Source: a virus | Taxonomy: Duplodnaviria > Caudoviricetes | Virus record (IMG/VR): IMGVR_UViG_3300035505_000313 | Span: 1 to 64,000 of that record | DNA: 64,000 nt | Reading direction: 5' to 3' (one strand) | Shown here: positions 1 to 64,000 of the stretch, piece after piece | How positions within the stretch are numbered: the stretch's first letter is position 1 | Layout of the letters: every line of letters starts with the position of its first letter | Notes under the pieces: model-generated | Told to the model about the DNA's origin: nothing | What the model saw: the letters and a program-made list of their open reading frames with translations, nothing else | Database searches by the model: none | Made by a program: the position numbers and the translations under genes

Positions 1-500
1 ACTGCTGGGTCACATCTGTTTACCTCATCAATGAATAAGATTGCCAGTGCATTGTCATCCATGCAGAATACTGATAAGTCCAGTAACTTCTTGTAAATTG
101 TGTAAGTGTTCTGATTGACAATAGATGCCTTGAACTCTCTCCTGAATCTCTTGTTAAGCTTAACTAATTCAGGTTCGAACTCTTCTTCTGTCTCTGCGTT
201 CTTCTTTGCTAATGGTCGAAGCAGTCTCTCAGCTTTAACTTTCTGAGGGATAGGAATACCACCAAGCTCGCCTTCCTTAAGAAGTGAACCGAATATTGTG
301 AAAGTTTTGATGGTCGGTTTGATACCCTTTTTCTTCTCATAGAATTTCTGGACGAGTTCTGCCCCCTCACCCATCTGTTTACCATTCAATCCATCATTCC
401 ACATTGTTGATTTTCCTGTTCCTGCGTGTCCCTCGATGTAAGGTACAATTCCTGATACCATTGCGATTGCTGCACTTGTGCATACGTTGTCATAATTCAT
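1..500 (-). CDS. MoxR-like AAA+ ATPase (partial; C-terminus runs off the window edge)
   Basis: Manual translation from ATG at 500 (SD AGGAGG): MNYDNVCTSAAIAMVSGIVPYIEGHAGTGKS (Walker A) ... LAILFIDEVNRCDPA (Walker B, MoxR-type DExNR). Not in the ORF track because no stop lies in the window. Confidence 0.8.
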   Translation of the reverse strand, partial: MNYDNVCTSAAIAMVSGIVPYIEGHAGTGKSTMWNDGLNGKQMGEGAELVQKFYEKKKGIKPTIKTFTIFGSLLKEGELGGIPIPQKVKAERLLRPLAKKNAETEEEFEPELVKLNKRFRREFKASIVNQNTYTIYKKLLDLSVFCMDDNALAILFIDEVNRCDPA

Positions 501-549
501 GTTATTTTCCTCCTAAATTTGATTTAATCTATACAACATAGACACTATT

Positions 550-574
550 ATAATATATGTCTAAATCCGAATTT
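550..574 (-). promoter_or_regulatory. early-type phage promoter (AAATT-N12-TATATTAT)
   Basis: TATATTAT motif 50 nt upstream of the ATPase start; recurs before several other minus-strand operons. Confidence 0.6.
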
Positions 575-962
575 AATTTTTCATGTTTATACGTAACACT
601 TCTAATCCTGACCAGCTTGTATCTGGATTATTTACGTAATAGTAACCAATATGTTCTTCAGGTACATTCATCAAGAAGATGATATCACCAGTAGTTAAAG
701 GCTTAATTATAGCTTCTTTATAAGGTTCAGCTATACGATAATCAAAGCAACCTTTTGATAATGCTCTTCTGATAACTTCTTCACCTGATAAACCATCTGG
801 AATATTTGGTTGAACATTTAGTAATGTACTAAGTGTAGTTATTGCATAGAAAATCTGTAACTCTCTTTTTGTCATCTCAATAGTCTCATGAGAGGGCATT
901 TCTCTTGCTGTAAAATCATCTCTGTTGTACTGATAAAGCATAACTGTAGGTATCATAATCAA
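573..962 (-). CDS. hypothetical protein
   Basis: 129 aa ORF with AAGGA SD. Confidence 0.65.
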   Translation of the reverse strand: MIMIPTVMLYQYNRDDFTAREMPSHETIEMTKRELQIFYAITTLSTLLNVQPNIPDGLSGEEVIRRALSKGCFDYRIAEPYKEAIIKPLTTGDIIFLMNVPEEHIGYYYVNNPDTSWSGLEVLRINMKN

Positions 963-981
963 TCCATCCTTTCATATAAAA

Positions 982-1014
982 TGGTGGTAGGAACATACAA
1001 AATTCCTACCACCA
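982..1014 (-). terminator. intrinsic terminator after gyrA
   Basis: 12-bp inverted repeat TGGTGGTAGGAA/TTCCTACCACCA next to the gyrA stop. Confidence 0.7.
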
Positions 1015-1020
1015 ATATAG

Positions 1021-3519
1021 TTACTGTACTATAACTTTCTTTACAGAAGCACCATCTACTAATTTAACGAGTTTCTTACCGAATGTATCTCTCTTGATAG
1101 GAGTTCTGAATTCTCCACTTGGCACTACCACTAATTTATTCTCTGTGGATACCATAAGATTCTGGTTCTCATTATCTATTGTAGCTAATGATACCAACTC
1201 ATCACCCTCATTCAATCTGATTCCCATTCTTCCTTTGATTGTAGAACTTCTCTTAAGCCGAGGGAATCCATCATTGATTTGTACCATCTTCTTAGTGTTC
1301 GGGTCTTTCTTCTCTACCATATCAGTTACTCTGACAACCTTACCTAAACCTTGTTTAGTTGCAAAGAAGATTAACTGTTCATCACTACTAACGATACAAC
1401 AATCAGTAATCTCATCATCTTTTTTCAGACAGATTCCAATTACCCCCATAGAATCTCTCCTAGTGTCTGCTACCTCTGTGTACTCATATCTCACTGTCAA
1501 TCCATTCTTAGTACTCAGAATAATATCTTGCATACTCTCTGAGCTGTCAATGTATTTAACAGCAATCAACTCATCATCTTTCTTAAGCATAGTTGCAATA
1601 ATACCACAACTCATAATATGTGAGAAATGTTCAAGCTTCGTCCTCTTAATCATACCATTCTTTGTTACAAACAATAATGAAGATTCTGAATCATTCATTT
1701 GTGTATTACTTACACATAGAATACTTGTTGCATACTCACCATCCTTAAGTTTCAGATAACTCTCAACTTTCTTGCCTTTGGATTTGATATTTCCTTCAGC
1801 AATATTATATGCCTTGATATCGAACACTCTACCTAAATTGGTGAATGTTAAGATATGGTCTTTGTTACTTGCTGAGAACATGTCGATTATGTCATTGTCA
1901 CCAATAGAAATTCCACTAGTATTACGTTTCTGTGTCTTGAATGAGTTAGGAACTCTCTTGATATAGTTTCCATTACCCACTACAATCAACACATCTTCTT
2001 CTGCAATTACATCTTCCAATTTAATATTAGGGTCAATCTCAATAATCTCAGTCTTTCTAGGAGTTCCCCATTTAGAGATAATCTCCTTTTGTTCTTTGAT
2101 AATTTGCTTCTTTACATTGTTTTCTGACAGAGATTCTTCAAGCTTCTGAATTTCTTCATCGAGTTCTTTTCTTTCTTCTTTAAGCTTATTAATCTCTAAA
2201 CTGGTTAACTGATGCAATCTCATATCCACAATAGCTTCAGCTTGTAAGTATGTCAGCTCATAATTACTGTGTAATTTTTGTTTAGCATCATCCTTACTCT
2301 TGCTTTTCTTGATGATTGCTACTACATTGTCAATGTCATTCAATGCAATAACTAAACCATCTATAATATGCTGACGTTTCTTACGAGTATTAATCGTAAA
2401 GATGATTGAACGTCTGATTGTTGACATTCTAAATTCAATAAACTCAGTGAAAAATCGTTTGATTGAATAGAAGTCAAAGTGATTTCCATTCTTAGCAACA
2501 TGGCTGATTGCTAATGTTGTTTGCATTTTAGTTTCTTTCCAACATTGATTGAGTACAGTGTTAGCGTCAACACCTTTCTTTACTCTAAGTCGGATATCAA
2601 TCTTCCCACCAGATGAACAATCACTGATGTCTGTGATATTGCTTATTGCATCCTCTGGGGAAGCTGAAGTAACTGCTGTTGCAATACTCTTTAATAAACC
2701 TGAATCTGGCTTACCATCTTTAGGACCAGTAGTCTGCATATAAGGAATCTCAGTGATAATGATATCTGATGTACCATTCTTATTCTCATGGATTTCTGTT
2801 TTACATCTTACTGTGATAGTACCTGTGTTCTCCTTGTAAGCTTTAATTGTACTATTCTTACTACAGATGATACCACCAGTAGGAAAGTCTGGTTGTAGTT
2901 TGTTACAGAGTTCATCATTAGAAATCTCAGGATTCTTAACCACATCAATAACTAGATTACAGACTTCAGTGAGATTATGTGGCATAATCATCTGTGTAAA
3001 GCCACCTGCAATACCCCATGAACCATTAACTAAAAGCATTAAGGTTTTAAAAGGTAAAACTTCTGGCTCTAACTCTGTTTCATCATAGTTACGTTCAAAG
3101 TCTACTGGTTTTGTCTTGAGAGCTTCTAAATTATACTCTGTAAATTTATCAAATCTAACTTCTGTGTATCTCATCGCGGCACTGGATGAACCATCTACAG
3201 AACCAAAGTTACCATGACCATCAACTAATGGAATATTAAGAGAAAAGGGTTGAGCCATTCTTACTAATGCACCATATGCACTGGCATCACCGTGTGGACT
3301 GTAGCGTCCGATGACATCCCCTACAACTCTAGCTGATTTCTTATGGGGTGAACTACTTGACAGTTTTAAATCATACATATCCCATAACACATGCCTATGG
3401 ATTGGTTTACATCCATCCCTAACATCTGCAATGGCTCTGTCATACATAATACTCATAAAGTATTCAAGCATATTCTCTTTGAGAATCTTATCAACACTTT
3501 TTGGTATAATATTTCCCAT
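1021..3519 (-). CDS. gyrA: DNA gyrase / type IIA topoisomerase subunit A
   Basis: DVRDGCKPIHR, KSARVVGDVIGRYSPHGD, AAMRYTE catalytic Tyr, C-terminal beta-pinwheel repeats. Confidence 0.96.
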   Translation of the reverse strand: MGNIIPKSVDKILKENMLEYFMSIMYDRAIADVRDGCKPIHRHVLWDMYDLKLSSSSPHKKSARVVGDVIGRYSPHGDASAYGALVRMAQPFSLNIPLVDGHGNFGSVDGSSSAAMRYTEVRFDKFTEYNLEALKTKPVDFERNYDETELEPEVLPFKTLMLLVNGSWGIAGGFTQMIMPHNLTEVCNLVIDVVKNPEISNDELCNKLQPDFPTGGIICSKNSTIKAYKENTGTITVRCKTEIHENKNGTSDIIITEIPYMQTTGPKDGKPDSGLLKSIATAVTSASPEDAISNITDISDCSSGGKIDIRLRVKKGVDANTVLNQCWKETKMQTTLAISHVAKNGNHFDFYSIKRFFTEFIEFRMSTIRRSIIFTINTRKKRQHIIDGLVIALNDIDNVVAIIKKSKSKDDAKQKLHSNYELTYLQAEAIVDMRLHQLTSLEINKLKEERKELDEEIQKLEESLSENNVKKQIIKEQKEIISKWGTPRKTEIIEIDPNIKLEDVIAEEDVLIVVGNGNYIKRVPNSFKTQKRNTSGISIGDNDIIDMFSASNKDHILTFTNLGRVFDIKAYNIAEGNIKSKGKKVESYLKLKDGEYATSILCVSNTQMNDSESSLLFVTKNGMIKRTKLEHFSHIMSCGIIATMLKKDDELIAVKYIDSSESMQDIILSTKNGLTVRYEYTEVADTRRDSMGVIGICLKKDDEITDCCIVSSDEQLIFFATKQGLGKVVRVTDMVEKKDPNTKKMVQINDGFPRLKRSSTIKGRMGIRLNEGDELVSLATIDNENQNLMVSTENKLVVVPSGEFRTPIKRDTFGKKLVKLVDGASVKKVIVQ

Positions 3520-3548
3520 TTTATGTTATTCCTCCTTGTAATTTAATA

Positions 3549-3560
3549 TAATTACTTGTT
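3549..3560 (-). promoter_or_regulatory. late-type promoter AACA-N6-TA (gyrA)
   Basis: AACA-AGTAAT-TA 30 nt upstream of the start. Confidence 0.6.
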
Positions 3561-3625
3561 TTTCCTTATATTTGACAAGAAAAAACGAGGAGTAAGAACT
3601 GTTGTCCCTTACCCCTCTGGTGTTG

Positions 3626-4081
3626 TTACTCTTTGAAAATGTCCTCTTTATTGGACACAGGAATGAAATATGCAATATTATTCTTCGTATCCATCAAACC
3701 AATAGCTAGTAGCCTATTGATGTCATTACCACTGAACATTGCACATTTGCACAAATCTGATGATATATCAAAGCTTCCTAATGCACACTGAACTGTGTCA
3801 TCATTATCTTTAATCTCCTGAACGTAATCTCTGAATCTATTTGCAAAGATATCATCTAGCTCAACATCATCACCGATACCCAGTGCATAAGCTTCCTTAG
3901 AAGCAAAGAAGTTCTCAGACCTAATTATAGAAGCTAAATATTCAAAGTTGATACGACTTGTCTTTGCAAACCTCTTGATGAAGAAATCAAACTGCCCATT
4001 GTTTGCATACAGTTTGAAATAGGTCATTACAGTACTATCAACACTGTCATTGTCTGTTATTACACCTACATGATTATACAT
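3626..4081 (-). CDS. hypothetical protein
   Basis: 151 aa ORF, SD GAGGAG. Confidence 0.7.
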   Translation of the reverse strand: MYNHVGVITDNDSVDSTVMTYFKLYANNGQFDFFIKRFAKTSRINFEYLASIIRSENFFASKEAYALGIGDDVELDDIFANRFRDYVQEIKDNDDTVQCALGSFDISSDLCKCAMFSGNDINRLLAIGLMDTKNNIAYFIPVSNKEDIFKE

Positions 4082-4084
4082 ATT

Positions 4085-4906
4085 TTACTCCTCTTCTTTC
4101 ACTTTGTTATTTCCTACATCTATTCCATAAACATTCTCAACCTCATCCCAGAAGTTATACTTGCATAATGGTGAAGCTTTCTTATACAAGTAATAGTTAG
4201 GAAATCCTTTAGGTTTAAATAAACCAAAGTATTCCATGTTCTTGCTTACCAAGTACTCAACAACTGCTGCTGAACTGTCTGGTCCTTCATAACCTTTAAT
4301 AGCTGAATCTGATTCACATAACAGTTCACCAACCTTTGTAACAAATGGCTGAGAATAGTTAATGTAACAGTATTCACAGAAATCGTCAAGACCTGCAAAC
4401 TCCTTAACATAATTTCCGATGTACTTCTCATATTTCTCTTGTGTCATAATTGTTTCGTCATAATTACTAAACAAACAACGTAACATTAACTTAGCGTTAG
4501 TAGACAAATCAGTTATAAATCCTGCATACCCCTCAAAATCACTTGCTAAGAACTGGTTCAAATCACTGTGCTGTTCTTCTTTCTTATGTGAGATTATGAA
4601 TGTCTTACCATTCAGTTCATCATCAGTGACAAACTTACATAATGGATAGATGTGAGTATTTCCAGTTCCACCACATATTCTGTCACTTATAACACCCTCA
4701 ACATAAACCATCTGGATAAACTCAAATGGTTTATTTTTGTCAATCCACACAATACCTTGTATATGTTTGTCATCTTCTAATTTAACAAAGTGTTCTGATG
4801 ATACCTGTGGATTAACCATCAAGCAGTAAAATGTTGATGAGTTCTTAACTACATACTGACAATGTGGTCTGAACTCCATGAATCTTTCATCACCTCTAAA
4901 AATCAT
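4085..4906 (-). CDS. hypothetical protein (likely paralog of 4910..5740)
   Basis: 273 aa; C-terminal DSSAAVVEYLVSKNMEYFGLF resembles DECATGLIEVLVFKYRDLFGLY of the neighbour. Confidence 0.7.
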   Translation of the reverse strand: MIFRGDERFMEFRPHCQYVVKNSSTFYCLMVNPQVSSEHFVKLEDDKHIQGIVWIDKNKPFEFIQMVYVEGVISDRICGGTGNTHIYPLCKFVTDDELNGKTFIISHKKEEQHSDLNQFLASDFEGYAGFITDLSTNAKLMLRCLFSNYDETIMTQEKYEKYIGNYVKEFAGLDDFCEYCYINYSQPFVTKVGELLCESDSAIKGYEGPDSSAAVVEYLVSKNMEYFGLFKPKGFPNYYLYKKASPLCKYNFWDEVENVYGIDVGNNKVKEEE

Positions 4907-4909
4907 CTT

Positions 4910-5740
4910 TTAATCCTCCTTTTGATTGTGTAATTTGTTTAAGAACTCATTTGTTTTAGTTCCATTGTAAAAAGTAGCAGTTGTATCTACTATCCAATTC
5001 TTATTATCTGCATCAAAGTACAACCCAAACAAGTCTCTGTATTTAAAGACAAGAACCTCTATTAGTCCAGTAGCACACTCATCTTGATAACAAGTGTATG
5101 ATGGATTGTGGCACTCTTTAACAGCATCATCAAGACCATGATAAGCAGAGAATAAGTTATCCATAAATGTATGACTGACTAATTCTGCAATAATCAAATT
5201 GATGTTGTTAGGAACAGTCTTCATAATGTAATTGAAAGCCACATTGAATGTTGGGAAGAATTTAAGTCTACATACGATTTGATTAAAGAAACTGAAATTG
5301 GTATATTCCTCTGATTCTTTAATAAGCTGACTTCTAGTCTTAATATCATTCCCAAGTATAAAGTCAATGTGATTGTACTTAGGACAAAGGCAACCTGCTT
5401 TTTCTTTCATCAGATATGGATGAAGAAGTCTTCCAGAGAAAGCTTCAACACCTGAACCAGTTAACATACCTTCTTCTCCTTGATAGATTACAATATTACA
5501 CTGGTCGTAAGTACAAATTCCTCTGTAGTTCTTTCCATCAAAAATGACTGTGTCAATGACAACTGTGTCTCCTTCCCTTAAATTAATCCTTTTTTCCTTG
5601 TTGCTAAATGGAATGAAAGTGAACATACCATCTTCTGTAACACAATAGTCATTTCCTTCCTGTTCTTTTGCATTGATTGTTGTAAGTGTCTCGTGATTCT
5701 TGAAACCTGTAGAGATTTCACTGCTTGTTAATACACCCAT
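4910..5740 (-). CDS. hypothetical protein (likely paralog of 4085..4906)
   Basis: 276 aa ORF, SD AGGAGG. Confidence 0.7.
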   Translation of the reverse strand: MGVLTSSEISTGFKNHETLTTINAKEQEGNDYCVTEDGMFTFIPFSNKEKRINLREGDTVVIDTVIFDGKNYRGICTYDQCNIVIYQGEEGMLTGSGVEAFSGRLLHPYLMKEKAGCLCPKYNHIDFILGNDIKTRSQLIKESEEYTNFSFFNQIVCRLKFFPTFNVAFNYIMKTVPNNINLIIAELVSHTFMDNLFSAYHGLDDAVKECHNPSYTCYQDECATGLIEVLVFKYRDLFGLYFDADNKNWIVDTTATFYNGTKTNEFLNKLHNQKED

Positions 5741-5758
5741 AATAATGTCCTCCTTAGT

Positions 5759-6130
5759 TCATTTCTTTTCTAACTTGCCATGTTTCTCTAAATCTCTTAT
5801 TGAGTTTTCAATAACAGCCCAACCCATATCAATACTCCTATCCTGCAAAGGCTTTCTACTGTCTCTTGCAATTTGGTATACTGCATCATCAGTATCTTTA
5901 TAACCTTCATCATAAAGCTTATTTATGATGTCCTCTTCAAGCCAGAGAACACTGCCAAAGAAATGATTCCTGTCAATCAAGTCTGCATCATTATCCATTC
6001 TAGCAACATCTTTTTCAATGTCATCCAAAATTTCTTGAAGAGCTTTGCCTACCTTTTTACATCCTTCAAAGTTACTATTATTCAATAGTACCATGACTGC
6101 TTCTCTTAATTCACTTTGTTTAATGTCCAT
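5759..6130 (-). CDS. hypothetical early protein
   Basis: 123 aa ORF, SD AGGAGG, downstream of the TATATTAT motif at 6173-6180. Confidence 0.7.
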   Translation of the reverse strand: MDIKQSELREAVMVLLNNSNFEGCKKVGKALQEILDDIEKDVARMDNDADLIDRNHFFGSVLWLEEDIINKLYDEGYKDTDDAVYQIARDSRKPLQDRSIDMGWAVIENSIRDLEKHGKLEKK

Positions 6131-6172
6131 AATAATTCCTCCTTTTAAGAAATGTATTTTTGTTACACCTTA

Positions 6173-6196
6173 ATAATATATACTTAAAATGAATTT
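6173..6196 (-). promoter_or_regulatory. early-type phage promoter (AAATT-N11-TATATTAT)
   Basis: Motif 43 nt upstream of the 6130 start. Confidence 0.6.
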
Positions 6197-6290
6197 GAGA
6201 GATTAGACATAAATCTAATCTCTCAAAATAAAAAATCGTAAAATGTTAAAGTATAAATAGATATTATCGCTATAAAAACAAGTAAAATTA

Positions 6291-6341
6291 CAAAGACGAA
6301 AGTCGGAAAGGACCACCATATGTCCAATGGTGGTAACAGGT
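6291..6341 (+). ncRNA. structured 5' leader (GNRA hairpin + H-type pseudoknot), copy 1
   Basis: CAAA-GAC GAAA GTC-GGAAA-GGAC-CACCAT-AT-GTCC-A-ATGGTG-GTAACAGGT; covarying second copy at 24352..24401. Confidence 0.65.
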
Positions 6342-6347
6342 GTAGTT

Positions 6348-6572
6348 ATGGTGGATAAATTTAATTTTTATGTAAATCTCGCAAACGAGATTTACGAGGT
6401 AACTGGTAGTATGGGTTCTGGTCAGTTAAGTGATTGGCTGAAAGACCAGAATCCAAGAGCGATTGATATCGCTCTTTCTATCATGGAGGTAATCAGAGAT
6501 AAGGGCAGTTACACTGATTTAGCTCCACGAATCAGTTCCGTAAGGCAACTGATGCATGAGTTATACCAGTAG
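6348..6572 (+). CDS. hypothetical early protein (74 aa; start revised from 6327 to 6348)
   Basis: The ATG at 6327 lies inside the leader stem; the ATG at 6348 follows AGGTG and matches the position in the second leader copy. Confidence 0.6.
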   Translation: MVDKFNFYVNLANEIYEVTGSMGSGQLSDWLKDQNPRAIDIALSIMEVIRDKGSYTDLAPRISSVRQLMHELYQ

Positions 6573-6582
6573 TAGCATAAGC

Positions 6583-6641
6583 TACACAAACAGAATAAAC
6601 ATTAGTTTTTCTGTAACTAATAACAAGGTTTCTTTTTTTTT
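6583..6641 (+). repeat. conserved ~58 nt 3' element / terminator, copy 1
   Basis: TACACAAACAGAATAAACATTAGTTTTTCTGTAACTAATAACAAGGTTTC-T(n); one mismatch to the reverse complement of 23956..24015. Confidence 0.85.
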
Positions 6642-6659
6642 CTATGTTCCGAAAAATAA

Positions 6660-6998
6660 TTACTTCTTCATTTGCTTATTGAAGTTAATCACCTTATATG
6701 TATCATTCACATAGTTATCTATACGAATGATACAGCATAACAATTCTTTCTCTCGTTCATCTGTAACGATAATTACTTGATATTCATCGTTAATATCTTC
6801 TTTTTGTTTAGGTTCGAAAAATGCCCTAAAAACGTGGTATTTGGTAAGTTCTTCAATATGTATAAAGTAACCAAATACCAAGTTCTTAATAGATAATCCA
6901 TACTCATGCCCCTCAGATATTCTAATCCACGGATTAGATTTATCTTTAAACTCAAATTTAGAGTTGACCATTCGTTCAGCTATCTTGTTCGGATTCAT
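6660..6998 (-). CDS. hypothetical protein
   Basis: 112 aa ORF overlapping the end of the upstream gene. Confidence 0.6.
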   Translation of the reverse strand: MNPNKIAERMVNSKFEFKDKSNPWIRISEGHEYGLSIKNLVFGYFIHIEELTKYHVFRAFFEPKQKEDINDEYQVIIVTDEREKELLCCIIRIDNYVNDTYKVINFNKQMKK

Positions 6999-7371
6999 CC
7001 TTCTTATCCACCTTTTTATTCTTCTTACTAGTACTCTTACGAAAGGAATTTTCCTTCTCCTCTAAAAGCTTTTTGTTTTCTTCTGTAAGCTTAGTGATAA
7101 TTACATTATCTCTACAAGCTTGTTTATATTTACCTAATTCATACAATGTATACATCAAATGTGACAATGGTGTATCAAAGTCTTCTTTGTTAGGTTTAAA
7201 CTTAGGAAACATCAAATCTTCTGGTAAGTCAGGAATAGATGGTTTGTCTTGATAACTGTTGTAATATACAATATTTCTATTGAAATAGAATGTAGTCTTA
7301 GTCCACTCTTTAAGCTTTGTGATAAGGTTGTTATGTTCCGTATCTACATTTTTAATTCCATACGTTTGCAT
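6976..7371 (-). CDS. hypothetical protein (start revised to MQTYG at 7371)
   Basis: AGGAGG SD upstream of 7371; the longer ORF start runs through a terminator. Confidence 0.65.
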   Translation of the reverse strand: MQTYGIKNVDTEHNNLITKLKEWTKTTFYFNRNIVYYNSYQDKPSIPDLPEDLMFPKFKPNKEDFDTPLSHLMYTLYELGKYKQACRDNVIITKLTEENKKLLEEKENSFRKSTSKKNKKVDKKDESEQDS

Positions 7372-7435
7372 ATTATTTTTCCTCCTAATTATAAATTTTA
7401 TAATAATGTTTAGAGGAATAATTGTGCAAAAAAAA

Positions 7436-7469
7436 AAAACAGAATGGTATCTCTCAACCATTCTGTTTT
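7436..7469 (-). terminator. intrinsic terminator
   Basis: AAAACAGAATGGT/ACCATTCTGTTTT stem with adjacent A12 run. Confidence 0.7.
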
Positions 7470-7561
7470 TAGTTCCTATCCAAATGGAATGACCGTCTCA
7501 ATTCCACATAAGTTATCATCTATATAAATAAACTCCTGTTCCCCTCTCGTTTATCCTTTTC

Positions 7562-8422
7562 TTACTTAATCTTCTTATCGAAATCAGCCATAATGTTTGC
7601 ACACTGTGATGACCAATTCTTAGAACTGGAGTAATTCTTGTTCATCCCTACTAACGTTGCTCCGTTATAATATTTACCATTAGTTGATAGATAGTTTTTC
7701 GCTATCGTTGGTGTACATTTAACTAAGCAATCGCTCATCGAACTAAATGAGCTTGCAGACGAGTAAGCACTGCCATCATAGGCACACCATGAAAGTATGT
7801 TATTCTTATTCACAGCGAGGTTGGACTTACCCCATCCACTTTCTACTGCAGTTATTGACATTAAAGCCACTGCATTAATTCCGTCTACAGCTTCACAATA
7901 CTTAAAATAGTATCCTAAACCTGCCAAACCAGTTCCCTTTAAATACTGGTTTAATTCATCAGCAGTTGCAAGTGATTCTCTCTTTAAATTAAAGTTCTTC
8001 AAAGAGCTTGCTGTTGGAGTTGCTTTAAATCCACTTGCTATCAATGAAATCTTACGCTTAGATTCATAAGTCTTATACTTCTTAAGTTTCTTAGAGTAAG
8101 TATCTTCCATTTTCTTAATGTTCTTAGTGAGCTTCTTAAACTTCTCACTATACTCATCATTGGATTTCTTTAGCTTCTCGTTACTTTCTGTTAATGACAA
8201 AATATCAGAATCTTGTTCCACAATTCTGTCATTCATTGTTTCAACCTTCTCTTGCAACTCGTTAATTGTAGTCTGTTGCTCATCTACAGTCTTCTGGCAA
8301 GACACATAACGTGTTCCATATAGTCGTAGAGTTACAATATTGACAGCAATAATACATACTACCAATATAATTAAGAAACCTTTTAACAGGTTCTTGATTC
8401 CAGACTGATTGTTTTTCTTCAT
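7562..8422 (-). CDS. membrane-anchored GH73 glucosaminidase (peptidoglycan hydrolase) with coiled-coil stalk
   Basis: N-terminal TM helix, coiled coil, then INAVALMSITAVESGWGKSNLAVNKNNIL and Y...W motifs typical of the glucosaminidase domain. Confidence 0.8.
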   Translation of the reverse strand: MKKNNQSGIKNLLKGFLIILVVCIIAVNIVTLRLYGTRYVSCQKTVDEQQTTINELQEKVETMNDRIVEQDSDILSLTESNEKLKKSNDEYSEKFKKLTKNIKKMEDTYSKKLKKYKTYESKRKISLIASGFKATPTASSLKNFNLKRESLATADELNQYLKGTGLAGLGYYFKYCEAVDGINAVALMSITAVESGWGKSNLAVNKNNILSWCAYDGSAYSSASSFSSMSDCLVKCTPTIAKNYLSTNGKYYNGATLVGMNKNYSSSKNWSSQCANIMADFDKKIK

Positions 8423-8521
8423 AAAGTTTACCTCCTATAATCAGCAACATATTTTCTTCTTTCTTTTATGTCACCATAATTGATTGATTATCGTTTGTTG
8501 ACGGTCTGATTATTTTTGGAT

Positions 8522-8533
8522 TATATCTATGTT
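8522..8533 (-). promoter_or_regulatory. late-type promoter AACA-N6-TA
   Basis: AACA-TAGATA-TA 100 nt upstream of the glucosaminidase. Confidence 0.45.
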
Positions 8534-8589
8534 AACTCACTTAAAGGGAAGTGAGATTATTTTCAAAATTATATTTTTGTTACATTGTC

Positions 8590-9155
8590 AAAAAAAAGAA
8601 TTAAAAGGAATTGGAGAAAGACCATAAATTAAGCCTTTCTCCAAAATACGAAAAAATAATTTCATTACTCCCTAATAAAGGAGAGCTTATATAAAAAGAC
8701 ATTGGACCTATCATGCAAAAATCCTTTATTTGTCTTTTTACCAAATTTAATTGCTGGCATAGAATTAGATAGTCGGAAGTAGATATCAGTATTACATATG
8801 AAACTCTATCAAGTCCTATACCAGCATGAAAGTGTTGTTATTTTGTTTGCTAAAAGCTTAGAAAGTTAAATAGAAGGTGTTATGGGCATAATATAATTAT
8901 GAAAAGAACCCATTGCTATTAGACCTTCTAAACTTTTTATACGCAAACTTTAAAAAAGCATCCTGTTTTTACAAGCAGAAACAGTTATACACATAGTATT
9001 AAAGAACAGGAAAACTTTTATACCAACTGTTTCTGCTTCGTGTGGATTTGGAGGAACAAAAACCGCATCCACACACAAATATAATTCAGAGATGAGATAT
9101 AGAGAAAGCGTACTAGCCGACACACACAATGCTAATACATTCCCTCTAATCTCAC
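8590..9155 (-). ncRNA. putative early non-coding RNA made of ~7 tandem hairpins
   Basis: ORF-free; TATATTAT promoter at 9160-9167, terminator at 8611-8644 with A8 run; stems at 9091-9155, 9039-9075, 8973-9038, 8862-8936, 8753-8825, 8693-8739, 8668-8685. Confidence 0.6.
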
Positions 9156-9159
9156 TATA

Positions 9160-9177
9160 ATAATATATAGATAAAAA
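9160..9177 (-). promoter_or_regulatory. early-type phage promoter
   Basis: TTTTATCTATATATTATT, identical over 18 nt to the motif at ~14779-14796. Confidence 0.65.
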
Positions 9178-9203
9178 TAGCTTTAAAACACATTACTTAC
9201 CTA

Positions 9204-11549
9204 TCATATATTTAGGTGTTTAGCTTTCTCTTGATTCTTAAAGAGAAAGGCTTTCCTCTTATCTGTAGCATTGGAATTTAACATATCTTCCATTGTGCTG
9301 TTAACAGTGTCATTATCATCGACTTGAGCTATCATAATATTTCTTTTTTCTGGGTTCATAGTAGTTTCCCAAAGCTCATCAGCGTCCATTTCACCCAAGC
9401 CTTTTAACCTAACTCTGGACTTAGGTATAGCTATTTCATAGATTCCTGAATAAGCTTCACACAAACTTCCCATGCTGTCACCATTGTCAGTCTTCGTAAT
9501 CACAGTATCAAATGTTACATACTTTAATGTACTTACATAATCAACGAAGTCTTTTGCATACTTTTTAAGTTGCTTTATATCAACTGTAATAAACGAATCC
9601 TTATACAACCCAGATATCTCTGATTTGTCTTTGACTATGAAATCACCTAACTTCTTAACGAAGCTACCGATTTTCTTTGTTGTATCATCTTGAATGTAGA
9701 TTGCTACTTCCTCAATCAGATACCTATTGATACCAAAGTGTTCCTCATAGTATCTTAACCTTTCTGCATACTTACCTAAATCTTTCATAAGTGCAGTTAC
9801 ATTTTTAACATTCTTCTTGTTTACTTTGAAAGTAAACTTCTTCTCGATTACATTATTGATGTAAGAATTGTATTCCTCATCATCCAAGAAGTAATGTCTT
9901 TTCTTGTTAACCAGTATACTGTATAAAGGTGGCATAGCCACTTTAACATGTCCTGCTTCAATGAGACCAGGCATATGATGATAGAAGAATGACAATAACA
10001 AGCAAACAATATGTTTACCATCTGAATCAGCATCAGCCATTATTATAATGGTATGATACTTCAGTTTGCTAATATCAAACTTCTCATCTAAGCAGTCTCT
10101 CTCACCAGTAAGTATGAATGTTAAATCAGCAAATTCCTTGTTAGTGAATATTTTGACAACATCCATATTGTTAGTATTGAGGGGTTTACCCCTTAAGGCA
10201 TATATAGCCTGAAACATCTTATCTCTACAGTCTTTTGCTGTGCCACCCGCTGAGTTTCCCTCGACAATGAATAATTCACGCTCTTCGGGATTTTTACTGT
10301 TACAACCTGCTAACTTAGACAAATCAGAAATGATACCAAGACTACCACTTCCTTTCTTAGTAGTCATTTCCTTTGCTTTCCTAGCAGCTTCAGAAGCTTT
10401 GGCTGAGAGAATAATCTTATTGCAAATCTGTCTAGCTAACTTAGGATTATCTCTAAGCCAATCAGACATTTGTGCATTGACAACTTTCTGCACTGCTCCT
10501 TGCAACTCTGAGTTAGTTACCTTTGCCTTGGTTTGGGAGTCATACAAAGGCTCAGGATGTCTTACAGAAATAGCAGCAATCAATCCATTTCTTACATCAT
10601 CACCAGAAATATCAAGATTCTGGTCTTTCTTAGTAAGAATATTTTCATCAGCAATGTATTTTTTCATAATATTTACGATTGCCAATTTGAAACCAGTTAC
10701 ATGAGTACCATCTTCCGATGTGTATAACGAGTTACAGAAAGATTTTGTGATTTCATTACCCTCTTTCTGCCATGCTAAAGCTATGGTAACTTCAATCTTA
10801 ATTTTCTTCTTTCTCTTAGTAACTTCTATAGAATCAGAAAAAATAACAGGAGTATGAATCAAATTCTTACCTAATGTCGGAACATAGTCTTTTAAGCCAT
10901 TTTTATGGAAATACTCAATAGACTTCTTAGTGTCCAGATTCTTAATGATGTATTTAATTCCACCATTAACATAGGCTTTCATATCCAACTCATTGCCAAG
11001 ATAATTGAAATCAAACTCATGACTTTCCATAATATCTTCATCAGGATAAAACTCAACAGTAGTTCCTTTCAACTTACTTGGTTTACCTTTAGAAAGTTCA
11101 GTAGTCTTAATTCCTTTCTCGAATGTCTGAGTATACTCCTTACCATCTCTGTGTGTGGTTACATTGAAATGGGTACTTAAGCCATTTACAGCTGTAGTAC
11201 CCACACCATTTAGACCACCAGCAACAGAATACTCGTTGTTATTAAACTTACCAGATGAGTGTAATTTAGTAAAAGCCTTTTCAATGGCTTTTGGTGGAAT
11301 ACCACGTCCTTCATCTTTCACTCGGCACATGCCTTTCTTGTTACTCAATTCAACGATAATGGTATCACCAAAGCCATTCATAGCTTCGTCAGTAGAATTA
11401 TCAACAACTTCTTTAACAAGGTGATTATTACCTGCAATGCCTATCTGTCCGATATACATTGTAGGTCTTGTTCTCACATTGTCAGGAAATTCCTTTACTT
11501 CAATACTGTCCTCATTATAATCAGACTTTTTCCTATTCTTTGTTGCCAT
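9204..11549 (-). CDS. gyrB: DNA gyrase / type IIA topoisomerase subunit B
   Basis: VRTRPTMYIG, EVVDNSTDE, GHKL GGLNGVG, TOPRIM IVEGNSAGG and DADSDG, KGLGEM. Confidence 0.96.
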   Translation of the reverse strand: MATKNRKKSDYNEDSIEVKEFPDNVRTRPTMYIGQIGIAGNNHLVKEVVDNSTDEAMNGFGDTIIVELSNKKGMCRVKDEGRGIPPKAIEKAFTKLHSSGKFNNNEYSVAGGLNGVGTTAVNGLSTHFNVTTHRDGKEYTQTFEKGIKTTELSKGKPSKLKGTTVEFYPDEDIMESHEFDFNYLGNELDMKAYVNGGIKYIIKNLDTKKSIEYFHKNGLKDYVPTLGKNLIHTPVIFSDSIEVTKRKKKIKIEVTIALAWQKEGNEITKSFCNSLYTSEDGTHVTGFKLAIVNIMKKYIADENILTKKDQNLDISGDDVRNGLIAAISVRHPEPLYDSQTKAKVTNSELQGAVQKVVNAQMSDWLRDNPKLARQICNKIILSAKASEAARKAKEMTTKKGSGSLGIISDLSKLAGCNSKNPEERELFIVEGNSAGGTAKDCRDKMFQAIYALRGKPLNTNNMDVVKIFTNKEFADLTFILTGERDCLDEKFDISKLKYHTIIIMADADSDGKHIVCLLLSFFYHHMPGLIEAGHVKVAMPPLYSILVNKKRHYFLDDEEYNSYINNVIEKKFTFKVNKKNVKNVTALMKDLGKYAERLRYYEEHFGINRYLIEEVAIYIQDDTTKKIGSFVKKLGDFIVKDKSEISGLYKDSFITVDIKQLKKYAKDFVDYVSTLKYVTFDTVITKTDNGDSMGSLCEAYSGIYEIAIPKSRVRLKGLGEMDADELWETTMNPEKRNIMIAQVDDNDTVNSTMEDMLNSNATDKRKAFLFKNQEKAKHLNI

Positions 11550-11573
11550 AAATCTAATCCTCCTTAACTTTTA

Positions 11574-11585
11574 TATAGGAATGTT
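11574..11585 (-). promoter_or_regulatory. late-type promoter AACA-N6-TA (gyrB)
   Basis: AACA-TTCCTA-TA 25 nt upstream of the start. Confidence 0.6.
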
Positions 11586-11616
11586 CTGAAAAACTTTAGT
11601 TTCCAAATATTTCGTG

Positions 11617-11847
11617 TTATCCAAGAGAATTTTGTTTCCCAAGGGATAACTCCTTCGCAATCACTTTATTAAAGTAATTTTGAATTTTACTCTCATTAGT
11701 GTTGTGGACTGGAAAAATGATTGTCTTCTTTGATGTTGGATTATAGAATTTGTAATGACTGCCATTCTGTCTTACTAACTTATATCCACTGTCCGTTATT
11801 AATTTAATCATTTCTTTCCTCTTGTAACTTTTCTTAATTTGTCCCAT
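11617..11847 (-). CDS. hicA: HicA-family mRNA interferase (no adjacent HicB)
   Basis: 76 aa, basic; GYKLVRQNGSHYKF...IIFPVH matches the HicA GSH and PxH signature. Confidence 0.8.
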   Translation of the reverse strand: MGQIKKSYKRKEMIKLITDSGYKLVRQNGSHYKFYNPTSKKTIIFPVHNTNESKIQNYFNKVIAKELSLGKQNSLG

Positions 11848-11916
11848 ATTAACCTCTTTTCTCCCTCATCTGAAATTCAGTTAGTTTTGTGGACCTCATT
11901 CGTTTTTAGACAAAAT

Positions 11917-11946
11917 GAGAGGTAATGTATTTCTACATTACCTCTC
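11917..11946 (-). terminator. intrinsic terminator
   Basis: GAGAGGTAATGTA/TACATTACCTCTC 13-bp stem. Confidence 0.7.
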
Positions 11947-11950
11947 TATA

Positions 11951-12208
11951 TTATCGTTCTTCCAGTTCATATTCAAGTGTATCTGGCACTGTCTCTATTT
12001 CTTCATTAATACTGCGATATTCAAATGCTGGATAAAGTTTCTTACTCCAACACTTATAATCACAAGTAATATCAGAACAAGCCAATGCAAATCTACCAGT
12101 TTTAGATTCTGCACCAACGTTGTCATCGCTGACCAGCAATCCTCTTCCACACTTAGGGCAAGTACGTTCAATCTTGAACTCTTGCATTGTACTACGGATT
12201 AAAGACAT
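11951..12208 (-). CDS. zinc-ribbon protein
   Basis: CPKCG...CSDITC, resembling a topoisomerase-type C4 Zn ribbon. Confidence 0.6.
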   Translation of the reverse strand: MSLIRSTMQEFKIERTCPKCGRGLLVSDDNVGAESKTGRFALACSDITCDYKCWSKKLYPAFEYRSINEEIETVPDTLEYELEER

Positions 12209-12232
12209 ATTTAACCCTCCTTTGAGTAATAA

Positions 12233-12565
12233 TTATTTGTTGTCTGTTACAACTCCCAAGTGCAAATGGTCATCATAAGTCATTTTGGTGTCTTCTTCAG
12301 GTTCTTTAATAACTTCAGCTACAATCTTAAGGTCAACATCTTCATCACACACTGATGTAACGAAAATTAATTCCATGTTGTCAAGACCAAAAGCTTTTAC
12401 AGTTTCATCATCAAAATCTTCTGGAACTGTAAATTTGATTTCAGTTAAGAAAGAACCGTCTTTATGTCGTACTTCGATGTCTAATTTCAAGTCATTCTGC
12501 GTTGTCTTAATATAATTTGACAGTAACATTCTTAGTTCACTCCTTTTTGTTTTGTTAGTGTTCAA
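12233..12565 (-). CDS. hypothetical protein
   Basis: 110 aa ORF overlapping the stop of the upstream gene. Confidence 0.6.
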   Translation of the reverse strand: MNTNKTKRSELRMLLSNYIKTTQNDLKLDIEVRHKDGSFLTEIKFTVPEDFDDETVKAFGLDNMELIFVTSVCDEDVDLKIVAEVIKEPEEDTKMTYDDHLHLGVVTDNK

Positions 12566-13005
12566 TAGTTATTGGCAAATAGAACCATACGATTCTGTCG
12601 TAATGATTCTTGACAGTCAATAGCTAATTGGTTTGCAGATTGCCTGTACTTAAATTCTGATGTCATCATCCCCTTATCAAACTTCCCAGAAATTAGAACA
12701 TCAATGCAACTTAAATACTCATGATGTTTACATACCTTCCACTTCTCCTTAGTGAAGAGCCAAAATGTTTTATACGGAAACCTAGCTCTCAATAAGGTAA
12801 GCCAAATTGTCAATTCTTCAACTTCATCCGAAGTTAATTCCCAGTTATCATTGATTACTGTAATTCCAGATGAATGTTCGGCTAACCGTACTAGCTTTGA
12901 ATAAATGTCTCCGTTCATTTCATACTCATCATTCTGGTTAAGATTCAAACAAACTCTCTCTCCCAGACCATAAGCATCCTTACATAAAAAAGTTTTGCAA
13001 TGCAT
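12562..13005 (-). CDS. nrdG: NrdG-like anaerobic RNR activase homolog lacking CxxxCxxC
   Basis: DAYGLGERV, FPYKTFWLFT, IDVLISGKF, YRQSANQ align with NrdG (DxxNGPGxR, PxKDIWVWT, VLVDGKF, WRGSSNQ); the Cys triad is absent. Confidence 0.7.
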   Translation of the reverse strand: MHCKTFLCKDAYGLGERVCLNLNQNDEYEMNGDIYSKLVRLAEHSSGITVINDNWELTSDEVEELTIWLTLLRARFPYKTFWLFTKEKWKVCKHHEYLSCIDVLISGKFDKGMMTSEFKYRQSANQLAIDCQESLRQNRMVLFANNY

Positions 13006-13027
13006 GTCGAAGGTCTCCCTTTCTTTT

Positions 13028-13039
13028 TATTAGTTTGTT
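13028..13039 (-). promoter_or_regulatory. late-type promoter AACA-N6-TA
   Basis: AACA-AACTAA-TA 23 nt upstream of the nrdG-like start. Confidence 0.55.
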
Positions 13040-13054
13040 TTTATCTTAGAACGA

Positions 13055-13720
13055 TTATAACTCTTCTTTAATCCTAGCTAATTCTTCTTCAACACTGGAA
13101 TTAATATCATCCAGATATTTCTTAGCTAAATCTTCATCAGCATTGCTTTCCTTAATCATCTCAGCTTCAGCTTTTGCTGATTCTGCCATCTTTGTTGCCT
13201 TTTCTTCCATTTCATCAAATGAAGCAATACTTGATTGGTCATTACCATTTGCAGTAATGTTGTTAATGTGTTCTTGTGTCTTAGCAATGCTTACCTGTGC
13301 ATTGATAATACCTTGACGATTCTCTAAATCCTGAATCTTAAGAAGCAAGTTATCATGCTTGTCCTTCATTTCTCTAGCTGCTTTACTTAAAGATTCAGCT
13401 TGTTCCTCAAATGTCTCCAACATCTTCTCATAAGACTGCTTCTTAGCAATAAGCTTCTTAGCGTCTTCATCCTCTTTTGCCTTAACTGCTCTCTTGATTG
13501 CCTTATTATATAACCTAATAGTTTTCTTGCAATCATCACGTTTTCTGTCAGCAGCTTGGCTGTCAGCTAGTAGATTGGCTGTATCCCTTCTAATAACAAC
13601 CAAATCTGTTTTCAAGTCACGAATGATTTGGTCTACCATCTTAGCAGGGTCTTCTGCTTTCTTAAGAAATGAGTTAATGTTTGCCTTTACAACGTTCTTT
13701 GTTCTTTTTAAAATTCCCAT
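13055..13720 (-). CDS. pspA: PspA/IM30 family protein
   Basis: MGILKRTKNVVKANINSFLKKAEDPAKMVDQIIRDL, long coiled coil, FDEMEEK, C-terminal VEEELARIK. Confidence 0.92.
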   Translation of the reverse strand: MGILKRTKNVVKANINSFLKKAEDPAKMVDQIIRDLKTDLVVIRRDTANLLADSQAADRKRDDCKKTIRLYNKAIKRAVKAKEDEDAKKLIAKKQSYEKMLETFEEQAESLSKAAREMKDKHDNLLLKIQDLENRQGIINAQVSIAKTQEHINNITANGNDQSSIASFDEMEEKATKMAESAKAEAEMIKESNADEDLAKKYLDDINSSVEEELARIKEEL

Positions 13721-13738
13721 GGTTTTATTCTCCTTTTT

Positions 13739-14110
13739 TTACTTTTTAAGATATTTGTTTAATAAGTCATCGTCTACCAAAATTGTATTATGATTAGCAC
13801 TATAATGGTTATAATCATATTTCTTCTTAAATGCGTCTTTGGTAGCACATTTAAGTTTAACTGATGCATCTTTAATAGCATTATCTACTTCATATGAAGT
13901 AACCTTAACTTTATATTTCTTTCTCTTACCAAATGAATCTTTGAGTTCTTGGAATATTACTTTCAATAATATATCACTTTTTCCAGTTGTTAAGGTATAA
14001 ATTATTTCAGCTATTGCCCATATAACTGAAATTATTGCAACTCCTATACATACACCTACAACTATACTTTCAGCAAAGTTCACATTATCACACCCCCTTT
14101 TCATCATCAA
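13739..14110 (-). CDS. single-pass membrane protein (paralog of 14088..14402)
   Basis: N-terminal TM; C-terminal FKKKYDYNHYSANHNTILVDDDLLNKYL. Confidence 0.65.
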   Translation of the reverse strand: MMMKRGCDNVNFAESIVVGVCIGVAIISVIWAIAEIIYTLTTGKSDILLKVIFQELKDSFGKRKKYKVKVTSYEVDNAIKDASVKLKCATKDAFKKKYDYNHYSANHNTILVDDDLLNKYLKK

Positions 14111-14402
14111 TATACTTTAGTAATAAATTATCTCTTACCAAAACACTATTCTCTTTATAAGAAATATAATCATACTTCTGTTCAAAGATACTTTGAGCTT
14201 TGGCAGTGACATTTCCTCTCATGGCTAATTCTCTATCAAATTCGGTAATATAAAAATCATATCCTTTTTTCTTATTTTTAAACATACGAAAAAGTACTAC
14301 AAATATACTGACGTTATTATCAGTCATAATTAAATTAGCGAATTCGATAAGTAAATAAGCCAAAAATACAAGAAGACCAACTTTAAGTATTATAGTTGCC
14401 AA
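14088..14402 (-). CDS. single-pass membrane protein (paralog of 13739..14110)
   Basis: N-terminal TM; C-terminal FEQKYDYISYKENSVLVRDNLLLKYI; start codon uncertain. Confidence 0.6.
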   Translation of the reverse strand: MATIILKVGLLVFLAYLLIEFANLIMTDNNVSIFVVLFRMFKNKKKGYDFYITEFDRELAMRGNVTAKAQSIFEQKYDYISYKENSVLVRDNLLLKYIDDEKGV

Positions 14403-14779
14403 TATCCATCTAATCCTCCTTTCTCATTAATTTCTTAATAATCTCTACTATCAAGAAATCTTCAATGGGTTTTCCACCATTAATGAAATTTATGGCAATA
14501 TGAAATATTTCAATTATTATAATAAAATCCATAATGCCAATAATAGCAAACACTAATTTACCAACTTCTTACTACTTTCCTTAAATTATTAACAGGTTTA
14601 CAGACTTCCGTTTTTAATATCTTCAAATATCATAGCAAAAAGTCTAATAATAAGCATACTTAGAATACCTATAGCTAATATTCCAATTCCTATTGCTAAA
14701 GCTCCTAAAAAGTATAAACCAATATTCAATATTATCATATGCTAATTCCTCCTTTCTGTTATATTTTTAGTACTATTTA

Positions 14780-14796
14780 ATAATATATAGATAAAA
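14780..14796 (-). promoter_or_regulatory. early-type phage promoter
   Basis: TATATTAT motif heading the small-membrane-protein/pspA operon. Confidence 0.6.
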
Positions 14797-14830
14797 GAAA
14801 GGATAATACCATTTTTAGCATTATCCTTTC
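14797..14830 (-). terminator. intrinsic terminator after nrdD
   Basis: GAAAGGATAAT/ATTATCCTTTC. Confidence 0.65.
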
Positions 14831-14837
14831 CATTCTA

Positions 14838-15737
14838 TTATAAGTGAGTTACACGTTGATTAATTTCCTTCGTCTTACCAAAGTTCCAGAAATTCTCACC
14901 TAAATAACCACAAGTTCTACGTACAACTGTTAATTTATCCTTATCTGTGCAACCACATTGAGGACAAACCCATGTTATACCATCTTCTTTAGTTCCTATC
15001 TCTCCTTCATACCCACAATTACCACAACTATCTGATTTAGTATTGAACTCAAAGTACTGAATATTTTCATACCCATACTTGATTAATTCCTCAATAGCTG
15101 ATATATTTTTAGTAAGTGAAGGAAGCTCAATATAAGAAATGCAACCACCAGTAGAAAGTGACTGAAATTGAGATTCAAACTTAAGCTTATCAAAAGCGTT
15201 AATCTCTTCTCTGACGTCAATATGATACGAATTCGTATACCAATCTTTATCAGTTACATTCTCAATGATACCGAATTTCTCTCTATCAATCTTGTTAAAA
15301 CGATAGCATAAAGATTCAGCAGGTGTACCATATAAGGAGAATCCTAAGTCAGCACCACCCTCTTTTGTTTCTCTCCAAGTTTGACATTTGTCTTTCATAT
15401 ATTTCATAACTTTCAATGCAAACTCAGTTCCTTCAGGTTTTGTGTGTGAACAACCTTTCATAAGGTAAGTCATTTCATAAATACCAATGTAACCCAATGA
15501 AAGTGTTGAATAACCACCAGTAAGATAATCATCAATAGTTTCACCAGCTTTTAATCTAGCAATAGCACCATGTTGCCAATGAATAGGTGAAACATCTGAT
15601 AGTGTACCCTTTAGTTGTTCATATCTACAAATTAATGCTTCCTTACAAAGCTCTAATCGCTCATCAAGAAGCTTCCAAAATTTTTCTTCATCACCATTAG
15701 CTATGATAGCAATCTGAGGTAGATTGATTGAGACAAC
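14838..15737 (-). CDS. nrdD: class III (anaerobic) ribonucleotide reductase, exon 3
   Basis: Begins VVSINLP; contains GTPAESL, YTNSYH, CPQCG Zn site and the RRTCGYLG glycyl-radical motif. Confidence 0.93.
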   Translation of the reverse strand, partial: VVSINLPQIAIIANGDEEKFWKLLDERLELCKEALICRYEQLKGTLSDVSPIHWQHGAIARLKAGETIDDYLTGGYSTLSLGYIGIYEMTYLMKGCSHTKPEGTEFALKVMKYMKDKCQTWRETKEGGADLGFSLYGTPAESLCYRFNKIDREKFGIIENVTDKDWYTNSYHIDVREEINAFDKLKFESQFQSLSTGGCISYIELPSLTKNISAIEELIKYGYENIQYFEFNTKSDSCGNCGYEGEIGTKEDGITWVCPQCGCTDKDKLTVVRRTCGYLGENFWNFGKTKEINQRVTHL

Positions 15738-15810
15738 CATAAATACCCTGTCTTTCGACATATTTATCTACCTCAGTAAAGGGATTAGAGTACACCATAA
15801 ACATGTAGTA

Positions 15811-16704
15811 CTACTTCTTTTTACGAATTGGAAAAGTATAACCCTTCTCAAGTAATATATCTTGATGGTATTTTCCTACATTAATATTTACTATTGTCTT
15901 TCTTGGTATACCAAGCCTATCAGCAATTTCTCTATGTAATAACGATGTTGTCTTTAATAATTCTGCTGTTTTTAAAACTTGGTCTTCTGTAAGATGACTA
16001 AAACATTTCTTTCTAATTGGATAATCAATACCATCTAAATGGTATGTATCACCTTCAGAAATTTTCTTAATTGTATTAGGATGACAATTAAATTTATTTG
16101 AAATAGCCTTATAACCCAAATCTGAATTCTGAAGTAAATCTATAATTTCAAATATTTGGTCTTCGCTAAAATTAATTTGCTTATTAAAGCCTTGTTCTCT
16201 AATTGGATAATCAATATCACTATAAAACCAAGTTTCACCGCAATTAATATCACTAATCATTTCTCTAGTACAATTAGGGAATTTCTTAGCAATATCAACC
16301 ATAGATAAATCAGTCTCTTTTAGATATTTTCTAATTTTAGCAACTTGCGTCTTTGTTAATTTAACTGTATGAGTAGTTTTACCTCCCATATTGGAGTTAT
16401 ACCCATCTTCATATGAGTTATATTTTCTAATATAATATACCTCTTTCTTATTTAATTCTTTTTCAGGTATATCATCTTCCAATACTTCCCATTTAAAGTT
16501 TTCAGCTCCTAATTTTCTAATCATCTTATAGAACATAGAAAAATACGTATGGTCATTTTTGTTTAAAGCAGATTTTAAATGTTGAGTTTTCCTAGCTTCT
16601 AAATTATTTAGGGTTTGCCCAATATAAACACCATGAATAATAGTGTCTTCTGCTTTGTAAATTAATCCTTTTCTTATTCTTTCCATAGTTAAATCTACCT
16701 CCAA
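15811..16704 (-). CDS. intron-encoded GIY-YIG homing endonuclease
   Basis: GLIYKAE...VYIGQT, LNKKEVYYIRKYNS, three C-terminal HTH-like repeats; lies between the intron R and S elements. Confidence 0.88.
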   Translation of the reverse strand: MEVDLTMERIRKGLIYKAEDTIIHGVYIGQTLNNLEARKTQHLKSALNKNDHTYFSMFYKMIRKLGAENFKWEVLEDDIPEKELNKKEVYYIRKYNSYEDGYNSNMGGKTTHTVKLTKTQVAKIRKYLKETDLSMVDIAKKFPNCTREMISDINCGETWFYSDIDYPIREQGFNKQINFSEDQIFEIIDLLQNSDLGYKAISNKFNCHPNTIKKISEGDTYHLDGIDYPIRKKCFSHLTEDQVLKTAELLKTTSLLHREIADRLGIPRKTIVNINVGKYHQDILLEKGYTFPIRKKK

Positions 16705-16716
16705 TCAAATTTATTA

Positions 16717-16728
16717 TAATTCTTTGTT
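16717..16728 (-). promoter_or_regulatory. late-type promoter inside the intron driving the endonuclease
   Basis: AACA-AAGAAT-TA 13 nt upstream of the endonuclease ATG. Confidence 0.55.
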
Positions 16729-17010
16729 AGGTAGTTTCAACCGAAGTACTATTTAGTTTGTTCCATTATACTCGTTGAACCTTTTTTGCATTTAAAAATG
16801 CAAAGCTTTGGCTGCTGATTATCCATTGTTACAGTACTTAGGACACCATATTTCTACGATGCTTTTATTTCACCTTATACCATCTTAACTTCTTGTTTCT
16901 GCTTTCGCATCCATACTGTTCTTCGCAGTAGGAGAGTTAAGCTTTAGGAACTCCCAGCATTTTTTGAAACTTTACATCACAATATTTCTATTATGAAGGG
17001 GCATTAGTCT

Positions 17011-17439
17011 ACCCTTATTAAATCTTCCTTCCCATTTGTACTTTCCAATCTCACTTTCAGGTTCATTATAATATTCTACATACTCTTTTGTCTTCTTCCA
17101 AGGACTTAAGAATGAACGACAACCCATACATGAGAATACATTTCCTTCATAAATCTCTTTCATCTTCTTAGAAGAAATGTAATCTGGATAAAGTCTCTTA
17201 GCATTACATTCAGCAGCTAAATGAGTAAGGTAATCATATTTCCCATCATTCATCAAGTTGTTAAATGGATATAATACATAGACTAATTTAGGGAAAGCAG
17301 GTGTAATATATACTCCATACTCATTTTTGATTCCCTCTATACGCTGTCTTAGAACTTCCTCAATGATATCAGCATTTTCTTGGATATATTCATCATCTTC
17401 ATCCACAAGATTAAGGAACAACGTTAAAAATGGGGATTG
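17011..17439 (-). CDS. nrdD: class III ribonucleotide reductase, exon 2
   Basis: QSPFLTLFL...PAFPKL...LYPDY...SCMGCRSFL...GRFNKG; 429 nt, in frame. Confidence 0.92.
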
Positions 17440-17866
17440 CAGCCCCCTGACATATATTTCTATACATCCCTAGACTATCTCTTTACCCTCGTTCACGTTA
17501 GGCATATAGGAGACGAACCCTATACGGAATACTCTAATATTTGTATTCGTAGATGGCACTTCAGCAAAAAGAATTTCACTTTAAGCTTACGAATTTCATA
17601 ATCTTATTTCTAAGACCGTATATTCTAGTCGTTACACCCACTAAGAATTCACACTCTTAGCTTGGCACGATATTAGGCATGACTTAAGGTAATATACTAC
17701 TGACATAATATATCATCTCCCTTCATATTTTACAAAGGGAATATTACCTTAAATTTTAGCCATTCGTCGTTAGCTATTGTATAAATATTATACAATAACA
17801 CCCTATATTTATAGGTTCACCATCTCATACTCTATGATGTTTCCACCATAGACAGCCATTATATTA
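17440..17866 (-). mobile_element. group I intron 1 in nrdD (427 nt, ORF-less)
   Basis: Splicing joins LMTTNG|QSPF; exon ends in U, intron ends in G; R-like GUAACGACUAG and S-like AGAUAGUCUA give P7 GACUA/UAGUC. Confidence 0.88.
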
Positions 17867-18736
17867 ACCATTTGTCGTCATAAGTGTATTAATCTGATAC
17901 TGAATAGTCTGAACACCAGCTTTTAACTCAGATTTAGTTCTTTCAGCAACCAAATCTTCAAGCTCTTTTCCTGTATAACCCATTTCTTTATATACTTTAG
18001 TATACTTATCTTTAGAAATACGTAAGTACTTACCTAAGTGGCTTAGGTCTACAGACTGCCCACCATACTGATTAGAAGCCACAGCCGCAATTACCTGTGT
18101 AGTAACAGTACAAGCTACTTGGAAAGACTTAGGTGTCTCAATCATTTTTCCATTCATACATGTACCATTATCAAGGATATCTCCTATGTTAATAAGACAA
18201 CAGTTAAACATACCAAACTGTAAGAAGTAATCTTCATCATGGAAATGCAATACACCATCTTCATGTGCCTTAACAATTCTTTCAGGTAACAAAATTCTAT
18301 TAGTCATATCAATAGATGTAGCACCTGCAATGTAATCACGTTCTGTACTTAACAACATAGGATTCTTATTTGAATTCTCTGTGTTAGTATGGTAATCTTT
18401 ATGGTTAACTACATCAATCAATTTTTTATCTGTTGTATTCTTAATCAATCTGAGACTTTCATGTCTCTCTCGATATAAGATATATTTTTTAGCAAGCTGA
18501 AATTTATCCAATTTCATAAGTTCTACTTCCACTCTATCTTGAATTTCCTCAATACTTACAGTTGTAACTTCATTATCCTCTAAGTATTTTAAAATCCTTC
18601 CCTCAATTAAACGAATCTCCTCAATGGATGCTTTGTCAGCAATATCCTCAACATCCTTGTTAGCATTACTGATTGCATGAAAAATCTTTGATGCATCGAA
18701 TTCTACAATGTCACCATTACGTTTCTTAACGTGCAT
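17867..18736 (-). CDS. nrdD: class III ribonucleotide reductase, exon 1 (ATP cone)
   Basis: VKKRNGDIVEFDASKI ATP cone, NENSNKN-like motif, HFHD, FNCCL, ASNQYGGQS; spliced product 732 aa. Confidence 0.93.
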
Positions 18737-18770
18737 AATTATTATCTCCTTTCATACATATATTGTGCAG

Positions 18771-18782
18771 TAATAGTTTGTT
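18771..18782 (-). promoter_or_regulatory. late-type promoter AACA-N6-TA (nrdD)
   Basis: AACA-AACTAT-TA 35 nt upstream of the start. Confidence 0.6.
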
Positions 18783-18861
18783 GTGACAAATTTCGCACTA
18801 AAATCCCCTAGTTTTCCTTGACGGAACATACAAAAAATTAAGATTAAGCAGACATAAAAAA

Positions 18862-18894
18862 GTGAGAAACTGATAAGTTTCATCAGTTTCTCAC
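18862..18894 (-). terminator. intrinsic terminator
   Basis: GTGAGAAACTGAT/ATCAGTTTCTCAC with adjacent A run. Confidence 0.7.
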
Positions 18895-18901
18895 CCTAAA
18901 G

Positions 18902-19144
18902 CTACTTTTTCCTTTTCTTTTTCTTAGTAAACTTAGACTTACCAGAACCTCTCCTAGCATTTCTCATTTCTTCTAAGATTAACTTCTTGTTATCTTTGTA
19001 CTCAGGTTTGTATTCTGGTTCATCAAAGCTTTCTTCGTTCTTGTCACTGATGTTAGCAATCAGATTAGCTAATTGCTCTTTTCGTGTGTTGCCACTACCT
19101 ACGATTCCAGTATGTTGTAGCTTTATGTTGTCATCAGTCATCAT
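18902..19144 (-). CDS. hypothetical protein with basic C-terminus
   Basis: 80 aa ORF ending KKKKRKK. Confidence 0.55.
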   Translation of the reverse strand: MMTDDNIKLQHTGIVGSGNTRKEQLANLIANISDKNEESFDEPEYKPEYKDNKKLILEEMRNARRGSGKSKFTKKKKRKK

Positions 19145-19385
19145 CTTCCTCCTCTGTTACACTGTCAGGAAGACAAAACCTAGTAAGACCTGACAAACCA
19201 TGCTTATCATAAGCATCCAAAGCCTGTCTTCCTCTTACATAGTCTCCTAACGTTCCATCTGCGGCTTTCTTCTTAATTCGACCTCTTTCAATATTGTGAG
19301 AAATCTCATCAATATCGACATTCAAGCCAAACCCAAAAAGTCTGCCCTCAATATAGTTACCTTTGTGATTGTTGTGTTCTGACAT
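19134..19385 (-). CDS. hypothetical early protein
   Basis: 83 aa, SD AAGGAG, TATATTAT motif at 19421-19428. Confidence 0.6.
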   Translation of the reverse strand: MSEHNNHKGNYIEGRLFGFGLNVDIDEISHNIERGRIKKKAADGTLGDYVRGRQALDAYDKHGLSGLTRFCLPDSVTEEEDDD

Positions 19386-19420
19386 AATTAATGTCTCCTT
19401 TCTTTATTTATTACAAATCT

Positions 19421-19445
19421 ATAATATATACTTGTCTTAGAATTT
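19421..19445 (-). promoter_or_regulatory. early-type phage promoter (AAATT-N12-TATATTAT)
   Basis: Same spacing as the motif at 550-574. Confidence 0.6.
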
Positions 19446-20793
19446 AAACATAGAACTTACTCCAAGACTTCCAGAAATCCTCATCCTTAGTAACGTGATT
19501 ATTAAGGAAATAATTTCGTGGCATGTACATACATAGATTTTTCTCAGCTCTTGTTATTGCTGTGTAAGTTAGTGCTATCTGAGTTTCTGGTTCAAAATTC
19601 CAGAAGATACCCTCTCCAATAAACACTACTCTTTTGTACTGATTGCCTTGTGACTTATGTGTGGTAATCGCATAACCGAAATCAAACTTGTTAACTCTAT
19701 TTCCATCCAATGGAGGAAGGTCTTTTAAAGTTTCAGGCTTTGGATATTTCTTTGGTTGAAAGATTCTTATATCTACAGGAACACCTGAGAATATACAATC
19801 CTTATCAAAATCAGGATGTACCTTTAAGTATATAATATCCATGCTAAAGTCTACTCGTTCAATTTCATCAACGTAGTAGATTCCACCATTAACTAGTGAT
19901 ACATAGTCATCCAGTTTAGGCGAATAGGATATTGTCTGCCAGTTGTTCATAGTGCATAGTAACTTATCTCCTTTAGTTGGTAGGTCAGTAGTTATACCTA
20001 TTAATTCCCTCATCATCTTATTTAACTTCTTACGAGTTTTATTCGTACAACAGATAACTTGTGTTACCAATGGAAGTAGTTCTTTATCTTCTTTAAGCCT
20101 TTCATAATTGAAGATTCCTACTTCACTATTGTTACCATAACTACCATAAGGTAAAGCTTCTCTGTTTCTTATCTTAAATGATAAGTCAACTATTGGTGAA
20201 CTACCATCTTGTCTTACAATCTCATCTAAAAGAGCATCATACTCTTTCATATAAGAATTTACACCTTGTACTGGTGGAAGCTGTCCATCATCACCAAGCA
20301 TAATTATTGGAACTCCGAATGAAAGTAAATCATTGCTAACTTCATCACTAACCATAGAGAATTCATCTACAACGATTAATTTATACTCTTTCTCTAAAAC
20401 ATTTCTCTTAGTAGTCTTAGTATATTTCTTCCAACCGAGAATCTCCTTTTCGTTTATACTTCCATCTTTGTTTTTGCCATAAATAGGCTTCTCATAAACT
20501 TCAGTATGATAAATCAACTTATGAATTGTCTTAGCATCCTTGTTACCTCTTTTCTTAAGGTTAAGAACTGCTGCCCCAGTATAAGCTACAAATACAACAT
20601 CATCAGGTGACAATTTTAACTCCTTGATAATTTCATTCACCATAAATGTCTTACCAGTTCCAGCATAACCGAAGATACGGAAATACTTCTTGAACTCTTT
20701 CTCTACACCCCACCAGAATACAGCTTTTTTCATACATTCTAACTGGCATTTGGTATAATTCTTTGTGTCATTTTTAATAGCTATGTCTTCCAT
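19444..20793 (-). CDS. Dda/RecD-like SF1B DNA helicase
   Basis: GYAGTGKT, VDEFSMV, LGDDGQLPPV, FGYAITTHKSQG, YTAITRA. Confidence 0.9.
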   Translation of the reverse strand: MEDIAIKNDTKNYTKCQLECMKKAVFWWGVEKEFKKYFRIFGYAGTGKTFMVNEIIKELKLSPDDVVFVAYTGAAVLNLKKRGNKDAKTIHKLIYHTEVYEKPIYGKNKDGSINEKEILGWKKYTKTTKRNVLEKEYKLIVVDEFSMVSDEVSNDLLSFGVPIIMLGDDGQLPPVQGVNSYMKEYDALLDEIVRQDGSSPIVDLSFKIRNREALPYGSYGNNSEVGIFNYERLKEDKELLPLVTQVICCTNKTRKKLNKMMRELIGITTDLPTKGDKLLCTMNNWQTISYSPKLDDYVSLVNGGIYYVDEIERVDFSMDIIYLKVHPDFDKDCIFSGVPVDIRIFQPKKYPKPETLKDLPPLDGNRVNKFDFGYAITTHKSQGNQYKRVVFIGEGIFWNFEPETQIALTYTAITRAEKNLCMYMPRNYFLNNHVTKDEDFWKSWSKFYV

Positions 20794-20821
20794 TGTTAAT
20801 CTCTAAACTCCTTTCTGTTTG

Positions 20822-21847
20822 TTACTTAAGTGCATAATCCATAGTTTGCTCTAAAATTTCTTGCTGAAGCTCTTTGTCAATCTCATAGAATGACAACCAA
20901 TCTCTAATGTTTTCAGTTACTAAATTACCATTCCTTTCTAAACTTGCTTTCAAAAATGGTTCAAATAAAATCTTTTCCATACTATTACTTAGACTGTAAG
21001 GGAAAGCAGTTGTAATTAATTTATATAATCTAAAGCTCTCACATCCTAATGGAATATCATAAAATGAAATATCGTAATCTACTAAAGTAGATTCATTTAT
21101 AAAATGATTACATTCTTCTGTATAAAACAAAGCTAGCATAAAGATTCGTCTTAATGAATCTATGGTATGAGCATCAGGTTGACAAGCTGCAACATTATCA
21201 GAATACATTTTGAATAATTGGGTTAAATTCCTCTTGTATTGTAAGACACTACATTGCTTAAGTATATACAAATACTTTTTGAATACATATGTCTTACACC
21301 CTTTCATTTGATTTTGAACTGTAACTTCAAATAATGAATATACATCGTTAAATACAGATACAATACCATTGTAACCAACATCTGTTGACTTATATAAGTT
21401 CTTGATATAGTCATCTATACCTTTAGATTGAATAACATTATAAGCACCAAACATGATTTTGGTCATATCAGACATATACAATGCTCTTTCTATTATGCAA
21501 TAACCCATTTGAGATTGATTGTCTGGTAGTTTGTGCGTATATAAGCTTGACATTAGATTAGCTTGTTGACTAGCAGTATCAAAATCAAAATACTCCGAAT
21601 ATGTTTCTGTAATAGCATCAACAGCTTTCATTGATGAAGTTTCATATTGAAAACCATCTTCATCATTAGTTTTAAAACTTACACCTTCAAAAGTATTCAT
21701 GCTATATAATAAATCCATTAAAACTCTTGATATCTGTTCTAAGAAATCCAAGTTTTTACAATTCCAGATTTTATCATGTAACAGTTGACCAGTCAATCTG
21801 TTAAAATCATCTATCATGTTATAACCTCCTTTAATAATATAATGCAA
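20822..21847 (-). CDS. hypothetical protein (probable start MIDD, 10 codons in)
   Basis: ~330 aa ORF; GGAGG SD precedes the second ATG. Confidence 0.7.
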   Translation of the reverse strand: MHYIIKGGYNMIDDFNRLTGQLLHDKIWNCKNLDFLEQISRVLMDLLYSMNTFEGVSFKTNDEDGFQYETSSMKAVDAITETYSEYFDFDTASQQANLMSSLYTHKLPDNQSQMGYCIIERALYMSDMTKIMFGAYNVIQSKGIDDYIKNLYKSTDVGYNGIVSVFNDVYSLFEVTVQNQMKGCKTYVFKKYLYILKQCSVLQYKRNLTQLFKMYSDNVAACQPDAHTIDSLRRIFMLALFYTEECNHFINESTLVDYDISFYDIPLGCESFRLYKLITTAFPYSLSNSMEKILFEPFLKASLERNGNLVTENIRDWLSFYEIDKELQQEILEQTMDYALK

Positions 21848-22625
21848 ATTCTTCTAAAAATCTTCTTTTAACTTCCACCTTAAAATCATGAGGAATCTCA
21901 TATTCCTCTAAGATATCTATGATGTTTTCTTTAACATAAACTACAAAATCCTCTTGATAATCCCAAAATGGATTTGGACCTTCACCATAGAGAAAACCTA
22001 AATCATAGATTAAATCATTATGAAAAGTAGTTCTAAACTTATTCCTACCAAGTCCATCACAAGGTTCTAATTCTCTTATATACATAAATTGAACTTTAGC
22101 AATAAGAATTAATATATTCTTGTAAAATAATAGAATTAGAAACATAAAACCAAAATCTTCTATACTCTTATTAGGTATAGAATTGACAAGTGCATTAAAT
22201 GTGTTATCTATTACATAATCAGAAAAGAACCTATTATTCAATAGAGATGTAATGGATTCTTCTATGTTGGAAGGAACTAGAAAGTAATTAGTTGATAGTG
22301 TAATAACTATATTTTTTCCTTTCATTTCATCTGAAATGTCTAAAAATTTCATAAGCTCAATTAGTAAGTTGTAATCGATTTTACCATCTTTAAAGAACTT
22401 GTAAATCTCGTTTACATACTCATGAGCTATATCCTTCTCCTTAAGCATTTTGAAAGTGTTAAAAAACATTTCTTGTGTTAGTTGAACTGTGTCATAAGGT
22501 TTGATAGTGATAATTAAGTTATCTTTACCTGATTCCACTAATTGTTGTTTGTATAGATTTTGAAGGTCAATTCGTTGTCGAAATTCCTTAAAAAACCCAG
22601 TTATGATAGTCCTATAATCTTCCAT
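21831..22625 (-). CDS. hypothetical protein
   Basis: 264 aa ORF; TATATTAT motif at 22669-22676. Confidence 0.7.
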   Translation of the reverse strand: MEDYRTIITGFFKEFRQRIDLQNLYKQQLVESGKDNLIITIKPYDTVQLTQEMFFNTFKMLKEKDIAHEYVNEIYKFFKDGKIDYNLLIELMKFLDISDEMKGKNIVITLSTNYFLVPSNIEESITSLLNNRFFSDYVIDNTFNALVNSIPNKSIEDFGFMFLILLFYKNILILIAKVQFMYIRELEPCDGLGRNKFRTTFHNDLIYDLGFLYGEGPNPFWDYQEDFVVYVKENIIDILEEYEIPHDFKVEVKRRFLEEFALYY

Positions 22626-22717
22626 TAAAAATTCCCCTTTCTAAAAGTTTTTGTTGAAATCTAGTATAATAATATATATATTAACAATAAATAAAAAAAT
22701 AAAGGAGGAAAAACTAT

Positions 22718-23422
22718 ATGGCTACTAATGCAGGTTCAGGACTTGATAACTTAAACTTTGATGGTTTTAAGGTAGCTCAAGTAATGGAAAATTATGATAA
22801 AGATGGTGAAGGAAAACTACAAGTTTATATTCCTAGCATCCAATATGAAAATAAATATAATGAAACTGTAAATGATTCTAAGACAACTGTTAAGAATAAA
22901 GTTCTTAAGAATAAAAATAAAGACAAGAAGTTTACTGGTGGTAAAGTAGTATCATCAAACTATATTACAGCTAGACCACTAACTCCATTCTTAGACGAGA
23001 GAAGTAATAAGGATAACAAATCTGGTCAGTATAGAATACCTATGAAGAAAAGTACTGTTATAGTAATCTTCTTAGATAGTGACCCACAGAAATGTTATTA
23101 TCTTCCTTGGAATCCTACTTCTGAAGGTGATGTTATGGGAGATAGAAACGTTAACTATCCTAAAGATTGGAATAAGAATAAATACAAAGAAAGAATAAAT
23201 ATTGCAAGTGATATGTTCCCTAATGGAACTAGAATAGATGTAAATTGGAATGATGACCATAGCACATTTACAGTAACAGTACAACCTACTACTGGCAAGA
23301 AAATGATATTCCAATTACATGAGAACGGTTTAGCTACTATTAATGGTAGTGAGATAGTTACTGATGCTAATTTCCTGAAGTATTTAAGAAAGTACCATCC
23401 AGTAGGATGGCGATGTGTATAA
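22718..23422 (+). CDS. baseplate hub/spike protein, gp5/VgrG-like N-terminal OB domain
   Basis: AQVMENYDKDGEGKLQVYIPSI and P..KSTVIVIFLDSDPQKCYY resemble the Gp5 OB fold; short C-terminal beta region. Confidence 0.65.
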   Translation: MATNAGSGLDNLNFDGFKVAQVMENYDKDGEGKLQVYIPSIQYENKYNETVNDSKTTVKNKVLKNKNKDKKFTGGKVVSSNYITARPLTPFLDERSNKDNKSGQYRIPMKKSTVIVIFLDSDPQKCYYLPWNPTSEGDVMGDRNVNYPKDWNKNKYKERINIASDMFPNGTRIDVNWNDDHSTFTVTVQPTTGKKMIFQLHENGLATINGSEIVTDANFLKYLRKYHPVGWRCV

Positions 23423-23438
23423 AGGAGGATGATAGATT

Positions 23439-23957
23439 ATGGCTATTAATCTAAGTACAAGTTTATTCTCTAATCTTAAACCTGTGGATTTAAGTAATTA
23501 TAATAGCTCAAGTGGTTTTGTAACATTAGATGATTCATTAGAAGATGCTGAAGATAATAAACTTAACTTTATGAAGATATCTCATAAAATCAATTATGAA
23601 GATACAATGACAATGTATGATGAGAATATCTTATATAATTATAGAAGTTACTTATATGACTTTAGAATTGGATTAGAGATTACAGAAGATTATTTCTATA
23701 AACCTGAGTTAGTATCTCAAGAATTATATGGAACACCAGATTTATGGTATTTAGTAATGTGGATGAATGAAGAAATAGCTAGTCCATTAGAGTTCAATAA
23801 TAGATATATCTGGGTATTTGACCCTAGTAAAATTAATGTATTGAATAAGTTGATTGAGTGTAATAAAGAAAAGCTTGAAGATAATCATTTAGAGCCAGAT
23901 TATGTTGAAGACTTGACTATAAAACCAGTAGTATTGAGTTCTTCTAGGTTCTTATAA
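23439..23957 (+). CDS. baseplate wedge protein (T4 gp53/LysM-like)
   Basis: YKPELVSQELYGTPDLWYLVMWMN motif. Confidence 0.7.
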   Translation: MAINLSTSLFSNLKPVDLSNYNSSSGFVTLDDSLEDAEDNKLNFMKISHKINYEDTMTMYDENILYNYRSYLYDFRIGLEITEDYFYKPELVSQELYGTPDLWYLVMWMNEEIASPLEFNNRYIWVFDPSKINVLNKLIECNKEKLEDNHLEPDYVEDLTIKPVVLSSSRFL

Positions 23958-24015
23958 AAAAAAAAGAAACCTTGTTATTAGGTACAGAAAAACTAATGTT
24001 TATTCTGTTTGTGTA
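23956..24015 (-). repeat. conserved ~58 nt 3' element / terminator, copy 2
   Basis: Reverse complement matches 6583..6641 with one mismatch; both begin about 10 nt after a stop codon. Confidence 0.85.
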
Positions 24016-24025
24016 TATTAGAGGA

Positions 24026-24346
24026 TTATGCTCTTACTAAATCCTCTAATACACTAAAAGTTTCACTCTGAAGTTCCTTCAGAGTCTTCCAAGTTCTTGG
24101 AAGAACCTCCTTAGCTTCGAAGAACTCAACTGTTGACTCATTGAGTTCTCCGAAAAGTTCATGACCTAAACTAAAGTCATGTTCAGAGACTACTTTCATT
24201 AACACACAAGCAACCTCTGAATGTAATGTAGCTGATAACATAATATCAACTTCCTTAGTTGTTGACAGACCTGATTGCATCATATTAACTGCTTTCACGT
24301 CTGCTCCTTCAATAGCTACTTTCATCATTTCGATTGTCTTATTCAT
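24026..24346 (-). CDS. hypothetical early protein
   Basis: 106 aa ORF flanked by the shared leader and 3' element. Confidence 0.7.
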   Translation of the reverse strand: MNKTIEMMKVAIEGADVKAVNMMQSGLSTTKEVDIMLSATLHSEVACVLMKVVSEHDFSLGHELFGELNESTVEFFEAKEVLPRTWKTLKELQSETFSVLEDLVRA

Positions 24347-24351
24347 AATAC

Positions 24352-24401
24352 TACCTTTTACATGAGCTGGACTTGCTCATGTCCTTTCCGCTTTCGCTTT
24401 G
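24352..24401 (-). ncRNA. structured 5' leader (GNRA hairpin + H-type pseudoknot), copy 2
   Basis: CAAA-GC GAAA GC-GGAAA-GGAC-ATGAGC-AA-GTCC-A-GCTCAT-GTAAAAGGT. Confidence 0.65.
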
Positions 24402-24441
24402 ATTTGTTTACATGATATTATACTATGTATAATTCAAAGCG

Positions 24442-24449
24442 ATAATATA
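24442..24449 (-). promoter_or_regulatory. early-type phage promoter
   Basis: TATATTAT followed by CGCT, as at 6261-6271 (+). Confidence 0.6.
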
Positions 24450-24482
24450 TAAAAAAAAAAGGTAATTTTACGATTTTAATAT

Positions 24483-24518
24483 AAGAGAGAAATCCTAATA
24501 ATATAGGATTTCTCTCTT
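24483..24518 (-). terminator. intrinsic terminator
   Basis: AAGAGAGAAATCCTA/TAGGATTTCTCTCTT 15-bp stem. Confidence 0.7.
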
Positions 24519-24526
24519 TATAACCT

Positions 24527-25573
24527 CTAAATTAATTGGTTATTGGTTTCATCATAGCATATTAATCCAGCTTCAACCAAAGCATCAACAAGATAGAAAG
24601 GTGCATACTTCAGCTCTTTAAAATCTGATAATCCTTTTACATACTCTCGTTTTTCATAGACTTCAAATATATCACCTATAGTTTTCTTACCTGCTTTTGT
24701 ATAAGCATTGTAGTACCTGTATTGATTGAGAGAACCTTCAGATATAGGCATATTCATTAGGTAATCCCTCTCATGCAAGTATAATAGATACAAGTATTTC
24801 TCTCTGCATCCATTAAAGAACTTTTGTCGTATATCTTGTATAAGCGATATTCTAGAGTGACTTAAAGCTCCAAATGTAAATCTAACGAATTTATCACCTA
24901 AATAATCTTTAGGATATTCTCCATTGTTATAATAATACTGAAACTCTTTCAGATTTACTCCTCTCATTCTTCCCATACGATTTCTATAACATACCTTGTC
25001 AAAGACATTTGAATAATAAAATGTACGAGGAAATTCAGCTTTCAATTCTTCATCTTCTATATAGTAATCACAAATCTCATGTAGTACATCACTGATTTCT
25101 TTAGTGGTTATCTGATTGCCAAACTGATAGAATATAATGAAGCAAAACACTATTCTGAAGTCTTTTATATACTGGGCACTACATACATTATCTCTTACTT
25201 CCAAGGTAGCCTTTTTGAATTCTTCATCACTATGCCACCAATGCAGATTACTGTCTGCTATTTCATAGGTTTCATCAAGAATAGATTGACATAATTCTGC
25301 ATACTTTCTATAACTTTCTCCTCCAATAATATTCTTAAAGTAGTCCGTTAGAACTTTACTAAGATAATTAAACTCCCATTCACTAGGTAATAATTGGCTT
25401 AGAGTTACATCAAAGTAATGCAATTTAGCATCCCAAGATGGTCCTTTATTGGTTGCCATCAAATTCTTGAATTTACCAAAGTTATACAAATCCAATATGA
25501 ATTTGCTTAATGGTGTAGTAAAATCAAGATGTGGAGTTGTCAATTCATTTTTAATTGATACTTCGTCTGTCAT
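24527..25573 (-). CDS. hypothetical protein
   Basis: 348 aa ORF, SD AGGAGG. Confidence 0.75.
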   Translation of the reverse strand: MTDEVSIKNELTTPHLDFTTPLSKFILDLYNFGKFKNLMATNKGPSWDAKLHYFDVTLSQLLPSEWEFNYLSKVLTDYFKNIIGGESYRKYAELCQSILDETYEIADSNLHWWHSDEEFKKATLEVRDNVCSAQYIKDFRIVFCFIIFYQFGNQITTKEISDVLHEICDYYIEDEELKAEFPRTFYYSNVFDKVCYRNRMGRMRGVNLKEFQYYYNNGEYPKDYLGDKFVRFTFGALSHSRISLIQDIRQKFFNGCREKYLYLLYLHERDYLMNMPISEGSLNQYRYYNAYTKAGKKTIGDIFEVYEKREYVKGLSDFKELKYAPFYLVDALVEAGLICYDETNNQLI

Positions 25574-25642
25574 AAGTTACCTCCTAATAATAAAATTGGA
25601 TGAATAGTCATTATAACTATTCATCCAACCAATTATATATGC

Positions 25643-25915
25643 TTATTTAATGCACTTGTTTTCCCATTTCTTGTATGCATCAAAATAAAGTTCTTCTTCT
25701 TCTCCGTTGTATGTTAATTCATAATACATACCATCTGGTAACGGAGTTGATAACAAAGCCTTGTGATTCTTGAGTGACTTTGAATACCATACCACATACA
25801 CATTGTCTGCAGTGATATTAATAGGGTCACCTGATTTGTCATGCTTCTCGTTACAATACTTTGCTACTTCTTCCTTGCACCGACTAATAAAGTCTACTGA
25901 ACCTGCAATTATCAT
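25643..25915 (-). CDS. small conserved phage protein (DUF6275-like)
   Basis: VYVVWYSKSLKNHKALLST...DGMYYELTYNG...LYFDAYKKWEN; start revised to the ATG at 25915. Confidence 0.6.
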   Translation of the reverse strand: MIIAGSVDFISRCKEEVAKYCNEKHDKSGDPINITADNVYVVWYSKSLKNHKALLSTPLPDGMYYELTYNGEEEELYFDAYKKWENKCIK

Positions 25916-25916
25916 T

Positions 25917-27605
25917 TTAACTAGCCTCACTTTCTTCTTCGTCAATATCAATCATTGACTTCTTCTTTGTAGTTGTCTTATTTATTCTTCCACCCTTAAC
26001 TGTGTCACGCTTCTTAGCAGCTTTCTTCTTCCTATGTTCTGCTGGATTAAACTTCTCTAATCCATCACCCTCACTAAGTATAGATAATGAGTTAACCAAA
26101 CCTATATCTGATTTCAATCTCATAGTATTTCCGTCCTCGAATGGATGAGAGAAATACCTGACATCATCTGCAGGTGGCTTACCCCTCTGCTTAAGCTTAT
26201 TGTAAGATAACATCATGTTTCCTGTAACTGAATCTGGTTTCTGTAAAATTGAAATGATGTAATCTGCATTATCCACAAGCTTAACAGATTCACTAATCTC
26301 AGATGTACCAATCTGTTTCAAAGCATCATTCTTATTACTTCTAAATGCTTCAGTGATAATCTTCATAGCACCTCTGTTAAACTGTGTTGCAGTAATGATT
26401 GGAATATCCCATTTCTTTGCAATGTTACATAACTCATCCTCGATTTCACCTTGTTCCTCATACGAATTGTCAATCCTCCTTGAACTTCTAAGTCGTTTCA
26501 AGTAGTCTTGAACTACCATGATTATTCGTTTACCTTTCTTTTCTTCCTCTACAATCATGGCATCAATATCAGTCGGTGTTATACTACCAGATGGTCTATA
26601 TTTGATTGCAATATTAATTCCCTCACAGAATCCATTTTCATTCAAAATCTGTAATACTTCATCCACTGTATGTTTAGCGAAATTGTCATCGTTACCCATA
26701 TAGTGTGACCAAATACGTTCCAAAGTTTCTCTGATTGAATTCTCTTGTGTAAGATACAATACAGTAGGAATTCTTCCGTCATCGAATTCGATATTATTAT
26801 AATCTTTGGCATCAAGACAAATGTTCAGTAACTCACCAGACTTCCATCCACCTTGTAATCCTAAATACAGATATACTCTTGATGCTTCATAACCACCATT
26901 GAGCATTTTATTCTTCATTTTGATACCTGTCTTAATCTTATGTGATGAATGGTTTACATCTTTATGAGATTTCTCAACACATCTTGTCAATGAATAATTG
27001 TCATTGGAATCAAAATCATAATACTTATCACTAGTGATTTCTTCGACTTCATTGAACTTCTCGTGCATACCATTGACTACAACCTTAAACTCATCTGCAA
27101 TTTCTTCAAGTGAGTTATAATCATCCTGTTCAAACTTAGATATAACTGAAGACATTCTGTCCTTATATTTGAACACGAATGAGTAATTCAGGAAATGTGC
27201 TACCATGTTACTAACATACTCGATATCGTCTTCGTCATACAACATATAGTCGTATTCTTCGTCTAACTCAAACTCCTCTGCAATTCCCTCAAATATATTC
27301 TCTACTACTTCTGAGTTTGCTCCCTCACCAGTTAAATGGATTTGTAAAGCACTGTAGTTCGAAATGTTCTTATTACATCGTCCGTCAATAATTCTTCCAA
27401 GAAGTTTATAACGTTCAATCATTTCTTCATCTTCTTCATAATTACGTTCATCAATAGTTTGATAGAACTCATTTAACATATTTAGCTTTCTTGGTGATAT
27501 AAAATCGCTGTATGTTATTCCAAAAAGAATCAGATAGTCCATGTGTAATAAGCTGAGGTTGTAATTGATTTTCTCAATTTTATTCCTGTTCTTCTTCTTC
27601 GCCAA
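25917..27605 (-). CDS. dnaB: DnaB-like replicative helicase
   Basis: TGIKMKNKMLNGG, GLQGGWKS (Walker A variant), LYLTQENS, VVQDYL, IITATQFNR, ISESVKLVDNADY. Confidence 0.8.
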   Translation of the reverse strand: MAKKKNRNKIEKINYNLSLLHMDYLILFGITYSDFISPRKLNMLNEFYQTIDERNYEEDEEMIERYKLLGRIIDGRCNKNISNYSALQIHLTGEGANSEVVENIFEGIAEEFELDEEYDYMLYDEDDIEYVSNMVAHFLNYSFVFKYKDRMSSVISKFEQDDYNSLEEIADEFKVVVNGMHEKFNEVEEITSDKYYDFDSNDNYSLTRCVEKSHKDVNHSSHKIKTGIKMKNKMLNGGYEASRVYLYLGLQGGWKSGELLNICLDAKDYNNIEFDDGRIPTVLYLTQENSIRETLERIWSHYMGNDDNFAKHTVDEVLQILNENGFCEGINIAIKYRPSGSITPTDIDAMIVEEEKKGKRIIMVVQDYLKRLRSSRRIDNSYEEQGEIEDELCNIAKKWDIPIITATQFNRGAMKIITEAFRSNKNDALKQIGTSEISESVKLVDNADYIISILQKPDSVTGNMMLSYNKLKQRGKPPADDVRYFSHPFEDGNTMRLKSDIGLVNSLSILSEGDGLEKFNPAEHRKKKAAKKRDTVKGGRINKTTTKKKSMIDIDEEESEAS

Positions 27606-28206
27606 TGTAACTATCCCCCTTAATAAATTCTAGCTCTCCATCTTCATTGAATAAGAAGTCGCCGTCTTCACCTAGTAAATAGTTGTAATATCTTTTAAAC
27701 TCTAATTCTCCATTTTTATTTGGAAGAGCATAATAGACATTCAATGTCCTAAAATCAACTCTGAAAGCGACCTCATCTAATGTTATCTCAAGCATATTAA
27801 GGTCATCATCTAACCAATGCACTTTATCTTCTCGTACTATCGTATCCCACTCACATTCATCTGGTTTAAATATCTCAATATCTACCTCAAAGGTTAAATC
27901 AATGAGGACTTTGATTTCATTATATGCAATACCCATCCAACAATACTCCTTTGGAGATAAAGCTTTAATGGATAATACATGTGAGATATTATCAACCTTG
28001 TAAATAATGCTGTTAAAGCACTCGTTAAATTTAGATAATGCTTCAACTTTATTGATGTCCAAATTAAAACACACAATGAACGGATAGTTTACCTCTAGTA
28101 TTATATAACGATACTTAGGTATATTTGTATCTTTGTTAAAGTCCATTAGGATGATATCACCAACTGATAGTTCATCTACTCCAATAGATTGGTAACAAAT
28201 ATTCAT
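27580..28206 (-). CDS. hypothetical protein
   Basis: 208 aa ORF, SD AAGGAG. Confidence 0.7.
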   Translation of the reverse strand: MNICYQSIGVDELSVGDIILMDFNKDTNIPKYRYIILEVNYPFIVCFNLDINKVEALSKFNECFNSIIYKVDNISHVLSIKALSPKEYCWMGIAYNEIKVLIDLTFEVDIEIFKPDECEWDTIVREDKVHWLDDDLNMLEITLDEVAFRVDFRTLNVYYALPNKNGELEFKRYYNYLLGEDGDFLFNEDGELEFIKGDSYIGEEEEQE

Positions 28207-28248
28207 TGTTTTCTCCTTTCACTTAAACAAATTATTGTAATAAGGAAA

Positions 28249-28260
28249 TATCCTCCTGTT
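28249..28260 (-). promoter_or_regulatory. late-type promoter AACA-N6-TA (helicase operon)
   Basis: AACA-GGAGGA-TA 43 nt upstream of 28206. Confidence 0.45.
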
Positions 28261-28332
28261 ACGAATTATTTTTCTTTTTCTACTTTTTTACTTTTTGGTA
28301 AAGAGATTATGCTTTATTTTTCTTCAAACAGA

Positions 28333-28364
28333 TATCCGATAACACCACCAAGTGTTATCGGATA
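28333..28364 (-). terminator. intrinsic terminator
   Basis: TATCCGATAACAC/GTGTTATCGGATA. Confidence 0.65.
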
Positions 28365-28371
28365 ATTTTTG

Positions 28372-29490
28372 TCAATCAGCATCAGGTGTCACAATCTCGA
28401 CTATTTCTTCTTTGCTAATTTCAAAATTGTGTTTCTGTTTGATGAATTCCTCAATGTTCTCAACTGGTTCACCTTTCAAGAAGTCAGTCTCTTTCTCATC
28501 TTTATCCTCTAACAACTTATCTTTAACTGAACTAAGTTCAATCTTGATAGTATCTGTTTCTGAGAAGACTTCTCTAAGGATTTTCAAGTCAGCTACAGAA
28601 ACATCATCTTTACCGACTTTAATCCTGAAATGTGAGTTGTCATTCTCAGTTAATAAGGATTGAAGATTGTCAACAGTTTCCTCTATTGATTCATCATCTG
28701 CTTTATCCAATGTAACAGTCTCATACTGTTCAGCTTCAGTGTTCTCAATAAATTTTACTTTCTGACTTTTGTCTTCTAAATTAGTAAGAGAGACTAAGAA
28801 TCCTTTTGGCTTCTCCTCACCAAAACACCAACGTGAATAAGAACCTATATAATACAGCTTCTTATGTTTATTCCTTGTGTGAATGTGACCAAAGATGATT
28901 AAACCATCTTTTACTGCATTTTCCCATTCATTGTACTTAAATACAGGAGAACCATGAATCAAACGTTCTGATTCTTGAATTTGGTTCTGGAAAGCAAACA
29001 CATCCCAAGTTCCATGACCTATGATGTAATTGTATTCCCTTTCCTTATACTCTGCATAGAAAGCATTTTGGTCATTCATATATTCTTCAGGAACATACAA
29101 AATTTTGACACCACAATATTCTTCTTCAGAAATCGTGTTAATAATCTTCAAGTTCTTAAAAGTTTTCTCATAAGTCTTGAAGTTGTCTAACTGATTAAAA
29201 TCATGTGTCTTAGTACCCTTAATTATACGCACTTCAATGTCCTTTTGTTTGCAAAGTCTTAGCAAACCATGAAAAAATTTGTTTGCATATATGGATGCAG
29301 GTTCAGTTAGCGATATCTTAGTATCGAACATGTCTCCATGAATAAAGATAAAATCAATAGAACTTCCATGTTTCTTGACATAATCAATAAAGATATCAAC
29401 TAACTCCTTATACATCTTTTTAGGGGATATAGCACCCCAGTGTATATCCCCAATATGCAATGCCTTGAATTGTCCTTCATTCTTAAGCAA
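28372..29490 (-). CDS. sbcD: SbcD/Mre11-like metallophosphoesterase nuclease
   Basis: HIGDIHWG, HGDMFD, GTKTHD, GHG, FGHIH, YIGSYSRWCFGEEKPKGF. Confidence 0.85.
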   Translation of the reverse strand: MLKNEGQFKALHIGDIHWGAISPKKMYKELVDIFIDYVKKHGSSIDFIFIHGDMFDTKISLTEPASIYANKFFHGLLRLCKQKDIEVRIIKGTKTHDFNQLDNFKTYEKTFKNLKIINTISEEEYCGVKILYVPEEYMNDQNAFYAEYKEREYNYIIGHGTWDVFAFQNQIQESERLIHGSPVFKYNEWENAVKDGLIIFGHIHTRNKHKKLYYIGSYSRWCFGEEKPKGFLVSLTNLEDKSQKVKFIENTEAEQYETVTLDKADDESIEETVDNLQSLLTENDNSHFRIKVGKDDVSVADLKILREVFSETDTIKIELSSVKDKLLEDKDEKETDFLKGEPVENIEEFIKQKHNFEISKEEIVEIVTPDAD

Positions 29491-30481
29491 TGCTTTTTTC
29501 CTCCTTGTCTTTTAATACCAATGATGTATGAACTGCCCATGTAGCAGTTTCAGGAATTACTACAACAAGACCAAGATTGTCAAAGTGAATTCTGTTTCCC
29601 ATAAACTGCATACCATTTTGTTTTCCATTGAATGTTGTACTAGTTACATACATAAAATCCAATGAACCATCACCATTGTCATGTGCTATAATAGTATGGT
29701 TATATGTTTCTTTTGCCCTTAAATAGTAATTAAACCTACCCCTAGAATACAGTAAGATAGAGTTGTCTGGAATTTTCTCGTTTTTAACTTTCTTACATAA
29801 ATCCAGACCAAGAAGCTTATCATTAAGCTGAACCACTTCTACTTTCTTACCATTTAGTAGTGTACCCTCATCAGATTCACTTACAAAGATATCCATAATA
29901 ACACGTACTTCATCATCTATGCTATTAAGATAATTTTCAAGGTTCTCAACTTTTCTTCCTTTTCTTGGTCTAGGCTTTGGTCCAGATAACTTCTTCAAGC
30001 TTTCTTTAGGTTGAATTACCTCCTTTGGTTTATTGTCTTCTTCTTCATACTCGTCATCAAATAATTCATCTGCGTCTAAACTGAAGAACTTATTTAGTAA
30101 CATTAAGCAAGCATGGATAAGACCATAAGCAAATCTTGTACATATTTTTCCTCCTTGTTTAACTTCTTCTTCAAGGTGGCTTACATCTACTCTTTCATAG
30201 CTTTTGGTCTTTTCATTATAATAACCAATCCATTCAATACACTTAGTTAATCCACTAAAAATACATTTTTCAATAATGTCTAACTGTGTACCATCACAAA
30301 AGTTGTCTAATCGACCTTGTTTTCCATTATAAATCTCTCCTTCCAAAGATGATGGAATAAGAAAACATTCGTCAACTATCCATCCAGTGGGAACTCCTGA
30401 GAAAGTAAATTTTCTCGTAACATATAGAGATTTAATATTCTCTTTGTCTGATTGAAATTCATAAAGTTTTTGTGTGTTCAT
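29483..30481 (-). CDS. hypothetical protein
   Basis: 332 aa ORF. Confidence 0.7.
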   Translation of the reverse strand: MNTQKLYEFQSDKENIKSLYVTRKFTFSGVPTGWIVDECFLIPSSLEGEIYNGKQGRLDNFCDGTQLDIIEKCIFSGLTKCIEWIGYYNEKTKSYERVDVSHLEEEVKQGGKICTRFAYGLIHACLMLLNKFFSLDADELFDDEYEEEDNKPKEVIQPKESLKKLSGPKPRPRKGRKVENLENYLNSIDDEVRVIMDIFVSESDEGTLLNGKKVEVVQLNDKLLGLDLCKKVKNEKIPDNSILLYSRGRFNYYLRAKETYNHTIIAHDNGDGSLDFMYVTSTTFNGKQNGMQFMGNRIHFDNLGLVVVIPETATWAVHTSLVLKDKEEKSIA

Positions 30482-30483
30482 AT

Positions 30484-31059
30484 TTACAATACCCCTTTCG
30501 TTCTTCTGATTCTTGAATTCCTAATAGGATATTCAAACATTGCTAAATGTTCTGTGTGTTCAACAACTGTAAAATCACCAGTATCTTTAGCAGCTAGTCT
30601 ATGAAACTCTGCATAAGCTTGATGTTTTATTTTCTGATAATTTTCTTTATAATACTTTACAGCAGTATCTCCTACCTCAATTTTCTCCTCAAGTTCTTCT
30701 GGTACTTTTACTTGTACATTTATATAAGCCAACTTTGTATAATATCTCAAGTATAACTTATATTTGTATGAATAAGCATCAGTCTCAAGTCTTTCACATT
30801 CTCCCAAGTAAATAAGACCTTTCTTAATGTCTTCATCGAATTTGAAATTGTTTTCATAGAAATATTTCATATCAATAAACTTGAGATAACCAGTTTTGTA
30901 ATCCTTAAGCACAGATTTAATACCGAGATAATTTTCACCTAATCCATAGGATTTAAACATTTCTATTGCTTCATCCAGTGAAGTAACTTTATTATTAACA
31001 AGTTCCCAATCAAAATCTGCATATACTTCACATAAAACTGGTATGGTTAAAAATTTCAT
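30484..31059 (-). CDS. hypothetical protein
   Basis: 191 aa ORF, SD AGGAGG. Confidence 0.7.
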   Translation of the reverse strand: MKFLTIPVLCEVYADFDWELVNNKVTSLDEAIEMFKSYGLGENYLGIKSVLKDYKTGYLKFIDMKYFYENNFKFDEDIKKGLIYLGECERLETDAYSYKYKLYLRYYTKLAYINVQVKVPEELEEKIEVGDTAVKYYKENYQKIKHQAYAEFHRLAAKDTGDFTVVEHTEHLAMFEYPIRNSRIRRTKGVL

Positions 31060-31081
31060 AAGTAAGTTCCTCCTTTCGTTT

Positions 31082-31274
31082 TTAATTTTCTAATAATAAA
31101 AGTCCTTTGTTGTTAATATCACATGGATGGAAGTTGATTAATTTTATTGAATCTTCAATAAAATCAATAGCATCATCTGCACTTTTAAATTTCTTAGGTA
31201 AATAAACAAATCCTTCATCATTACCCTTCACAAGTAACAGTTAAATGAAATTTCTTGGTTTCTTCTTGTTTCAT
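31082..31274 (-). pseudogene. frameshifted small ORF (~63 aa if repaired)
   Basis: Strong SD and ATG at 31274 stop after 17 codons; a shifted frame continues LLLVKGNDEGFVYLPKKFKSADDAIDFIEDS to TAA at 31082. Confidence 0.4.
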
Positions 31275-31327
31275 AAAATAAATTCCTCCTTTTTTTTACT
31301 ATAAGTTTTATTATAAAATGCTTTTTA

Positions 31328-31350
31328 ATAATATATATTTAAGGAAATTT
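31328..31350 (-). promoter_or_regulatory. early-type phage promoter
   Basis: AAATT-N10-TATATTAT heading the minus-strand operon. Confidence 0.55.
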
Positions 31351-31370
31351 TTAGAATGTTAAACTCTATG

Positions 31371-31382
31371 AACAAAATAATA
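31371..31382 (+). promoter_or_regulatory. late-type promoter AACA-N6-TA (structural operon)
   Basis: AACA-AAATAA-TA 30 nt upstream of 31412. Confidence 0.6.
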
Positions 31383-31411
31383 TAAAAATATATAGAAAGG
31401 AATAAGGAATT

Positions 31412-32356
31412 ATGAAGCATTTAGGAGATACTTTCTTGTATAAGAAGACAAAAGTTAATAACTTTACTAAAGAAGTTGCTAAAATTAACTTCAATACAGA
31501 AAGAGTTGATATTAAAGAGATTGAAGAAAATCTAAAGATTATCTCAAGAAGATTTGCTTATTCTTTGAAAACTCAAGCTATCCAAAACCTTGAGAATGAC
31601 CGTACAATTTGTATTTATCCTAATGATAATACCCTTACAAAGACGCTTCCAGTATTCTTAAAGTCTAATCCAAAAGTAGATGGTGGCATATCTGCTATCG
31701 TAAACTTAAGATTGCATGGAACTAGGACTAAGGATGGTTATATCAGTATAGATAACCGAACATTGTATGGGTTATTAGAGGATGCTCTTATTTACAGATA
31801 TCTTTGGCTTAACTGGGGACAATTCGAGTATAACACACAGATTATGAGATTGTCTACTAAAATATATGTGAAACTGTTTAATAAGATTCTGGATAGATTA
31901 TTTGGTTTGAACTTATCACCAACTGAATCAGACCAGATTAACTACTGTATCGGTAAGTTTTTCTTGCTTGGTATCATAGAAAAACCTGCAAGTGATATAG
32001 TAAATGACTTAGCTTATTCATGTATCTTCAATCAATCTACTAAGAATATGGTAATTGGTTGTGACGATGAATTTTCAAATGAAGCTTATTTAGATATAAA
32101 TGAATTTATAGGAAATCTTAGAGAAAGATTTCCGATTTTATCTAAGCTTAACATGAGGAAATTCCTTGAAACTTGGATGACTATGTTTGGTGATGCTAGT
32201 ATGTTTGCTATGGAATATTATCCATCTTTACTAGAAATGGTATTCTGCGGAGCTATTATAGGTTGCAGATTAACTGCTAAAGATAGCTTTATAGATAACT
32301 TAGTTGGTAAGGATGCTTTAAGCTTACATACTGAAATTTCTAAATTAATAAAGTAA
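31412..32356 (+). CDS. hypothetical (putative virion) protein
   Basis: 314 aa, first gene of a late-type operon. Confidence 0.7.
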   Translation: MKHLGDTFLYKKTKVNNFTKEVAKINFNTERVDIKEIEENLKIISRRFAYSLKTQAIQNLENDRTICIYPNDNTLTKTLPVFLKSNPKVDGGISAIVNLRLHGTRTKDGYISIDNRTLYGLLEDALIYRYLWLNWGQFEYNTQIMRLSTKIYVKLFNKILDRLFGLNLSPTESDQINYCIGKFFLLGIIEKPASDIVNDLAYSCIFNQSTKNMVIGCDDEFSNEAYLDINEFIGNLRERFPILSKLNMRKFLETWMTMFGDASMFAMEYYPSLLEMVFCGAIIGCRLTAKDSFIDNLVGKDALSLHTEISKLIK

Positions 32357-32370
32357 GGAGGATAAGAATA

Positions 32371-35300
32371 ATGCCTAATAATAGTAACGACTCTAATGAG
32401 AGTGTTATTGAGCCTGAAGAATTAGATTTAGACTATAATGAAGATGAAGATAACGAAACAGAAGACACTGAAGATTCTTATCTTGATAGCATGGGTGATG
32501 ATACATTAGAAGATGATGATACCGAAATCATTGATGAAACTCCATCAGGTTCTACACCAGATACTAGTGAAGAAGAAGATGTTGATTTCAAAGAAGATGA
32601 AGATAGGTATAATGATTCTGGTGATGTTATTAATACACTTGGAGAGCTTGTAGATTATGAATATACCTATTCAGTATCTAAGGAATCTGCAGTAGATAAG
32701 TATAAGAAGAAGATTAAACCTTATACTAATAACACACAGTTGTTAGAGAATCTTCAAAAGATGATTAATATTGATATCGACTATATCAGAAAGTTTATGG
32801 TAGCATCATCACGTATTGCATACCAGAGAGATTGGACACTTGATGTAGTTGATAAGTATGTATACAAAGAGACTTTCAATAATGATAGTCACTTATATAA
32901 CTTTCATGAAGATAAAGTTATGTTGGTTTATGCTGATTATACAGTTTTTTCTCAGCATTATGACTTTAAGCTTTATGTATATCACAATGGTAAATTACTT
33001 AGTGACAAGTATTACTTTGATGTACCATCTGATAAGCATTACAACTTCAAGAGTGGAATGAGAAGACTTTTCATTGAGAAAGAGATTTTTTCTGATGGAG
33101 ATAAGATTTCTATTGTTGTTAAGAAGATGAAGAAACTTACTTCATATCAGCAGTATATTCACATTGATAACGTATCTATCGTTGACTATAAGTTTGATAA
33201 AAGGTCTATTGGTGATTTCAATGGTCTTGTAGAAAACTTAGTTGTATTCAAAAAATACAATACTGCAGAGAGTACATTCATGTTAGTAGACCCTGACTTT
33301 TACAGTATTGTAGAAGATGGTAATTATTTATGGTTTACTATTAATGAAGATGTTACTCTGGATAGTTCATATGTGATTATAAATACATTGAAAGAGCTTG
33401 AGATTAAGTATACTACAACTGAAGAAGTTGATAATGAATTATCTGATGCTGAAAATGATGGAAAGCTTACTAGAGATGATTACCTTAAGCATGAAGCTAC
33501 ATTACGTTATGATTTAGTAACTAATGTACAGATTGATAAGGGTACAAAAGCTATTGGTACAGCAGATAACATCATTGAGTATCTTCCATTACCAGTAAGT
33601 TGTGCTGAAGAAGTTGAATGTTATGTGAATGGATTAAGATTGATTCCTAATATTGACTTCAAAGTAGTTAGTGATGATGGAAGTCCTTATCAGATTGAAT
33701 TCTATGGAATCATTAAGCAAGGTTCTGAGATTCTTATCAGAAATAGAAATTTCATGGCTAATAAGTACTATGGTTTCTATAAGCATCTTAATGCTATTGA
33801 TGAAGAAGGATTTGTATCACTTGCTGAATTGATGTTACCTATATCTGAGCAATATATTGAAACCTTTATTGGTAGACGTAGAGTACCTGCTGCAGAAAAG
33901 AGATATGTTGCTGATACTATTATCAAATTTGATAATCAGACAGCTTTTAATAATTGTGAAATCTTCCCAGAGATTGAATTTATGCCTATGACGATTCAGG
34001 TATTATCATACTTCAATCAAGCAAAGCCTACATTACCTAGATTGGCTGATATCTATCGTGATGAACTTACAACTAACTGGTTGGAATATAATGACTTGAA
34101 TCCTAATACAGATACTAATGATGAAGTATATACTCAAGAGGAAATCTTCATGGGTAGAATCTGTAAGATTGAACTGTGGGCAAATCCGACAGTTGCTATT
34201 GAGGGTAGAGAACCTGAATTCACTGTTATTGGTAAGTATAATGATGACGACTATGGCATTGATATCACATCTTCATGTGAGATTTCAATGTTCAATAAGT
34301 TCCAGTTAGGAACTCAAGTTGTTACAGCTTACTATAAAGAGGGTGGTGTAGAATACTCTGATAGTGTAGAGATTGAAGTTATATATAAAGGGCTTGTCAA
34401 TATCAACATTGTTACAGCTACTAATCTTTATATTATCGGTGATACGATTAAAGATGGTGTATCAGTTGTTGCTACATTTGAAGATGGTTCTACTCAAGTT
34501 GTTACAGATAGATGTACCATTGATTGTCCGTTAACTGCTAGAGAAGTAGGTGCAGAGACAATTAAGGTTTCATTCGAATACAATAATCAGACCATTACAG
34601 CTACTAAGTCAGTCTTAGTTAGTGATGCTTCTGATAGAAAGATTGATAGTATCGAAGTAGTTCTTGATAACTATGTTAAGGATGATACTTCTAATTACAG
34701 TACTATGAAATTCTTTGCTAAGTTTAATAATAACTTTGTACAAGAACTTGACCCAGAGTGTATGGATGTTTACTTAGTATCTAATGATTCAACTAAAGCT
34801 GATACATTGATTGAAGATATCAGTAATGTATCACTTCCTTTAAATGAAGATGTTAGACTTAGAGTTGACCTTTATACATCATCTGAAAAAGCAGAGCTTA
34901 TTCCTTATGTTAAGGATGGAGTTCAATACATCACTATTCGTGTACTTAGAAATGATATTGATAGCCAGAGCAGACTTATCATCTTTGATAATTCTGTATA
35001 TTCTATTTCACAGGATTATACAATTCCTGAAGGTGCTAAGTATTATCGTATTAAGGATGCTAGTACAGGAATTTATGTATCCGTTGGTGAAAATGAGGTT
35101 GGTGAAGATGCTATCGGATTTGCTAATCTTGAAAATGACCAGTTACTTATTGTTGAATTCCTTAATGAAGAACATGAGAACATTGAACAACTTTTGTTTA
35201 AGGCTAGAAGTGCAGTTTACTATAAAGAGACTGTACATGCTAACATGGTTGGTAGTGTTACTCAAGGATTCACAGTTCAAGTTAACAAGATTTCTCTTGG

Positions 35301-35964
35301 AAAAGAGTTAGTTGATATTGACTTAGATAATGTAACTCTGTTAAATGCAGATAATGAAGTTATCTGTAAATTCAATAACCTTAAAGGTGATACTGTTAGA
35401 GAATCTGACAATGTTATCTGCTTCCACTTCTATGACTTTAATACAACAGATGGTAGTGTTACTGTCATTGCTGATTACTTATACAATCATCCTGATGATG
35501 AAGTATTTGTATTGGATATTCTTAACTGTGATAAACAGGTTAGTGTTAAACTTCCAAATACCAATATTACTAAGGTTGGTTGGAATAAGATGTCATTTGA
35601 AGTTGATAATGAAGGAAACTACTATCTAAATATTACACCTGATACAAGCTATATTGATTACTCTAACAAGATTAAGTTCTTGACAACTTATGAAGCTAGA
35701 CCTAATATCAATAATCTGCTTCATGTTGAAGGTTATAATGTTGCTAAGATATTAGCTGATACAACCTTTGAATTATTAGTACCTAAGACACGTTATGGTG
35801 TCAATAAATACATCTTTGTATATACAGATAAATCTGAAAATGAATACTATATTACTATGGATGTTACTATTGGTTTGGATGCTAATAACAAGGTTAGAGT
35901 TACTCATGTCAATGGTCAATTTATTAATTCTGATGATTACTTTAATGCAAGCATTAATCAGTAG
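32371..35964 (+). CDS. large putative virion/baseplate protein with acidic N-terminus and Ig-like repeats
   Basis: 1197 aa; first ~85 aa D/E-rich; 2-3 Big-like repeats (e.g. VSVVATFEDGSTQVVTD). Confidence 0.65.
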   Translation: MPNNSNDSNESVIEPEELDLDYNEDEDNETEDTEDSYLDSMGDDTLEDDDTEIIDETPSGSTPDTSEEEDVDFKEDEDRYNDSGDVINTLGELVDYEYTYSVSKESAVDKYKKKIKPYTNNTQLLENLQKMINIDIDYIRKFMVASSRIAYQRDWTLDVVDKYVYKETFNNDSHLYNFHEDKVMLVYADYTVFSQHYDFKLYVYHNGKLLSDKYYFDVPSDKHYNFKSGMRRLFIEKEIFSDGDKISIVVKKMKKLTSYQQYIHIDNVSIVDYKFDKRSIGDFNGLVENLVVFKKYNTAESTFMLVDPDFYSIVEDGNYLWFTINEDVTLDSSYVIINTLKELEIKYTTTEEVDNELSDAENDGKLTRDDYLKHEATLRYDLVTNVQIDKGTKAIGTADNIIEYLPLPVSCAEEVECYVNGLRLIPNIDFKVVSDDGSPYQIEFYGIIKQGSEILIRNRNFMANKYYGFYKHLNAIDEEGFVSLAELMLPISEQYIETFIGRRRVPAAEKRYVADTIIKFDNQTAFNNCEIFPEIEFMPMTIQVLSYFNQAKPTLPRLADIYRDELTTNWLEYNDLNPNTDTNDEVYTQEEIFMGRICKIELWANPTVAIEGREPEFTVIGKYNDDDYGIDITSSCEISMFNKFQLGTQVVTAYYKEGGVEYSDSVEIEVIYKGLVNINIVTATNLYIIGDTIKDGVSVVATFEDGSTQVVTDRCTIDCPLTAREVGAETIKVSFEYNNQTITATKSVLVSDASDRKIDSIEVVLDNYVKDDTSNYSTMKFFAKFNNNFVQELDPECMDVYLVSNDSTKADTLIEDISNVSLPLNEDVRLRVDLYTSSEKAELIPYVKDGVQYITIRVLRNDIDSQSRLIIFDNSVYSISQDYTIPEGAKYYRIKDASTGIYVSVGENEVGEDAIGFANLENDQLLIVEFLNEEHENIEQLLFKARSAVYYKETVHANMVGSVTQGFTVQVNKISLGKELVDIDLDNVTLLNADNEVICKFNNLKGDTVRESDNVICFHFYDFNTTDGSVTVIADYLYNHPDDEVFVLDILNCDKQVSVKLPNTNITKVGWNKMSFEVDNEGNYYLNITPDTSYIDYSNKIKFLTTYEARPNINNLLHVEGYNVAKILADTTFELLVPKTRYGVNKYIFVYTDKSENEYYITMDVTIGLDANNKVRVTHVNGQFINSDDYFNASINQ

Positions 35965-35981
35965 AGAGAAAGGAAGATATT

Positions 35982-36260
35982 ATGACAACTAATGAGAGTT
36001 TTGTAATTTATGTAGAACCTACTATAGTTGGCTGTAAATTATCCTTATCTGTACTTGAAAATAAAACTTACTCTAGTTGGGCGGTTAAAGACGCTTTTAA
36101 TGGCTTAACTAGAGAAGTTTCAATAGATGAAAGTATTGAAGGGTTCTTCACAGCAAATTCAATGGTAGACCTTTATATTTTTGATAATAACCATAAGAAT
36201 TCTATTATCAAGAATGTCAAAATCTTAGAGAAGAATGATGAGGTGAGTGAGAATGTATAA
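35982..36260 (+). CDS. hypothetical protein
   Basis: 92 aa ORF, SD AGGAAG. Confidence 0.6.
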   Translation: MTTNESFVIYVEPTIVGCKLSLSVLENKTYSSWAVKDAFNGLTREVSIDESIEGFFTANSMVDLYIFDNNHKNSIIKNVKILEKNDEVSENV

Positions 36261-37797
36261 GAATAGTATGGATGGTGCAACCATTATGTTTATTGGTGAC
36301 ACTTATTGTAAAGCTTATAATATCTCTTACCTTAATGCAAACTACAATAAGATTATGTGTAATCTTCAAAGTGTTAAGAAGATTTATTATAAATGCAATG
36401 AATCCAGAAACAGTTGGATTAACTATAAGAAAGCATTAGTTAAAGAACAGAATAAGAATCTTTCTTATATTGAAAGAATCTTACGAGGTCTTAAGAATGA
36501 TTTCTTATCTGAAGAAGAGTTTCAGGATATGCCTGAATGTGAGTATACTGATTATTGTGGATTTACTTATACAATAGGTGCAAGAGATGGTTTAGATGAT
36601 GCTACATCTGTTAAACAACTTAAGCAGATTTATCAGAACAATATTCAGAAGAAGATTGAGTATGATGTTAATGAAGAATGTTATAGACTTACTGTTAACT
36701 TTAGAACTCCTATTGATGACAGTTTAGTTACATTCAATGGCTTATTTGAACCATTTGAAAGAATTAAGGATGCTAAGAAGACTACTATGATTGTCTATTA
36801 TGAAAGAGACGGTCTTGTATTCCCTAAAGATAGTGATGGAAACTATAAGGAAGATTGGTGTTATATCTTACCTTATGTTTGGAATGGTGTCACTATTGAT
36901 GAGGAATTCATCTATCCAATTAGGAGAGAAGATGAATGGTTAGTCTTCAATGAAGAAATTGATTCTAGTTATTTGATTGTATATAATAAGTGCTTATATC
37001 AATATGAAGTGAATAAGTATGATTCACATTACATTAAGATTGGTGGTGGCATTGATATCGGTAATTCTAACAACTTTAAGTTAGAAGATATCTATGCTAT
37101 TAAGCTTAGAAGTGAAGATGACCAGTTGATTAAGCAACAGAAGTTAATTGGCTTCTATAATGAACATGATGATACAGTATACTTCCCAGAAAGTATTGAA
37201 AATGCATTGATTACCTATAATGGTATTCATCATAGCTATATGATTAAGCCTAATAGGAAATCAATTAAGTTTAAGATTCCAGGTGACCTTGTATTAGATA
37301 CTATTACAGGTGTTGACGAAGAATCTCATATCATTGCAGTTAACTTGTATACTGGACCTTCTCCTGTAGCTGCAGTAGATTTCCCATCTTCAGATTTAGC
37401 TAGAGCTGCTAATCAGATGATTGATATCTATCGTAATAAGCTTAAGCAAGCTGAAGACAGAGTTACTGCATTGGAGAAGACTAGAGATTTGATTTATGAT
37501 GACTTTAATGAACAATTAGAGTTCTCTTATGATAATCCTACTACATTTACATTAAGTTATATTCCAGACCCTAAGTCTTTACGTTTGTATATTAATAATG
37601 TTGAGTATGAGAAAGATATTTACTTTACTTATGATGCAGACAATAAGTCTATTGAGTGGATATTTACTGAAATGAATGATGGTTTTGACTTATCTCCTGA
37701 AATGGAAATCAATGTTGTTTACGATTTGTACTATTCTGTGAATAATATAACAGATATAGATACATTTAAAGAATATATTGATTCTGTACAGTCATAA
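36247..37797 (+). CDS. putative tail/baseplate protein
   Basis: 516 aa; C-terminal domain shared with 40598..42040. Confidence 0.65.
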   Translation: MRMYKNSMDGATIMFIGDTYCKAYNISYLNANYNKIMCNLQSVKKIYYKCNESRNSWINYKKALVKEQNKNLSYIERILRGLKNDFLSEEEFQDMPECEYTDYCGFTYTIGARDGLDDATSVKQLKQIYQNNIQKKIEYDVNEECYRLTVNFRTPIDDSLVTFNGLFEPFERIKDAKKTTMIVYYERDGLVFPKDSDGNYKEDWCYILPYVWNGVTIDEEFIYPIRREDEWLVFNEEIDSSYLIVYNKCLYQYEVNKYDSHYIKIGGGIDIGNSNNFKLEDIYAIKLRSEDDQLIKQQKLIGFYNEHDDTVYFPESIENALITYNGIHHSYMIKPNRKSIKFKIPGDLVLDTITGVDEESHIIAVNLYTGPSPVAAVDFPSSDLARAANQMIDIYRNKLKQAEDRVTALEKTRDLIYDDFNEQLEFSYDNPTTFTLSYIPDPKSLRLYINNVEYEKDIYFTYDADNKSIEWIFTEMNDGFDLSPEMEINVVYDLYYSVNNITDIDTFKEYIDSVQS

Positions 37798-37815
37798 CAA
37801 ATAAATAAGAAGATA

Positions 37816-37846
37816 TAGGCATAGGAAGTATTTCTTCCTATGCCTA
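37816..37846 (+). terminator. intrinsic terminator
   Basis: TAGGCATAGGAAG/CTTCCTATGCCTA followed by a T-rich tract. Confidence 0.75.
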
Positions 37847-37890
37847 CTTTTATTTTATTTCATTACATTATTATTTTATATCAAAGGTAG

Positions 37891-38634
37891 GTGAATCATA
37901 TGCCATATAATTATAAAGGCAAGACAGCATCACCTAAAAATCAAAAGTTGATAAGCTTAGACCAATTAGCTGATGGAAAGGCTATTTCCAAAGCATTGTC
38001 TAAAATTGAAGAAATTGCAGGATTAGTAAAAGCTAAAGAATTAGAGAATGTTAGAACTAAAGATGAAGCTATTACTATGGACGATTTAGGTCAAGATGTC
38101 ATTGATTTACTTGAAGGTAATCGAGATGATTCATATTTACGTAAGAAAATAGCTTCTCTTGAGAAACTTCTTATAGGTAAAATGGATAGAACAGACCTCT
38201 TAGGATATCGTAAAAATGCAGTTCCTATCAACAAAGGTGATTTAGATGCATCCCTTATTAAATTTATCGAAGATACTCCTAAAAATTACTTTGATAGTAC
38301 TGTAAATTCTCAGATTGCTTCATTGAAAACATCTAAAGCAAATAAGAGTGACACTGGATGTGTCAGTGAATTAACACATGACTTTAAAAATATTCTTGAG
38401 AATGAATATGGTGAAGTCAATCTTGTTAATGCTTTGAATTATATTTTTAAGCTGAATGTGAATTATTACAGCGTTGAAGATAGTGGATATCTTGAAGTTG
38501 ATAATGAAAATGTGACAGTGGAAGTAGTAGATTCTGGTGTTATTTCAGATGATGATGACCCATCTACTCAGAATGTAGAAGTTCACGACTTCGGTACATT
38601 ATTCCCTGAAGATTCTACGATTCAATACGAATAA
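37891..38634 (+). CDS. hypothetical (putative tail) protein
   Basis: 247 aa; repeated ITMDDL/INKGDL/ISLDQL motifs also seen in the next gene. Confidence 0.65.
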   Translation: MNHMPYNYKGKTASPKNQKLISLDQLADGKAISKALSKIEEIAGLVKAKELENVRTKDEAITMDDLGQDVIDLLEGNRDDSYLRKKIASLEKLLIGKMDRTDLLGYRKNAVPINKGDLDASLIKFIEDTPKNYFDSTVNSQIASLKTSKANKSDTGCVSELTHDFKNILENEYGEVNLVNALNYIFKLNVNYYSVEDSGYLEVDNENVTVEVVDSGVISDDDDPSTQNVEVHDFGTLFPEDSTIQYE

Positions 38635-38657
38635 AATTGAAAGGTTGGTGTAAATAA

Positions 38658-40574
38658 ATGGGTGATTATGCTAAGGCATACCTTTTACGTAAAGGTACTG
38701 CAGAAGAACATAAAAAATTTACTGGTCTCCTTTCTGAGTTAACATTTGATACTACGAATAATAGACCAGTTGCTCACGATGGAAAAACCAAAGGTGGTTT
38801 TTCTCTCGCTTTATTGCAAGATATTATTGGATTAGCTTCAGAAGCATGGGTTAGTGAAAACTTTAGAAGTGCTAATGAGAAGATTTCCATTGATGATATC
38901 AGTGACGAATTAACTAGTATTCTTTCTTCTGAATATGATGATTCCGTACTTACTGCAACTATTGAGGAAATTAAAGCTCAAATGGTTACACAGGAAAGTC
39001 TTGGTAACTTTGTTACTAAAGAAGCTCTTGAAGGAATTACAGTATCTCAGTTGGATGCTAGTTTGCAAAGAAAGATTAATTCAATTATTGAGAATGGAGA
39101 ACTCCGTTTATCTAATATTGAAATGTCCTATTTAACTAAGGATGCGTTAAATAGTGTAATGAGTGGCTTCTTAACTGTTACATCTAAGATTGGTATTGGC
39201 AACTTAGATGACAGTATTGTTACTTTACTAAGTGAAGCACAGAGTAATACATCTAGTATTGGTGTGCTTAGTGCATCATTAGAAAGGCTTCAGCAAGAAG
39301 TTAATGATAGTGAGATAGGTGACTTCACTCAGCTTACTTCTAAGATAAATGAAATCGAGAGTAAGATTGAAAAGAACGCTCTTGTCTATGATGACACAGA
39401 GATTCGTAATAATCTTGAATCTCTTAGTAACATCGTAAATACAGCTAATGCTGCTATTGAAATCCTTAATAAAGAAGTTAAGGATAATGTTTATGATGAT
39501 ACTCCTATCAAAGACCAGATTAATGATATTTATGCTAAGCTTAATGATTTAGACTTAGGTGATTATGATGATTCAGCTTTACGTCTGTCTATTAATAATC
39601 TGTCTAAAGAAAATGAGACTATGGCTGCAAATATCAATACTTTGAATAATCAATATAAAAATCTTGTTACTAAGATTAGTGAAATCCAATCAAAGGGTTA
39701 TGATGATAGTGAGCTTAAAAAGAGCCTTGAAGACCTGACTAGTAATGTAGCAGACATCTTAAATGAATTAGATGGATACAATAGCAAGATTAGTACATTG
39801 GACTTCAATGTATCTGATATTACAGCTAGATTGAATTCTATTTCTTCTGACTATATTAACTTCTCTGCTTCTGTAGAATCTGCAGTTAATGAAGTTAGTA
39901 ACTTAGTTAAAGTAATTAATGGATTACAATCTACAGTAGATAATATGCAGCTTGAAATTACTTATCTTAAAGATGTAGTTAAACAGCTTCAAGATACAAC
40001 ATCACAACTGGTTGAAGCTGTGAATAATGGTAGTGATTCTAATATTGAACAGCCAGAATATCCTTCAGAACCTGTGATTCCTGAAGAACCAGATAATAGT
40101 GGTGAAGATAACAATGGAGGGGATACAGAAGTGCCTGACAATAATGACAATACTGTTACTGAACCAGAAATTCCATCTAGTCCGACAGATGGTTTAGATG
40201 CTGTGGGTATCTGGTCTAATAAGTATGGTGAAACAGCTAAAACTGTATATGAAGGATTAGTTACAAACTTCAGAGGAGGATTCCTTGCTCTTAGCAAGTT
40301 TGAAGGTTGTCCTATTACTGATGCTCAAACTCTTGAAGATATGTTCTATGATGGTGACAAGGTTGAATTATGGTGTCTTGGACCAACAGGTTCAACTGTC
40401 AGTGTTAATCCGTCATATGTTCCTACAGATGAAGAAGGTGACACTGAGTTTACAGAGAGTGTAAATGTAGGTAAATACTTCTACAATGCTGGATGGGATA
40501 GAGATACATCTAGATGGTCTATTGAGCCTGGACGTACAGTTGACTATACAATCAAGCTTGTTATCTATAGTTAA
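38658..40574 (+). CDS. tail fibre-like protein with Mtd N-terminal domain, long coiled coil and Pro/Glu linker
   Basis: LLRKGTAEEHKKFTGLLSELTFDTTNNRPVAHDGKTKGGFSLA matches the major tropism determinant N-terminal (Mtd_N) signature; YDD repeats; PEYPSEPVIPEEP linker. Confidence 0.72.
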   Translation: MGDYAKAYLLRKGTAEEHKKFTGLLSELTFDTTNNRPVAHDGKTKGGFSLALLQDIIGLASEAWVSENFRSANEKISIDDISDELTSILSSEYDDSVLTATIEEIKAQMVTQESLGNFVTKEALEGITVSQLDASLQRKINSIIENGELRLSNIEMSYLTKDALNSVMSGFLTVTSKIGIGNLDDSIVTLLSEAQSNTSSIGVLSASLERLQQEVNDSEIGDFTQLTSKINEIESKIEKNALVYDDTEIRNNLESLSNIVNTANAAIEILNKEVKDNVYDDTPIKDQINDIYAKLNDLDLGDYDDSALRLSINNLSKENETMAANINTLNNQYKNLVTKISEIQSKGYDDSELKKSLEDLTSNVADILNELDGYNSKISTLDFNVSDITARLNSISSDYINFSASVESAVNEVSNLVKVINGLQSTVDNMQLEITYLKDVVKQLQDTTSQLVEAVNNGSDSNIEQPEYPSEPVIPEEPDNSGEDNNGGDTEVPDNNDNTVTEPEIPSSPTDGLDAVGIWSNKYGETAKTVYEGLVTNFRGGFLALSKFEGCPITDAQTLEDMFYDGDKVELWCLGPTGSTVSVNPSYVPTDEEGDTEFTESVNVGKYFYNAGWDRDTSRWSIEPGRTVDYTIKLVIYS

Positions 40575-40597
40575 AAATAAAAGGAGGAATGAAAGTT

Positions 40598-42040
40598 ATG
40601 GCTGAAGAATGTCTTTGCAATGTGGTAGCTTCTGGATATGGTTATAGTAGTACCTATGATACTGATGGAAGTTGCCTTTGTAATACAGTTCGTGTAAGAA
40701 AATATCTTTCTACATATGGTTCTTGTGAAAGTGGAGTTATTGCTGGTTATGGTGGTTGTGGTGTAGATACTAGTTCATATAGTAGCTATGGAACTACAAA
40801 TAGCAATAATTCTTCTAGCAACTCATATAGCTCATGTGATGGAACTGTTTGCTCATGCAATTCTAGAAGTAAATTAACTTCTTATGCAGATAGTATTTAT
40901 GGTTCTTGTGGCTATTGTACATGTGATTCTAGAACAGGAACTAAATATGTAGCAGATACAGTGTATGGTAGTTCAAGTTCTTCAGTAACTTGCTCATGCA
41001 ACTCTAGAGTAACGACTACTTATAGTTCATGCGATAACACAAACACTGATACAAATAGTTCTTATGGTTTATGTGGTGATTATAGTTCTTGTAGTAATAC
41101 AAGTTCTTCTTGTTCATGCAACTCTAGAGTAACAAATACAACATCTTCAGGAAGCTCTTATAGTTCTTGTGGGGATTATGGTTCATGTGGTGGTTCTTAT
41201 AGTTCTTATGGTTCTTGTGGAACATATGCTAGTTATACATCATGTGGAACACCTTGTGCATGTAATTCTAGAACTCTTAAAGGTTCTTCTAATACAGATT
41301 CAGAGGATGATAAGACAACTGATGTTGTTGATATTCCAGAAGGAAAGAATATTCCTGAATTGACTGAAACAGATATTGAAGATGTTCAATATAATACACT
41401 TTGGGATACTACTGAAAACAACTCTAAGCTTCCTGCTACTTCTTCAAATAGAACTAATAAAGCTCTTAAGACTTCAAATAAGAGAATAATTACTGCTATT
41501 AATGAATTAGTAACAAGTAATTCAAGCTTAGACAAGAAGATTGACGAGTTTAATGAACGCTTCAATCAAGTAATGGGTAATGAAGTTACTGACCCATCAC
41601 TTCTTACTGATGTAAATGAGTTAGGTGGAAGTGCTTTAGCAGCTATTACAGGTCTGTATAATCTTCTTAAAGAATATGATACAAATCTTACTAAAGCAAC
41701 ACATGATATGCAGTCACTTAAAGCTGAATTGACTGAGAAGATTGAAAGTCTTGAAAGTTCAATTAGCAATGGTGGTGTATCAACAACTTCTACTGCTAAT
41801 ACAATTACAGAACTCGTTACTGAAGATAGATTTAATGAAGCAGCTCAGATGATTACATTAGCAGCTATTCCTAAAGATAGTTCTAATGTTAAGCTTTTAG
41901 TAAATAATGTACAGTATTTTGCTGGTGTTGACTTTATTGTTGATGGTGATAGCATTTACTGGGCATTTACAGAAAATAATGGTGGATTTAATCTTAATCT
42001 TACTAACTACGACATTCATGTTATTTATGAAGTTGGTTAA
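40598..42040 (+). CDS. tail-associated protein: N-terminal Cys/Ser/Tyr repeat region + coiled coil + shared C-terminal domain
   Basis: CSCNSR and YGSCG repeats in the first ~230 aa; start revised to 40598 by SD spacing. Confidence 0.7.
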   Translation: MAEECLCNVVASGYGYSSTYDTDGSCLCNTVRVRKYLSTYGSCESGVIAGYGGCGVDTSSYSSYGTTNSNNSSSNSYSSCDGTVCSCNSRSKLTSYADSIYGSCGYCTCDSRTGTKYVADTVYGSSSSSVTCSCNSRVTTTYSSCDNTNTDTNSSYGLCGDYSSCSNTSSSCSCNSRVTNTTSSGSSYSSCGDYGSCGGSYSSYGSCGTYASYTSCGTPCACNSRTLKGSSNTDSEDDKTTDVVDIPEGKNIPELTETDIEDVQYNTLWDTTENNSKLPATSSNRTNKALKTSNKRIITAINELVTSNSSLDKKIDEFNERFNQVMGNEVTDPSLLTDVNELGGSALAAITGLYNLLKEYDTNLTKATHDMQSLKAELTEKIESLESSISNGGVSTTSTANTITELVTEDRFNEAAQMITLAAIPKDSSNVKLLVNNVQYFAGVDFIVDGDSIYWAFTENNGGFNLNLTNYDIHVIYEVG

Positions 42041-42084
42041 TAAAAATGGAGGATATGGTAGAAATACCATATCCTCTTATATTT

Positions 42085-44622
42085 TTATTTAAAGCTAAGA
42101 CGTACAAGAACTTTTCCAGCTCCACCGCCTGAACCAGTTAATGCAATACCAATAATATCTTCAGCAAGATTCTTATCAGTTACATAAGCTTTACCTTTAC
42201 CAGCATTTTCAGATGACATAACTACATATTCACCAGATTTTACTGCAGAATCTACATTTACTTCATGTATACCTGCTGTAACTACTGGATAATTCTTAGA
42301 AGTGTCACCACCTGCTGCAATACCTATATTATCATCAAAAATACCAAATGGAATACACCTAGATGTATCACTCTTTAATGCTTTCTGAATATAAATATCT
42401 TCTTCAGCTCTACCTGCTAAGATACCAACAATATCACCATTCTGGAAGGAATGTGCTAATACATCACTCTCAATAGTAACAAAGTTACCAAGTCCTTTAT
42501 TATCAGAGTTATAACGAGTAGACTGTAAGTAACCATTATAACTTAAAAATTGTGTACCTGTACATTCAATTTTGGATTTATACCAATAACCATCTTGCAC
42601 AGTTTCTTGTGTTCTATCCCAATTATAATGGTACTTCAAGAACCTTTCTCTTGTCTGAATACGATAAGGATTAACAAGCATAAGCTTGAACTTACCACAA
42701 TAACTACCAGAGTTATATACTTTGATACGTGTTTCAGTAGCATCTACTGAAATCTCACCAACCATACAGTCAATTTCATTGATGTTATTTCCTGATACAT
42801 CAGGTGTAACAGAAATCAAGAATGGTACATTAGATGTAATACCATGAGGAATCAACGTAGGGTCATCTGAACCAGAGAAGTAACCTGTTAATGATAAAGA
42901 TGTATCATAATCATCAGTATTAAATGCTGCCCAATGGAATTTGGTCTTAGCATCACCAGTATTATATACATAGATGTTTTCAGCATCCCAATCAAAGTAA
43001 TACTCACCTAAGTCACCAGTTGGATTCTCCCAAGCTTGTACTGTAACAAAGTCAGGAATCTTAGGAAGTCCATGAGGAATAGTAAGTTTATCACTATTAC
43101 CAATGAAGTTCTCAAATCCATAATTAACTGGTTCAGAACTATCAAGATTCTTAATTGCAACCCAATCGAATTCTGTATTAGCAATACCTGAGTTATGTAC
43201 ATAGATGTATGTATCATCCCAACTAACCCAAGTCTCACCTAAGTTACCACCATTATCAGCTGCAGGATTCATGACAACAAAGTCAGGAGTTTCACCAAGA
43301 TTATGAGAAATCCTTAACTCTTGTCCTAAACCTAAAAACTGGTTTGTACCTGTTTTAACATTAAACCTACTAGTTGTAATGTCTTCTTTTAAGTTATCAA
43401 GTTCATTATTGATAGCATCAATTCTATCCTTAGTCCATTGTGTAAACTCAGCATATATGTAGTTAATAAATTCATCTACAATCTTCTGATATAATGAATA
43501 AGCATAGTCCTTAATAATAATATCTTGTGAATCAACATAATACTTTTCTACAAGTCTATCATTGATATCAAGAATCTGCTGTTCTATATTATTATAGAAA
43601 TTCAAATCACCATTTAAAGCTGTAGTAACTTGCTTTAAGCTCATATACTCAGTATCTTGCTTATCAGTATTACTTCCTAAAACTGCATTTGTTAAAACAT
43701 CCATTGATGAATCATAACTATAGATATCGCCTAAATCTCTATTCTTAAGAACCTGTACTAAACCATACTTCAATGCAAATTCATCTTCATAGTATGATGT
43801 TCCATTAAGAGGTAATTGATTTCTATTAGAAGTTGACTTAGGTTTAAAGTCATGAAGTACTTCAAGAAGCATATCTTGGTCGTTAAGATTAGTGACATCA
43901 TATCCTCTCATAGTACTAATAATCTTCAAACCAATGTTCTGAAGAAATTCAATATCATAATAAGAATTAGGAGATAAATAAGGGTCATTCTCAAGGACGT
44001 TCTTAAATACTCCTGGATTTGATACTTGGACTTTCATATCCAATGTATCTAATTCAACTTCTGCAATAGAATCACCTATTGAGATATTTCTCTGAGTTAA
44101 GACATCCAAGAAACCTACACGAATAAGAGCATCCTTATTCCTATAAGCATACTTAGCATCAAGTTGATACAAAGCATCAATATCATCAATCTCTGTAATA
44201 ATTTCAGTTGGAGTAATAGGATTTGATTGTACTACCAGATTATATAACATTTCTACATCATAAAAATCGTAGTACTTAACATTTCTTAAATCAAGAACTC
44301 TCTCGAATCCAACTCTCATAAGAAAATATGTGTAATAATAAGCATCTGAATAAGTTCTAAAGAACTTAGTAGATTCATCTACACCAACCTTATTTACGAT
44401 TGCACTCTTATCTTGAAAATGGATAGCAGCTTCGTCAATCATTGTACGAACTTGATTGAAGAAATTGTAGATATCTTCAATGGATGTAATATCGAGCAAT
44501 GTTAACTCATCTGAAGTAAGATGTTTAAGTTTATCTATTAAGATTTCTCTGTCGTATTCATTACGAGCTACAAAGTACTTCAGGAGTTCATCTATTTCAA
44601 ATTGTTCTGGTCTTAATCCCAT
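42085..44622 (-). CDS. putative virion/tail protein with three H-lectin-like repeats and a DUF2190-like C-terminus
   Basis: Three ~75 aa repeats (H.L..TPDFV....GE.......IYVxNSG...F.W.A); start revised to MGLRP at 44622 (SD AAAGGAG). Confidence 0.6.
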   Translation of the reverse strand: MGLRPEQFEIDELLKYFVARNEYDREILIDKLKHLTSDELTLLDITSIEDIYNFFNQVRTMIDEAAIHFQDKSAIVNKVGVDESTKFFRTYSDAYYYTYFLMRVGFERVLDLRNVKYYDFYDVEMLYNLVVQSNPITPTEIITEIDDIDALYQLDAKYAYRNKDALIRVGFLDVLTQRNISIGDSIAEVELDTLDMKVQVSNPGVFKNVLENDPYLSPNSYYDIEFLQNIGLKIISTMRGYDVTNLNDQDMLLEVLHDFKPKSTSNRNQLPLNGTSYYEDEFALKYGLVQVLKNRDLGDIYSYDSSMDVLTNAVLGSNTDKQDTEYMSLKQVTTALNGDLNFYNNIEQQILDINDRLVEKYYVDSQDIIIKDYAYSLYQKIVDEFINYIYAEFTQWTKDRIDAINNELDNLKEDITTSRFNVKTGTNQFLGLGQELRISHNLGETPDFVVMNPAADNGGNLGETWVSWDDTYIYVHNSGIANTEFDWVAIKNLDSSEPVNYGFENFIGNSDKLTIPHGLPKIPDFVTVQAWENPTGDLGEYYFDWDAENIYVYNTGDAKTKFHWAAFNTDDYDTSLSLTGYFSGSDDPTLIPHGITSNVPFLISVTPDVSGNNINEIDCMVGEISVDATETRIKVYNSGSYCGKFKLMLVNPYRIQTRERFLKYHYNWDRTQETVQDGYWYKSKIECTGTQFLSYNGYLQSTRYNSDNKGLGNFVTIESDVLAHSFQNGDIVGILAGRAEEDIYIQKALKSDTSRCIPFGIFDDNIGIAAGGDTSKNYPVVTAGIHEVNVDSAVKSGEYVVMSSENAGKGKAYVTDKNLAEDIIGIALTGSGGGAGKVLVRLSFK

Positions 44623-44659
44623 AGTATAAGTCTCCTTTCTAAATAAAATAATAATCTTA

Positions 44660-44671
44660 TAATTTATTGTT
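44660..44671 (-). promoter_or_regulatory. late-type promoter AACA-N6-TA
   Basis: AACA-ATAAAT-TA 38 nt upstream of 44622. Confidence 0.6.
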
Positions 44672-44684
44672 ACAGGATAAGTAA

Positions 44685-44717
44685 TACACCTAAAGGAACT
44701 TATGTCCTTTAGGTGTA
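44685..44717 (-). terminator. intrinsic terminator ending the radical SAM operon
   Basis: TACACCTAAAGGA/TCCTTTAGGTGTA. Confidence 0.7.
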
Positions 44718-44754
44718 TAAAATATATCATATAAATAATAATATGAAGGCTAAT

Positions 44755-45654
44755 TTACTCAAGTCCAAGCTTTCTTAATCTCTCATGATGAGTGTTGTAA
44801 GCTCTTGAACGGATATCATAAATGATATTTGATGTCTCTGTCTCATTGTCACATCGATTAATGTCATATAGTCCATCTTGATGGGAAATGTCATCACCAG
44901 AACGTCCATAACTTTCAGCTACGACTTTACCAGAAGCATCACGAATATAACTTCTTACATCTTCTTTAGGTTTAACCCAGTTAAATAAATCAACACTGAT
45001 TGGCTCTTCAAATTCTCCATTACAGATTCTCTGAGAAAGCAAATCCATTTCATAGTTAAACCTCTCAATGTAAGGTGGAAGCAGAGGTACAACTGATTCT
45101 ACAGTACCAATACCAAACTCTCTAATACCTAACTTATAAAGGTCATCAATGCTTGAGTTAAGATAACCAATATTCCAAGGATGAGTGGTAATATGAACAC
45201 CTAAGTCATAAATACCTGCTTTATGTAAAGCTTCAATATTCCTAACTACAGTGTTATAAGTATTTGTACCAGTACCTTTGAATACTCTGAACATATTAGC
45301 TAATGGATGACCATCCATACTAATAGCAAAGTGCACTCTCTCTGTCTTAAGCATATCAATCAATTCGTTATTGATAATAGTTCCATTAGTGGTGATTGTG
45401 AAATCAACATCCAAGTTAGGATACTCATTAGTAACATATATTACTGTATTTCTAATGTTATCCCAAGCCATCATAGGCTCACCACCTAAGAACTCAATTC
45501 CGAATGAATCAGAAGTTCTAAACTTGATAATATTATCTAAAGTCTCTTTAACTTCTTCCCAAGTGTATGTGCTTGTCTTATCTTGTTCATAGCAGTATTT
45601 ACAAGCACAATTACATGCTTTAGTAACATGTAAAACATATGTTTCTCTTGCCAT
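44755..45654 (-). CDS. radical SAM enzyme without SPASM domain
   Basis: CNCACKYC, FLGGEP, TTNGT, ISMDG; no C-terminal Cys cluster. Confidence 0.9.
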   Translation of the reverse strand: MARETYVLHVTKACNCACKYCYEQDKTSTYTWEEVKETLDNIIKFRTSDSFGIEFLGGEPMMAWDNIRNTVIYVTNEYPNLDVDFTITTNGTIINNELIDMLKTERVHFAISMDGHPLANMFRVFKGTGTNTYNTVVRNIEALHKAGIYDLGVHITTHPWNIGYLNSSIDDLYKLGIREFGIGTVESVVPLLPPYIERFNYEMDLLSQRICNGEFEEPISVDLFNWVKPKEDVRSYIRDASGKVVAESYGRSGDDISHQDGLYDINRCDNETETSNIIYDIRSRAYNTHHERLRKLGLE

Positions 45655-45665
45655 AGTAAATCCTC

Positions 45666-46895
45666 CTAATCTTCTACAGTTGAATGGTGACCAGCAACAT
45701 TAACTACGTTACAGTTCTCATACTCATCCTTAATAGGCTGTAGATTTTCATCAATAAGACCAGCTTCAACTAATCTGTCTTTTACCCAATGCTGAACATC
45801 ACGCTCAACATGTGACATCATACAACGTTCTCTCCTAATAGTCTGGAAGAGATTCTGATGTCTTCCCCAGTTATCAGCAATACATCTATAACAATGGAAG
45901 CAATCACAAGTAGGATTCTCTGTTGCACAAGACATATCAGAACCATCATAATCATTGTATAACAAATCCTTCATTTCATCAATACCATCATCCAGATTAC
46001 CAATAATAGTATAGTTGTCTGGGTCATTATAATAAATTTGATGACAAGGTGAAATCAAACCTGATGCAGTAATTGATACGAAGTTCTTACCTGCACCACA
46101 CGGAGCACCAAAACCATTGATACACATAAGTGTTTTATCAATCGGTGCATAAGAATAAATGTACTGTAAATCACGTTCTTCGATAGCTTTATTTACAAGC
46201 ACTTCAGCAATCTTAATTAACTGCTCTTTGTAACTTCTTACACTTTCAATAGTATATCCATTATCAGAATGGATAGGCATAAACCAAATCCAAGGACATT
46301 TCCATTCCTCTACAAAGAACTTATAATTCTCAAACAGATACATCATGTTATCAGAAGTCAAACAAGAGTGAAGACACAATCTATTATTGAACGTACCCTC
46401 TTCTCCAAGGATTCTCTGCCAGAACTTTACACCCTCGGCAACCTTATCAAATGTACCTTTACCATCAATGGTAACACGATTCTGGTCATGACACTCCTTA
46501 ATACCATCAACAGAAATCTGTACATTGATATGACATAAATCCTTATACTTTGTAAACAGTTCCTCATACTTATCATTGAAGATAGTACCATTTGTAATAA
46601 TAGTTACTACAAATACAATACCAGTTTCCTCATCAAGCTGATGACCTATTTCAAATGCTTTTTTCATACCCTCATAATTTAATAAAGGCTCTCCACCAAA
46701 TGCTGTGATTGATACACAATCGTCACCAGTAATCTGAGCATTTTTATATAAAAAGCGAATAGCCTTTTCAACTGTCTCAACTGACATGTTCTGATTATGG
46801 TGAGCACCCAGTTCGAAACAGTACTTACAGCGTAAATTACATTGTTCGGACAAGAGTAAACTTGCCGCTGTTGGATAACAACTCATAACCAACAT
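45666..46895 (-). CDS. radical SAM/SPASM peptide-maturase-like enzyme
   Basis: CNLRCKYC, FGGEPLL, TNGT, ISVDG, SPASM CGAG...ITASGLISPCH and C..C.C..CYRC...C. Confidence 0.92.
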   Translation of the reverse strand: MLVMSCYPTAASLLLSEQCNLRCKYCFELGAHHNQNMSVETVEKAIRFLYKNAQITGDDCVSITAFGGEPLLNYEGMKKAFEIGHQLDEETGIVFVVTIITNGTIFNDKYEELFTKYKDLCHINVQISVDGIKECHDQNRVTIDGKGTFDKVAEGVKFWQRILGEEGTFNNRLCLHSCLTSDNMMYLFENYKFFVEEWKCPWIWFMPIHSDNGYTIESVRSYKEQLIKIAEVLVNKAIEERDLQYIYSYAPIDKTLMCINGFGAPCGAGKNFVSITASGLISPCHQIYYNDPDNYTIIGNLDDGIDEMKDLLYNDYDGSDMSCATENPTCDCFHCYRCIADNWGRHQNLFQTIRRERCMMSHVERDVQHWVKDRLVEAGLIDENLQPIKDEYENCNVVNVAGHHSTVED

Positions 46896-46900
46896 CCTCC

Positions 46901-47878
46901 TTACTCAATAATTCCTAAATTTTTATAGGTCTTCTTGAACCCTGGACCATAGTCCCAATCATCACAAAGACCTTCAACAGTTGCCCAGTCGAACAAGATT
47001 TCTTGGTCATCATTATGACGACATCTTTCAACTGCAGAACTGCAATCCATAACGGAAAAGCTATACTTTTTGTCAAGTACTTCTTCCATGATATCATAAA
47101 CCATACCATCATCATAAAGATGATAATAGAAATCCTTAAATGCACGATACTTGTTATCAGCATAGTACTTCATAATAGCATCACGATTTCCGGGACTTAT
47201 CTGTACTTCTACAAGGTCAAGATGCTTTCCTCCTACACTATCCAGAATAGGAAGCATTTCGAATAACTTATCTCTATGTAAAGACCATGAAGGTTCTTCA
47301 ACAGTGATTCGGAATCCCATGTTAGCAGCCTTTTCCATGTTATTATAAACCTGTTTAGAGAAGAATGAAGCTGAAACATGGAAACGAAGTTCCTCAACTC
47401 TCATCTCTTTCATTCTCTTAAGATTCTCCTCATTACACAGAATACCATTTGTATATACAAAGTAGTAATGGTTAATACCATTACGGTCTCCAATATCATT
47501 CAGAATCAAAGCAAATTTCTCTAACTCATCAAGGTAAGCTACTGTCTCACCTGCGGACTGATAAGAAAAGATTGTAGGCTTGAAATTCTGAAGATTCTGT
47601 GACATAAAGAACCAATCAGCAAGCTTGCTGTTAATGGAATCCATTGTTTCCTCACCTCTATTAATATCATAATAGCAATAAGGACAGTTACACATACATT
47701 TAGTTCCAATCTGAACTCCTGAACCTTGTTCTCCAGTAAAACATTTACGACATCCTGGAGATATCTTTCCAATATGGAAAGCATGACCATTAGCGTGCAT
47801 TTCAGCACCTTTCTTGAGAAGCTCTTGCTGTCTAGCAAACTTCTCCAACTGAATCTCCTGATAAGGTACAACTCGCAT
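46901..47878 (-). CDS. radical SAM enzyme with extra N-terminal CxxC (COG2108-like)
   Basis: GCRKCFTG...CMCNCPYC, YTNG, EELRFH; start revised to MRVV at 47878 (SD AGGAGG). Confidence 0.85.
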   Translation of the reverse strand: MRVVPYQEIQLEKFARQQELLKKGAEMHANGHAFHIGKISPGCRKCFTGEQGSGVQIGTKCMCNCPYCYYDINRGEETMDSINSKLADWFFMSQNLQNFKPTIFSYQSAGETVAYLDELEKFALILNDIGDRNGINHYYFVYTNGILCNEENLKRMKEMRVEELRFHVSASFFSKQVYNNMEKAANMGFRITVEEPSWSLHRDKLFEMLPILDSVGGKHLDLVEVQISPGNRDAIMKYYADNKYRAFKDFYYHLYDDGMVYDIMEEVLDKKYSFSVMDCSSAVERCRHNDDQEILFDWATVEGLCDDWDYGPGFKKTYKNLGIIE

Positions 47879-47906
47879 AATAAAATCCTCCTTCATATTA
47901 TTTTTC

Positions 47907-48794
47907 TTAATATACAAAATTGCACTTTTTGAATAACTCTTGTAAAAAAGGGTCATATTTGATTATACGCAAATTTTCTTCTCGGTAATCATTAGTCCAA
48001 GCATTATCTGGACTCTGCTTCTCACAAGCAACCCCTCCAAAGTGGAAGAAATAAGGATTCCAATTAACTCCTTGTTTACCAAGATAATCTGCAGTAGAAT
48101 AATAAATTTTTCTTCTCAATATTTCATTAAAAAAGTATGTTCCGCTATCATAACATCCATACAAGTATCTAGAATATTTATCGTTTACTTCTTTGCTTTC
48201 AATATTATCAAAGTATAAATGTTCTTTGTCTATAAGTAATTGAATGTCCATAAAAGCTAATCCCATCCAAATTCTTTTATGATAAACTTTATCATTATAT
48301 CTTTCTAATGTTAAAGGGCATATATCAGGATTATTGCTATTAAAAATATCATCATAGTTATGATTTGGAATAGAAAATATTGTTTTATCTAATATACCAA
48401 TAATATTAGCTTTTTTATGTATTACTTCTTTGAACATTATTTTTAGTGTTGCTTGACTTTTGATAATAATGTCACCATCTAAGAATAAAGCATACATAAC
48501 ATTATTTTTATGTGCATATAAGAAACATTCATTGTAAATCTTATTTACTCTAACGGTAATATTCTTTTCATCATTACTAAACCTTGACCATGTTATAACT
48601 TTATAACCTTTACTTTCCGCCCAAGCTTTAGTATCATCTGTAGAATCATCATCAAAAATAACTATGTTATCTTTAAACATAGGATAAAATGTTAGTACAG
48701 ATTCACTAGCAAGCTCAAGATATGGTCTTATATTCTTACCAGAAATAAAAATATAAAAACCTCCTAATTCTTTTAATTCTCTTATATAATCCAT
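47907..48794 (-). CDS. GT-A fold (GT2-like) glycosyltransferase
   Basis: IVIFDDDSTDDT, LFLDGDII (DxD), YDSG, HFGG. Confidence 0.8.
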   Translation of the reverse strand: MDYIRELKELGGFYIFISGKNIRPYLELASESVLTFYPMFKDNIVIFDDDSTDDTKAWAESKGYKVITWSRFSNDEKNITVRVNKIYNECFLYAHKNNVMYALFLDGDIIIKSQATLKIMFKEVIHKKANIIGILDKTIFSIPNHNYDDIFNSNNPDICPLTLERYNDKVYHKRIWMGLAFMDIQLLIDKEHLYFDNIESKEVNDKYSRYLYGCYDSGTYFFNEILRRKIYYSTADYLGKQGVNWNPYFFHFGGVACEKQSPDNAWTNDYREENLRIIKYDPFLQELFKKCNFVY

Positions 48795-49897
48795 TATCTT
48801 GCATACTCCTCTATTAAATTTGTATCAATATCTTCTACTTTACCAAACTCATCAGTTATATCAAAGTTGAAGTGCTTTACAATAAATTCTGCTTTACTAT
48901 ACTTTCTAATAGTTCTTATATTATTAGCTAAATACATTTCAGCAGTACTTTTATTATTATTAATTTCATCTTCTCTTATCTTATTTTCTCTAGAAAAATT
49001 TTCTTTAAGTTTTAGAAATGATGACCTAAAACCTAAATGGCATAAATAAGGTTTACCATAAGGAAAATTATCTTTGCTATCATTAGATTTATCAGCATTT
49101 ATTGTATATTCAAACTTAGAAAATGGAATATTAAATAGCCTTACATCACGATAAAATAAAGAACCACTATCCAAATAAGGTGGATTAGATAGACACTCCA
49201 AATAAGGGTCATCTAATGGGTCAAATAGCATATTATTTTCCTTAAGAGTTGATAAATCTAATAAACCATGAAATAAATGAATCCTATATGGAAGAATTCT
49301 TTTACATTCAGGTTTGTAATTATCTAAAGTATCATGAAGCGTTTGTATATAATCTTTAGGAACACCTTTTGATGGTGCTTCATCATATACATTACTTCCC
49401 ATAGATGAAATATTAACAACCATAGCAGAATTATCTAAATACATAGTATCAAACATAGTGTCTAAAAAGTAATCGAAGAAAAATACATCACCATCATTCA
49501 TAAGTAAATATCTAGTTTGTACTTGTTCAAATATATCATTGAACATCACATTTACTTTATATGAATAACATAATGAACCATACTTTGAACTCATTCTTTC
49601 TTCATAGTTTTCTATATATTTCCTATATTTAGGAGACCATGTAATAACTCTAATATCCATTTCTTCTAAAGCTTCTCTAGTTCCATCATTTGAATCATCA
49701 TCAAATACAACTATATTCTTTTTAAGATATGGATAAAAATACAAGAATGAATTAATAGCAAATATTAAAGTTCCTTTAATATTCTTAGCTGAAAAAGCTA
49801 CTGTTAAATCATCATACACATGCCTATTAAATGTATAGTGAATCAAACTTTTAAGCTTATCCTGTTCTGAATAAGGGGTGTTTTCAAATTGAATCAT
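48794..49897 (-). CDS. GT-A fold (GT2-like) glycosyltransferase
   Basis: IVVFDDDSNDGT, YLLMNDGD (DxD), LDSG, HLGF; paralog of the neighbour. Confidence 0.8.
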   Translation of the reverse strand: MIQFENTPYSEQDKLKSLIHYTFNRHVYDDLTVAFSAKNIKGTLIFAINSFLYFYPYLKKNIVVFDDDSNDGTREALEEMDIRVITWSPKYRKYIENYEERMSSKYGSLCYSYKVNVMFNDIFEQVQTRYLLMNDGDVFFFDYFLDTMFDTMYLDNSAMVVNISSMGSNVYDEAPSKGVPKDYIQTLHDTLDNYKPECKRILPYRIHLFHGLLDLSTLKENNMLFDPLDDPYLECLSNPPYLDSGSLFYRDVRLFNIPFSKFEYTINADKSNDSKDNFPYGKPYLCHLGFRSSFLKLKENFSRENKIREDEINNNKSTAEMYLANNIRTIRKYSKAEFIVKHFNFDITDEFGKVEDIDTNLIEEYAR

Positions 49898-49920
49898 AAA
49901 TTATCCTCCTAGTCAAAATA

Positions 49921-49954
49921 AATGGGATAAGATTACGAATAATCTTATCCCATT
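49921..49954 (-). terminator. hairpin / putative terminator
   Basis: AATGGGATAAGATT/AATCTTATCCCATT. Confidence 0.6.
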
Positions 49955-49958
49955 TATT

Positions 49959-50645
49959 TTATTTGTTAAGTCTGTCTTCAATACGTCTTAAAGATGTAAG
50001 AATAGCAGTTAAACTCTGAATCAACAAAGTTTCTGTTTCTTCATTCTCAATAACAGCAGATGTTTCTTCTTTCTTACATCCACAGTTACATGATTCTGCT
50101 TCTTTAGCAGCTTGTTGTTTTCTAAGTTCACCTACAAATGTTCCGTCACCATAAACTTTTTCACTATTACGTTCCATGAATTCCTTTACAGTTTCGTTAA
50201 TATGAGGGAAATTATCTTCATTCCATTTAGCTTCTTCTTGTTTATCAAGAAGGTCTTCTGGATAATGAACTCCTTCTGGGTCTTCATATCTTAGATAATC
50301 TGGATTATGAGATAAATCATCAACAACTTGATATTTCTTAGGATTATATTCTTTCTTCTTAGGTTCTTCACCAACACGAACAACAACATCACATCCATTG
50401 GACGTATCAGGATTATTTACGAATGGACTTCTGTCTACAACATCACACCCATCAGCAGTATCAAATTCAACTTCCCTACAATTACTGATGAAATCTTTAC
50501 TTACTTGGTCATCGTCATTAATAGGAACACATACTACAACATCACAGTTACTAGTATCAACGTCTCCTCTGCATTGACAATCACATCCAACTTCATCTAC
50601 AGAGTAACCTCCAGGATAGTATTTACTTCTATCAAATAAAGCCAT
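49959..50645 (-). CDS. acidic protein with DTxxGCDVV repeats
   Basis: CDCQC, three DT(S/A)xxCDVV units, CNCGC, C-terminal helix. Confidence 0.65.
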   Translation of the reverse strand: MALFDRSKYYPGGYSVDEVGCDCQCRGDVDTSNCDVVVCVPINDDDQVSKDFISNCREVEFDTADGCDVVDRSPFVNNPDTSNGCDVVVRVGEEPKKKEYNPKKYQVVDDLSHNPDYLRYEDPEGVHYPEDLLDKQEEAKWNEDNFPHINETVKEFMERNSEKVYGDGTFVGELRKQQAAKEAESCNCGCKKEETSAVIENEETETLLIQSLTAILTSLRRIEDRLNK

Positions 50646-50710
50646 AATAAGATTCTCCTCCTAATTTTATTTTTAATAAATTATTTCTTCTAGCTTTTAA
50701 AGATTAAACT

Positions 50711-51037
50711 TTATTTACAAGCAGAGCTTACAACTTTGTTAGAGCTTCCACAACCACTATATGTAGGTGTGCTACAAGCAGAAGAAGTTACCTTATTAGA
50801 ACTTCCACAAGAACCATAAGTAGCTGTAGATGGTTTAACTGTACCACATGAAGATGTAGTAGACTTAGAAGTAGAATTCTTAGTCTCTACTACCTTAGTA
50901 TCTACAGTCATACCACACTGACCATAAGTAATAGTAGTTGTCTGAACCAGCTTCTTGAGGTTCTTAGAGTTACATGCTGAATAGGTTGATTCTGGAACTT
51001 TTACGTTCTTCTGTCCATACTTATAAAACTTAGCCAT
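50711..51037 (-). CDS. small Ser/Thr/Cys-rich precursor-like peptide (108 aa)
   Basis: Start revised to MAKF at 51037 (SD AGGAGG); TYGQCG, TYGSCGSSNKVTSSAC, TYSGCGSSNKVVSSAC. Confidence 0.7.
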   Translation of the reverse strand: MAKFYKYGQKNVKVPESTYSACNSKNLKKLVQTTTITYGQCGMTVDTKVVETKNSTSKSTTSSCGTVKPSTATYGSCGSSNKVTSSACSTPTYSGCGSSNKVVSSACK

Positions 51038-51059
51038 AATGTTTTCCTCCTTAAATCTT

Positions 51060-52655
51060 TTAATTATCATATGGTGCATACATATCTACAACATTGCAAG
51101 AACATACATCATTACATGCACAAGTTGTTCTAGTTTCACATAAGGGAACTGAACGAGAATTACATCCACATGTAGTAAAGCTTGTTCTATCTACACAATC
51201 ACAGCTTTGACTAGAAGCAGTACGTGATACACAACTATAATCAGTTGAGTAAACTGTTCTAGCTTCACATATTGTATCTAATGCAGTAGTTGTACGCACA
51301 TTACATGTACAATCTACAGCTTGTGTTGTACGTGCAAGGCATACTTTATCAGCAGCATAAGCTGTCCTTGATGCACAATCCGAACTGTATTCTATATAGT
51401 TTGTTGACGTTCTTGATGTACAAACTGACTTTTGGGTTGTTCTACTATTACAAGTACATATTTCTTTGTAGTCAAAAACTTGGTCATTTTTGTCTATATT
51501 ACAACTGCAAGAAACTCCTATATATGCTGTAACTGATACCCTAGATATACAAGTATAATATGAGTAAGTACGTGAATTACAAGTGCAATTAGCTCCACTA
51601 TCAGAGCAAGCAGAATAACTTCCAGAATATCCTGAAGCTATTTTTACAGCATTACATGTACAAGCAAATATACTATCAGAAGTATTTACTGAATTACAGT
51701 CACATGCTGGAACATATTGAGTTGTAGTTCTAGCTGGACATACACTATTATTTGAATTTGTACGTGTGTCACATAAGCAACAACTATTATATTGCTTAAA
51801 ACTAAGTGTATCACTATAACCAACAGTATTACAAAAACAAGCTGGTTTTACTGCAGATGTACCTACAGTATTACATTTACATGAAGCACCTACTCCATAA
51901 TCAACTGAAGTCCTAGTATTACATTCACATGATTCTGAGTAAGTAGTTCTAGATACACAATCGCATACATCTAAAACCTTACCATCTTTGTCAGGTGCTA
52001 TTCTAGAAAAACATGTACAAGTTGTTCCATAAGTAATATCTTTCTTAGGTTCTTGAACTATACTAACTCTTGAACCACATAATATAGCATCTTCATGGTC
52101 ATTTGCTGTTCTAGAATCACAATCACAAGTTACTACACCTAAATCAATATATCCTGCTGTTCTAGAATCACATACACAAGTTATTCCATACACATTAGGA
52201 GAGTACTCAGAAGTTCTAGAATTACACATACAAGCTTCATCAGCATGAATTCTAGAATTACATTCGCAACTTGCATAATAATAAGTCCTTGCTTGACAGA
52301 TAGGAGTAGAATATGGTTTCTCAACTTCTTCACATTCCAAAGTTCTAGAATTACATTCACAAGTGGATGTATTATAAGTAACTATAGTTGTTCTAGACCC
52401 ACATATCATTGTGGTATTTGGTATAAAGTTTGTGACTTCTTTTAAATCTGCTGGTGTCTTTTCCATTACATGATGAATATGACCATTACAATCAGCTCTA
52501 TCAATAGCTTCTCTACGATTATTCATATCTTGTACTAGATTCTTAAGCTGATTTAAAGAACCACGAAAGTTAGCAAAAGGGTCATAACCACGAAGCTTAA
52601 CCATTTCTTCATGTATATCACCTAATGATATTTCTTTTTTATTCCATTCAGACAT
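51060..52655 (-). CDS. CxCxxR-repeat Cys-rich protein with conserved N-terminal leader
   Basis: 531 aa; dozens of CxCxSR/CxSRT units. Confidence 0.8.
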   Translation of the reverse strand: MSEWNKKEISLGDIHEEMVKLRGYDPFANFRGSLNQLKNLVQDMNNRREAIDRADCNGHIHHVMEKTPADLKEVTNFIPNTTMICGSRTTIVTYNTSTCECNSRTLECEEVEKPYSTPICQARTYYYASCECNSRIHADEACMCNSRTSEYSPNVYGITCVCDSRTAGYIDLGVVTCDCDSRTANDHEDAILCGSRVSIVQEPKKDITYGTTCTCFSRIAPDKDGKVLDVCDCVSRTTYSESCECNTRTSVDYGVGASCKCNTVGTSAVKPACFCNTVGYSDTLSFKQYNSCCLCDTRTNSNNSVCPARTTTQYVPACDCNSVNTSDSIFACTCNAVKIASGYSGSYSACSDSGANCTCNSRTYSYYTCISRVSVTAYIGVSCSCNIDKNDQVFDYKEICTCNSRTTQKSVCTSRTSTNYIEYSSDCASRTAYAADKVCLARTTQAVDCTCNVRTTTALDTICEARTVYSTDYSCVSRTASSQSCDCVDRTSFTTCGCNSRSVPLCETRTTCACNDVCSCNVVDMYAPYDN

Positions 52656-52670
52656 ATATTCTTCTCCTTT

Positions 52671-53648
52671 CTATTTATTAAATATACTAACTCCACCATC
52701 ACAAGTGCATACTGATTGGCAAGCACATGATACTCTAGATTCACATTCGGAAGTTGAACGAGAATTACAATAACAACCAAAGTTAGTAGTTCTATCAACA
52801 CAGCTACATGAGAATACTTTAGTTACTCTAGAGTTACAAGCACAATCCGTTATTCTTGCAGTTCTATTATTACACTCACAAGATTCTGTTGCTGTACTTC
52901 TAGAATTACATGAACATGTTACAACTGTTCTATTCTCGCAACTACATCCAACATAAGTTAAAATCTCATCAGCATTACATTCACAGCCTTTAGGAGCTTC
53001 TTTATCTATTTGTATTCTTGAATCACAAGTACATACTTCGACTAACTCTGACGGACAGTCGGAGTTAGGATATTTTACATAAGATGTAACACTATCCATA
53101 GTGTTAGTTACTCTTGATTGACAGGTAATTATAGGTGTATATGTATAACCACTTCTGTCATTACATAAACAATCACTTTCATTACCATATATAGAATCAT
53201 CTCTATAAGTAGTTCTAGCTAAACAAGTTACATCAGGAACATAATTAGTCCTAGATGAACAAACAGTATCAACGCTATATGTAGTCCTAGAGCTACATAT
53301 AGCGGATACTTGTGGATTTGTTACTTTATCACACGTTAAAGTTCTAGTGTGACATTCACATGTAATATTATTATTGCAATCACATGTGTATAACTGTTCA
53401 GAAGAACAGAGAGATTTTATATTTGGTAGTCTTTTAAATACTGTGTTAGTATTTACTTCATTTCCGTAATTTTCTACTGGCATTGAAAAGTCAGTATGTT
53501 CAGGACAATAACTTTCATTTCTTACTTCATTCATAGAATTAAGCATTTCTTTTAGCTCATTCAAAGAATCGTATTCTTCAGTTTTATATCCACCCTTACT
53601 TTTCAATCCACCATGTAAATCACCTAATGAATCTCTATAATCAGCCAT
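52671..53648 (-). CDS. CxCxxR-repeat Cys-rich protein with conserved N-terminal leader
   Basis: 325 aa; SD GGAGG. Confidence 0.8.
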   Translation of the reverse strand: MADYRDSLGDLHGGLKSKGGYKTEEYDSLNELKEMLNSMNEVRNESYCPEHTDFSMPVENYGNEVNTNTVFKRLPNIKSLCSSEQLYTCDCNNNITCECHTRTLTCDKVTNPQVSAICSSRTTYSVDTVCSSRTNYVPDVTCLARTTYRDDSIYGNESDCLCNDRSGYTYTPIITCQSRVTNTMDSVTSYVKYPNSDCPSELVEVCTCDSRIQIDKEAPKGCECNADEILTYVGCSCENRTVVTCSCNSRSTATESCECNNRTARITDCACNSRVTKVFSCSCVDRTTNFGCYCNSRSTSECESRVSCACQSVCTCDGGVSIFNK

Positions 53649-53670
53649 ATATAAAACCTCCTATGAATTA

Positions 53671-55353
53671 TTATTCATATTTAATTACTTGGTTACAGCT
53701 ACATATATTTGACATACTAGCTGTACGTGATGGACACAATGAACCAGTTCTTGTATTACAACCACATGATGTAGCGATTGTTCTAGAAGCACAATCGGTA
53801 ACAACATTAGTTCTTGTATTACAAGTACAATTTGCAGTATATACAGAATCATACACTCTATCTGGTTCATCAACTGACCCCATCTCAATCTTATTATAAG
53901 TACCTTGTGTTCTTTCAACACAATCACAAATACTAGTTGAAGCTACACGACTAGCACAAATGTCTGAATAAACATAAGCAGTATTAGCTGTTCTGTTTAC
54001 ACAAGGACAATCTGCTACAGATGTAGCTACCGTTCTTACATTACATATACAATCCACTTTAGCAGTTGTTCTAGATGCACATGTTACTTGAGTTAAGTTA
54101 ACTGTATGAGAACTACAACCACCATCACATGTTCCATAACCAGTACCACATACACTATAATAACTAGTACCACAAGAGGATATATAACCGAATGTATCAC
54201 ATTCTGAATAATAAGAAGAAGCCATACTATCATTACCTCCATTTAAACTTTGATTACTACTACATACACTATAGACCACTGTATCAGTGTTACTATTATA
54301 GTAAGCAAAACTACCACCACCATATAGTTCAACGTAACTATCTGATACTGGTACTACGTTTGAAGGACAACTATAAGTAGTCCTTGCATCACACAAACAA
54401 TTATCATTTGTGCTTTCATATATTGTATCACTTCCACCATAAGCGATATTCTTTGTACAATCAACAGTTGCTACTGTATTGCAAGAACAGCCAGTTCTTC
54501 CATTACATATACAAGTAGTATCTGTTTTATTATATGAATAATCAGGAACAGTTATCTTATCAGAAGTATAACCAGTTCTTGAATTACATACACAAGTAGT
54601 TCTAGAATTACATGAACACATTTCACATGCACTGTAATCCACAACACTGTCATTAACTTTATCACTATCAACTGTTGTTCCTACCCTTGAACCACATACT
54701 GTTTTTGTTCTAGAGTTACATGAACAATCTCCACATCCACTAGTTAACCAGTCAATAGCATAATCACTAGTTGTAGAATAAGTTACCCTTGAACCACATA
54801 CTGTTTTTGTTCTAGAGTTACATGAGCAATCTCCACATCCACTAGTTAACCAGTCAATAGCATATTCACTAGTTGCAGAAGTTCCAGCTCTTGAACCACA
54901 TACTGTTTTTGTTCTAGAGTTACATGAACATGTTCCACATCCACTAGTCAAATAATCTGCAGCATATGTGTTACTAACTGAATAAGTTACCCTTGAACCA
55001 CATACTGTTTTTGTTCTAGAGTTACATGAACATGTTCCACATCCACTAGTCAAATAATCTGCAGTATAAGCCTTAGAAGCTGTAGTTCCAGTTCTTGAAC
55101 TACAATCTACAGCTGTTCTAGATGAACATACAGAAGCTGCAGATGTTGATGTTTCAGTAGTTGTTCTAGATACACATGCACAAACATAATCTCTAGAGTA
55201 AGAACCACCTACATAGCTTGATGTATAAGCACCACCAACATAAGTTGTATAATAAGCACTACCTACATAATTAGTAGTATAAGCACCACCAACATACACT
55301 GATGTATAAGTATTTCCATATGTAGCGGTATAATAACTTGCATAAGAACCCAT
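53671..55353 (-). CDS. CxCxxR-repeat Cys-rich protein with YVGGxY N-terminus
   Basis: 560 aa; four 34-aa tandem repeats. Confidence 0.8.
   Translation of the reverse strand: MGSYASYYTATYGNTYTSVYVGGAYTTNYVGSAYYTTYVGGAYTSSYVGGSYSRDYVCACVSRTTTETSTSAASVCSSRTAVDCSSRTGTTASKAYTADYLTSGCGTCSCNSRTKTVCGSRVTYSVSNTYAADYLTSGCGTCSCNSRTKTVCGSRAGTSATSEYAIDWLTSGCGDCSCNSRTKTVCGSRVTYSTTSDYAIDWLTSGCGDCSCNSRTKTVCGSRVGTTVDSDKVNDSVVDYSACEMCSCNSRTTCVCNSRTGYTSDKITVPDYSYNKTDTTCICNGRTGCSCNTVATVDCTKNIAYGGSDTIYESTNDNCLCDARTTYSCPSNVVPVSDSYVELYGGGSFAYYNSNTDTVVYSVCSSNQSLNGGNDSMASSYYSECDTFGYISSCGTSYYSVCGTGYGTCDGGCSSHTVNLTQVTCASRTTAKVDCICNVRTVATSVADCPCVNRTANTAYVYSDICASRVASTSICDCVERTQGTYNKIEMGSVDEPDRVYDSVYTANCTCNTRTNVVTDCASRTIATSCGCNTRTGSLCPSRTASMSNICSCNQVIKYE
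54690..55075. repeat. 102-nt (34 aa) coding tandem repeat, 4 copies
   Basis: YxxD(Y/W)LTSGCGxCSCNSRTKTVCGSR units with near-identical DNA cores. Confidence 0.85.
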
Positions 55354-55367
55354 TAATCACACACCTC

Positions 55368-56519
55368 CTAACATCCACCATAACAAGCAGAGGAACTTGA
55401 AGAATATGTGTTAGTATTGCAATAACAATCAGTTCTAGAATTACATGAACATACACTATTACAAGAGCAAGCAGCATTACATGTACAAACACTTTCACAT
55501 GTGCAACAAGCAGAAGTACTTGTTCTACCATTACAACTACAAGTAGTGCTGTAATTAGTTCTTCCATGACAACTGCAAGATGTTACTGAACTTGTTCTAC
55601 CATTACAACTACAAGAATAAGTAGTACTTGTTCTACCATTACAATCACATACACTTCTTGAACCACATTGAACTGTAGCTGATGTGTATGAATAAGATGT
55701 AGTTCTTGATTCACAAGTACAACCATAACAAGCTGAATAAGTAGTATCTGTATAATTATAAGTTCTAGAATTACAAGAACAAGCAGTTCTAGCATTACAA
55801 GAGCATCCTGTGTCTGTATCATAATAAGTTTTATCAGAAGCATAATCTGCTGTTACAGTAGATGTTGTTCTGGAATTACAAGAACAGGTTGTTCTAGAAT
55901 TACAAGTACATTTAGTATCTTCACTATAATATGACTTATCAGCAGTATATAATGTGTCACCATAATTATATGTCCTAGCATTACATGTACAAGTTGTTCT
56001 GGAATTACAAGTACATTTAGTATCTTCACTATAATATGATTTATCTGATGTGTAATCTGCTGTTACATTAGATGTTGTTCGACTACCGCATACAGTAAGT
56101 GTTCTAGAATTACAAGAACATTTAGTATCTGTATCATAATATGAATTATCAGCAGTATATAATACATCACTAGTACCTTTTGTTCTAGTATTACATGAAC
56201 AAGCAGTTCTAGAATCACATGTACAAATTGAATTTCCATATACATCATCAAAATAAAAATCTCCACATGAAGAACTATAAGCTGAACGTGATGCACAAGC
56301 AACCCCAGTTCTAGAATTACATGAACACTCTCCACAACCACTAGTATAAAAATCTTCTGTATAAGTACTTGAATTTGTATAAGTAGTTCTAGCTGTACAT
56401 ACAATAGATGTTCTAGTATTACAAGTACATTTAGTACCTACACCATAAGAATAATCTGATACTTTATCACCTTGACTTATTGCATAAGTAGTACGTGAAT
56501 TACATACACAATATGACAT
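55368..56519 (-). CDS. CxCxxR-repeat Cys-rich protein (no leader)
   Basis: 383 aa; starts MSYCVCNSRTT; ADKSYYSEDTKCTCNSR repeats. Confidence 0.8.
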   Translation of the reverse strand: MSYCVCNSRTTYAISQGDKVSDYSYGVGTKCTCNTRTSIVCTARTTYTNSSTYTEDFYTSGCGECSCNSRTGVACASRSAYSSSCGDFYFDDVYGNSICTCDSRTACSCNTRTKGTSDVLYTADNSYYDTDTKCSCNSRTLTVCGSRTTSNVTADYTSDKSYYSEDTKCTCNSRTTCTCNARTYNYGDTLYTADKSYYSEDTKCTCNSRTTCSCNSRTTSTVTADYASDKTYYDTDTGCSCNARTACSCNSRTYNYTDTTYSACYGCTCESRTTSYSYTSATVQCGSRSVCDCNGRTSTTYSCSCNGRTSSVTSCSCHGRTNYSTTCSCNGRTSTSACCTCESVCTCNAACSCNSVCSCNSRTDCYCNTNTYSSSSSACYGGC

Positions 56520-56546
56520 AATATTCCTCCTTTCATTTAGTATTAT

Positions 56547-56583
56547 ATTATGTGGTAAACAAGAATCTTGTTTACCACATAAT
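56547..56583 (-). terminator. hairpin / putative terminator
   Basis: ATTATGTGGTAAAC/GTTTACCACATAAT. Confidence 0.6.
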
Positions 56584-56590
56584 CTTAAAT

Positions 56591-57091
56591 CTATCTAGCA
56601 GAGCCATAAAGCCTTACATTGCAATCGCATGATACCCCACATTCTGAATAAACATCAGTTGTTCTAGCATCACAATCGCATGTTCCGCCACATGCTGTAT
56701 AAACATAATTACTTCTAGTATTACATGAACAAGCATCACCACATGCAGTATATGCTGTTGATGTTCTTACATTACAAGTACAACTTGCTGCATAAGTACA
56801 AGCTGAGTAACCTCCAGTTCTTGAATGGCAGTCACAACCTGTTTGGCACATAGTATAAGCATAAGTTCTACTAGCACATAAAGTAGCATCACCACCACAA
56901 TGCGTATAATAAGCAGTTCTATTATTACATGAACATACTTGTTGTACGGAAGTTCTAACATTACAAGAACATTCAACAGTTGTTGCTGTCCTTGATTCAC
57001 AAGTACAACTTACGCCACCTCTAGAAACACATGAACATGAGGCGTAACTTCCAGTAGCATAAGCAGTTCTACCATTACAACTACAAGACAT
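56591..57091 (-). CDS. CxCxxR-repeat Cys-rich protein (no leader)
   Basis: 166 aa, 27 Cys and 10 CxCxxR motifs by manual count. Confidence 0.8.
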   Translation of the reverse strand: MSCSCNGRTAYATGSYASCSCVSRGGVSCTCESRTATTVECSCNVRTSVQQVCSCNNRTAYYTHCGGDATLCASRTYAYTMCQTGCDCHSRTGGYSACTYAASCTCNVRTSTAYTACGDACSCNTRSNYVYTACGGTCDCDARTTDVYSECGVSCDCNVRLYGSAR

Positions 57092-57106
57092 ATTATCACC
57101 CCCTTC

Positions 57107-58279
57107 TTAACAAGCACTACTACAACTGCTATCTGCAACTAAAGAAACACAATCGCTATATGAATAAGTATAATAAGAAGTTCTAGACTTACAATCACAA
57201 CCAGATGTATAAACATTACCCAAACAGCATGAAGCATAACCTGTTCTTGATGCACAATCTGCACCAACATATTGATTTACATTGCCACTACAATCTGCAT
57301 AAGCAACAGTTGTTTTTGTTTCTGTTCGGGAAACACAACTACATTCTTTCTTTGTTGCACTAACTACATTAGTTCTAGTTTGACATAAAGACACTGCAAC
57401 ATAAGTTTTAGTTTCAGCTAAATTATCTTTACATACGCAACCAGTCCAATATGCTGTGGTATTCTTATCTCTAGATTCACAAGCACAACCTTCATAACAA
57501 GCTGAGTATACATATTCAGCTCTTGAATTACAACTACAACCAGTATATGTAAATGTAATTTGTGAAGTTCTTGATTCGCATAAACATGAATATGTTGTAG
57601 GAGTATTAACTACATCAGATGTTGTTGTATAAGTGGTTCTATTTTCACAATCACATGTACTATTAGCATAAGTTGTACCTGTTCTTGTGTTACAATCACA
57701 GGCTGGAGTTTCAGTACCATTTAAGTTTGCTACTGTATTACAACTACAGTTGTAATCAGTTGTCTGTCTTGTATTACAACTACATACTGTAGTTTGTGTA
57801 TCTTTAGTTGATACTGTATTACAAGTACAGCCATACCCAGTACCTACACTTGTTCTAGTATCACATTTACAAACTGAATTAGTAGTATCACTATAAAGTG
57901 AATCACTTTTATTTATATAAGTAGTATCAACTTTAATCCCCGATACTTCAGAACACTCAGAAATTCTAACATCACAAGCACAAATATTATCATCAACTTT
58001 TTGGTCATAAGTAGACACTAACTTCTTAGTTCCAGCTTTTTGCAAGGACTTATTTATATCCATCAAACTAAGATTAGCTGAAGTCAAACTAAAGTCTTGA
58101 TGAGAAGCACATTGCACTGGTAAACCATCTACAATATCAACAGTCTGAGAACGTGTTTTATTCATACTGTTTACCAAATTTCTTAACTGATTAAGAGATT
58201 TGTATTTATCAGTATCTATTTCAAAACCTTGCTTAAGTTCAGCTTCTTGATGAAGTTCATTTAATGAATTTCTACTCAT
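57107..58279 (-). CDS. CxCxxR-repeat Cys-rich protein with conserved N-terminal leader
   Basis: 390 aa; SD AGGAGG. Confidence 0.8.
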   Translation of the reverse strand: MSRNSLNELHQEAELKQGFEIDTDKYKSLNQLRNLVNSMNKTRSQTVDIVDGLPVQCASHQDFSLTSANLSLMDINKSLQKAGTKKLVSTYDQKVDDNICACDVRISECSEVSGIKVDTTYINKSDSLYSDTTNSVCKCDTRTSVGTGYGCTCNTVSTKDTQTTVCSCNTRQTTDYNCSCNTVANLNGTETPACDCNTRTGTTYANSTCDCENRTTYTTTSDVVNTPTTYSCLCESRTSQITFTYTGCSCNSRAEYVYSACYEGCACESRDKNTTAYWTGCVCKDNLAETKTYVAVSLCQTRTNVVSATKKECSCVSRTETKTTVAYADCSGNVNQYVGADCASRTGYASCCLGNVYTSGCDCKSRTSYYTYSYSDCVSLVADSSCSSAC

Positions 58280-58346
58280 AAGGTAGACCTCCTTTCAGAA
58301 AATATAATATTATTAATATAATGAATAGTTCTTATTATATAAAATG

Positions 58347-58385
58347 AATATGAGATATACTAGATAAACTAGTATATCTCATATT
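58347..58385 (-). terminator. hairpin / putative terminator
   Basis: AATATGAGATATACTAG/CTAGTATATCTCATATT 17-bp stem. Confidence 0.65.
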
Positions 58386-58395
58386 TTTTATTTAT

Positions 58396-60543
58396 TTAAG
58401 ATGTATGACTTGTACATACATTTTTGGTTTCTGTAGTATTCTTATTAACTGTATTAACTGATGCAGTTGTATACTGATTTACAGCATTACAATAGCATTT
58501 AGCACTACATCCTACAGTTGTTCTTGATGAGCAGATAGTAGATGTTGTTGCTGATGTTCTAGATACACAATCACAAGTGGTTGTGTAGTTAGTTCTACCA
58601 TCACATGAACATGTAGAAGTTGTACCTGTTCTAGAAGTACATTCAGAAGATGTTATATAATAAGTTCTACCATCACATGAACATGTAGAAGTTGTACCTG
58701 TTCTAGAACTACATTCAGATGTTGTGGTTTTATTAGTTCTAGAATTACATAAACAAGCTACTGTTCCACCTGTTCTAGAACTACATTCAGACGTAGTAGT
58801 ACTTGATGTTCTACCATCACATGAACAAGCTACTGTTCCACCTGTTCTAGAACTACATTCAGATGTTGTGGTTTTATTAGTTCTAGAATTACATAAACAA
58901 GCTACTGTTCCACCTGTTCTAGAACTACATTCAGATGTTGTAGTGTTATTAGTCCTAGAATTACATAAACAAGCTACTGTTCCACCTGTTCTAGAACTAC
59001 ATTCAGATGTTGTAGTGTTATTAGTCCTACTATCACATAAACAAGCTACTGTTCCACCTGTTCTAGAACTACAATCAGCAGAACTATAATATTCAGTTCT
59101 TACATCACATAAGCATGAAGTAGTTGCACCAGTTCTAGAACTACATTCTGAAGACGTATATGAATAAGTTCTAGCTGCACAAGTACAAGAATAAGCATAA
59201 GTAGTTCTAGAAGTACATGTAGAATCATATGCTGAATAGTAACCAGAAATTCTACCATTACATGAACAAGAATAACTTGATGAATAACCAGAAATTCTAC
59301 CATTACATGAACAAGAATAAGCTGAATAGTAATATGTTCTAGCATTACAAGAACAAGAATAACCTGATACTGAGTTACAACTACATGCAGTTCTACTACT
59401 ACACACTGTACTACCTTCAAGAAGATAATAACCAGAACAATCTCCATATACAAATAAATCATAAACATATACATAATAACTTCCACAAGGAATACTAGCT
59501 TGATAGTAAAAAATTTCCCAACTACATCCTACTTTATTACAACTACAATTATAAGTTGCTCTACTAGAACATGTATAATAAGAATATACTCTAACATTAC
59601 AATCATATCCTGTAGCTGTATATGTTCTAACATTACAATCATAATTTGTAGTAGTAGTTGTTCTAGTATTACAATCATAAGATGTAGCTGTATATGTTCT
59701 AGCATTGCAATCAGTATAACTATAAGTTCTAGCATTGCAATCAGTATAACTATAAATTCTACTAGAACATATACCAGTTCTAGATGAACAATTACTACCT
59801 TGATAAGTACTTCTACTAGAACATATAGCTGTTCTACTACTACAATCACTACCTATATCTGTAGTTCTTGCTGTGCATATAGCTGTTCTACTACTACAAT
59901 CACTACCTATATCTGTAGTTCTTGCTGTGCATATAGAAGTTCTACTACTACAATCACTACCTATATCTGTAGTTCTTGCTGTGCATATAGCTGTTCTACT
60001 ACTACAATCACTACCTTGTGTATAAGTTCTACTGGAACATATAGAAGTTCTACTACTACAATCACTACCTATATCTGTAGTTCTTGCTGTACATATAGCT
60101 GTTCTACTACTACAATCGCTACCTTGTGTATAAGTTCTACTAGAACATATAGCTGTTCTACTACTACAATCACTACCTTGATAGTAAGTTCTACTAGGAC
60201 ATGTTCCTGTATCTGTTCCATATGTAGTTCTACTTACACAATCACATGAATCACTAAATTCATATTGTTTAACATTGTGAGCACTACATTTTAAGTTCGT
60301 TATATTACTTGCTGTATCTTTAACAAATCCCATACTTAAAGGGGAAGAAGACGTAATGGTAAAATTCTTATGACCACTACAATCAACTGTATTTCCACCA
60401 AAAGTAGAAGCATTTCGTTCTGAATTTAAACTAGTTAAAGCTGAAGTTAAAGTTTGTAAATCTTTATATCCTGAAGAATAAGAACTACTAACAGACCCTT
60501 TAGCGTCTATTAAATTTTGTAGCTCTTTATAAGAAATTCCCAC
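58396..60543 (-). CDS. largest CxCxxR/CSSRT-repeat Cys-rich protein, with divergent leader
   Basis: 715 aa; two internal tandem-repeat blocks flank a unique aromatic core. Confidence 0.8.
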   Translation of the reverse strand: MGISYKELQNLIDAKGSVSSSYSSGYKDLQTLTSALTSLNSERNASTFGGNTVDCSGHKNFTITSSSPLSMGFVKDTASNITNLKCSAHNVKQYEFSDSCDCVSRTTYGTDTGTCPSRTYYQGSDCSSRTAICSSRTYTQGSDCSSRTAICTARTTDIGSDCSSRTSICSSRTYTQGSDCSSRTAICTARTTDIGSDCSSRTSICTARTTDIGSDCSSRTAICTARTTDIGSDCSSRTAICSSRSTYQGSNCSSRTGICSSRIYSYTDCNARTYSYTDCNARTYTATSYDCNTRTTTTTNYDCNVRTYTATGYDCNVRVYSYYTCSSRATYNCSCNKVGCSWEIFYYQASIPCGSYYVYVYDLFVYGDCSGYYLLEGSTVCSSRTACSCNSVSGYSCSCNARTYYYSAYSCSCNGRISGYSSSYSCSCNGRISGYYSAYDSTCTSRTTYAYSCTCAARTYSYTSSECSSRTGATTSCLCDVRTEYYSSADCSSRTGGTVACLCDSRTNNTTTSECSSRTGGTVACLCNSRTNNTTTSECSSRTGGTVACLCNSRTNKTTTSECSSRTGGTVACSCDGRTSSTTTSECSSRTGGTVACLCNSRTNKTTTSECSSRTGTTSTCSCDGRTYYITSSECTSRTGTTSTCSCDGRTNYTTTCDCVSRTSATTSTICSSRTTVGCSAKCYCNAVNQYTTASVNTVNKNTTETKNVCTSHTS
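58690..59075. repeat. 69-nt (23 aa) coding tandem repeat, ~5 copies
   Basis: TTTSECSSRTGGTVACLCNSRTNx units. Confidence 0.85.
59790..60190. repeat. 54-nt (18 aa) coding tandem repeat, ~7 copies
   Basis: GSDCSSRT(A/S)IC(T/S)(A/S)RT(T/Y)(D/T)(I/Q) units. Confidence 0.85.
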
Positions 60544-60602
60544 TTTATTTTCCTCCTTTTTCTTTTTTTAATTTAATTATATATTATACAATATAAAAAT
60601 TC

Positions 60603-60644
60603 TAATTTTTTGTTATTATATCATGGAATTTTAACAAGTTTATA
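60603..60644. promoter_or_regulatory. divergent pair of late-type AACA-N6-TA promoters
   Basis: 60603-60614 (-) points into the Cys-rich cluster; 60633-60644 (+) points into the lysis genes. Confidence 0.6.
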
Positions 60645-60699
60645 AATAAGTTTTCATAGTGAAAGCTTTATTTAATCTTTAAAAAGGAGGATTAGTATT

Positions 60700-61185
60700 A
60701 TGACAGCTAAAGAAAAAAGAGCTAAAGTAAAGAAAGCATTATTGTCTAGAGTAGGTAAAAATACATATACTCAAGGTGCTAATAGAACTCAGGTTGGTTC
60801 TGGGTATGGTGACTGTTCAGCTACATCAAGATGGGCATATCTATCTACTCATAAGATTGATATTGGTATCAATACTGAAGCTCAGCTTAAATCTTCTAAG
60901 AGTAAGAAAGTCGATGTTAAGATTACGAATGGTATTCCTCAGAAGTCTAAACTTCGTGTCGGTGACTTATTCTACTTTAGAGGAACAAATGATTCTCGCT
61001 ATCAAGGGGTAGGACATGTTGAGGTTTATATTGGTAATGGTAAGCTTTGTGGTCATGGTTCTGGTAAAGGACCTACTATCAAGGATATGGAAGCTTACTG
61101 TAAGTATAGACAAAATGCCAAGTCTACTTCTAAGCTTAAGAATCAAGGTCTTATTGAAGTAAAACGTGTATTCTTTGATGATTAA
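60700..61185 (+). CDS. NlpC/P60 (C40) cell-wall peptidase, putative endolysin
   Basis: YTQG...GYGDCSA (catalytic Cys), RVGDLFYF, GHVEVYIGNG...H. Confidence 0.85.
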   Translation: MTAKEKRAKVKKALLSRVGKNTYTQGANRTQVGSGYGDCSATSRWAYLSTHKIDIGINTEAQLKSSKSKKVDVKITNGIPQKSKLRVGDLFYFRGTNDSRYQGVGHVEVYIGNGKLCGHGSGKGPTIKDMEAYCKYRQNAKSTSKLKNQGLIEVKRVFFDD

Positions 61186-61211
61186 TGTAAAATATAAAGG
61201 AGATAAAACAA

Positions 61212-61937
61212 GTGGATATTAAAGGAAAGCATATAGAATTTGCAAAGATTTTAGTAGGCTGCTTAGTGGTTATTTACTATGTATTTTATGTATTTTCAAT
61301 AATATACTGGTTTAAGGAAGATAGATATATCGAGGATATGCTTGATTATATCTATCGTCCTTTTGCTGTTGTAGTTTCGGCTTACTTAATTCAATCTTCT
61401 TTGCAAAACAAAAATGATATTAAAGCAAATTATACAGAAGAAAAGAAAAAATCTTTCACTTTTTCTAAGTTCCTAACGATTCAAATCATTATTGCTTTTT
61501 TAATATCAATTATATTCTTTTCAATATCATGGATATTCTTAGATAGATTTCCTACAGCTTTATTTAATTATATTTCTTTACCTTTTATGACTATATTACC
61601 ATCATATATAGCTAAAGATATTATAGAAAAAAGAGCTATATCTAGAAATGATATTAACACAATAGGAAATATAGTTGATATTATTTGTGATGTATATCAA
61701 AATGGAAGTTCTTTTGGAAGTACTTCTCATACTGATGCTTTACAAAACATTAGAGGAGCTTTAAGTGGAACTCAAGAAGATGATGATAATGAGGAACAGG
61801 AGGAATTTTCTGAAGAAGAAGATACTTATACAGAAGAAAGTGAAGAACCAATAGAAGAAGAAGTTGAAGAAGAAAAGCCTAAAGTAAAGAAAAAGAAAAG
61901 TAAGAAAAAAACTGAAGAAGAGGAAGGAACTGAATAA
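61212..61937 (+). CDS. 4-TM holin-like membrane protein with internal duplication and acidic/basic tail
   Basis: Two similar halves (FAKIL...YIYRPF...AYL..S.LQNK / FSKFL...YISLPF...SYI.K..IEK); position between endolysin and holin. Confidence 0.5.
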   Translation: MDIKGKHIEFAKILVGCLVVIYYVFYVFSIIYWFKEDRYIEDMLDYIYRPFAVVVSAYLIQSSLQNKNDIKANYTEEKKKSFTFSKFLTIQIIIAFLISIIFFSISWIFLDRFPTALFNYISLPFMTILPSYIAKDIIEKRAISRNDINTIGNIVDIICDVYQNGSSFGSTSHTDALQNIRGALSGTQEDDDNEEQEEFSEEEDTYTEESEEPIEEEVEEEKPKVKKKKSKKKTEEEEGTE

Positions 61938-62192
61938 ATGCAACCGTTTAGAAGTGAAACAGATAGACCTATTTCACCTTGTAAGGATTGTAAAGATAGG
62001 TCTATAGAACCTGTTAACTGTCATACTAATTGTGAGGCTTACTTAAAATACAAGAAAGAAAATGATGAGTTTTCTGAAAAGTATAAAAATTTTAGAATAA
62101 ATGAAGCTGACCTTGTAAAGAGGAAAGCTGTTCTAAAAGCATTAAAAAAGAGACGTGAATCTAAAAGTAAACCTTACAAAATATTTTTCTAG
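61938..62192 (+). CDS. small Cys-containing hypothetical protein
   Basis: SPCKDCKDR...CHTNCEAY. Confidence 0.6.
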   Translation: MQPFRSETDRPISPCKDCKDRSIEPVNCHTNCEAYLKYKKENDEFSEKYKNFRINEADLVKRKAVLKALKKRRESKSKPYKIFF

Positions 62193-62204
62193 GAGGATTT
62201 TATT

Positions 62205-62558
62205 ATGTGTAATGGTTTAATTATAGCATTAGCTATCGTTGCTATTGCTGTTATTTTGGCTGTTGTAGGAGTTATACTTCTTTGTAAGTATAATTCAAAC
62301 TTCAAGAAGATTATTCTGCCACAGTTAGCTCGTTTAGCTGTAGTAGAAGCTGAAAAGTATCTAGGTAGTAATACTGGTAAATATAAGTTTAGTTATGCAA
62401 TGAATTACATATACGGAAAGTTACCTGCATTGATTAAGACTTTTATTTCAGAAGCAGAACTTACAACTATGATAGAAGATTCAGTTACAATTTTGACTAA
62501 CTTCTTAGCTTCTGGTGGTGACTTATCAGATTACCTAACTAAGACTTCTGATGTATAA
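62205..62558 (+). CDS. holin, LL-H-like family
   Basis: N-terminal TM, then AVVEAEKYLGSNTGKYKFSYA...ISEAELTTMIEDSV. Confidence 0.7.
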   Translation: MCNGLIIALAIVAIAVILAVVGVILLCKYNSNFKKIILPQLARLAVVEAEKYLGSNTGKYKFSYAMNYIYGKLPALIKTFISEAELTTMIEDSVTILTNFLASGGDLSDYLTKTSDV

Positions 62559-62569
62559 TATATAAATTT

Positions 62570-62601
62570 GAGAGGAATGATGAAACTACATCATTCCTCT
62601 C
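62570..62601 (+). terminator. intrinsic terminator
   Basis: GAGAGGAATGATG/CATCATTCCTCTC + T tract. Confidence 0.75.
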
Positions 62602-62623
62602 TTTTTGTCTAAAAATTTATGTT

Positions 62624-62635
62624 AACACAATCATA
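62624..62635 (+). promoter_or_regulatory. late-type promoter AACA-N6-TA
   Basis: AACA-CAATCA-TA 33 nt upstream of the radical SAM gene. Confidence 0.55.
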
Positions 62636-62667
62636 ACTATAAAACTTAGAGAAAAGGAGTAAGTAAA

Positions 62668-63747
62668 ATGCCAAATATTATTATTAACACAGCGTGTAAC
62701 TTAAGATGTAGATATTGCTTTGCAGATGATTGTAAAGCAAATAATGTAAATATCAATATGACTATGAAGAACTTCAAGAAAGCATTAGACTTTGTTTCTA
62801 GAACAGATAACTATATTGGTATTCTTGGTGGTGAACCTTTGATTCATCCAGATATTGATTCTATGATTATGCAAGTTATTATGGATGACCGCTATGTAAG
62901 TACTACTATTTTTACTAATGGTATTGAAGTAGATAATCATCTTGGTATCTTTGCTAATCGTAAAGTAGGATGTCTTATCAACTTCAATTCAGAAGAAAAC
63001 ATTGAGAATAAAGAGAATGAAGAACGAGTAATTGATAACATTGGTCAGCTAATTGCTCTTAAGAAAGACCAAGATTGTAATGACCCTAATGTTCCTAAAC
63101 CAGACAATCAAATCAATATGGGTTGTAACATTTGGAAACCTGACCAGAACTTTGATGTATTGATTGATACATTGCATAAGTATGATAGACATAATTTAAG
63201 AATATCTACTGTAGTTCCCAATTCAACTGGTAAGAAAGGTATGAACCCTATTGCATATTTCAAGGAAATGAAACCTACAGTAATGAGGTTATTTGATATG
63301 CTTTATGAGATTGGTTGTGTTCCTAAATCAGATTGTAACTATATTCCTACATGTGTATTTACAGAGGAAGAATTAAATGATTTGGAAAGACGTTTTGTTC
63401 CATTAGCACAGAAATATAATCTTGATTTCAATATCACAAGAAACACTACATGTCAGATGGGTCCGATTGATATCTATCCTGACCTTACTGTTGCAAGATG
63501 TTTTGGGTTCTCTGAGCATGATAGACAGAATATTGATGACTATTTTGATATCAATGGAATCAGAAACTATTTCATTAAGACAGTAACGAATCTTGTTCAT
63601 TACGTTCCTTCACAAGAAGAATGTAAGGATTGTTATTCATTCAAAACACTTCAGTGTACTGGTGGATGTTGTGCATATAAGACTGAAGAAGTAGATAGAT
63701 TGAGAGGTGAGATGGATGCCATTAAAGGACTTGATAACGATAGGTAA
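62668..63747 (+). CDS. radical SAM enzyme with SPASM-like C-terminus
   Basis: CNLRCRYC, LGGEPLIHP, FTNG, C..GPIDIYPDLTVARC, CKDC...CTGGC. Confidence 0.9.
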   Translation: MPNIIINTACNLRCRYCFADDCKANNVNINMTMKNFKKALDFVSRTDNYIGILGGEPLIHPDIDSMIMQVIMDDRYVSTTIFTNGIEVDNHLGIFANRKVGCLINFNSEENIENKENEERVIDNIGQLIALKKDQDCNDPNVPKPDNQINMGCNIWKPDQNFDVLIDTLHKYDRHNLRISTVVPNSTGKKGMNPIAYFKEMKPTVMRLFDMLYEIGCVPKSDCNYIPTCVFTEEELNDLERRFVPLAQKYNLDFNITRNTTCQMGPIDIYPDLTVARCFGFSEHDRQNIDDYFDINGIRNYFIKTVTNLVHYVPSQEECKDCYSFKTLQCTGGCCAYKTEEVDRLRGEMDAIKGLDNDR

Positions 63748-64000
63748 TATAGTACTATTAAGTATTATATTTCCATTGATTATTGTCAGTATTGTTCTTT
63801 TTGTTAAAAATATTAACTTAAACAAAGATAATAATAATTTAACTTCTTTAGTTCAGCAATTAAGACTTAAAGCTACTACATATACATTTGAAAAAGATAT
63901 GGAATTCTTACAATACCTTATTGGATATAAATGTAATATGTATGTCTCTATTTATTTAGACCCGATAGATAAGATTCGTTCTAAGATTATCAATGGTGAC
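63731..64000 (+). CDS. hypothetical membrane protein (partial)
   Basis: TTG after AAAGGA; open to the window end; N-terminal hydrophobic segment. Confidence 0.45.
   Translation, partial: MITIGNIVLLSIIFPLIIVSIVLFVKNINLNKDNNNLTSLVQQLRLKATTYTFEKDMEFLQYLIGYKCNMYVSIYLDPIDKIRSKIINGD

Follow-up and report, generated by a model that had tools for sequence, protein, structure and literature searches.

The window, a stretch of 64,000 nucleotides, is the first 64 kb of a 75.5-kb virus record (G000). Judging from its genes, the source phage is a distant, uncultivated member of the AR9/PBS1-like jumbo phages. The record carries a gene for the N-terminal half of an RNA polymerase beta' subunit of the non-virion type, with 39% identity to the non-virion RNA polymerase (RNAP) subunit of the Bacillus phages Goe21, AR9 and PBS1. 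The window also encodes topoisomerase II, Dda-like and DnaB-like helicases, and baseplate genes. Among these genes lie two cassettes on opposite strands, A and B, each built around a small ORFan gene and a structured leader. Their parts are as follows.

Cassette A:
6199-6226, + strand: stem-loop just 5' of the promoter block, in a PeSL-like position; read directly, with equivalents before B, C, G1a and G5b
6232-6244, + strand: upstream promoter element AAAATCGTAAAAT, 24 nt before ATATTAT; exact also in B, C, G1a and G5b
6261-6273, + strand: core early-type promoter, ATATTAT + CGCTAT; +1 predicted at 6274, by analogy
6295-6304, + strand: GNRA mini-hairpin, 3 bp + GAAA
6306-6311, + strand: GAAAGG purine box, Shine-Dalgarno-like, invariant and adjoining the stem
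6312-6334, + strand: leader hairpin, 8 bp, with a 7-nt loop containing GUCCA; from the minimum-free-energy fold and covariation
6338-6342, + strand: Shine-Dalgarno (SD) sequence AGGTG, read directly; weaker than the AAAGGAGG usual in other genes of the phage
6348-6572, + strand: ORFan gene, 74 aa, with no PHROG or Pfam family
6588-6641, + strand: two-hairpin 3' element + T-run, terminator-like; near-identical behind B, C, G1a and G5b

Cassette B:
24484-24517, - strand: stem-loop 5' of the promoter block
24465-24477, - strand: upstream promoter element AAAATCGTAAAAT
24436-24448, - strand: core early-type promoter, ATATTAT + CGCTTT; predicted +1 is the G at 24435
24417-24433, - strand: small hairpin, 7 bp with loop AUA, where the transcript is predicted to begin; C, G1a and G5a have one too
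24383-24397, - strand: GNRA mini-hairpin (24397-24390) + GAAAGG box (24388-24383)
24360-24382, - strand: leader hairpin, 8 bp, loop AAGUCCA; from the minimum-free-energy fold and covariation
24353-24359, - strand: SD sequence AAAAGGT, read directly
24026-24346, - strand: ORFan gene, 106 aa, with no family and weak similarity only to the gene of copy C
23957-24010, - strand: two-hairpin 3' element

The sequence-only reading had placed two copies of a covarying leader at 6291-6341 (+) and 24401-24352 (-), before two genes. Both copies are there. As it had said, ATATTATCGCT lies 5' of each, and the inner six positions of the stem differ between A and B while each pair remains complementary, so the compensatory change is real. 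Its general picture of a structured 5' leader beside the SD, 3' of an early-type promoter and before unrelated genes also holds. What escaped it was the extent of the repeat and the number of copies. A and B have AAAATCGTAAAAT in common as well, 16 nt upstream of ATATTATCGCT, and their alignment spans the entire intergenic region, beyond the 50-nt core. The order in both is stem-loop, AAAATCGTAAAAT, 16 nt, ATATTAT + CGCT, a variable spacer, the GNRA hairpin, GAAAGG, the hairpin, a weak SD and the ATG. Within a stand-alone cassette of stem-loop, promoter, leader, ORFan and two-hairpin 3' element, the leader is a single module; the larger repeated unit of promoter, leader and 3' element had gone unseen. 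The two genes said to share the leader do share it, but five further copies had been overlooked, and the total is seven.

The third copy, C, was found by a pattern search of the whole record. It is at 73306-73366 (-) of the record (L003 1466-1526), outside the window and directly 3' of the gene for the N-terminal half of the non-virion beta' subunit, and its stem is a third distinct sequence that is again self-complementary. A scan of IMG/VR with the promoter pattern led to contig G001, which carries copies G1a and G1b about 500 nt apart. A scan with the conserved 3' element led to contig G005, which carries copies G5a (15770-15831; L346 1501-1562, -) and G5b.

The three contigs look like fragments of one phage genome. 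A 9.4-kb Logan contig, SRR11793880 (L314), bridges the end of the window's record and G001. G001 and G005 come from a single common sample, and both are without a second topoisomerase gene. The CheckV completeness values of G000, G001 and G005 sum to 93%. On the strength of these observations, we treated the three as one genome of ~240 kb, with at least seven copies of the leader in ~237 kb. The assembly breaks may be located at the repeated flanks of the cassettes.

Covariance models recover the copies at 60-80 bits, with E-values of 1e-13 to 1e-17, and the next matches are at or below 21 bits; model R2, built from all seven copies, gives them 60-79 bits. Besides the three contigs, the search with R2 took in two complete relatives (~60% beta' identity) and five cultured jumbo phages, AR9-like or related. 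No match above 21 bits occurred in AR9 (searched with model R1) or in Goe21, BpSp, phiR1-37, LPJP1 and SA1 (searched with R2). In the relatives G002-G004, also at ~60% beta' identity, the element is absent beside the gene for the beta' N-terminal half and elsewhere in their records. Scans of IMG/VR with short motifs and with a tighter leader pattern gave chance matches only, as did a metagenome scan with the promoter pattern, in which all 45 matches were due to chance. Rfam 15 gave no match at gathering threshold in the whole window, in keeping with the earlier statement that the element matches no recognised riboswitch or ribozyme consensus; at E<=10, nothing fell over the element of copy A, and a chance snoRNA match with an E-value of 3.7 fell over copy B. 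The element is restricted to one uncultivated phage lineage, and the relatives at ~60% identity are without cassettes.

The promoter block resembles the early promoters of AR9. Those are read by the injected virion RNAP and have the consensus AAATATATATTAT-(6N)-G+1 (PMC5312081). All seven copies have ATATTAT-N6-R, and B and C have the longer TATATATTAT-N6-G, in the form TATATATTAT-CGCTTT-G. By this analogy, the simplest reading of ATATTATCGCT is as the core of an early promoter of the virion-RNAP type (ATATTAT-N6-R), and it is from the same likeness that we infer the early timing of the cassettes, their transcription by a virion RNAP and their start sites. A subset of AR9 early promoters, 6 of the 25 sites examined (L320, L322, L327, L331, L334, L338), has CCGTATTAAA 25 nt before ATATTAT, and the cassettes have ATCGTAAAAT 24 nt upstream of ATATTAT. 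Given this nearly equal spacing, the 13-mer probably belongs to the promoter, as an upstream element, and not to the RNA. Early promoters of the virion-RNAP type that have such an upstream element containing CGTA may form a bipartite subclass. The AR9 late promoter, AACA-N6-TA/G, was looked for by reading the leaders of copies A, B and C and was not found there, and the spacing of hexamers read in copy B does not fit a host sigma-A promoter.

About 15 further intergenic TATATATTAT sites, candidate early-type promoters, are found in the record, examples in the window being 6180(-), 9167(-), 14787(-), 19428(-), 22676(-), 31335(-) and 60580(+). These have short plain leaders and the strong SD AAAGGAGG, whereas the SDs of the cassette genes are weaker. 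Since the other early-type promoters drive plain leaders, the structured leader marks a subclass of the early leaders. The site at 9167(-) heads an ORF-free region, 8590-9167. This early transcript was considered as an antisense partner for the loop of the leader hairpin, and it contains no UGGAC; no enrichment of that sequence was seen elsewhere.

The heart of the leader is the 8-bp hairpin, which RNAfold predicts as the minimum-free-energy fold of A and of B alike. In a model-based alignment of the seven copies, all 8 model pairs covary, with changes on both sides. The fraction of cells that are paired is 96.3%; sliding the 3' partner by 1-3 columns lowers it to 27-35%. The observed covariation score was reached by no shuffle. 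Two G.U pairs are present on the sense strand. The stems range from 7 to 9 bp and the loops from 5 to 10 nt, yet the predicted stability of the hairpin is between -10.1 and -11.7 kcal/mol in every one of the seven copies. As computed by the folding model, such a near-constant stability despite differing sequence and length looks like selection on stability. GUCCA is found in six of the seven loops, G5a being the exception. The GAAAGG box is invariant in the seven copies, with a 0-nt spacer to the first base of the stem, and lies ~36-41 nt from the AUG. The GNRA mini-hairpin (2-3 bp) is less constant and is missing in three copies, namely both copies of G001 and G5b.

The AUG follows the end of the stem at 13-14 nt in all seven copies, whereas the predicted transcription start is anywhere between 28 and 60 nt from the hairpin. 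The element therefore keeps its place with respect to the ribosome-binding site (RBS) and not to the 5' end. The hairpin never sequesters the SD or the AUG in the predicted folds, and the SD region is predicted to be mostly unpaired, with a mean P(unpaired) of 0.54-0.83. The small 5'-end hairpin listed for cassette B could be a 5'-end protector or a part of the initially transcribed region of the promoter. Several other features of the transcripts were considered and set aside. A mini-ORF upstream of the gene, looked for by reading copies B and C, is peculiar to B and hence not conserved. Pairing between the 5' and 3' untranslated regions, judged by eye, comes to complementarities of only ~5 nt. 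Likenesses to the PyrR binding loop, the anticodon loop of tRNA-Asp and segments of 16S rRNA extend over only 5-9 nt, and Rfam gave no PyrR match.

Copy G5a is peculiar. Its flanks and stem are identical to those of copy B, while its loop (6 nt) is the reverse complement of the usual loop. The palindrome has been flipped whole at the DNA level. G5a is a natural loop mutant, and it is also a warning that DNA-level processes act on the palindrome. The RNA of G5a would be nearly fully complementary to the hairpin of copy B.

The element had been described as an H-type pseudoknot, made of GGAC:GUCC plus the six-base X6:X6' helix and acting as a riboswitch-like sensor, with an 8-bp hairpin as the alternative fold. 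The 8-bp hairpin does exist and is the minimum-free-energy fold, but the pseudoknot to which it was to be the alternative is not supported. GGAC and GUCC are indeed complementary in copies A, B and C, and G1a has GGGC, which is wobble-compatible after a 1-nt shift. Yet the GGAC:GUCC helix has no covarying pairs, versus 6/6 for the hairpin helix. In both G001 copies it loses two of its four pairs, GUCC is absent from G5a and GGAC is absent from G5b, so that the helix is broken in G1b, G5a and G5b. Moreover, the AC of GGAC is already paired inside the 8-bp hairpin, and that hairpin is ~6 kcal/mol better than the competing 4-bp hairpin. As laid out on the sequence, the pseudoknot would have to cross its 6-bp and 4-bp helices with an L1 of 0 nt and an L3 of 1 nt. 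Loops of 0 and 1 nt are below the known minimum lengths for H-type pseudoknots, and by these loop-length rules, the structure is sterically implausible. A riboswitch is likewise unlikely: the element consists of one short hairpin and has no multi-helix pocket, the ORFan genes have no metabolic coherence, and Rfam gave no riboswitch at E<=10. We therefore regard the pseudoknot sensor as very improbable. The element is a hairpin, not a pseudoknot or a riboswitch.

The other modules of the cassette show a mixture of strict conservation and complete turnover. None of the seven cassette ORFs (74-200 aa) has a Pfam or PHROG family, and the five that were compared pairwise are unrelated, except for the weak similarity between those of B and C. 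The gene of G1b, at 200 aa (L302 901-1503, -), has no Pfam or PHROG match and contains an HELGH motif, a candidate zinc metalloprotease signature. B and C have an identical 58-nt promoter block, identical 21-nt blocks flanking the stem, an identical loop and an identical 59-nt 3' element, whereas their ORFs, spacer and stem arms are saturated with differences. The 3' element of G1b is diverged but keeps both hairpins, the second of which has changed with compensation. The 3' element has a weak, sub-threshold resemblance in Rfam to the patAB leader (E ~0.5). The leader module of G5a is the same as that of B apart from the flipped loop, and the promoter block and ORF differ. Since the same leader module is found amid different promoter blocks and ORFs, the modules have probably been exchanged by recombination.

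What does the hairpin do? The reading we tentatively prefer, while holding it to be far from assured, is that it is a loop-specific post-transcriptional operator, acting on translation or decay, for a set of early ORFan genes. The argument for this combines a loop that is conserved while the stem covaries freely at a tuned stability, a fixed site by a weak SD, reuse before unrelated genes, and absence from the many other early leaders. The hairpin adjoins the RBS at a fixed distance, and the loop is kept while the stem covaries, which is what is expected of an operator recognised through its loop. The mRNA leader would fold into a single hairpin with a stability tuned to about -11 kcal/mol, whose stem would be constrained for pairing alone and whose loop would retain GUCCA. 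The invariant, SD-like GAAAGG would stack on the 5' side of the stem, with the weak SD and the AUG at the fixed 13-14 nt. A putative trans-factor, which could be an RNA-binding protein of phage or host or else a nuclease, would recognise the loop together with the purine box on the helix and would then set the access of ribosomes to the weak adjoining SD or trigger decay. The outcome would be that unrelated early ORFan genes are switched together. Since the hairpin leaves the SD and AUG unoccluded in the predicted folds, any repression must be steric or mediated by the factor.

In favour of this reading, the phage also encodes a non-virion beta' N-terminal half like that of AR9, and the promoter fits the AR9 early consensus. 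Besides the unoccluded SD and AUG, three observations count against it. A Pfam screen of G000, G001 and G005 for homologues of the regulators RegA (PF01818) and CsrA (PF02599) found none. There is a single lineage, so the conservation of the loop could in part reflect shared ancestry or gene conversion. Finally, the flipped loop of G5a means either that the loop is dispensable or that G5a escapes control. A broader picture can be drawn in which a jumbo phage with its own RNA polymerases runs a post-transcriptional regulon: a phage RNA-binding protein or endoribonuclease would read the GUCCA loop on the tuned hairpin beside GAAAGG and switch a portable set of ORFan genes for host takeover on or off together, and the cassette flanks would admit new genes by recombination. 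We consider this picture in its entirety rather doubtful.

The main rival to the operator is a passive cis element that has no dedicated trans-factor. GAAAGG would be a landing site or stabiliser similar to STAB-SD, and the hairpin would be an insulator that keeps the weak SD single-stranded with any ORF in the cassette and blocks 5'-to-3' decay. GAAAGG is complementary to the 3' end of Firmicute 16S rRNA in the seven copies alike, the SD region is predicted to be mostly unpaired, and an RBS that does not depend on context would be useful in cassettes with unrelated ORFs. SD-like stabilisers and the blocking of RNase J1 by ribosomes are documented in Bacillus (PMC5737220). This would explain the box and the portability, but not the loop: GUCCA has been kept while every stem position turned over. 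Furthermore, a 5'-end protector is expected at the start of the transcript, and several copies already have a separate small hairpin there. We think a purely passive role unlikely, although it comes next in rank to the operator.

Improbable, and below the passive role, is that the conserved object is a palindrome in the DNA, kept perfect by template-switch (quasi-palindrome) correction and serving as a recombination point or protein site for the shuffling of cassettes, with the RNA hairpin as a by-product. The whole flip of the G5a hairpin is a DNA-level event, the leader module common to B and G5a amid different promoter blocks and ORFs suggests that modules recombine, and PeSL cassettes act as recombination points in T4-like phages (PMC4122927). 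A DNA palindrome has no use for G.U pairs, which work only in the sense RNA, nor for a fixed distance to the AUG and a tuned thermodynamic stability. Its orientation to the gene is the same in six of the seven copies, and a site in double-stranded DNA would conserve the arms and not the centre. The hairpin might also bridge a split RBS, as in T4 genes 38 and 25, so that folding brings GAAAGG near the AUG and enhances initiation. A strong SD-like box directly 5' of the stem, a weak SD 3' of it and a fixed geometry are what such a site would have. Looping out the hairpin, though, leaves GAAAGG 13-14 nt from the AUG, beyond the optimum, a second SD is present at normal spacing, and the conservation of the loop would again be unexplained; we rate this as slightly less probable still than the DNA palindrome. 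From most to least probable, then, we rank the operator, the passive element, the DNA palindrome, the split RBS and the pseudoknot or riboswitch.

In jumbo phages that have multisubunit RNA polymerases of their own, post-transcriptional control has hardly been studied. The element is compact, fully covarying and of fixed geometry, and it is reused before seven unrelated accessory genes, which makes it a handle for finding a regulator of early-gene translation or decay. The cassettes show a way in which such phages may connect new ORFans to their programme, a role also proposed for the PeSLs of T4-like phages. The promoter, leader and terminator are also compact parts for expression in Firmicute phage systems, taken from one uncultivated lineage.

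Several known systems bear comparison. The operators of T4 gene 43, of the MS2 and PP7 coat proteins, and of E. coli thrS are short hairpins 5' of or at the RBS, in which the loop is read sequence-specifically and the stem needs pairing only, and through which downstream translation is repressed. The layout here is the same, with no sequence similarity. Each of those operators serves one gene, in autoregulation or replicase control, and its protein is known; here, there are seven genes, the factor is putative, and the hairpin does not include the SD or AUG. The STAB-SD and the SP82 polypurine 5' stabilisers of Bacillus mRNAs are SD-like purine boxes in the 5' untranslated region, upstream of the RBS. 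The box of these cassettes always adjoins a hairpin, ~36-41 nt from the AUG, and its stabilising role is putative. For a phage 5' leader structure that exerts translational control, the nearest precedent to the pseudoknot idea is the gene 32 leader of T4 and T2. In that knot, the loops are of sufficient length to cross the stems and both stems are supported, whereas here, the second helix is unsupported and sterically implausible.

The early promoters of AR9 and PBS1 are alike in ATATTAT-N6-R (7/7), in TATATATTAT-N6-G (B and C) and in having an upstream element near the distance of CCGTATTAAA. The AR9 leaders themselves are short and plain, with no real match by R1 in AR9 or by R2 in the five cultured relatives. 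The closest parallel to the cassette as a whole is in the T4-like phages, where the stem-loop and early promoter motifs of PeSL cassettes flank variable ORFans between core genes and where there are signs that modules pass between otherwise unrelated sequences (PMC2839356, PMC4122927). The cassettes described here are likewise composites of a stem-loop and an early promoter around unrelated ORFs, with a conserved 3' element. They differ in that the promoter is of the AR9 virion-RNAP type and not sigma-70, and in the addition of a covarying structured leader and a two-hairpin 3' element. An operator-like leader hairpin within a shuffling regulatory cassette is already familiar in kind. What is new is the motif, its use seven times over, and its occurrence in a phage that has multisubunit RNA polymerases of its own.

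Follow-up and report, generated by a model that had tools for sequence, protein, structure and literature searches.

Early transcription units and structured RNAs in large phages

AR9-like and phiKZ-like phages encode two sets of RNA polymerase (RNAP) beta-like proteins. For the Bacillus jumbo phage AR9, the early promoter consensus has been defined experimentally as AAATATATATTAT-(6N)-G+1 (Lavysh et al. 2017, PMC5312081), and these promoters are served by the injected virion RNAP (vRNAP) without new protein synthesis (PMC5312081). The minus-strand unit described here resembles the AR9 early units in its promoter (11 of 13 bases), in the promoter spacing and in the G start, and it likewise holds accessory cargo without assigned function, as AR9 early units often do. 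However, the AR9 early units in PMC5312081 encode proteins (the word "noncoding" is absent from that text), whereas the present unit is a 560-nt ORF-free chain of hairpins.

Among structured RNAs, ROOL (RF03087) and GOLLD (RF01998) share with this unit a phage-borne location, a length of several hundred nucleotides, a transcription unit of their own and abundant structure, but they adopt an ornate multi-junction fold, while the present RNA is predicted to be a linear hairpin chain and has no adjoining tRNA genes. Staphylococcus aureus RNAIII, about 500 nt long, also contains many hairpins, and the C-rich loops of RNAIII and RsaE pair with Shine-Dalgarno (SD) sequences. The likeness lies in the many hairpins and the few exposed C/U-rich loops able to occlude a ribosome-binding site (RBS); the differences are that only one CCUCC loop occurs here, that complementarity to phage targets does not exceed chance and that there is no homology. 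CsrB and RsmZ are hairpin-chain RNAs that titrate a protein, and the present unit is likewise a stand-alone non-coding chain of hairpins that could titrate a protein, although it has no repeated loop motif. Long non-coding RNAs recur in jumbo phages, for example in phage K, PA5oct and Rak2-like phages, and we know of none with a known function. Those of Staphylococcus phage K have been reported in PMC9241854. Finally, promoter-plus-stem-loop cassettes (PeSL) shuffle genes in T4-type phages (PMC2839356, PMC4122927); they have in common with this locus an early promoter and a terminator stem-loop on either side of cargo that varies, in a hyperplastic slot flanked by core genes, and they differ in phage group (T4-type, here AR9-like), in promoter and in cargo, which is an RNA here instead of an ORF.

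A probable early, ORF-free unit in the accessory block between gyrB and gyrA

The DNA analysed here (the window) covers positions 1 to 64,000 of an IMG/VR virus record of 75.5 kb, whose CheckV completeness of 31% identifies the record as a jumbo-phage fragment. The GC content of the window is 32%, and no tRNA or tmRNA was found in it by ARAGORN. At 8423-9203 the record has its largest ORF-free gap, which lies between genes that are all on the minus strand and holds the hairpin unit, within an accessory block that separates gyrB from gyrA. In kin phages gyrA directly follows gyrB with nothing in between, whereas the interval here spans about 5.7 kb of lineage-specific genes plus the hairpin RNA; the 286-aa endolysin-like gene downstream of the gap is absent from the kin records G001-G005. 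A scan of genome contigs with this 286-aa protein for a host clue returned no match.

The initial annotation had described an ORF-free minus-strand unit running from an early-type promoter to a U-tract terminator around some seven long hairpins, and this architecture held up. The promoter-to-terminator unit spans 9172-8590, contains no credible ORF and would give an RNA of about 560 nt from 9153 to about 8595, for which ViennaRNA predicts a linear chain of about eight hairpins (H1-H7 plus the terminator). The features, in window coordinates, are as follows.

9204-11549, minus: gyrB-like gene, complete (PF00986 at residues 714-769 of 781)
9180..9192, minus: TGTGTTTTAAAGC, a possible upstream box of the promoter, some 12 nt ahead of the core
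9172-9154, minus: promoter core ATCTATATATTAT plus the 6-nt spacer TATAGT; 11 of 13 bases agree with the AR9 early consensus
9153, minus: predicted transcription start G+1 by the AR9 rule, at the foot (first paired base) of H1
9154-9093, minus: H1, predicted 62-nt 5'-terminal hairpin with a 13-nt loop carrying UGUGUGUG (dG -24.3, z -4.8, pairing probabilities near 1)
9075-9039, minus: H2, predicted 9-bp stem with a 19-nt loop carrying UUCCUCCAA (z -3.7)
9038-8973, minus: H3, predicted hairpin of 66 nt whose 14-bp base is perfectly paired (inverted repeats I5 and I19; z -5.3)
8948-8845, minus: H4, predicted long irregular hairpin domain of 104 nt (dG -30.0 for 8845-8950; high pairing probabilities)
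8826-8752, minus: H5, predicted 75-nt hairpin with a 13-bp base (z -3.9)
8741-8691, minus: H6, predicted hairpin, base of 10 bp (I15), loop UUUGCAUGA (z -2.4)
8686-8667, minus: H7, predicted short hairpin in which CUCUCC pairs with GGGAG (from pairing probabilities)
8644-8590, minus: intrinsic terminator, 13-bp stem at 8644-8611 and a U-rich tail ending in U8 (terminator scan; dG -18.9, z -6.4)
8445-8451, minus: TATGTTG motif; the ATG of the endolysin-like gene follows about 25 nt further on
7562-8422, minus: endolysin/glucosaminidase-like gene, 286 aa, downstream neighbour of the gap

The promoter assignment draws on the match to the AR9 vRNAP consensus (PMC5312081) and on further copies of the motif in this genome and its kin. 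On the minus strand the gap opens directly past the gyrB stop with TGTGTTTTAAAGC-N12-TATATATTAT-TATAGT-G, and the site itself (ATCTATATATTAT-TATAGT-G, 9172-9153) has the correct spacing and a G at +1, a base that is present in four of the five copies of the motif in the record. These five copies of the core, TATATATTAT[AT]A[AT], are all on the minus strand, each upstream of a co-oriented start: the 19-mer TTTTATCTATATATTATTA has an identical second copy at 14796-14778, and further core copies lie at 6182, 22678 and 31337, each ahead of a co-oriented gene. The 9-mer TATATATTA shows the strongest enrichment upstream of genes in the genome. Kin jumbo phages carry the core 35 (G003), 18 (G002) and 6 (G004) times, mostly 20-90 nt ahead of an SD sequence and ATG. 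As this locus documents, the AR9 early consensus reaches distant uncultivated kin. The possible upstream box TGTGTTTTAAAGC resembles (A)AcCGTATTAAA / TGTTTTAAA, found at equal distance in many kin promoters (e.g., G003:53071 and G002:106303). RNAP beta-like proteins (PF00562) occur in all four complete kin jumbo phages, with two each in G002, G003 and G004, whereas a PF00562 search of the 75.5-kb fragment, itself 31% complete, found no RNAP gene; the vRNAP assignment is thus taken from the kin and the motif. By its AR9-type promoter match, the hairpin unit is predicted to be an early (virion-RNAP) transcription unit.

Two observations concern other early promoters of this group. The second copy of the 19-mer stands 38 nt before a strong SD and an ORF for a 46-aa hydrophobic membrane peptide (MIILNIGLYFLGALAIG...; 14598-14741, minus), which lies in what would otherwise count as a gap (14403-14837). 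In addition, the kin genome G002 has at least six early promoters (79830, 82618, 83393, 147340, 178286 and 258898, plus) followed by near-identical leaders of about 180 nt that begin with GTGAATAAAGTAAATAATTACTTATATTCA; different ORFs stand behind these leaders, which form a repeated 5' leader family.

Coding potential was assessed against the habits of this phage, in which 69 of 80 genes have a strong AGGAGG-type SD. The longest frame in the unit has 59 aa and a TTG start, no ORF combines a good SD with an ATG, and the alternative codes examined (code 4, TAG=Q, TAA=Q) open no convincing frame. The idea of a decayed gene was rejected, as the RNA holds neither a yqeY remnant nor an alternative-code ORF.

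A predicted linear chain of stable hairpins

Pairing probabilities across the unit were nearly all close to 0 or 1 (ViennaRNA), and each hairpin alone exceeded its own dinucleotide shuffles (p<=0.03). Taken whole (a 586-nt stretch), the unit reached a minimum free energy (MFE) of -170.9 kcal/mol, with z -8.84 versus shuffles. Because shuffles are a lenient control, the unit was also set against 412 native windows of 560 nt from this genome; in this GC-regressed comparison it scored z -2.98 and ranked second. In these models the fold is real, not extreme, with a moderate excess over native sequence. The other top native windows comprise the nrdD intron region and structured gene cassettes. The most stable 560-nt windows of the genome, at 72801-73360 of the record (beyond the window) and at 23801-24360, correspond to two structured gene cassettes.

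The minus strand of the unit folds 31 kcal/mol better than the plus strand, against a norm for the block of -23.7 (mean; sd 14.7). Such asymmetry is typical of a GC-skewed gene block and is therefore no evidence for strandedness by itself; strand asymmetry as a sign of RNA-level selection was rejected as the GC-skew norm of the block.

Beyond the chain itself, the H3 loop UCCUGUUCUU (9011-9002) is complementary at 9 of 10 bases to AAAAACAGGA (8970-8961, minus; I19), a candidate for an H-type pseudoknot that we raise as a possibility only, with a chance estimate of about 0.05. For the H2 loop an alternative partner is predicted, again complementary at 9 of 10 bases, in the terminator's 5' arm (9056-9047 with 8645-8636). 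No two hairpins are alike, and direct repeats in the unit are limited to short two-copy ones of 11-19 nt. A repeat array of the type III antitoxin, CRISPR-like or RNA anti-CRISPR kind was rejected for want of tandem direct repeats of one unit. A CsrB-like sponge was also rejected: the RNA has seven GGA, with an unpaired probability of <=0.03 for six and 0.55 for one. CAGGAUG occurs once, at 8965-8959, which is within chance.

A group I or II intron was discarded as an identity for the unit, with no Intron_gpI/gpII match at E<=10 and with gyrB complete. Elsewhere in the window, nrdD lies in three pieces (17864-18736, 16972-17421 and 14838-15761, minus), a GIY-YIG homing-endonuclease ORF (15811-16704) stands within the nrdD region (14838-18736, minus), and sub-threshold Rfam group I intron matches fall at 17450-17609 and 16772-16959 (26.5 and 27.7 bits; E ~1e-4 in a small search). 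This layout suggests that nrdD is split by two group I introns, as in T4 nrdD.

An orphan RNA in a variable slot

Searches for relatives covered several levels of similarity. Rfam, queried permissively with 8000-9700, gave chance matches only (E>=0.28), with no match to ROOL, GOLLD or any other Rfam family to be credited even at E<=10, and the whole window gave none at E<=0.01; the sensitivity of Rfam here is indicated by its detection of the weak nrdD group I introns (E ~1e-4). The unit had no blastn match among 50,697 phage records, and within its own genome BLAST found the promoter plus chance 12-15-mers only. Against ten kin jumbo-phage records the promoter alone matched (the first 28 nt), and nhmmer, run on 1.19 Mb from four complete kin genomes and on close gyrB/endolysin contigs, returned nothing at E<=10. 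Three single-sequence covariance models (R1, 9154-8973; R2, 8950-8845; R3, 8832-8690) reached a best foreign match of E=0.054, to short AT hairpins. A metagenome scan for the H3 stem pair yielded 115 unrelated hairpins and no nhmmer match, and an IMG/VR pattern scan for the 5' motif yielded only G003 and a chance match inside a gene. An additional 5' similarity to G003:56102 (GAGATTAG-GGG) was set aside, as that gap folds weakly (z -3.0) and may hold a 16-aa ORF. The hairpin RNA is an orphan, with no homolog in the Rfam, BLAST, nhmmer, covariance-model or pattern scans.

The phage stands apart: in the records searched, the nearest gyrB is 49% identical, and the nearest match to the 286-aa protein, on contig L223, is 50% identical. 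A 6.8-kb contig from another sample (L222; JGI 3300035512) equals window 8296-1517 reversed at 99.94% identity; its end at 8296 leaves about 130 nt to the gap, so it gives no second copy of the RNA. The one relative with this block in common, L223 (1-1664), presents the gyrB 3' end, a terminator, a AAATATATATTATAAA promoter, a yqeY-like ORF and the endolysin-like gene, with gyrA further on. The slot ORF there encodes a 155-aa YqeY-domain protein (PF09424) behind an AR9-type early promoter; the RNA is absent from L223, and the hairpin RNA holds no trace of yqeY. As in PeSL, the cargo that an early promoter and a stem-loop enclose differs at this one comparison locus. With a yqeY-like protein as cargo in L223 and an RNA as cargo here, the slot looks cassette-like, able to be occupied by protein and RNA alike.

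ORF-free early units were also found in kin phages. The 306-kb genome G003 has two adjacent ones at 52555-53058 (minus; equal to 12555-13058 of contig L061), about 250 and 155 nt long, each with promoter TATATATTATAATTGTGA, 4-5 hairpins and a strong terminator (z -8.1 and -5.3), with UCCCCCU and GUCCUCCAG exposed in the first. At least one ORF-free early unit, of about 360 nt, lies in G002. These units are analogous, not homologous, to the 560-nt unit.

A proposed stand-alone early RNA gene and its rivals

The reading that we favor, at a probability of roughly 0.55, is that 9153 to about 8595 (minus) is an independent early gene whose product, a non-coding RNA of about 560 nt, acts in trans as a decoy or scaffold. 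It brings together the AR9-type promoter, the lack of a translatable frame, the hairpin chain, the strong terminator and a separate promoter-like motif for the next gene. Under this model, injected virion RNAP would transcribe the unit as soon as infection begins, the RNA would owe its stability to its 5' and terminator hairpins, and it would then bind a host or phage factor, with a protein or ribosome-binding regions (reached through one or two exposed CU-rich loops) as candidate partners; it would not serve as a set of specific antisense RNAs. If transcribed as predicted, the unit would be a further case in which a giant phage uses an immediate-early promoter for a long non-coding RNA and not for a protein. 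As the orphan of an uncultivated phage it adds little alone, and it is clean and well delimited, with a predicted +1, a 3' end and eight defined stems.

The main rival, which we regard as unlikely, is that the unit is a by-product without function in trans: hairpin-rich filler left by PeSL-like cassette shuffling, transcribed and serving at most as a 3' UTR or stabilizer of the gyrB mRNA and as an insulator before the late endolysin-like gene. The gyrB gene lacks a terminator of its own, and read-through from it would end at 8611, so part of the RNA could be the structured 3' UTR of read-through gyrB transcripts. The orphan status of the RNA, the different cargo of the same slot in L223 and the shuffling of genes by promoter-plus-stem-loop cassettes described in T4-type phages (PMC2839356, PMC4122927) fit such a history. 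What speaks against it is that 560 nt of filler would be unusual in a tightly packed genome, where this gap is the largest, that eight hairpins are each non-random and the unit ranks second among the 412 native windows, and that the unit has a full-consensus early promoter of its own.

A broader form of the favored reading, quite unlikely in our estimate, would extend it to the group: AR9-like jumbo phages may devote early vRNAP cassettes to fast-evolving hairpin-chain RNAs, of which the present one would be a large member acting as a decoy in the first minutes of infection. Unrelated in sequence, these RNAs would share a design in which a 5' hairpin begins at +1 and a chain of 4-10 stems closes with a strong terminator, and the decoyed host factor could be an RNase, an RNA-sensing defense protein, or ribosomes bound via the CCUCC loop.

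The initial annotation had instead proposed a polycistronic array of antisense sRNAs, or a decoy array, whose loops pair with the SD/AUG regions of host or phage mRNAs, a design comparable to the C-rich loops of S. aureus RNAIII/RsaE or to P1 c4 RNA. We consider this very unlikely. The plus-strand words resembling translation starts on which it was built do lie at the positions given, several of them in loops. None heads an ORF of >=8 aa with an SD, and exposed CU-rich RNA is confined to GGAGGAAC in H2 and AACAGGAAAA in H3. The AAAGGAGAG segment, put forward as a presented anti-SD element, lies inside the H7 stem, and several of the anti-SD words are stem halves that pair with GGAG-like or SD-like partners in H7 and in the terminator. 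Ten anti-SD 5-mers (words from UUCCUCCUUU) occur where dinucleotide shuffles have 3.9 (P=0.017), a nominal enrichment in favor of the array that vanishes against native windows, 10% of which reach this count. CCUCC occurs once in the RNA (P=0.13), in the H2 loop, with an unpaired probability of 0.58; UUCCU is exposed once, in H3, and the remaining words, most of the supposed anti-SD set, form one side of internal stems. No enrichment was seen for CAU (7 vs 8.3).

Duplexes were also predicted with the translation-initiation regions (TIRs) of the phage. The H2 GGUUUUUGUUCCUCC and H3 UUUUCCUGUUCU loops and the 3' tail are predicted to bind phage TIRs above coding controls, which counts in favor of the array, but they do so generically: for the H2 loop (UUCCUCCAA), 75% of phage TIRs reach <= -8 kcal/mol versus 22% of controls, amounting to generic SD affinity. 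The initial annotation had named loops lacking TIR complements above shuffled background as grounds for refutation, and for phage targets this was the outcome: paired with 79 TIRs, the H1, H2 and H3 loops gave best duplexes that did not surpass shuffled-loop values (P=0.23-0.26), with minima of -17.0, -19.2 and -16.8 against -15.4, -17.8 and -15.3 kcal/mol (sd 2.1). In the analogous kin unit at G003:53071, UCCCCCU is exposed in a hairpin loop and GUCCUCCAG in an inter-hairpin stretch, yet such exposed motifs occur in just 2 of 10 ORF-free or long-leader early units. The unit contains no internal promoters or canonical terminators and shows no sign of being cut into separate sRNAs.

A replication origin or primer transcript in the style of T4 ori or ColE1 RNA II is highly improbable: a non-coding transcript of about 550 nt that has its own promoter and lies among the replication genes, beside those for gyrase, would suit it, but the locus has no iterons or meaningful direct repeats, its GC equals the genome average, the cumulative GC skew runs straight through it and turns near 31 kb, the strong terminator gives a discrete RNA, and the kin have nothing at this position. 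Equally remote is the idea that the unit encodes one or more very small peptides (e.g., 8913 MGSFHNYIMPITPSI or 8665 MKLFFRILEKGLIYGLSPIPFNSFF), for although short frames with weak SD-like words are present and a true 46-aa membrane peptide stands behind the sister promoter at 14789, no frame here has the properly spaced AGGAGG-type SD of most genes of this phage, and the frames sit within stable stems, one of them crossing the terminator.

A candidate separate promoter for the endolysin-like gene

The TATGTTG at 8445-8451 probably marks a separate late promoter for the endolysin-like gene, and this own promoter motif argues against the RNA being the leader of that gene. TATGTT[CG] also stands just upstream of the starts at 997, 540 and 18830 and in the cassette copies at 6643 and 72889. 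The sites (991-997, 534-540 and 18824-18830, minus; 6643, plus; 72889 of the record, minus) often follow a T-run and lie about 20-30 nt before starts. The phiKZ late promoter is TATG with the start at G (as quoted in PMC5312081), and by this analogy TATGTT[CG] is a candidate late (nvRNAP) promoter word of the present phage.

Follow-up and report, generated by a model that had tools for sequence, protein, structure and literature searches.

The question raised by this locus is what a large phage with anaerobic hosts does with a series of large, cysteine-rich repeat proteins encoded beside radical SAM genes. The window, i.e. the whole stretch of DNA analysed, comprises positions 1–64,000 (64,000 nt) of the IMG/VR virus record IMGVR_UViG_3300035505_000313. 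A sequence-only reading of this DNA had proposed that the enzymes cross-link and/or glycosylate the repeat proteins, which would then serve as fibres or decorations of the virion. The recurrence of the enzymes and repeat proteins as a unit in tail-fibre modules of unrelated phages and prophages points to a candidate undescribed RiPP-like modification that acts on protein-sized, probably tail-associated substrates.

Repeat proteins and small proteins of the window

Seven minus-strand genes encode products of 166–715 aa that consist of C-x-C-x-x-R-T repeats (Table 1). The proteins display a Cys content of 9.5–16% and a combined Ser, Thr and Tyr content of 35–55%. C-x-x-R is found 156 times compared with approximately 20 expected from shuffles (per-protein means summed), and the motif holds 74–100% of the Arg residues of each protein. 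When only motifs with full flanks are scored, position +4 is Thr in 122 of 153 and position −2 is Cys in 86 of 153. Pro is nearly absent from the C-x-C-x-x-R motif of the window, and Arg is situated at +3 and +5 from Cys. Parts of the repeat genes form tandem arrays at the DNA level. AGGAGG-type Shine-Dalgarno sites are found ahead of all seven genes, and these strong ribosome sites together with the long open reading frames rule out a wrong-frame artefact. Thus the Cys/Ser/Thr/Tyr-rich repeat genes originally listed are real, with correct coordinates, as both the motif excess over shuffles and the ribosome sites agree. The late-type promoter assigned to position 60603 fares less well; only extended −10-like elements are visible there, and a sigma-70 scan, with fewer hits than in shuffles, is uninformative.

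Table 1. Genes of the window discussed in the text
Feature	Position	Strand	Remarks
Repeat protein, 715 aa	58396..60543	-	N-terminal conserved 'leader' domain; 48 CxxR motifs
Repeat protein, 390 aa	57107..58279	-	leader domain present
Repeat protein, 166 aa	56591..57091	-	without leader; 10 CxCxxR units
Repeat protein, 383 aa	55368..56519	-	without leader; 22/22 Arg within CxxR
Repeat protein, 560 aa	53671..55353	-	without leader
Repeat protein, 325 aa	52671..53648	-	leader domain present; repeat part without confident AF2 fold
Repeat protein, 531 aa	51060..52655	-	leader domain present
Ser/Thr/Lys-rich small protein	50711..51079	-	YGxCG motifs, zero CxxR; start probably 51037
Acidic protein, 228 aa	49959..50645	-	probably detached tail or accessory subunit of rSAM A
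GT2-family glycosyltransferase, 367 aa	48794..49897	-	PF00535 29.9 bits, cut-off 23.3
GT2-like protein	47907..48794	-	22.3 bits, barely under 23.3; weakly similar to adjoining GT2
rSAM C	46901..47878	-	divergent radical SAM with CxxxCxxC; Pfam 22.9 bits, under cut-off
rSAM A	45666..46895	-	radical SAM/SPASM, CteB/PapB-like, no RRE, 7 conserved SPASM Cys; core cassette gene
rSAM B	44755..45654	-	CteB-like radical SAM core, without auxiliary-cluster Cys; cassette signature gene
Large fibre-like protein, 881 aa	42085..44730	-	three tandem HGL domains, about 42631-43368
Tail-module protein	40589..42040	+	approximately 260-aa N-terminal extension rich in CxCxxR and YGxCG
Fourth radical SAM gene	62668..63747	+	after lysis genes; Pfam 41.9 bits

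An AF2 model of the 325-aa repeat protein has a pLDDT of 39 and is uninformative on the fold; the low value fits a requirement for cross-links, but disorder or a shallow alignment would fit equally well. Pfam, PHROGs and NCBIfam contain no model that matches the repeat proteins, the 881-aa protein or the small proteins. A phmmer search of 1.8 billion representatives with the 166-aa repeat protein gave 0 matches, probably owing to a composition filter. Word-indexed searches with one repeat protein and the leader yielded merely 1–2 relatives, and single-protein scans of viral and metagenome contigs yielded no repeat proteins. The alignment of the leader domain is too variable to support a pattern scan.

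The 228-aa protein was previously counted among two smaller Cys peptides. Its C-terminus consists of a CxCG followed by an amphipathic helix and can be aligned with the tail that ends rSAM A in other lineages; for this reason the protein is probably a detached rSAM A tail or an accessory subunit rather than a repeat substrate.

The repeats are also found in the tail region, as had been noted. The N-terminal half of the tail-module protein carries 5 CxCxxR and 5 YGxCG units, and its C-terminal module is common to the open reading frame at 36247–37797. An orthologue of 220 aa in locus L117 is without the repeat extension.

Radical SAM and GT2 enzymes

Both rSAM A and rSAM B have as their nearest known enzyme CteB, a ranthisynthase that forms thioethers. 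The best PDB match of rSAM A is to CteB residues 98–449 (E-value = 2e-29), the SPASM region included. The CxxxCxxC of the SAM cluster and the seven-Cys SPASM motif for two auxiliary clusters are present, and 16 family members share C19/C23/C26 together with C266, C284, C323, C330, C335, C338 and C358. rSAM A carries no RRE (PqqD-like) domain and opens directly with the radical SAM core; its alignments start from residue 98 of CteB and position 98 of the SCIFF-maturase model. The best NCBIfam match is PapB with 156.5 bits over the whole length (cut-off 340), with lower scores for SCIFF (113.6, cut-off 425), QhpD (103.7, cut-off 453), the CXXX-repeat maturase model of the TIGR04115 family (103, cut-off 350) and anSME (83.1, cut-off 349). 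All NCBIfam scores are far under the equivalog cut-offs of the named families (PapB, SCIFF, CcpM, CefB, QhpD, anSME). In many lineages the tail of rSAM A itself carries a CxC(D/N)xR unit, which suggests that this motif is what the enzyme binds.

rSAM B matches the CteB core by profile (E-value = 3e-25), and its AF2 model (pLDDT 96) gives CteB as top Foldseek matches with a TM of 0.66–0.68. Among 45 sequences, merely three Cys residues are invariant, those of the SAM cluster. Second to CteB, anSME is the best structural and sequence relative of both enzymes. Public data contain 312 or more clusters of the rSAM B family at 90% identity, and their members are annotated solely as "radical SAM protein" or "AslB".

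Of the three radical SAM genes described behind the repeats, these two are clear by Pfam (58.6 bits for rSAM B, 48.5 for rSAM A); the third, rSAM C, scores below threshold, yet has the cluster motif. The likeliest start of rSAM C is 47878 (the open reading frame was first listed as 46901–47956), and the gene is found in some relatives only (L034, L117, L118/119, L122 and L157). The two GT2 genes are likewise upheld in part, with one over the Pfam cut-off and its neighbour just below. The 367-aa GT2 also matches the L118 counterpart of the neighbouring gene with 25% identity, and no PDB relative of either is found by sequence. GT2 genes occur only in the window and its close lineage (L118/119), and glycosylation, earlier seen as part of the system, would thus be an accessory at most. 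The fourth radical SAM gene, at most a putative SPASM enzyme, has no counterpart in any relative; its proposed link to the system is therefore unsupported, and it is rejected as a member.

A cassette in phages and prophages

The genes of rSAM A, rSAM B and a CxCxxR(T)-repeat protein stay together as a conserved cassette, whose neighbour is usually a fibre gene that ends in an H-type-lectin-like (HGL) domain, similar to H_lectin/Gp53-like_C (Gp53_C-like). A co-occurrence search of phage genomes for repeat open reading frames with radical SAM genes had been suggested, and the cassette recurs in approximately 60 loci. These are found in high-GC phages (L005/L006), jumbo phages (L008–L015), MAG and isolate prophages (L034–L038, L115, L116, L121–L123), including those of Desulfitobacterium, Vallitalea, Dethiothermospora and Tissierella, and 39 metagenome loci. 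Hosts of the MAG and isolate loci, where named, are anaerobic Clostridia and relatives. Cultured bacteria with a cassette-bearing prophage are Desulfitobacterium chlororespirans, Vallitalea okinawensis and Dethiothermospora halolimnae SD1. As a conserved unit, the module passes from one phage to another even where the two are unrelated.

In an HMM census of full-length rSAM B loci with at least 5 kb of context on each side, all are accompanied by rSAM A and a CxxR-rich open reading frame. Where the radical SAM genes are generic, none of the cassette partners is found (approximately 130 control loci). In the census, 94 control loci give zero HGL, leader or CxxR-rich matches. In the metagenome set, partners are present at just 6 of 41 weaker-scoring loci, and those 6 are distant or truncated cassette relatives. 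The earlier view of the radical SAM enzymes and the CxCxxR proteins as one system is thus borne out, since they are adjacent in every related locus with enough context, and a link between the enzymes and the repeat proteins as their putative substrates is strongly supported by this comparison of loci.

The cassette is situated in or beside tail-fibre genes in all loci with sufficient context. In several loci the genes upstream encode a PF12571 tail-collar fibre, Baseplate_J, Mu gp48, Prophage_tail and Sipho_Gp37 proteins, and holin and endolysin genes are found downstream. The claimed tail association agrees with this gene context and with the repeat segment fused to a tail-module protein; both make the virion a candidate location of the repeat proteins.

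Among the relatives whose contig includes this site, L118 is the closest, with 65% identity in rSAM B. L118/119 display the full enzyme operon, yet within 7 kb only a 197-aa acidic protein with 2 CxxR motifs is found, and in L118 this protein occupies the site of the seven repeat genes of the window. The seven-gene array is thus, as judged from this comparison, a lineage-specific expansion confined to the window's own lineage. Leaderless repeat proteins are found three times in the window and make up all those of the L005/L006/L159 lineage, with the same enzymes beside them. The Dethiothermospora repeat proteins consistently have Cys in place of Thr at +4; thus Thr cannot be a universal acceptor.

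Searches of 50,697 phage records by blastn and tblastn with the enzyme block and one repeat protein gave no match, and tblastn with rSAM B gave no full-length orthologue in the same records. A 400-genome sample of the Desulfitobacterium phylum yielded no further rSAM B orthologue among the genomes searched. No paper describing the cassette was found in the literature searched, and a cyanophage paper considered as a candidate proved unrelated. The initial impression that no described phage system is alike therefore stands for Pfam, PHROG, NCBIfam, sequenced phage isolates and that literature.

Proposed modification and competing explanations

The explanation that best covers the observations as a whole, and which appears somewhat more probable than its negation, is a mobile tail-region module in which rSAM A and rSAM B modify the repeats to give a stapled protein associated with the tail fibre. 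The module would have four parts, an H-type-lectin-like fibre protein, rSAM A, the C-x-C-x-x-R-(T) protein and rSAM B. The repeat units themselves may be the iterative target of rSAM A, and because leaderless repeat proteins adjoin the same enzymes, recognition would be by the invariant Cys/Arg signature and not by a leader. rSAM A would form Cys-derived non-alpha thioether links, with Thr +4 or the Asn/Asp/Ser adjoining Cys as the likeliest acceptors, and rSAM B would carry out a second modification or act as a partner subunit. The product, rich in Ser/Thr/Tyr and non-globular apart from its covalent staples, would be part or decoration of the tail-fibre apparatus, with stapling as an oxygen-independent stand-in for disulfides where a phage infects strict anaerobes. 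The substrate gene of the window phage would have grown to seven paralogues and one fusion to a tail protein, with two GT2s and rSAM C added as lineage-specific accessories. Thioether chemistry, protease resistance and rigidity of the repeat proteins are predicted properties. A more specific version is tentative, with a chance below even: a leader-independent CteB-like pair may staple CxCxxR(T) arrays by dozens of thioethers into a reinforced fibre or adhesin that works with the lectin-like tip, which would be the first post-translationally cross-linked viral "RiPP protein".

The same genes could instead be a moron. The repeat protein, once modified, would then be a signal, toxin, adhesin or biofilm matrix component of RiPP-like type that is not assembled into particles and is made in the lysogen or freed at lysis, to host or phage advantage. 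This appears unlikely. Morons typically occupy such sites, between tail-fibre and lysis genes or at a prophage end by host genes. The Vallitalea cassette is followed by a Peptidase_C39_2-like gene, and in L125 two repeat genes adjoin an RNA polymerase gene and not fibres. SCIFF-type peptides are in addition widespread in Clostridia, non-antibiotic and possibly involved in signalling (PMC8326336). However, no locus contains a transporter, signal peptide or leader protease, the products are as large as 166–715 aa, and the window repeats are fused to a tail-module protein. The cassette is also constantly coupled to the fibre-tip (HGL) gene in very different tail architectures, and apparently lytic jumbo phages carry it, with seven copies. 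Metal or cluster binding is very unlikely, with the Cys repeats as metallothionein-like or zinc-stapled structural units and the radical SAM enzymes acting elsewhere, e.g. on the neighbouring fibre protein. CxC pairs at 10–18% Cys do look like metal-binding proteins, and AF2 shows no autonomous fold, but the order rSAM A, repeat protein, rSAM B is kept over 33–65% enzyme identity and 23–56% GC, both enzymes are in the Cys-peptide maturase clade, and the fibre proteins of the cassettes carry 0–2 Cys. The CxC(D/N)xR unit in the rSAM A tail also speaks against it.

It is improbable, but of more weight than metal binding, that the enzymes modify the repeats by other chemistry, i.e. formation of formylglycine or dehydro-residues as by anSME, epimerisation, or a C-C/C-S link to the invariant Arg. 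The close relationship of anSME to both enzymes agrees with this, as does the invariant Arg a few residues past Cys, which resembles anSME substrates; apart from Cys, the residue conserved universally in the motif is Arg and not Thr, and rSAM B is without the auxiliary clusters that known thioether synthases use. On the other side, anSME recognises C/S-x-P/A-x-R, which places Arg at +4, unlike the spacing in the window, the anSME score of 83 bits is below those of PapB (156) and SCIFF (114), and rSAM B is without the conserved extra Cys that is the H-donor of known radical epimerases. Sulfatase maturation of the anSME type in particular is rejected; the motif spacing differs, the score is 83 bits (cut-off 349), and the cassette has no sulfatase.

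The stapled tail-protein explanation is opposed by some features of gene position and content. The gap between tail and lysis genes is also a typical site of morons, the cassette is the final gene set in the Desulfitobacterium prophage, and the L118/119 operon has only the protein with 2 CxxR motifs. The NCBIfam scores far under the cut-offs and the loss of Thr at +4 in Dethiothermospora also weigh against it.

Known substrates of radical SAM/SPASM maturases are short secreted peptides and one enzyme subunit, QhpC, whereas here the same clade is tied to protein-sized, highly repetitive candidate substrates. The SCIFF/ranthipeptide systems (CteB-CteA, PapB-freyrasin, NxxcB-NxxcA) have a radical SAM/SPASM enzyme of the same clade, Cys-patterned repetitive substrates encoded alongside (freyrasin consists of six C-x3-D units) and anaerobic Firmicutes hosts. 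In contrast, the cassette enzyme lacks an RRE and scores far under the family cut-offs, its putative substrates are 166–715 aa long with up to 48 units, whereas SCIFF-type peptides have approximately 45 aa, and cleavable leaders, proteases and exporters are lacking from the cassettes. The enzyme is always accompanied by a second, SPASM-less paralogue, leader dependence is apparently absent, and the genes are found inside phage tail modules. In quinohemoprotein amine dehydrogenase, the gamma subunit QhpC is one small protein that contains three links and a quinone cofactor. QhpD forms several intra-protein Cys thioether links in this protein, which is retained in a larger assembly and not secreted (PMC8326336). 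The cassette resembles that pair in having a SPASM radical SAM enzyme, but shows no dehydrogenase context and reaches only 104 bits with the QhpD model. anSME is likewise an RRE-less SPASM enzyme whose target, a short Cys...Arg motif, is part of a full-length protein, but it differs from the cassette in having one site per protein, not tens.

If the chemistry is true, the cassette would represent a new RiPP-like class, a new disulfide-free route to covalently stabilised extracellular structures in viruses of strict anaerobes, and a motif-directed iterative cross-linking enzyme of biotechnological interest. Prophage cassettes in three cultured bacteria make the system testable now.

The TIGR04115 pairs also place a Cys-repeat protein beside a SPASM maturase, but with a C-x-x-x repeat in place of C-x-C-x-x-R. 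The tail-fibre region of the jumbo phage locus L011 also holds a C-x3-C-repeat protein and maturase pair, at 1844–3822.

Repeat proteins and gene layout of the window

The seven large minus-strand repeat open reading frames described in the sequence-only reading are real, each with an AGGAGG-type ribosome-binding site. Their Cys content is 9.5–16%, and Ser, Thr and Tyr dominate. The seven proteins contain 156 C-x-x-R motifs as against ~20 expected from shuffles, and 74–100% of their arginines lie inside such motifs. Among the 153 motifs having full flanks, which were used for flank statistics, 122 have Thr right after the Arg and 86 have another Cys at position -2. Tandem DNA arrays in parts of the genes, with periods of 54, 72, 102–105 and 144–216 nt and identities of 72–91%, point to proteins that are still expanding via recent unit duplication. 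In the tail-region protein also reported to have repeats (window 40589–42040), the first ~260 residues contain CxCxxR and YGxCG units, five of each; apart from this protein and the seven repeat genes, the signature is absent from every open reading frame on the contig.

The window makes up 64 kb of a 75.5 kb IMG/VR virus record with a CheckV completeness of 31% and ~32% GC. Its genes include topoisomerase II, Dda-like and DnaB-like helicases and SbcD, and a multisubunit RNA-polymerase beta′-like gene lies just past it; thus this is a fragment of a large phage. Downstream of the repeat genes are, in order, genes for a small YGxCG protein, an acidic 228-aa protein, two GT2-like proteins and three radical SAM enzymes. 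Of the two genes read as GT2, one scores above the Pfam cut-off and the other falls just below it.

Two perfect, long hairpins (17–20 bp), each followed by a T-run, probably split the minus-strand block into three transcription units. The first holds the 715-aa gene, the second the other six repeat genes with the small proteins, and the third the GT2, radical SAM and 881-aa genes. Locus L114, which extends past the window, carries two further tandem GT2-type genes with the canonical SI(V/I)IPAYN...IIVDDGS motif, so that the phage fragment encodes four GT2-like proteins. L114 and a comparison locus, L125, each have a gene that looks like part of multisubunit RNA polymerase beta′ (GDYDGD motif), as found in jumbo phages that encode an RNA polymerase of their own. 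The L125 gene is directly upstream of two tandem repeat genes with the conserved N-terminal (leader) domain.

Locations of features in the window and in comparison loci
Feature	Location	Strand	Remarks
Structural block	window 31.4–42 kb	+	includes PHROG 'virion structural protein' and fibre with Mtd_N domain
Repeat-protein/enzyme block	window 60543 down to 42085	-	after structural block
rSAM A; rSAM B; rSAM C	window 45666–46895; 44755–45654; 46901–47878	-	
Lysis genes		+	after minus-strand block; NlpC/P60 endolysin and membrane proteins
Fourth radical SAM gene	window 62668–63747	+	past lysis genes
Tandem DNA arrays	window 54672–55104, 55752–56225, 58589–59173, 59757–60202		inside repeat genes
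Hairpins	window 58346–58386, 49915–49960		
Small acidic proteins	window 49959–50645; L118:2365–2958; L122:6032–6391; L157:1677–2099		separate genes
Further GT2-type genes	L114:3503–5480		record ~65.5–67.5 kb
beta′-like gene	L114:11488–12945	-	
beta′-like gene	L125:81–1286		
Maf_flag10_N-like gene	L122:8527–9342		
Peptidase_C39_2-like gene	L116:8896–9519		
Second SPASM radical SAM gene with adjoining Cys-repeat gene	L011:1844–3822		

The cassette in other phages and prophages

A search with rSAM A recovered a phage contig with 54% GC (L005) and its relative L006. Each has a trio of adjacent genes (rSAM A, a repeat protein of 294–323 aa composed nearly wholly of C-x-C-x-x-R-T-x-x units, rSAM B) that is followed immediately by holin and endolysin genes; L005 also has a fibre-like gene directly upstream of rSAM A. 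A profile search with rSAM B showed the same trio in jumbo-phage contigs (L008–L015, 27–44% GC), in MAG contigs labelled Tissierella, Thermoanaerobacterales and Peptostreptococcaceae, in a contig binned as 'Nanoarchaeia' (L034, 23% GC, 53% identity), in the isolate genomes of Dethiothermospora halolimnae, Desulfitobacterium chlororespirans and Vallitalea okinawensis, and in 39 metagenome contigs.

The proposed association of enzymes and repeats was borne out in a census by HMM search of all fetched loci: wherever full-length rSAM B is flanked by 5 kb or more of sequence in both directions, rSAM A and a CxxR-rich open reading frame are present too. The majority also have the repeat protein's N-terminal domain and a fibre gene with a terminal HGL domain, which is similar to H-type lectin and Gp53-like_C fibre tips. 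Of 94 control loci with generic radical SAM similarity only, none has a CxxR-rich open reading frame, N-terminal domain or HGL. Some partners are found at 6 of 41 weaker-scoring metagenome loci, which appear to be more remote or truncated relatives of the cassette. Public data contain at least 312 clusters of the rSAM B family at the 90% identity level, and their annotations go no further than 'radical SAM protein' or 'AslB'. No full-length member is present among 50,697 sequenced phage records, thus the cassette has so far been overlooked.

The closest relatives with the site on the contig are L118 and L119 (identities of 65% for rSAM B, 57% for rSAM A and 74% for rSAM C). They share the window order of endolysin, small acidic protein, GT2, GT2, rSAM C, rSAM A, rSAM B and 881-aa homologue. 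In place of the seven repeat genes there is just one acidic protein of 197 aa, which contains two CxxR motifs, so the array is either a local expansion or was lost in L118/L119. Among the fetched loci the GT2s are found only in this lineage, and rSAM C is found beyond it in L034, L117, L122 and L157. The fourth radical SAM gene, previously counted as part of the system, has no counterpart in any compared locus.

The high-GC form of the cassette, without the N-terminal domain, occurs twice, with identical scores, on the 111-kb metagenome contig JGI24131J36419_10000001 (L159 and L160, 21–36 kb and 70–85 kb). The second copy could stem from a concatemer or from duplication during assembly, or it could be a genuine repeat.

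Enzymes, N-terminal domain and proposed mechanism

rSAM A aligns along its full length to the PapB ranthipeptide maturase model (156 bits, below the curated cut-off), followed by SCIFF-type maturases, all under their cut-offs. Its closest solved relative is the thioether-forming CteB; the alignment (residues 98–449) spans the radical SAM core and SPASM domain without the N-terminal RRE. CxxxCxxC and seven SPASM cysteines are kept in the 16 family members compared. The rSAM B match is limited to the core of PapB/SCIFF/CteB-type enzymes. Its AF2 model from 45 homologues is confident (pLDDT 96), with CteB as best structural neighbour (TM 0.66–0.68) and anSME next. No cysteines other than the three of the SAM cluster are invariant in the family, thus auxiliary clusters are absent from rSAM B. 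rSAM C and the fourth radical SAM protein are distant from all solved structures.

A helix-rich N-terminal domain of ~90 residues (S-L..L...K.GY....L..LK.L...M...R....C..H....LSLGD) is common to four of the window repeat proteins and most relatives. It is missing in the other three and in the entire L005/L006/L159 lineage, where both enzymes are still present, and is therefore unlikely to be the enzyme recognition element; it may have a docking or oligomerisation role. The C-terminal tail of rSAM A in many lineages carries its own substrate-like C-L-C-D-x-R-G unit (NNPNNxxCLCDxRG) and an amphipathic helix. The window, L118, L122 and L157 have a short rSAM A (378–426 aa), each with a separate small acidic protein whose C-terminus (CxCG, acidic stretch, helix like ALK.IL.KLD.IEK) aligns with the long tails. 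The tail unit may be a pseudo-substrate or docking element.

Two Cys and the Arg are the unit residues invariant in all lineages; Thr +4 is frequent, yet it is Cys in all Dethiothermospora proteins. Regular arrays alternate two unit types with spacings of 9 and 11 residues, which suggests a structural period of ~20 residues. CteB, PapB, NxxcB and QhpD join Cys sulfur to C-beta/C-gamma of Thr, Asp, Asn or Glu (PMC8326336). By analogy with these enzymes, rSAM A would act iteratively, directed by the motif, and would form thioether links within or between units. Arg would be the recognition residue (compare anSME substrates), and rSAM B would perform a second step or act as partner.

Tail context and alternative readings

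The enzymes could carry out a modification chemistry other than thioether formation; AF2 does not fold the repeats, which is compatible with cross-linking but uninformative. The Cys repeats could also be metal binders, a reading that fits poorly with the conserved enzyme-substrate-enzyme gene order.

The cassette could also be a moron with a product that is not built into virions. The best internal hint that repeats reach the particle is the 40589–42040 protein. Its L117 orthologue has 220 aa and zero cysteines, thus in the window a repeat segment has become fused to a tail-module protein, whose C-terminal module is shared with window 36247–37797. The 881-aa gene, next after rSAM B, encodes three HGL copies. 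In prophages, baseplate J, Mu gp48, tail-collar fibre, Prophage_tail or Sipho_Gp37 genes lie upstream of the cassette and usually holin and endolysin downstream. Because the upstream tail genes are so varied, the module is portable among very different tail types.

Family-model and literature searches yielded no family model, sequenced phage isolate (50,697 phage records) or paper describing the cassette. The kind of enzyme is already known; what is new is the class of substrate, an enzyme that has no RRE and apparently does not depend on a leader, a SPASM-less partner that is obligatory, and the setting in phage tail regions. Cassette hosts are experimentally tractable.

A 230-kb phage contig with the CxCxxR cassette (L011) has, amid the cassette's tail-fibre genes, a second, distinct pair: a 418-aa SPASM radical SAM gene followed directly by a 241-aa protein dense in C-x-x-x-C repeats (CQxxCQ...). 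Also adjoining cassettes are a weak match to a flagellin-glycosylation family in L122 and a peptidase-like gene in a Vallitalea prophage (L116).
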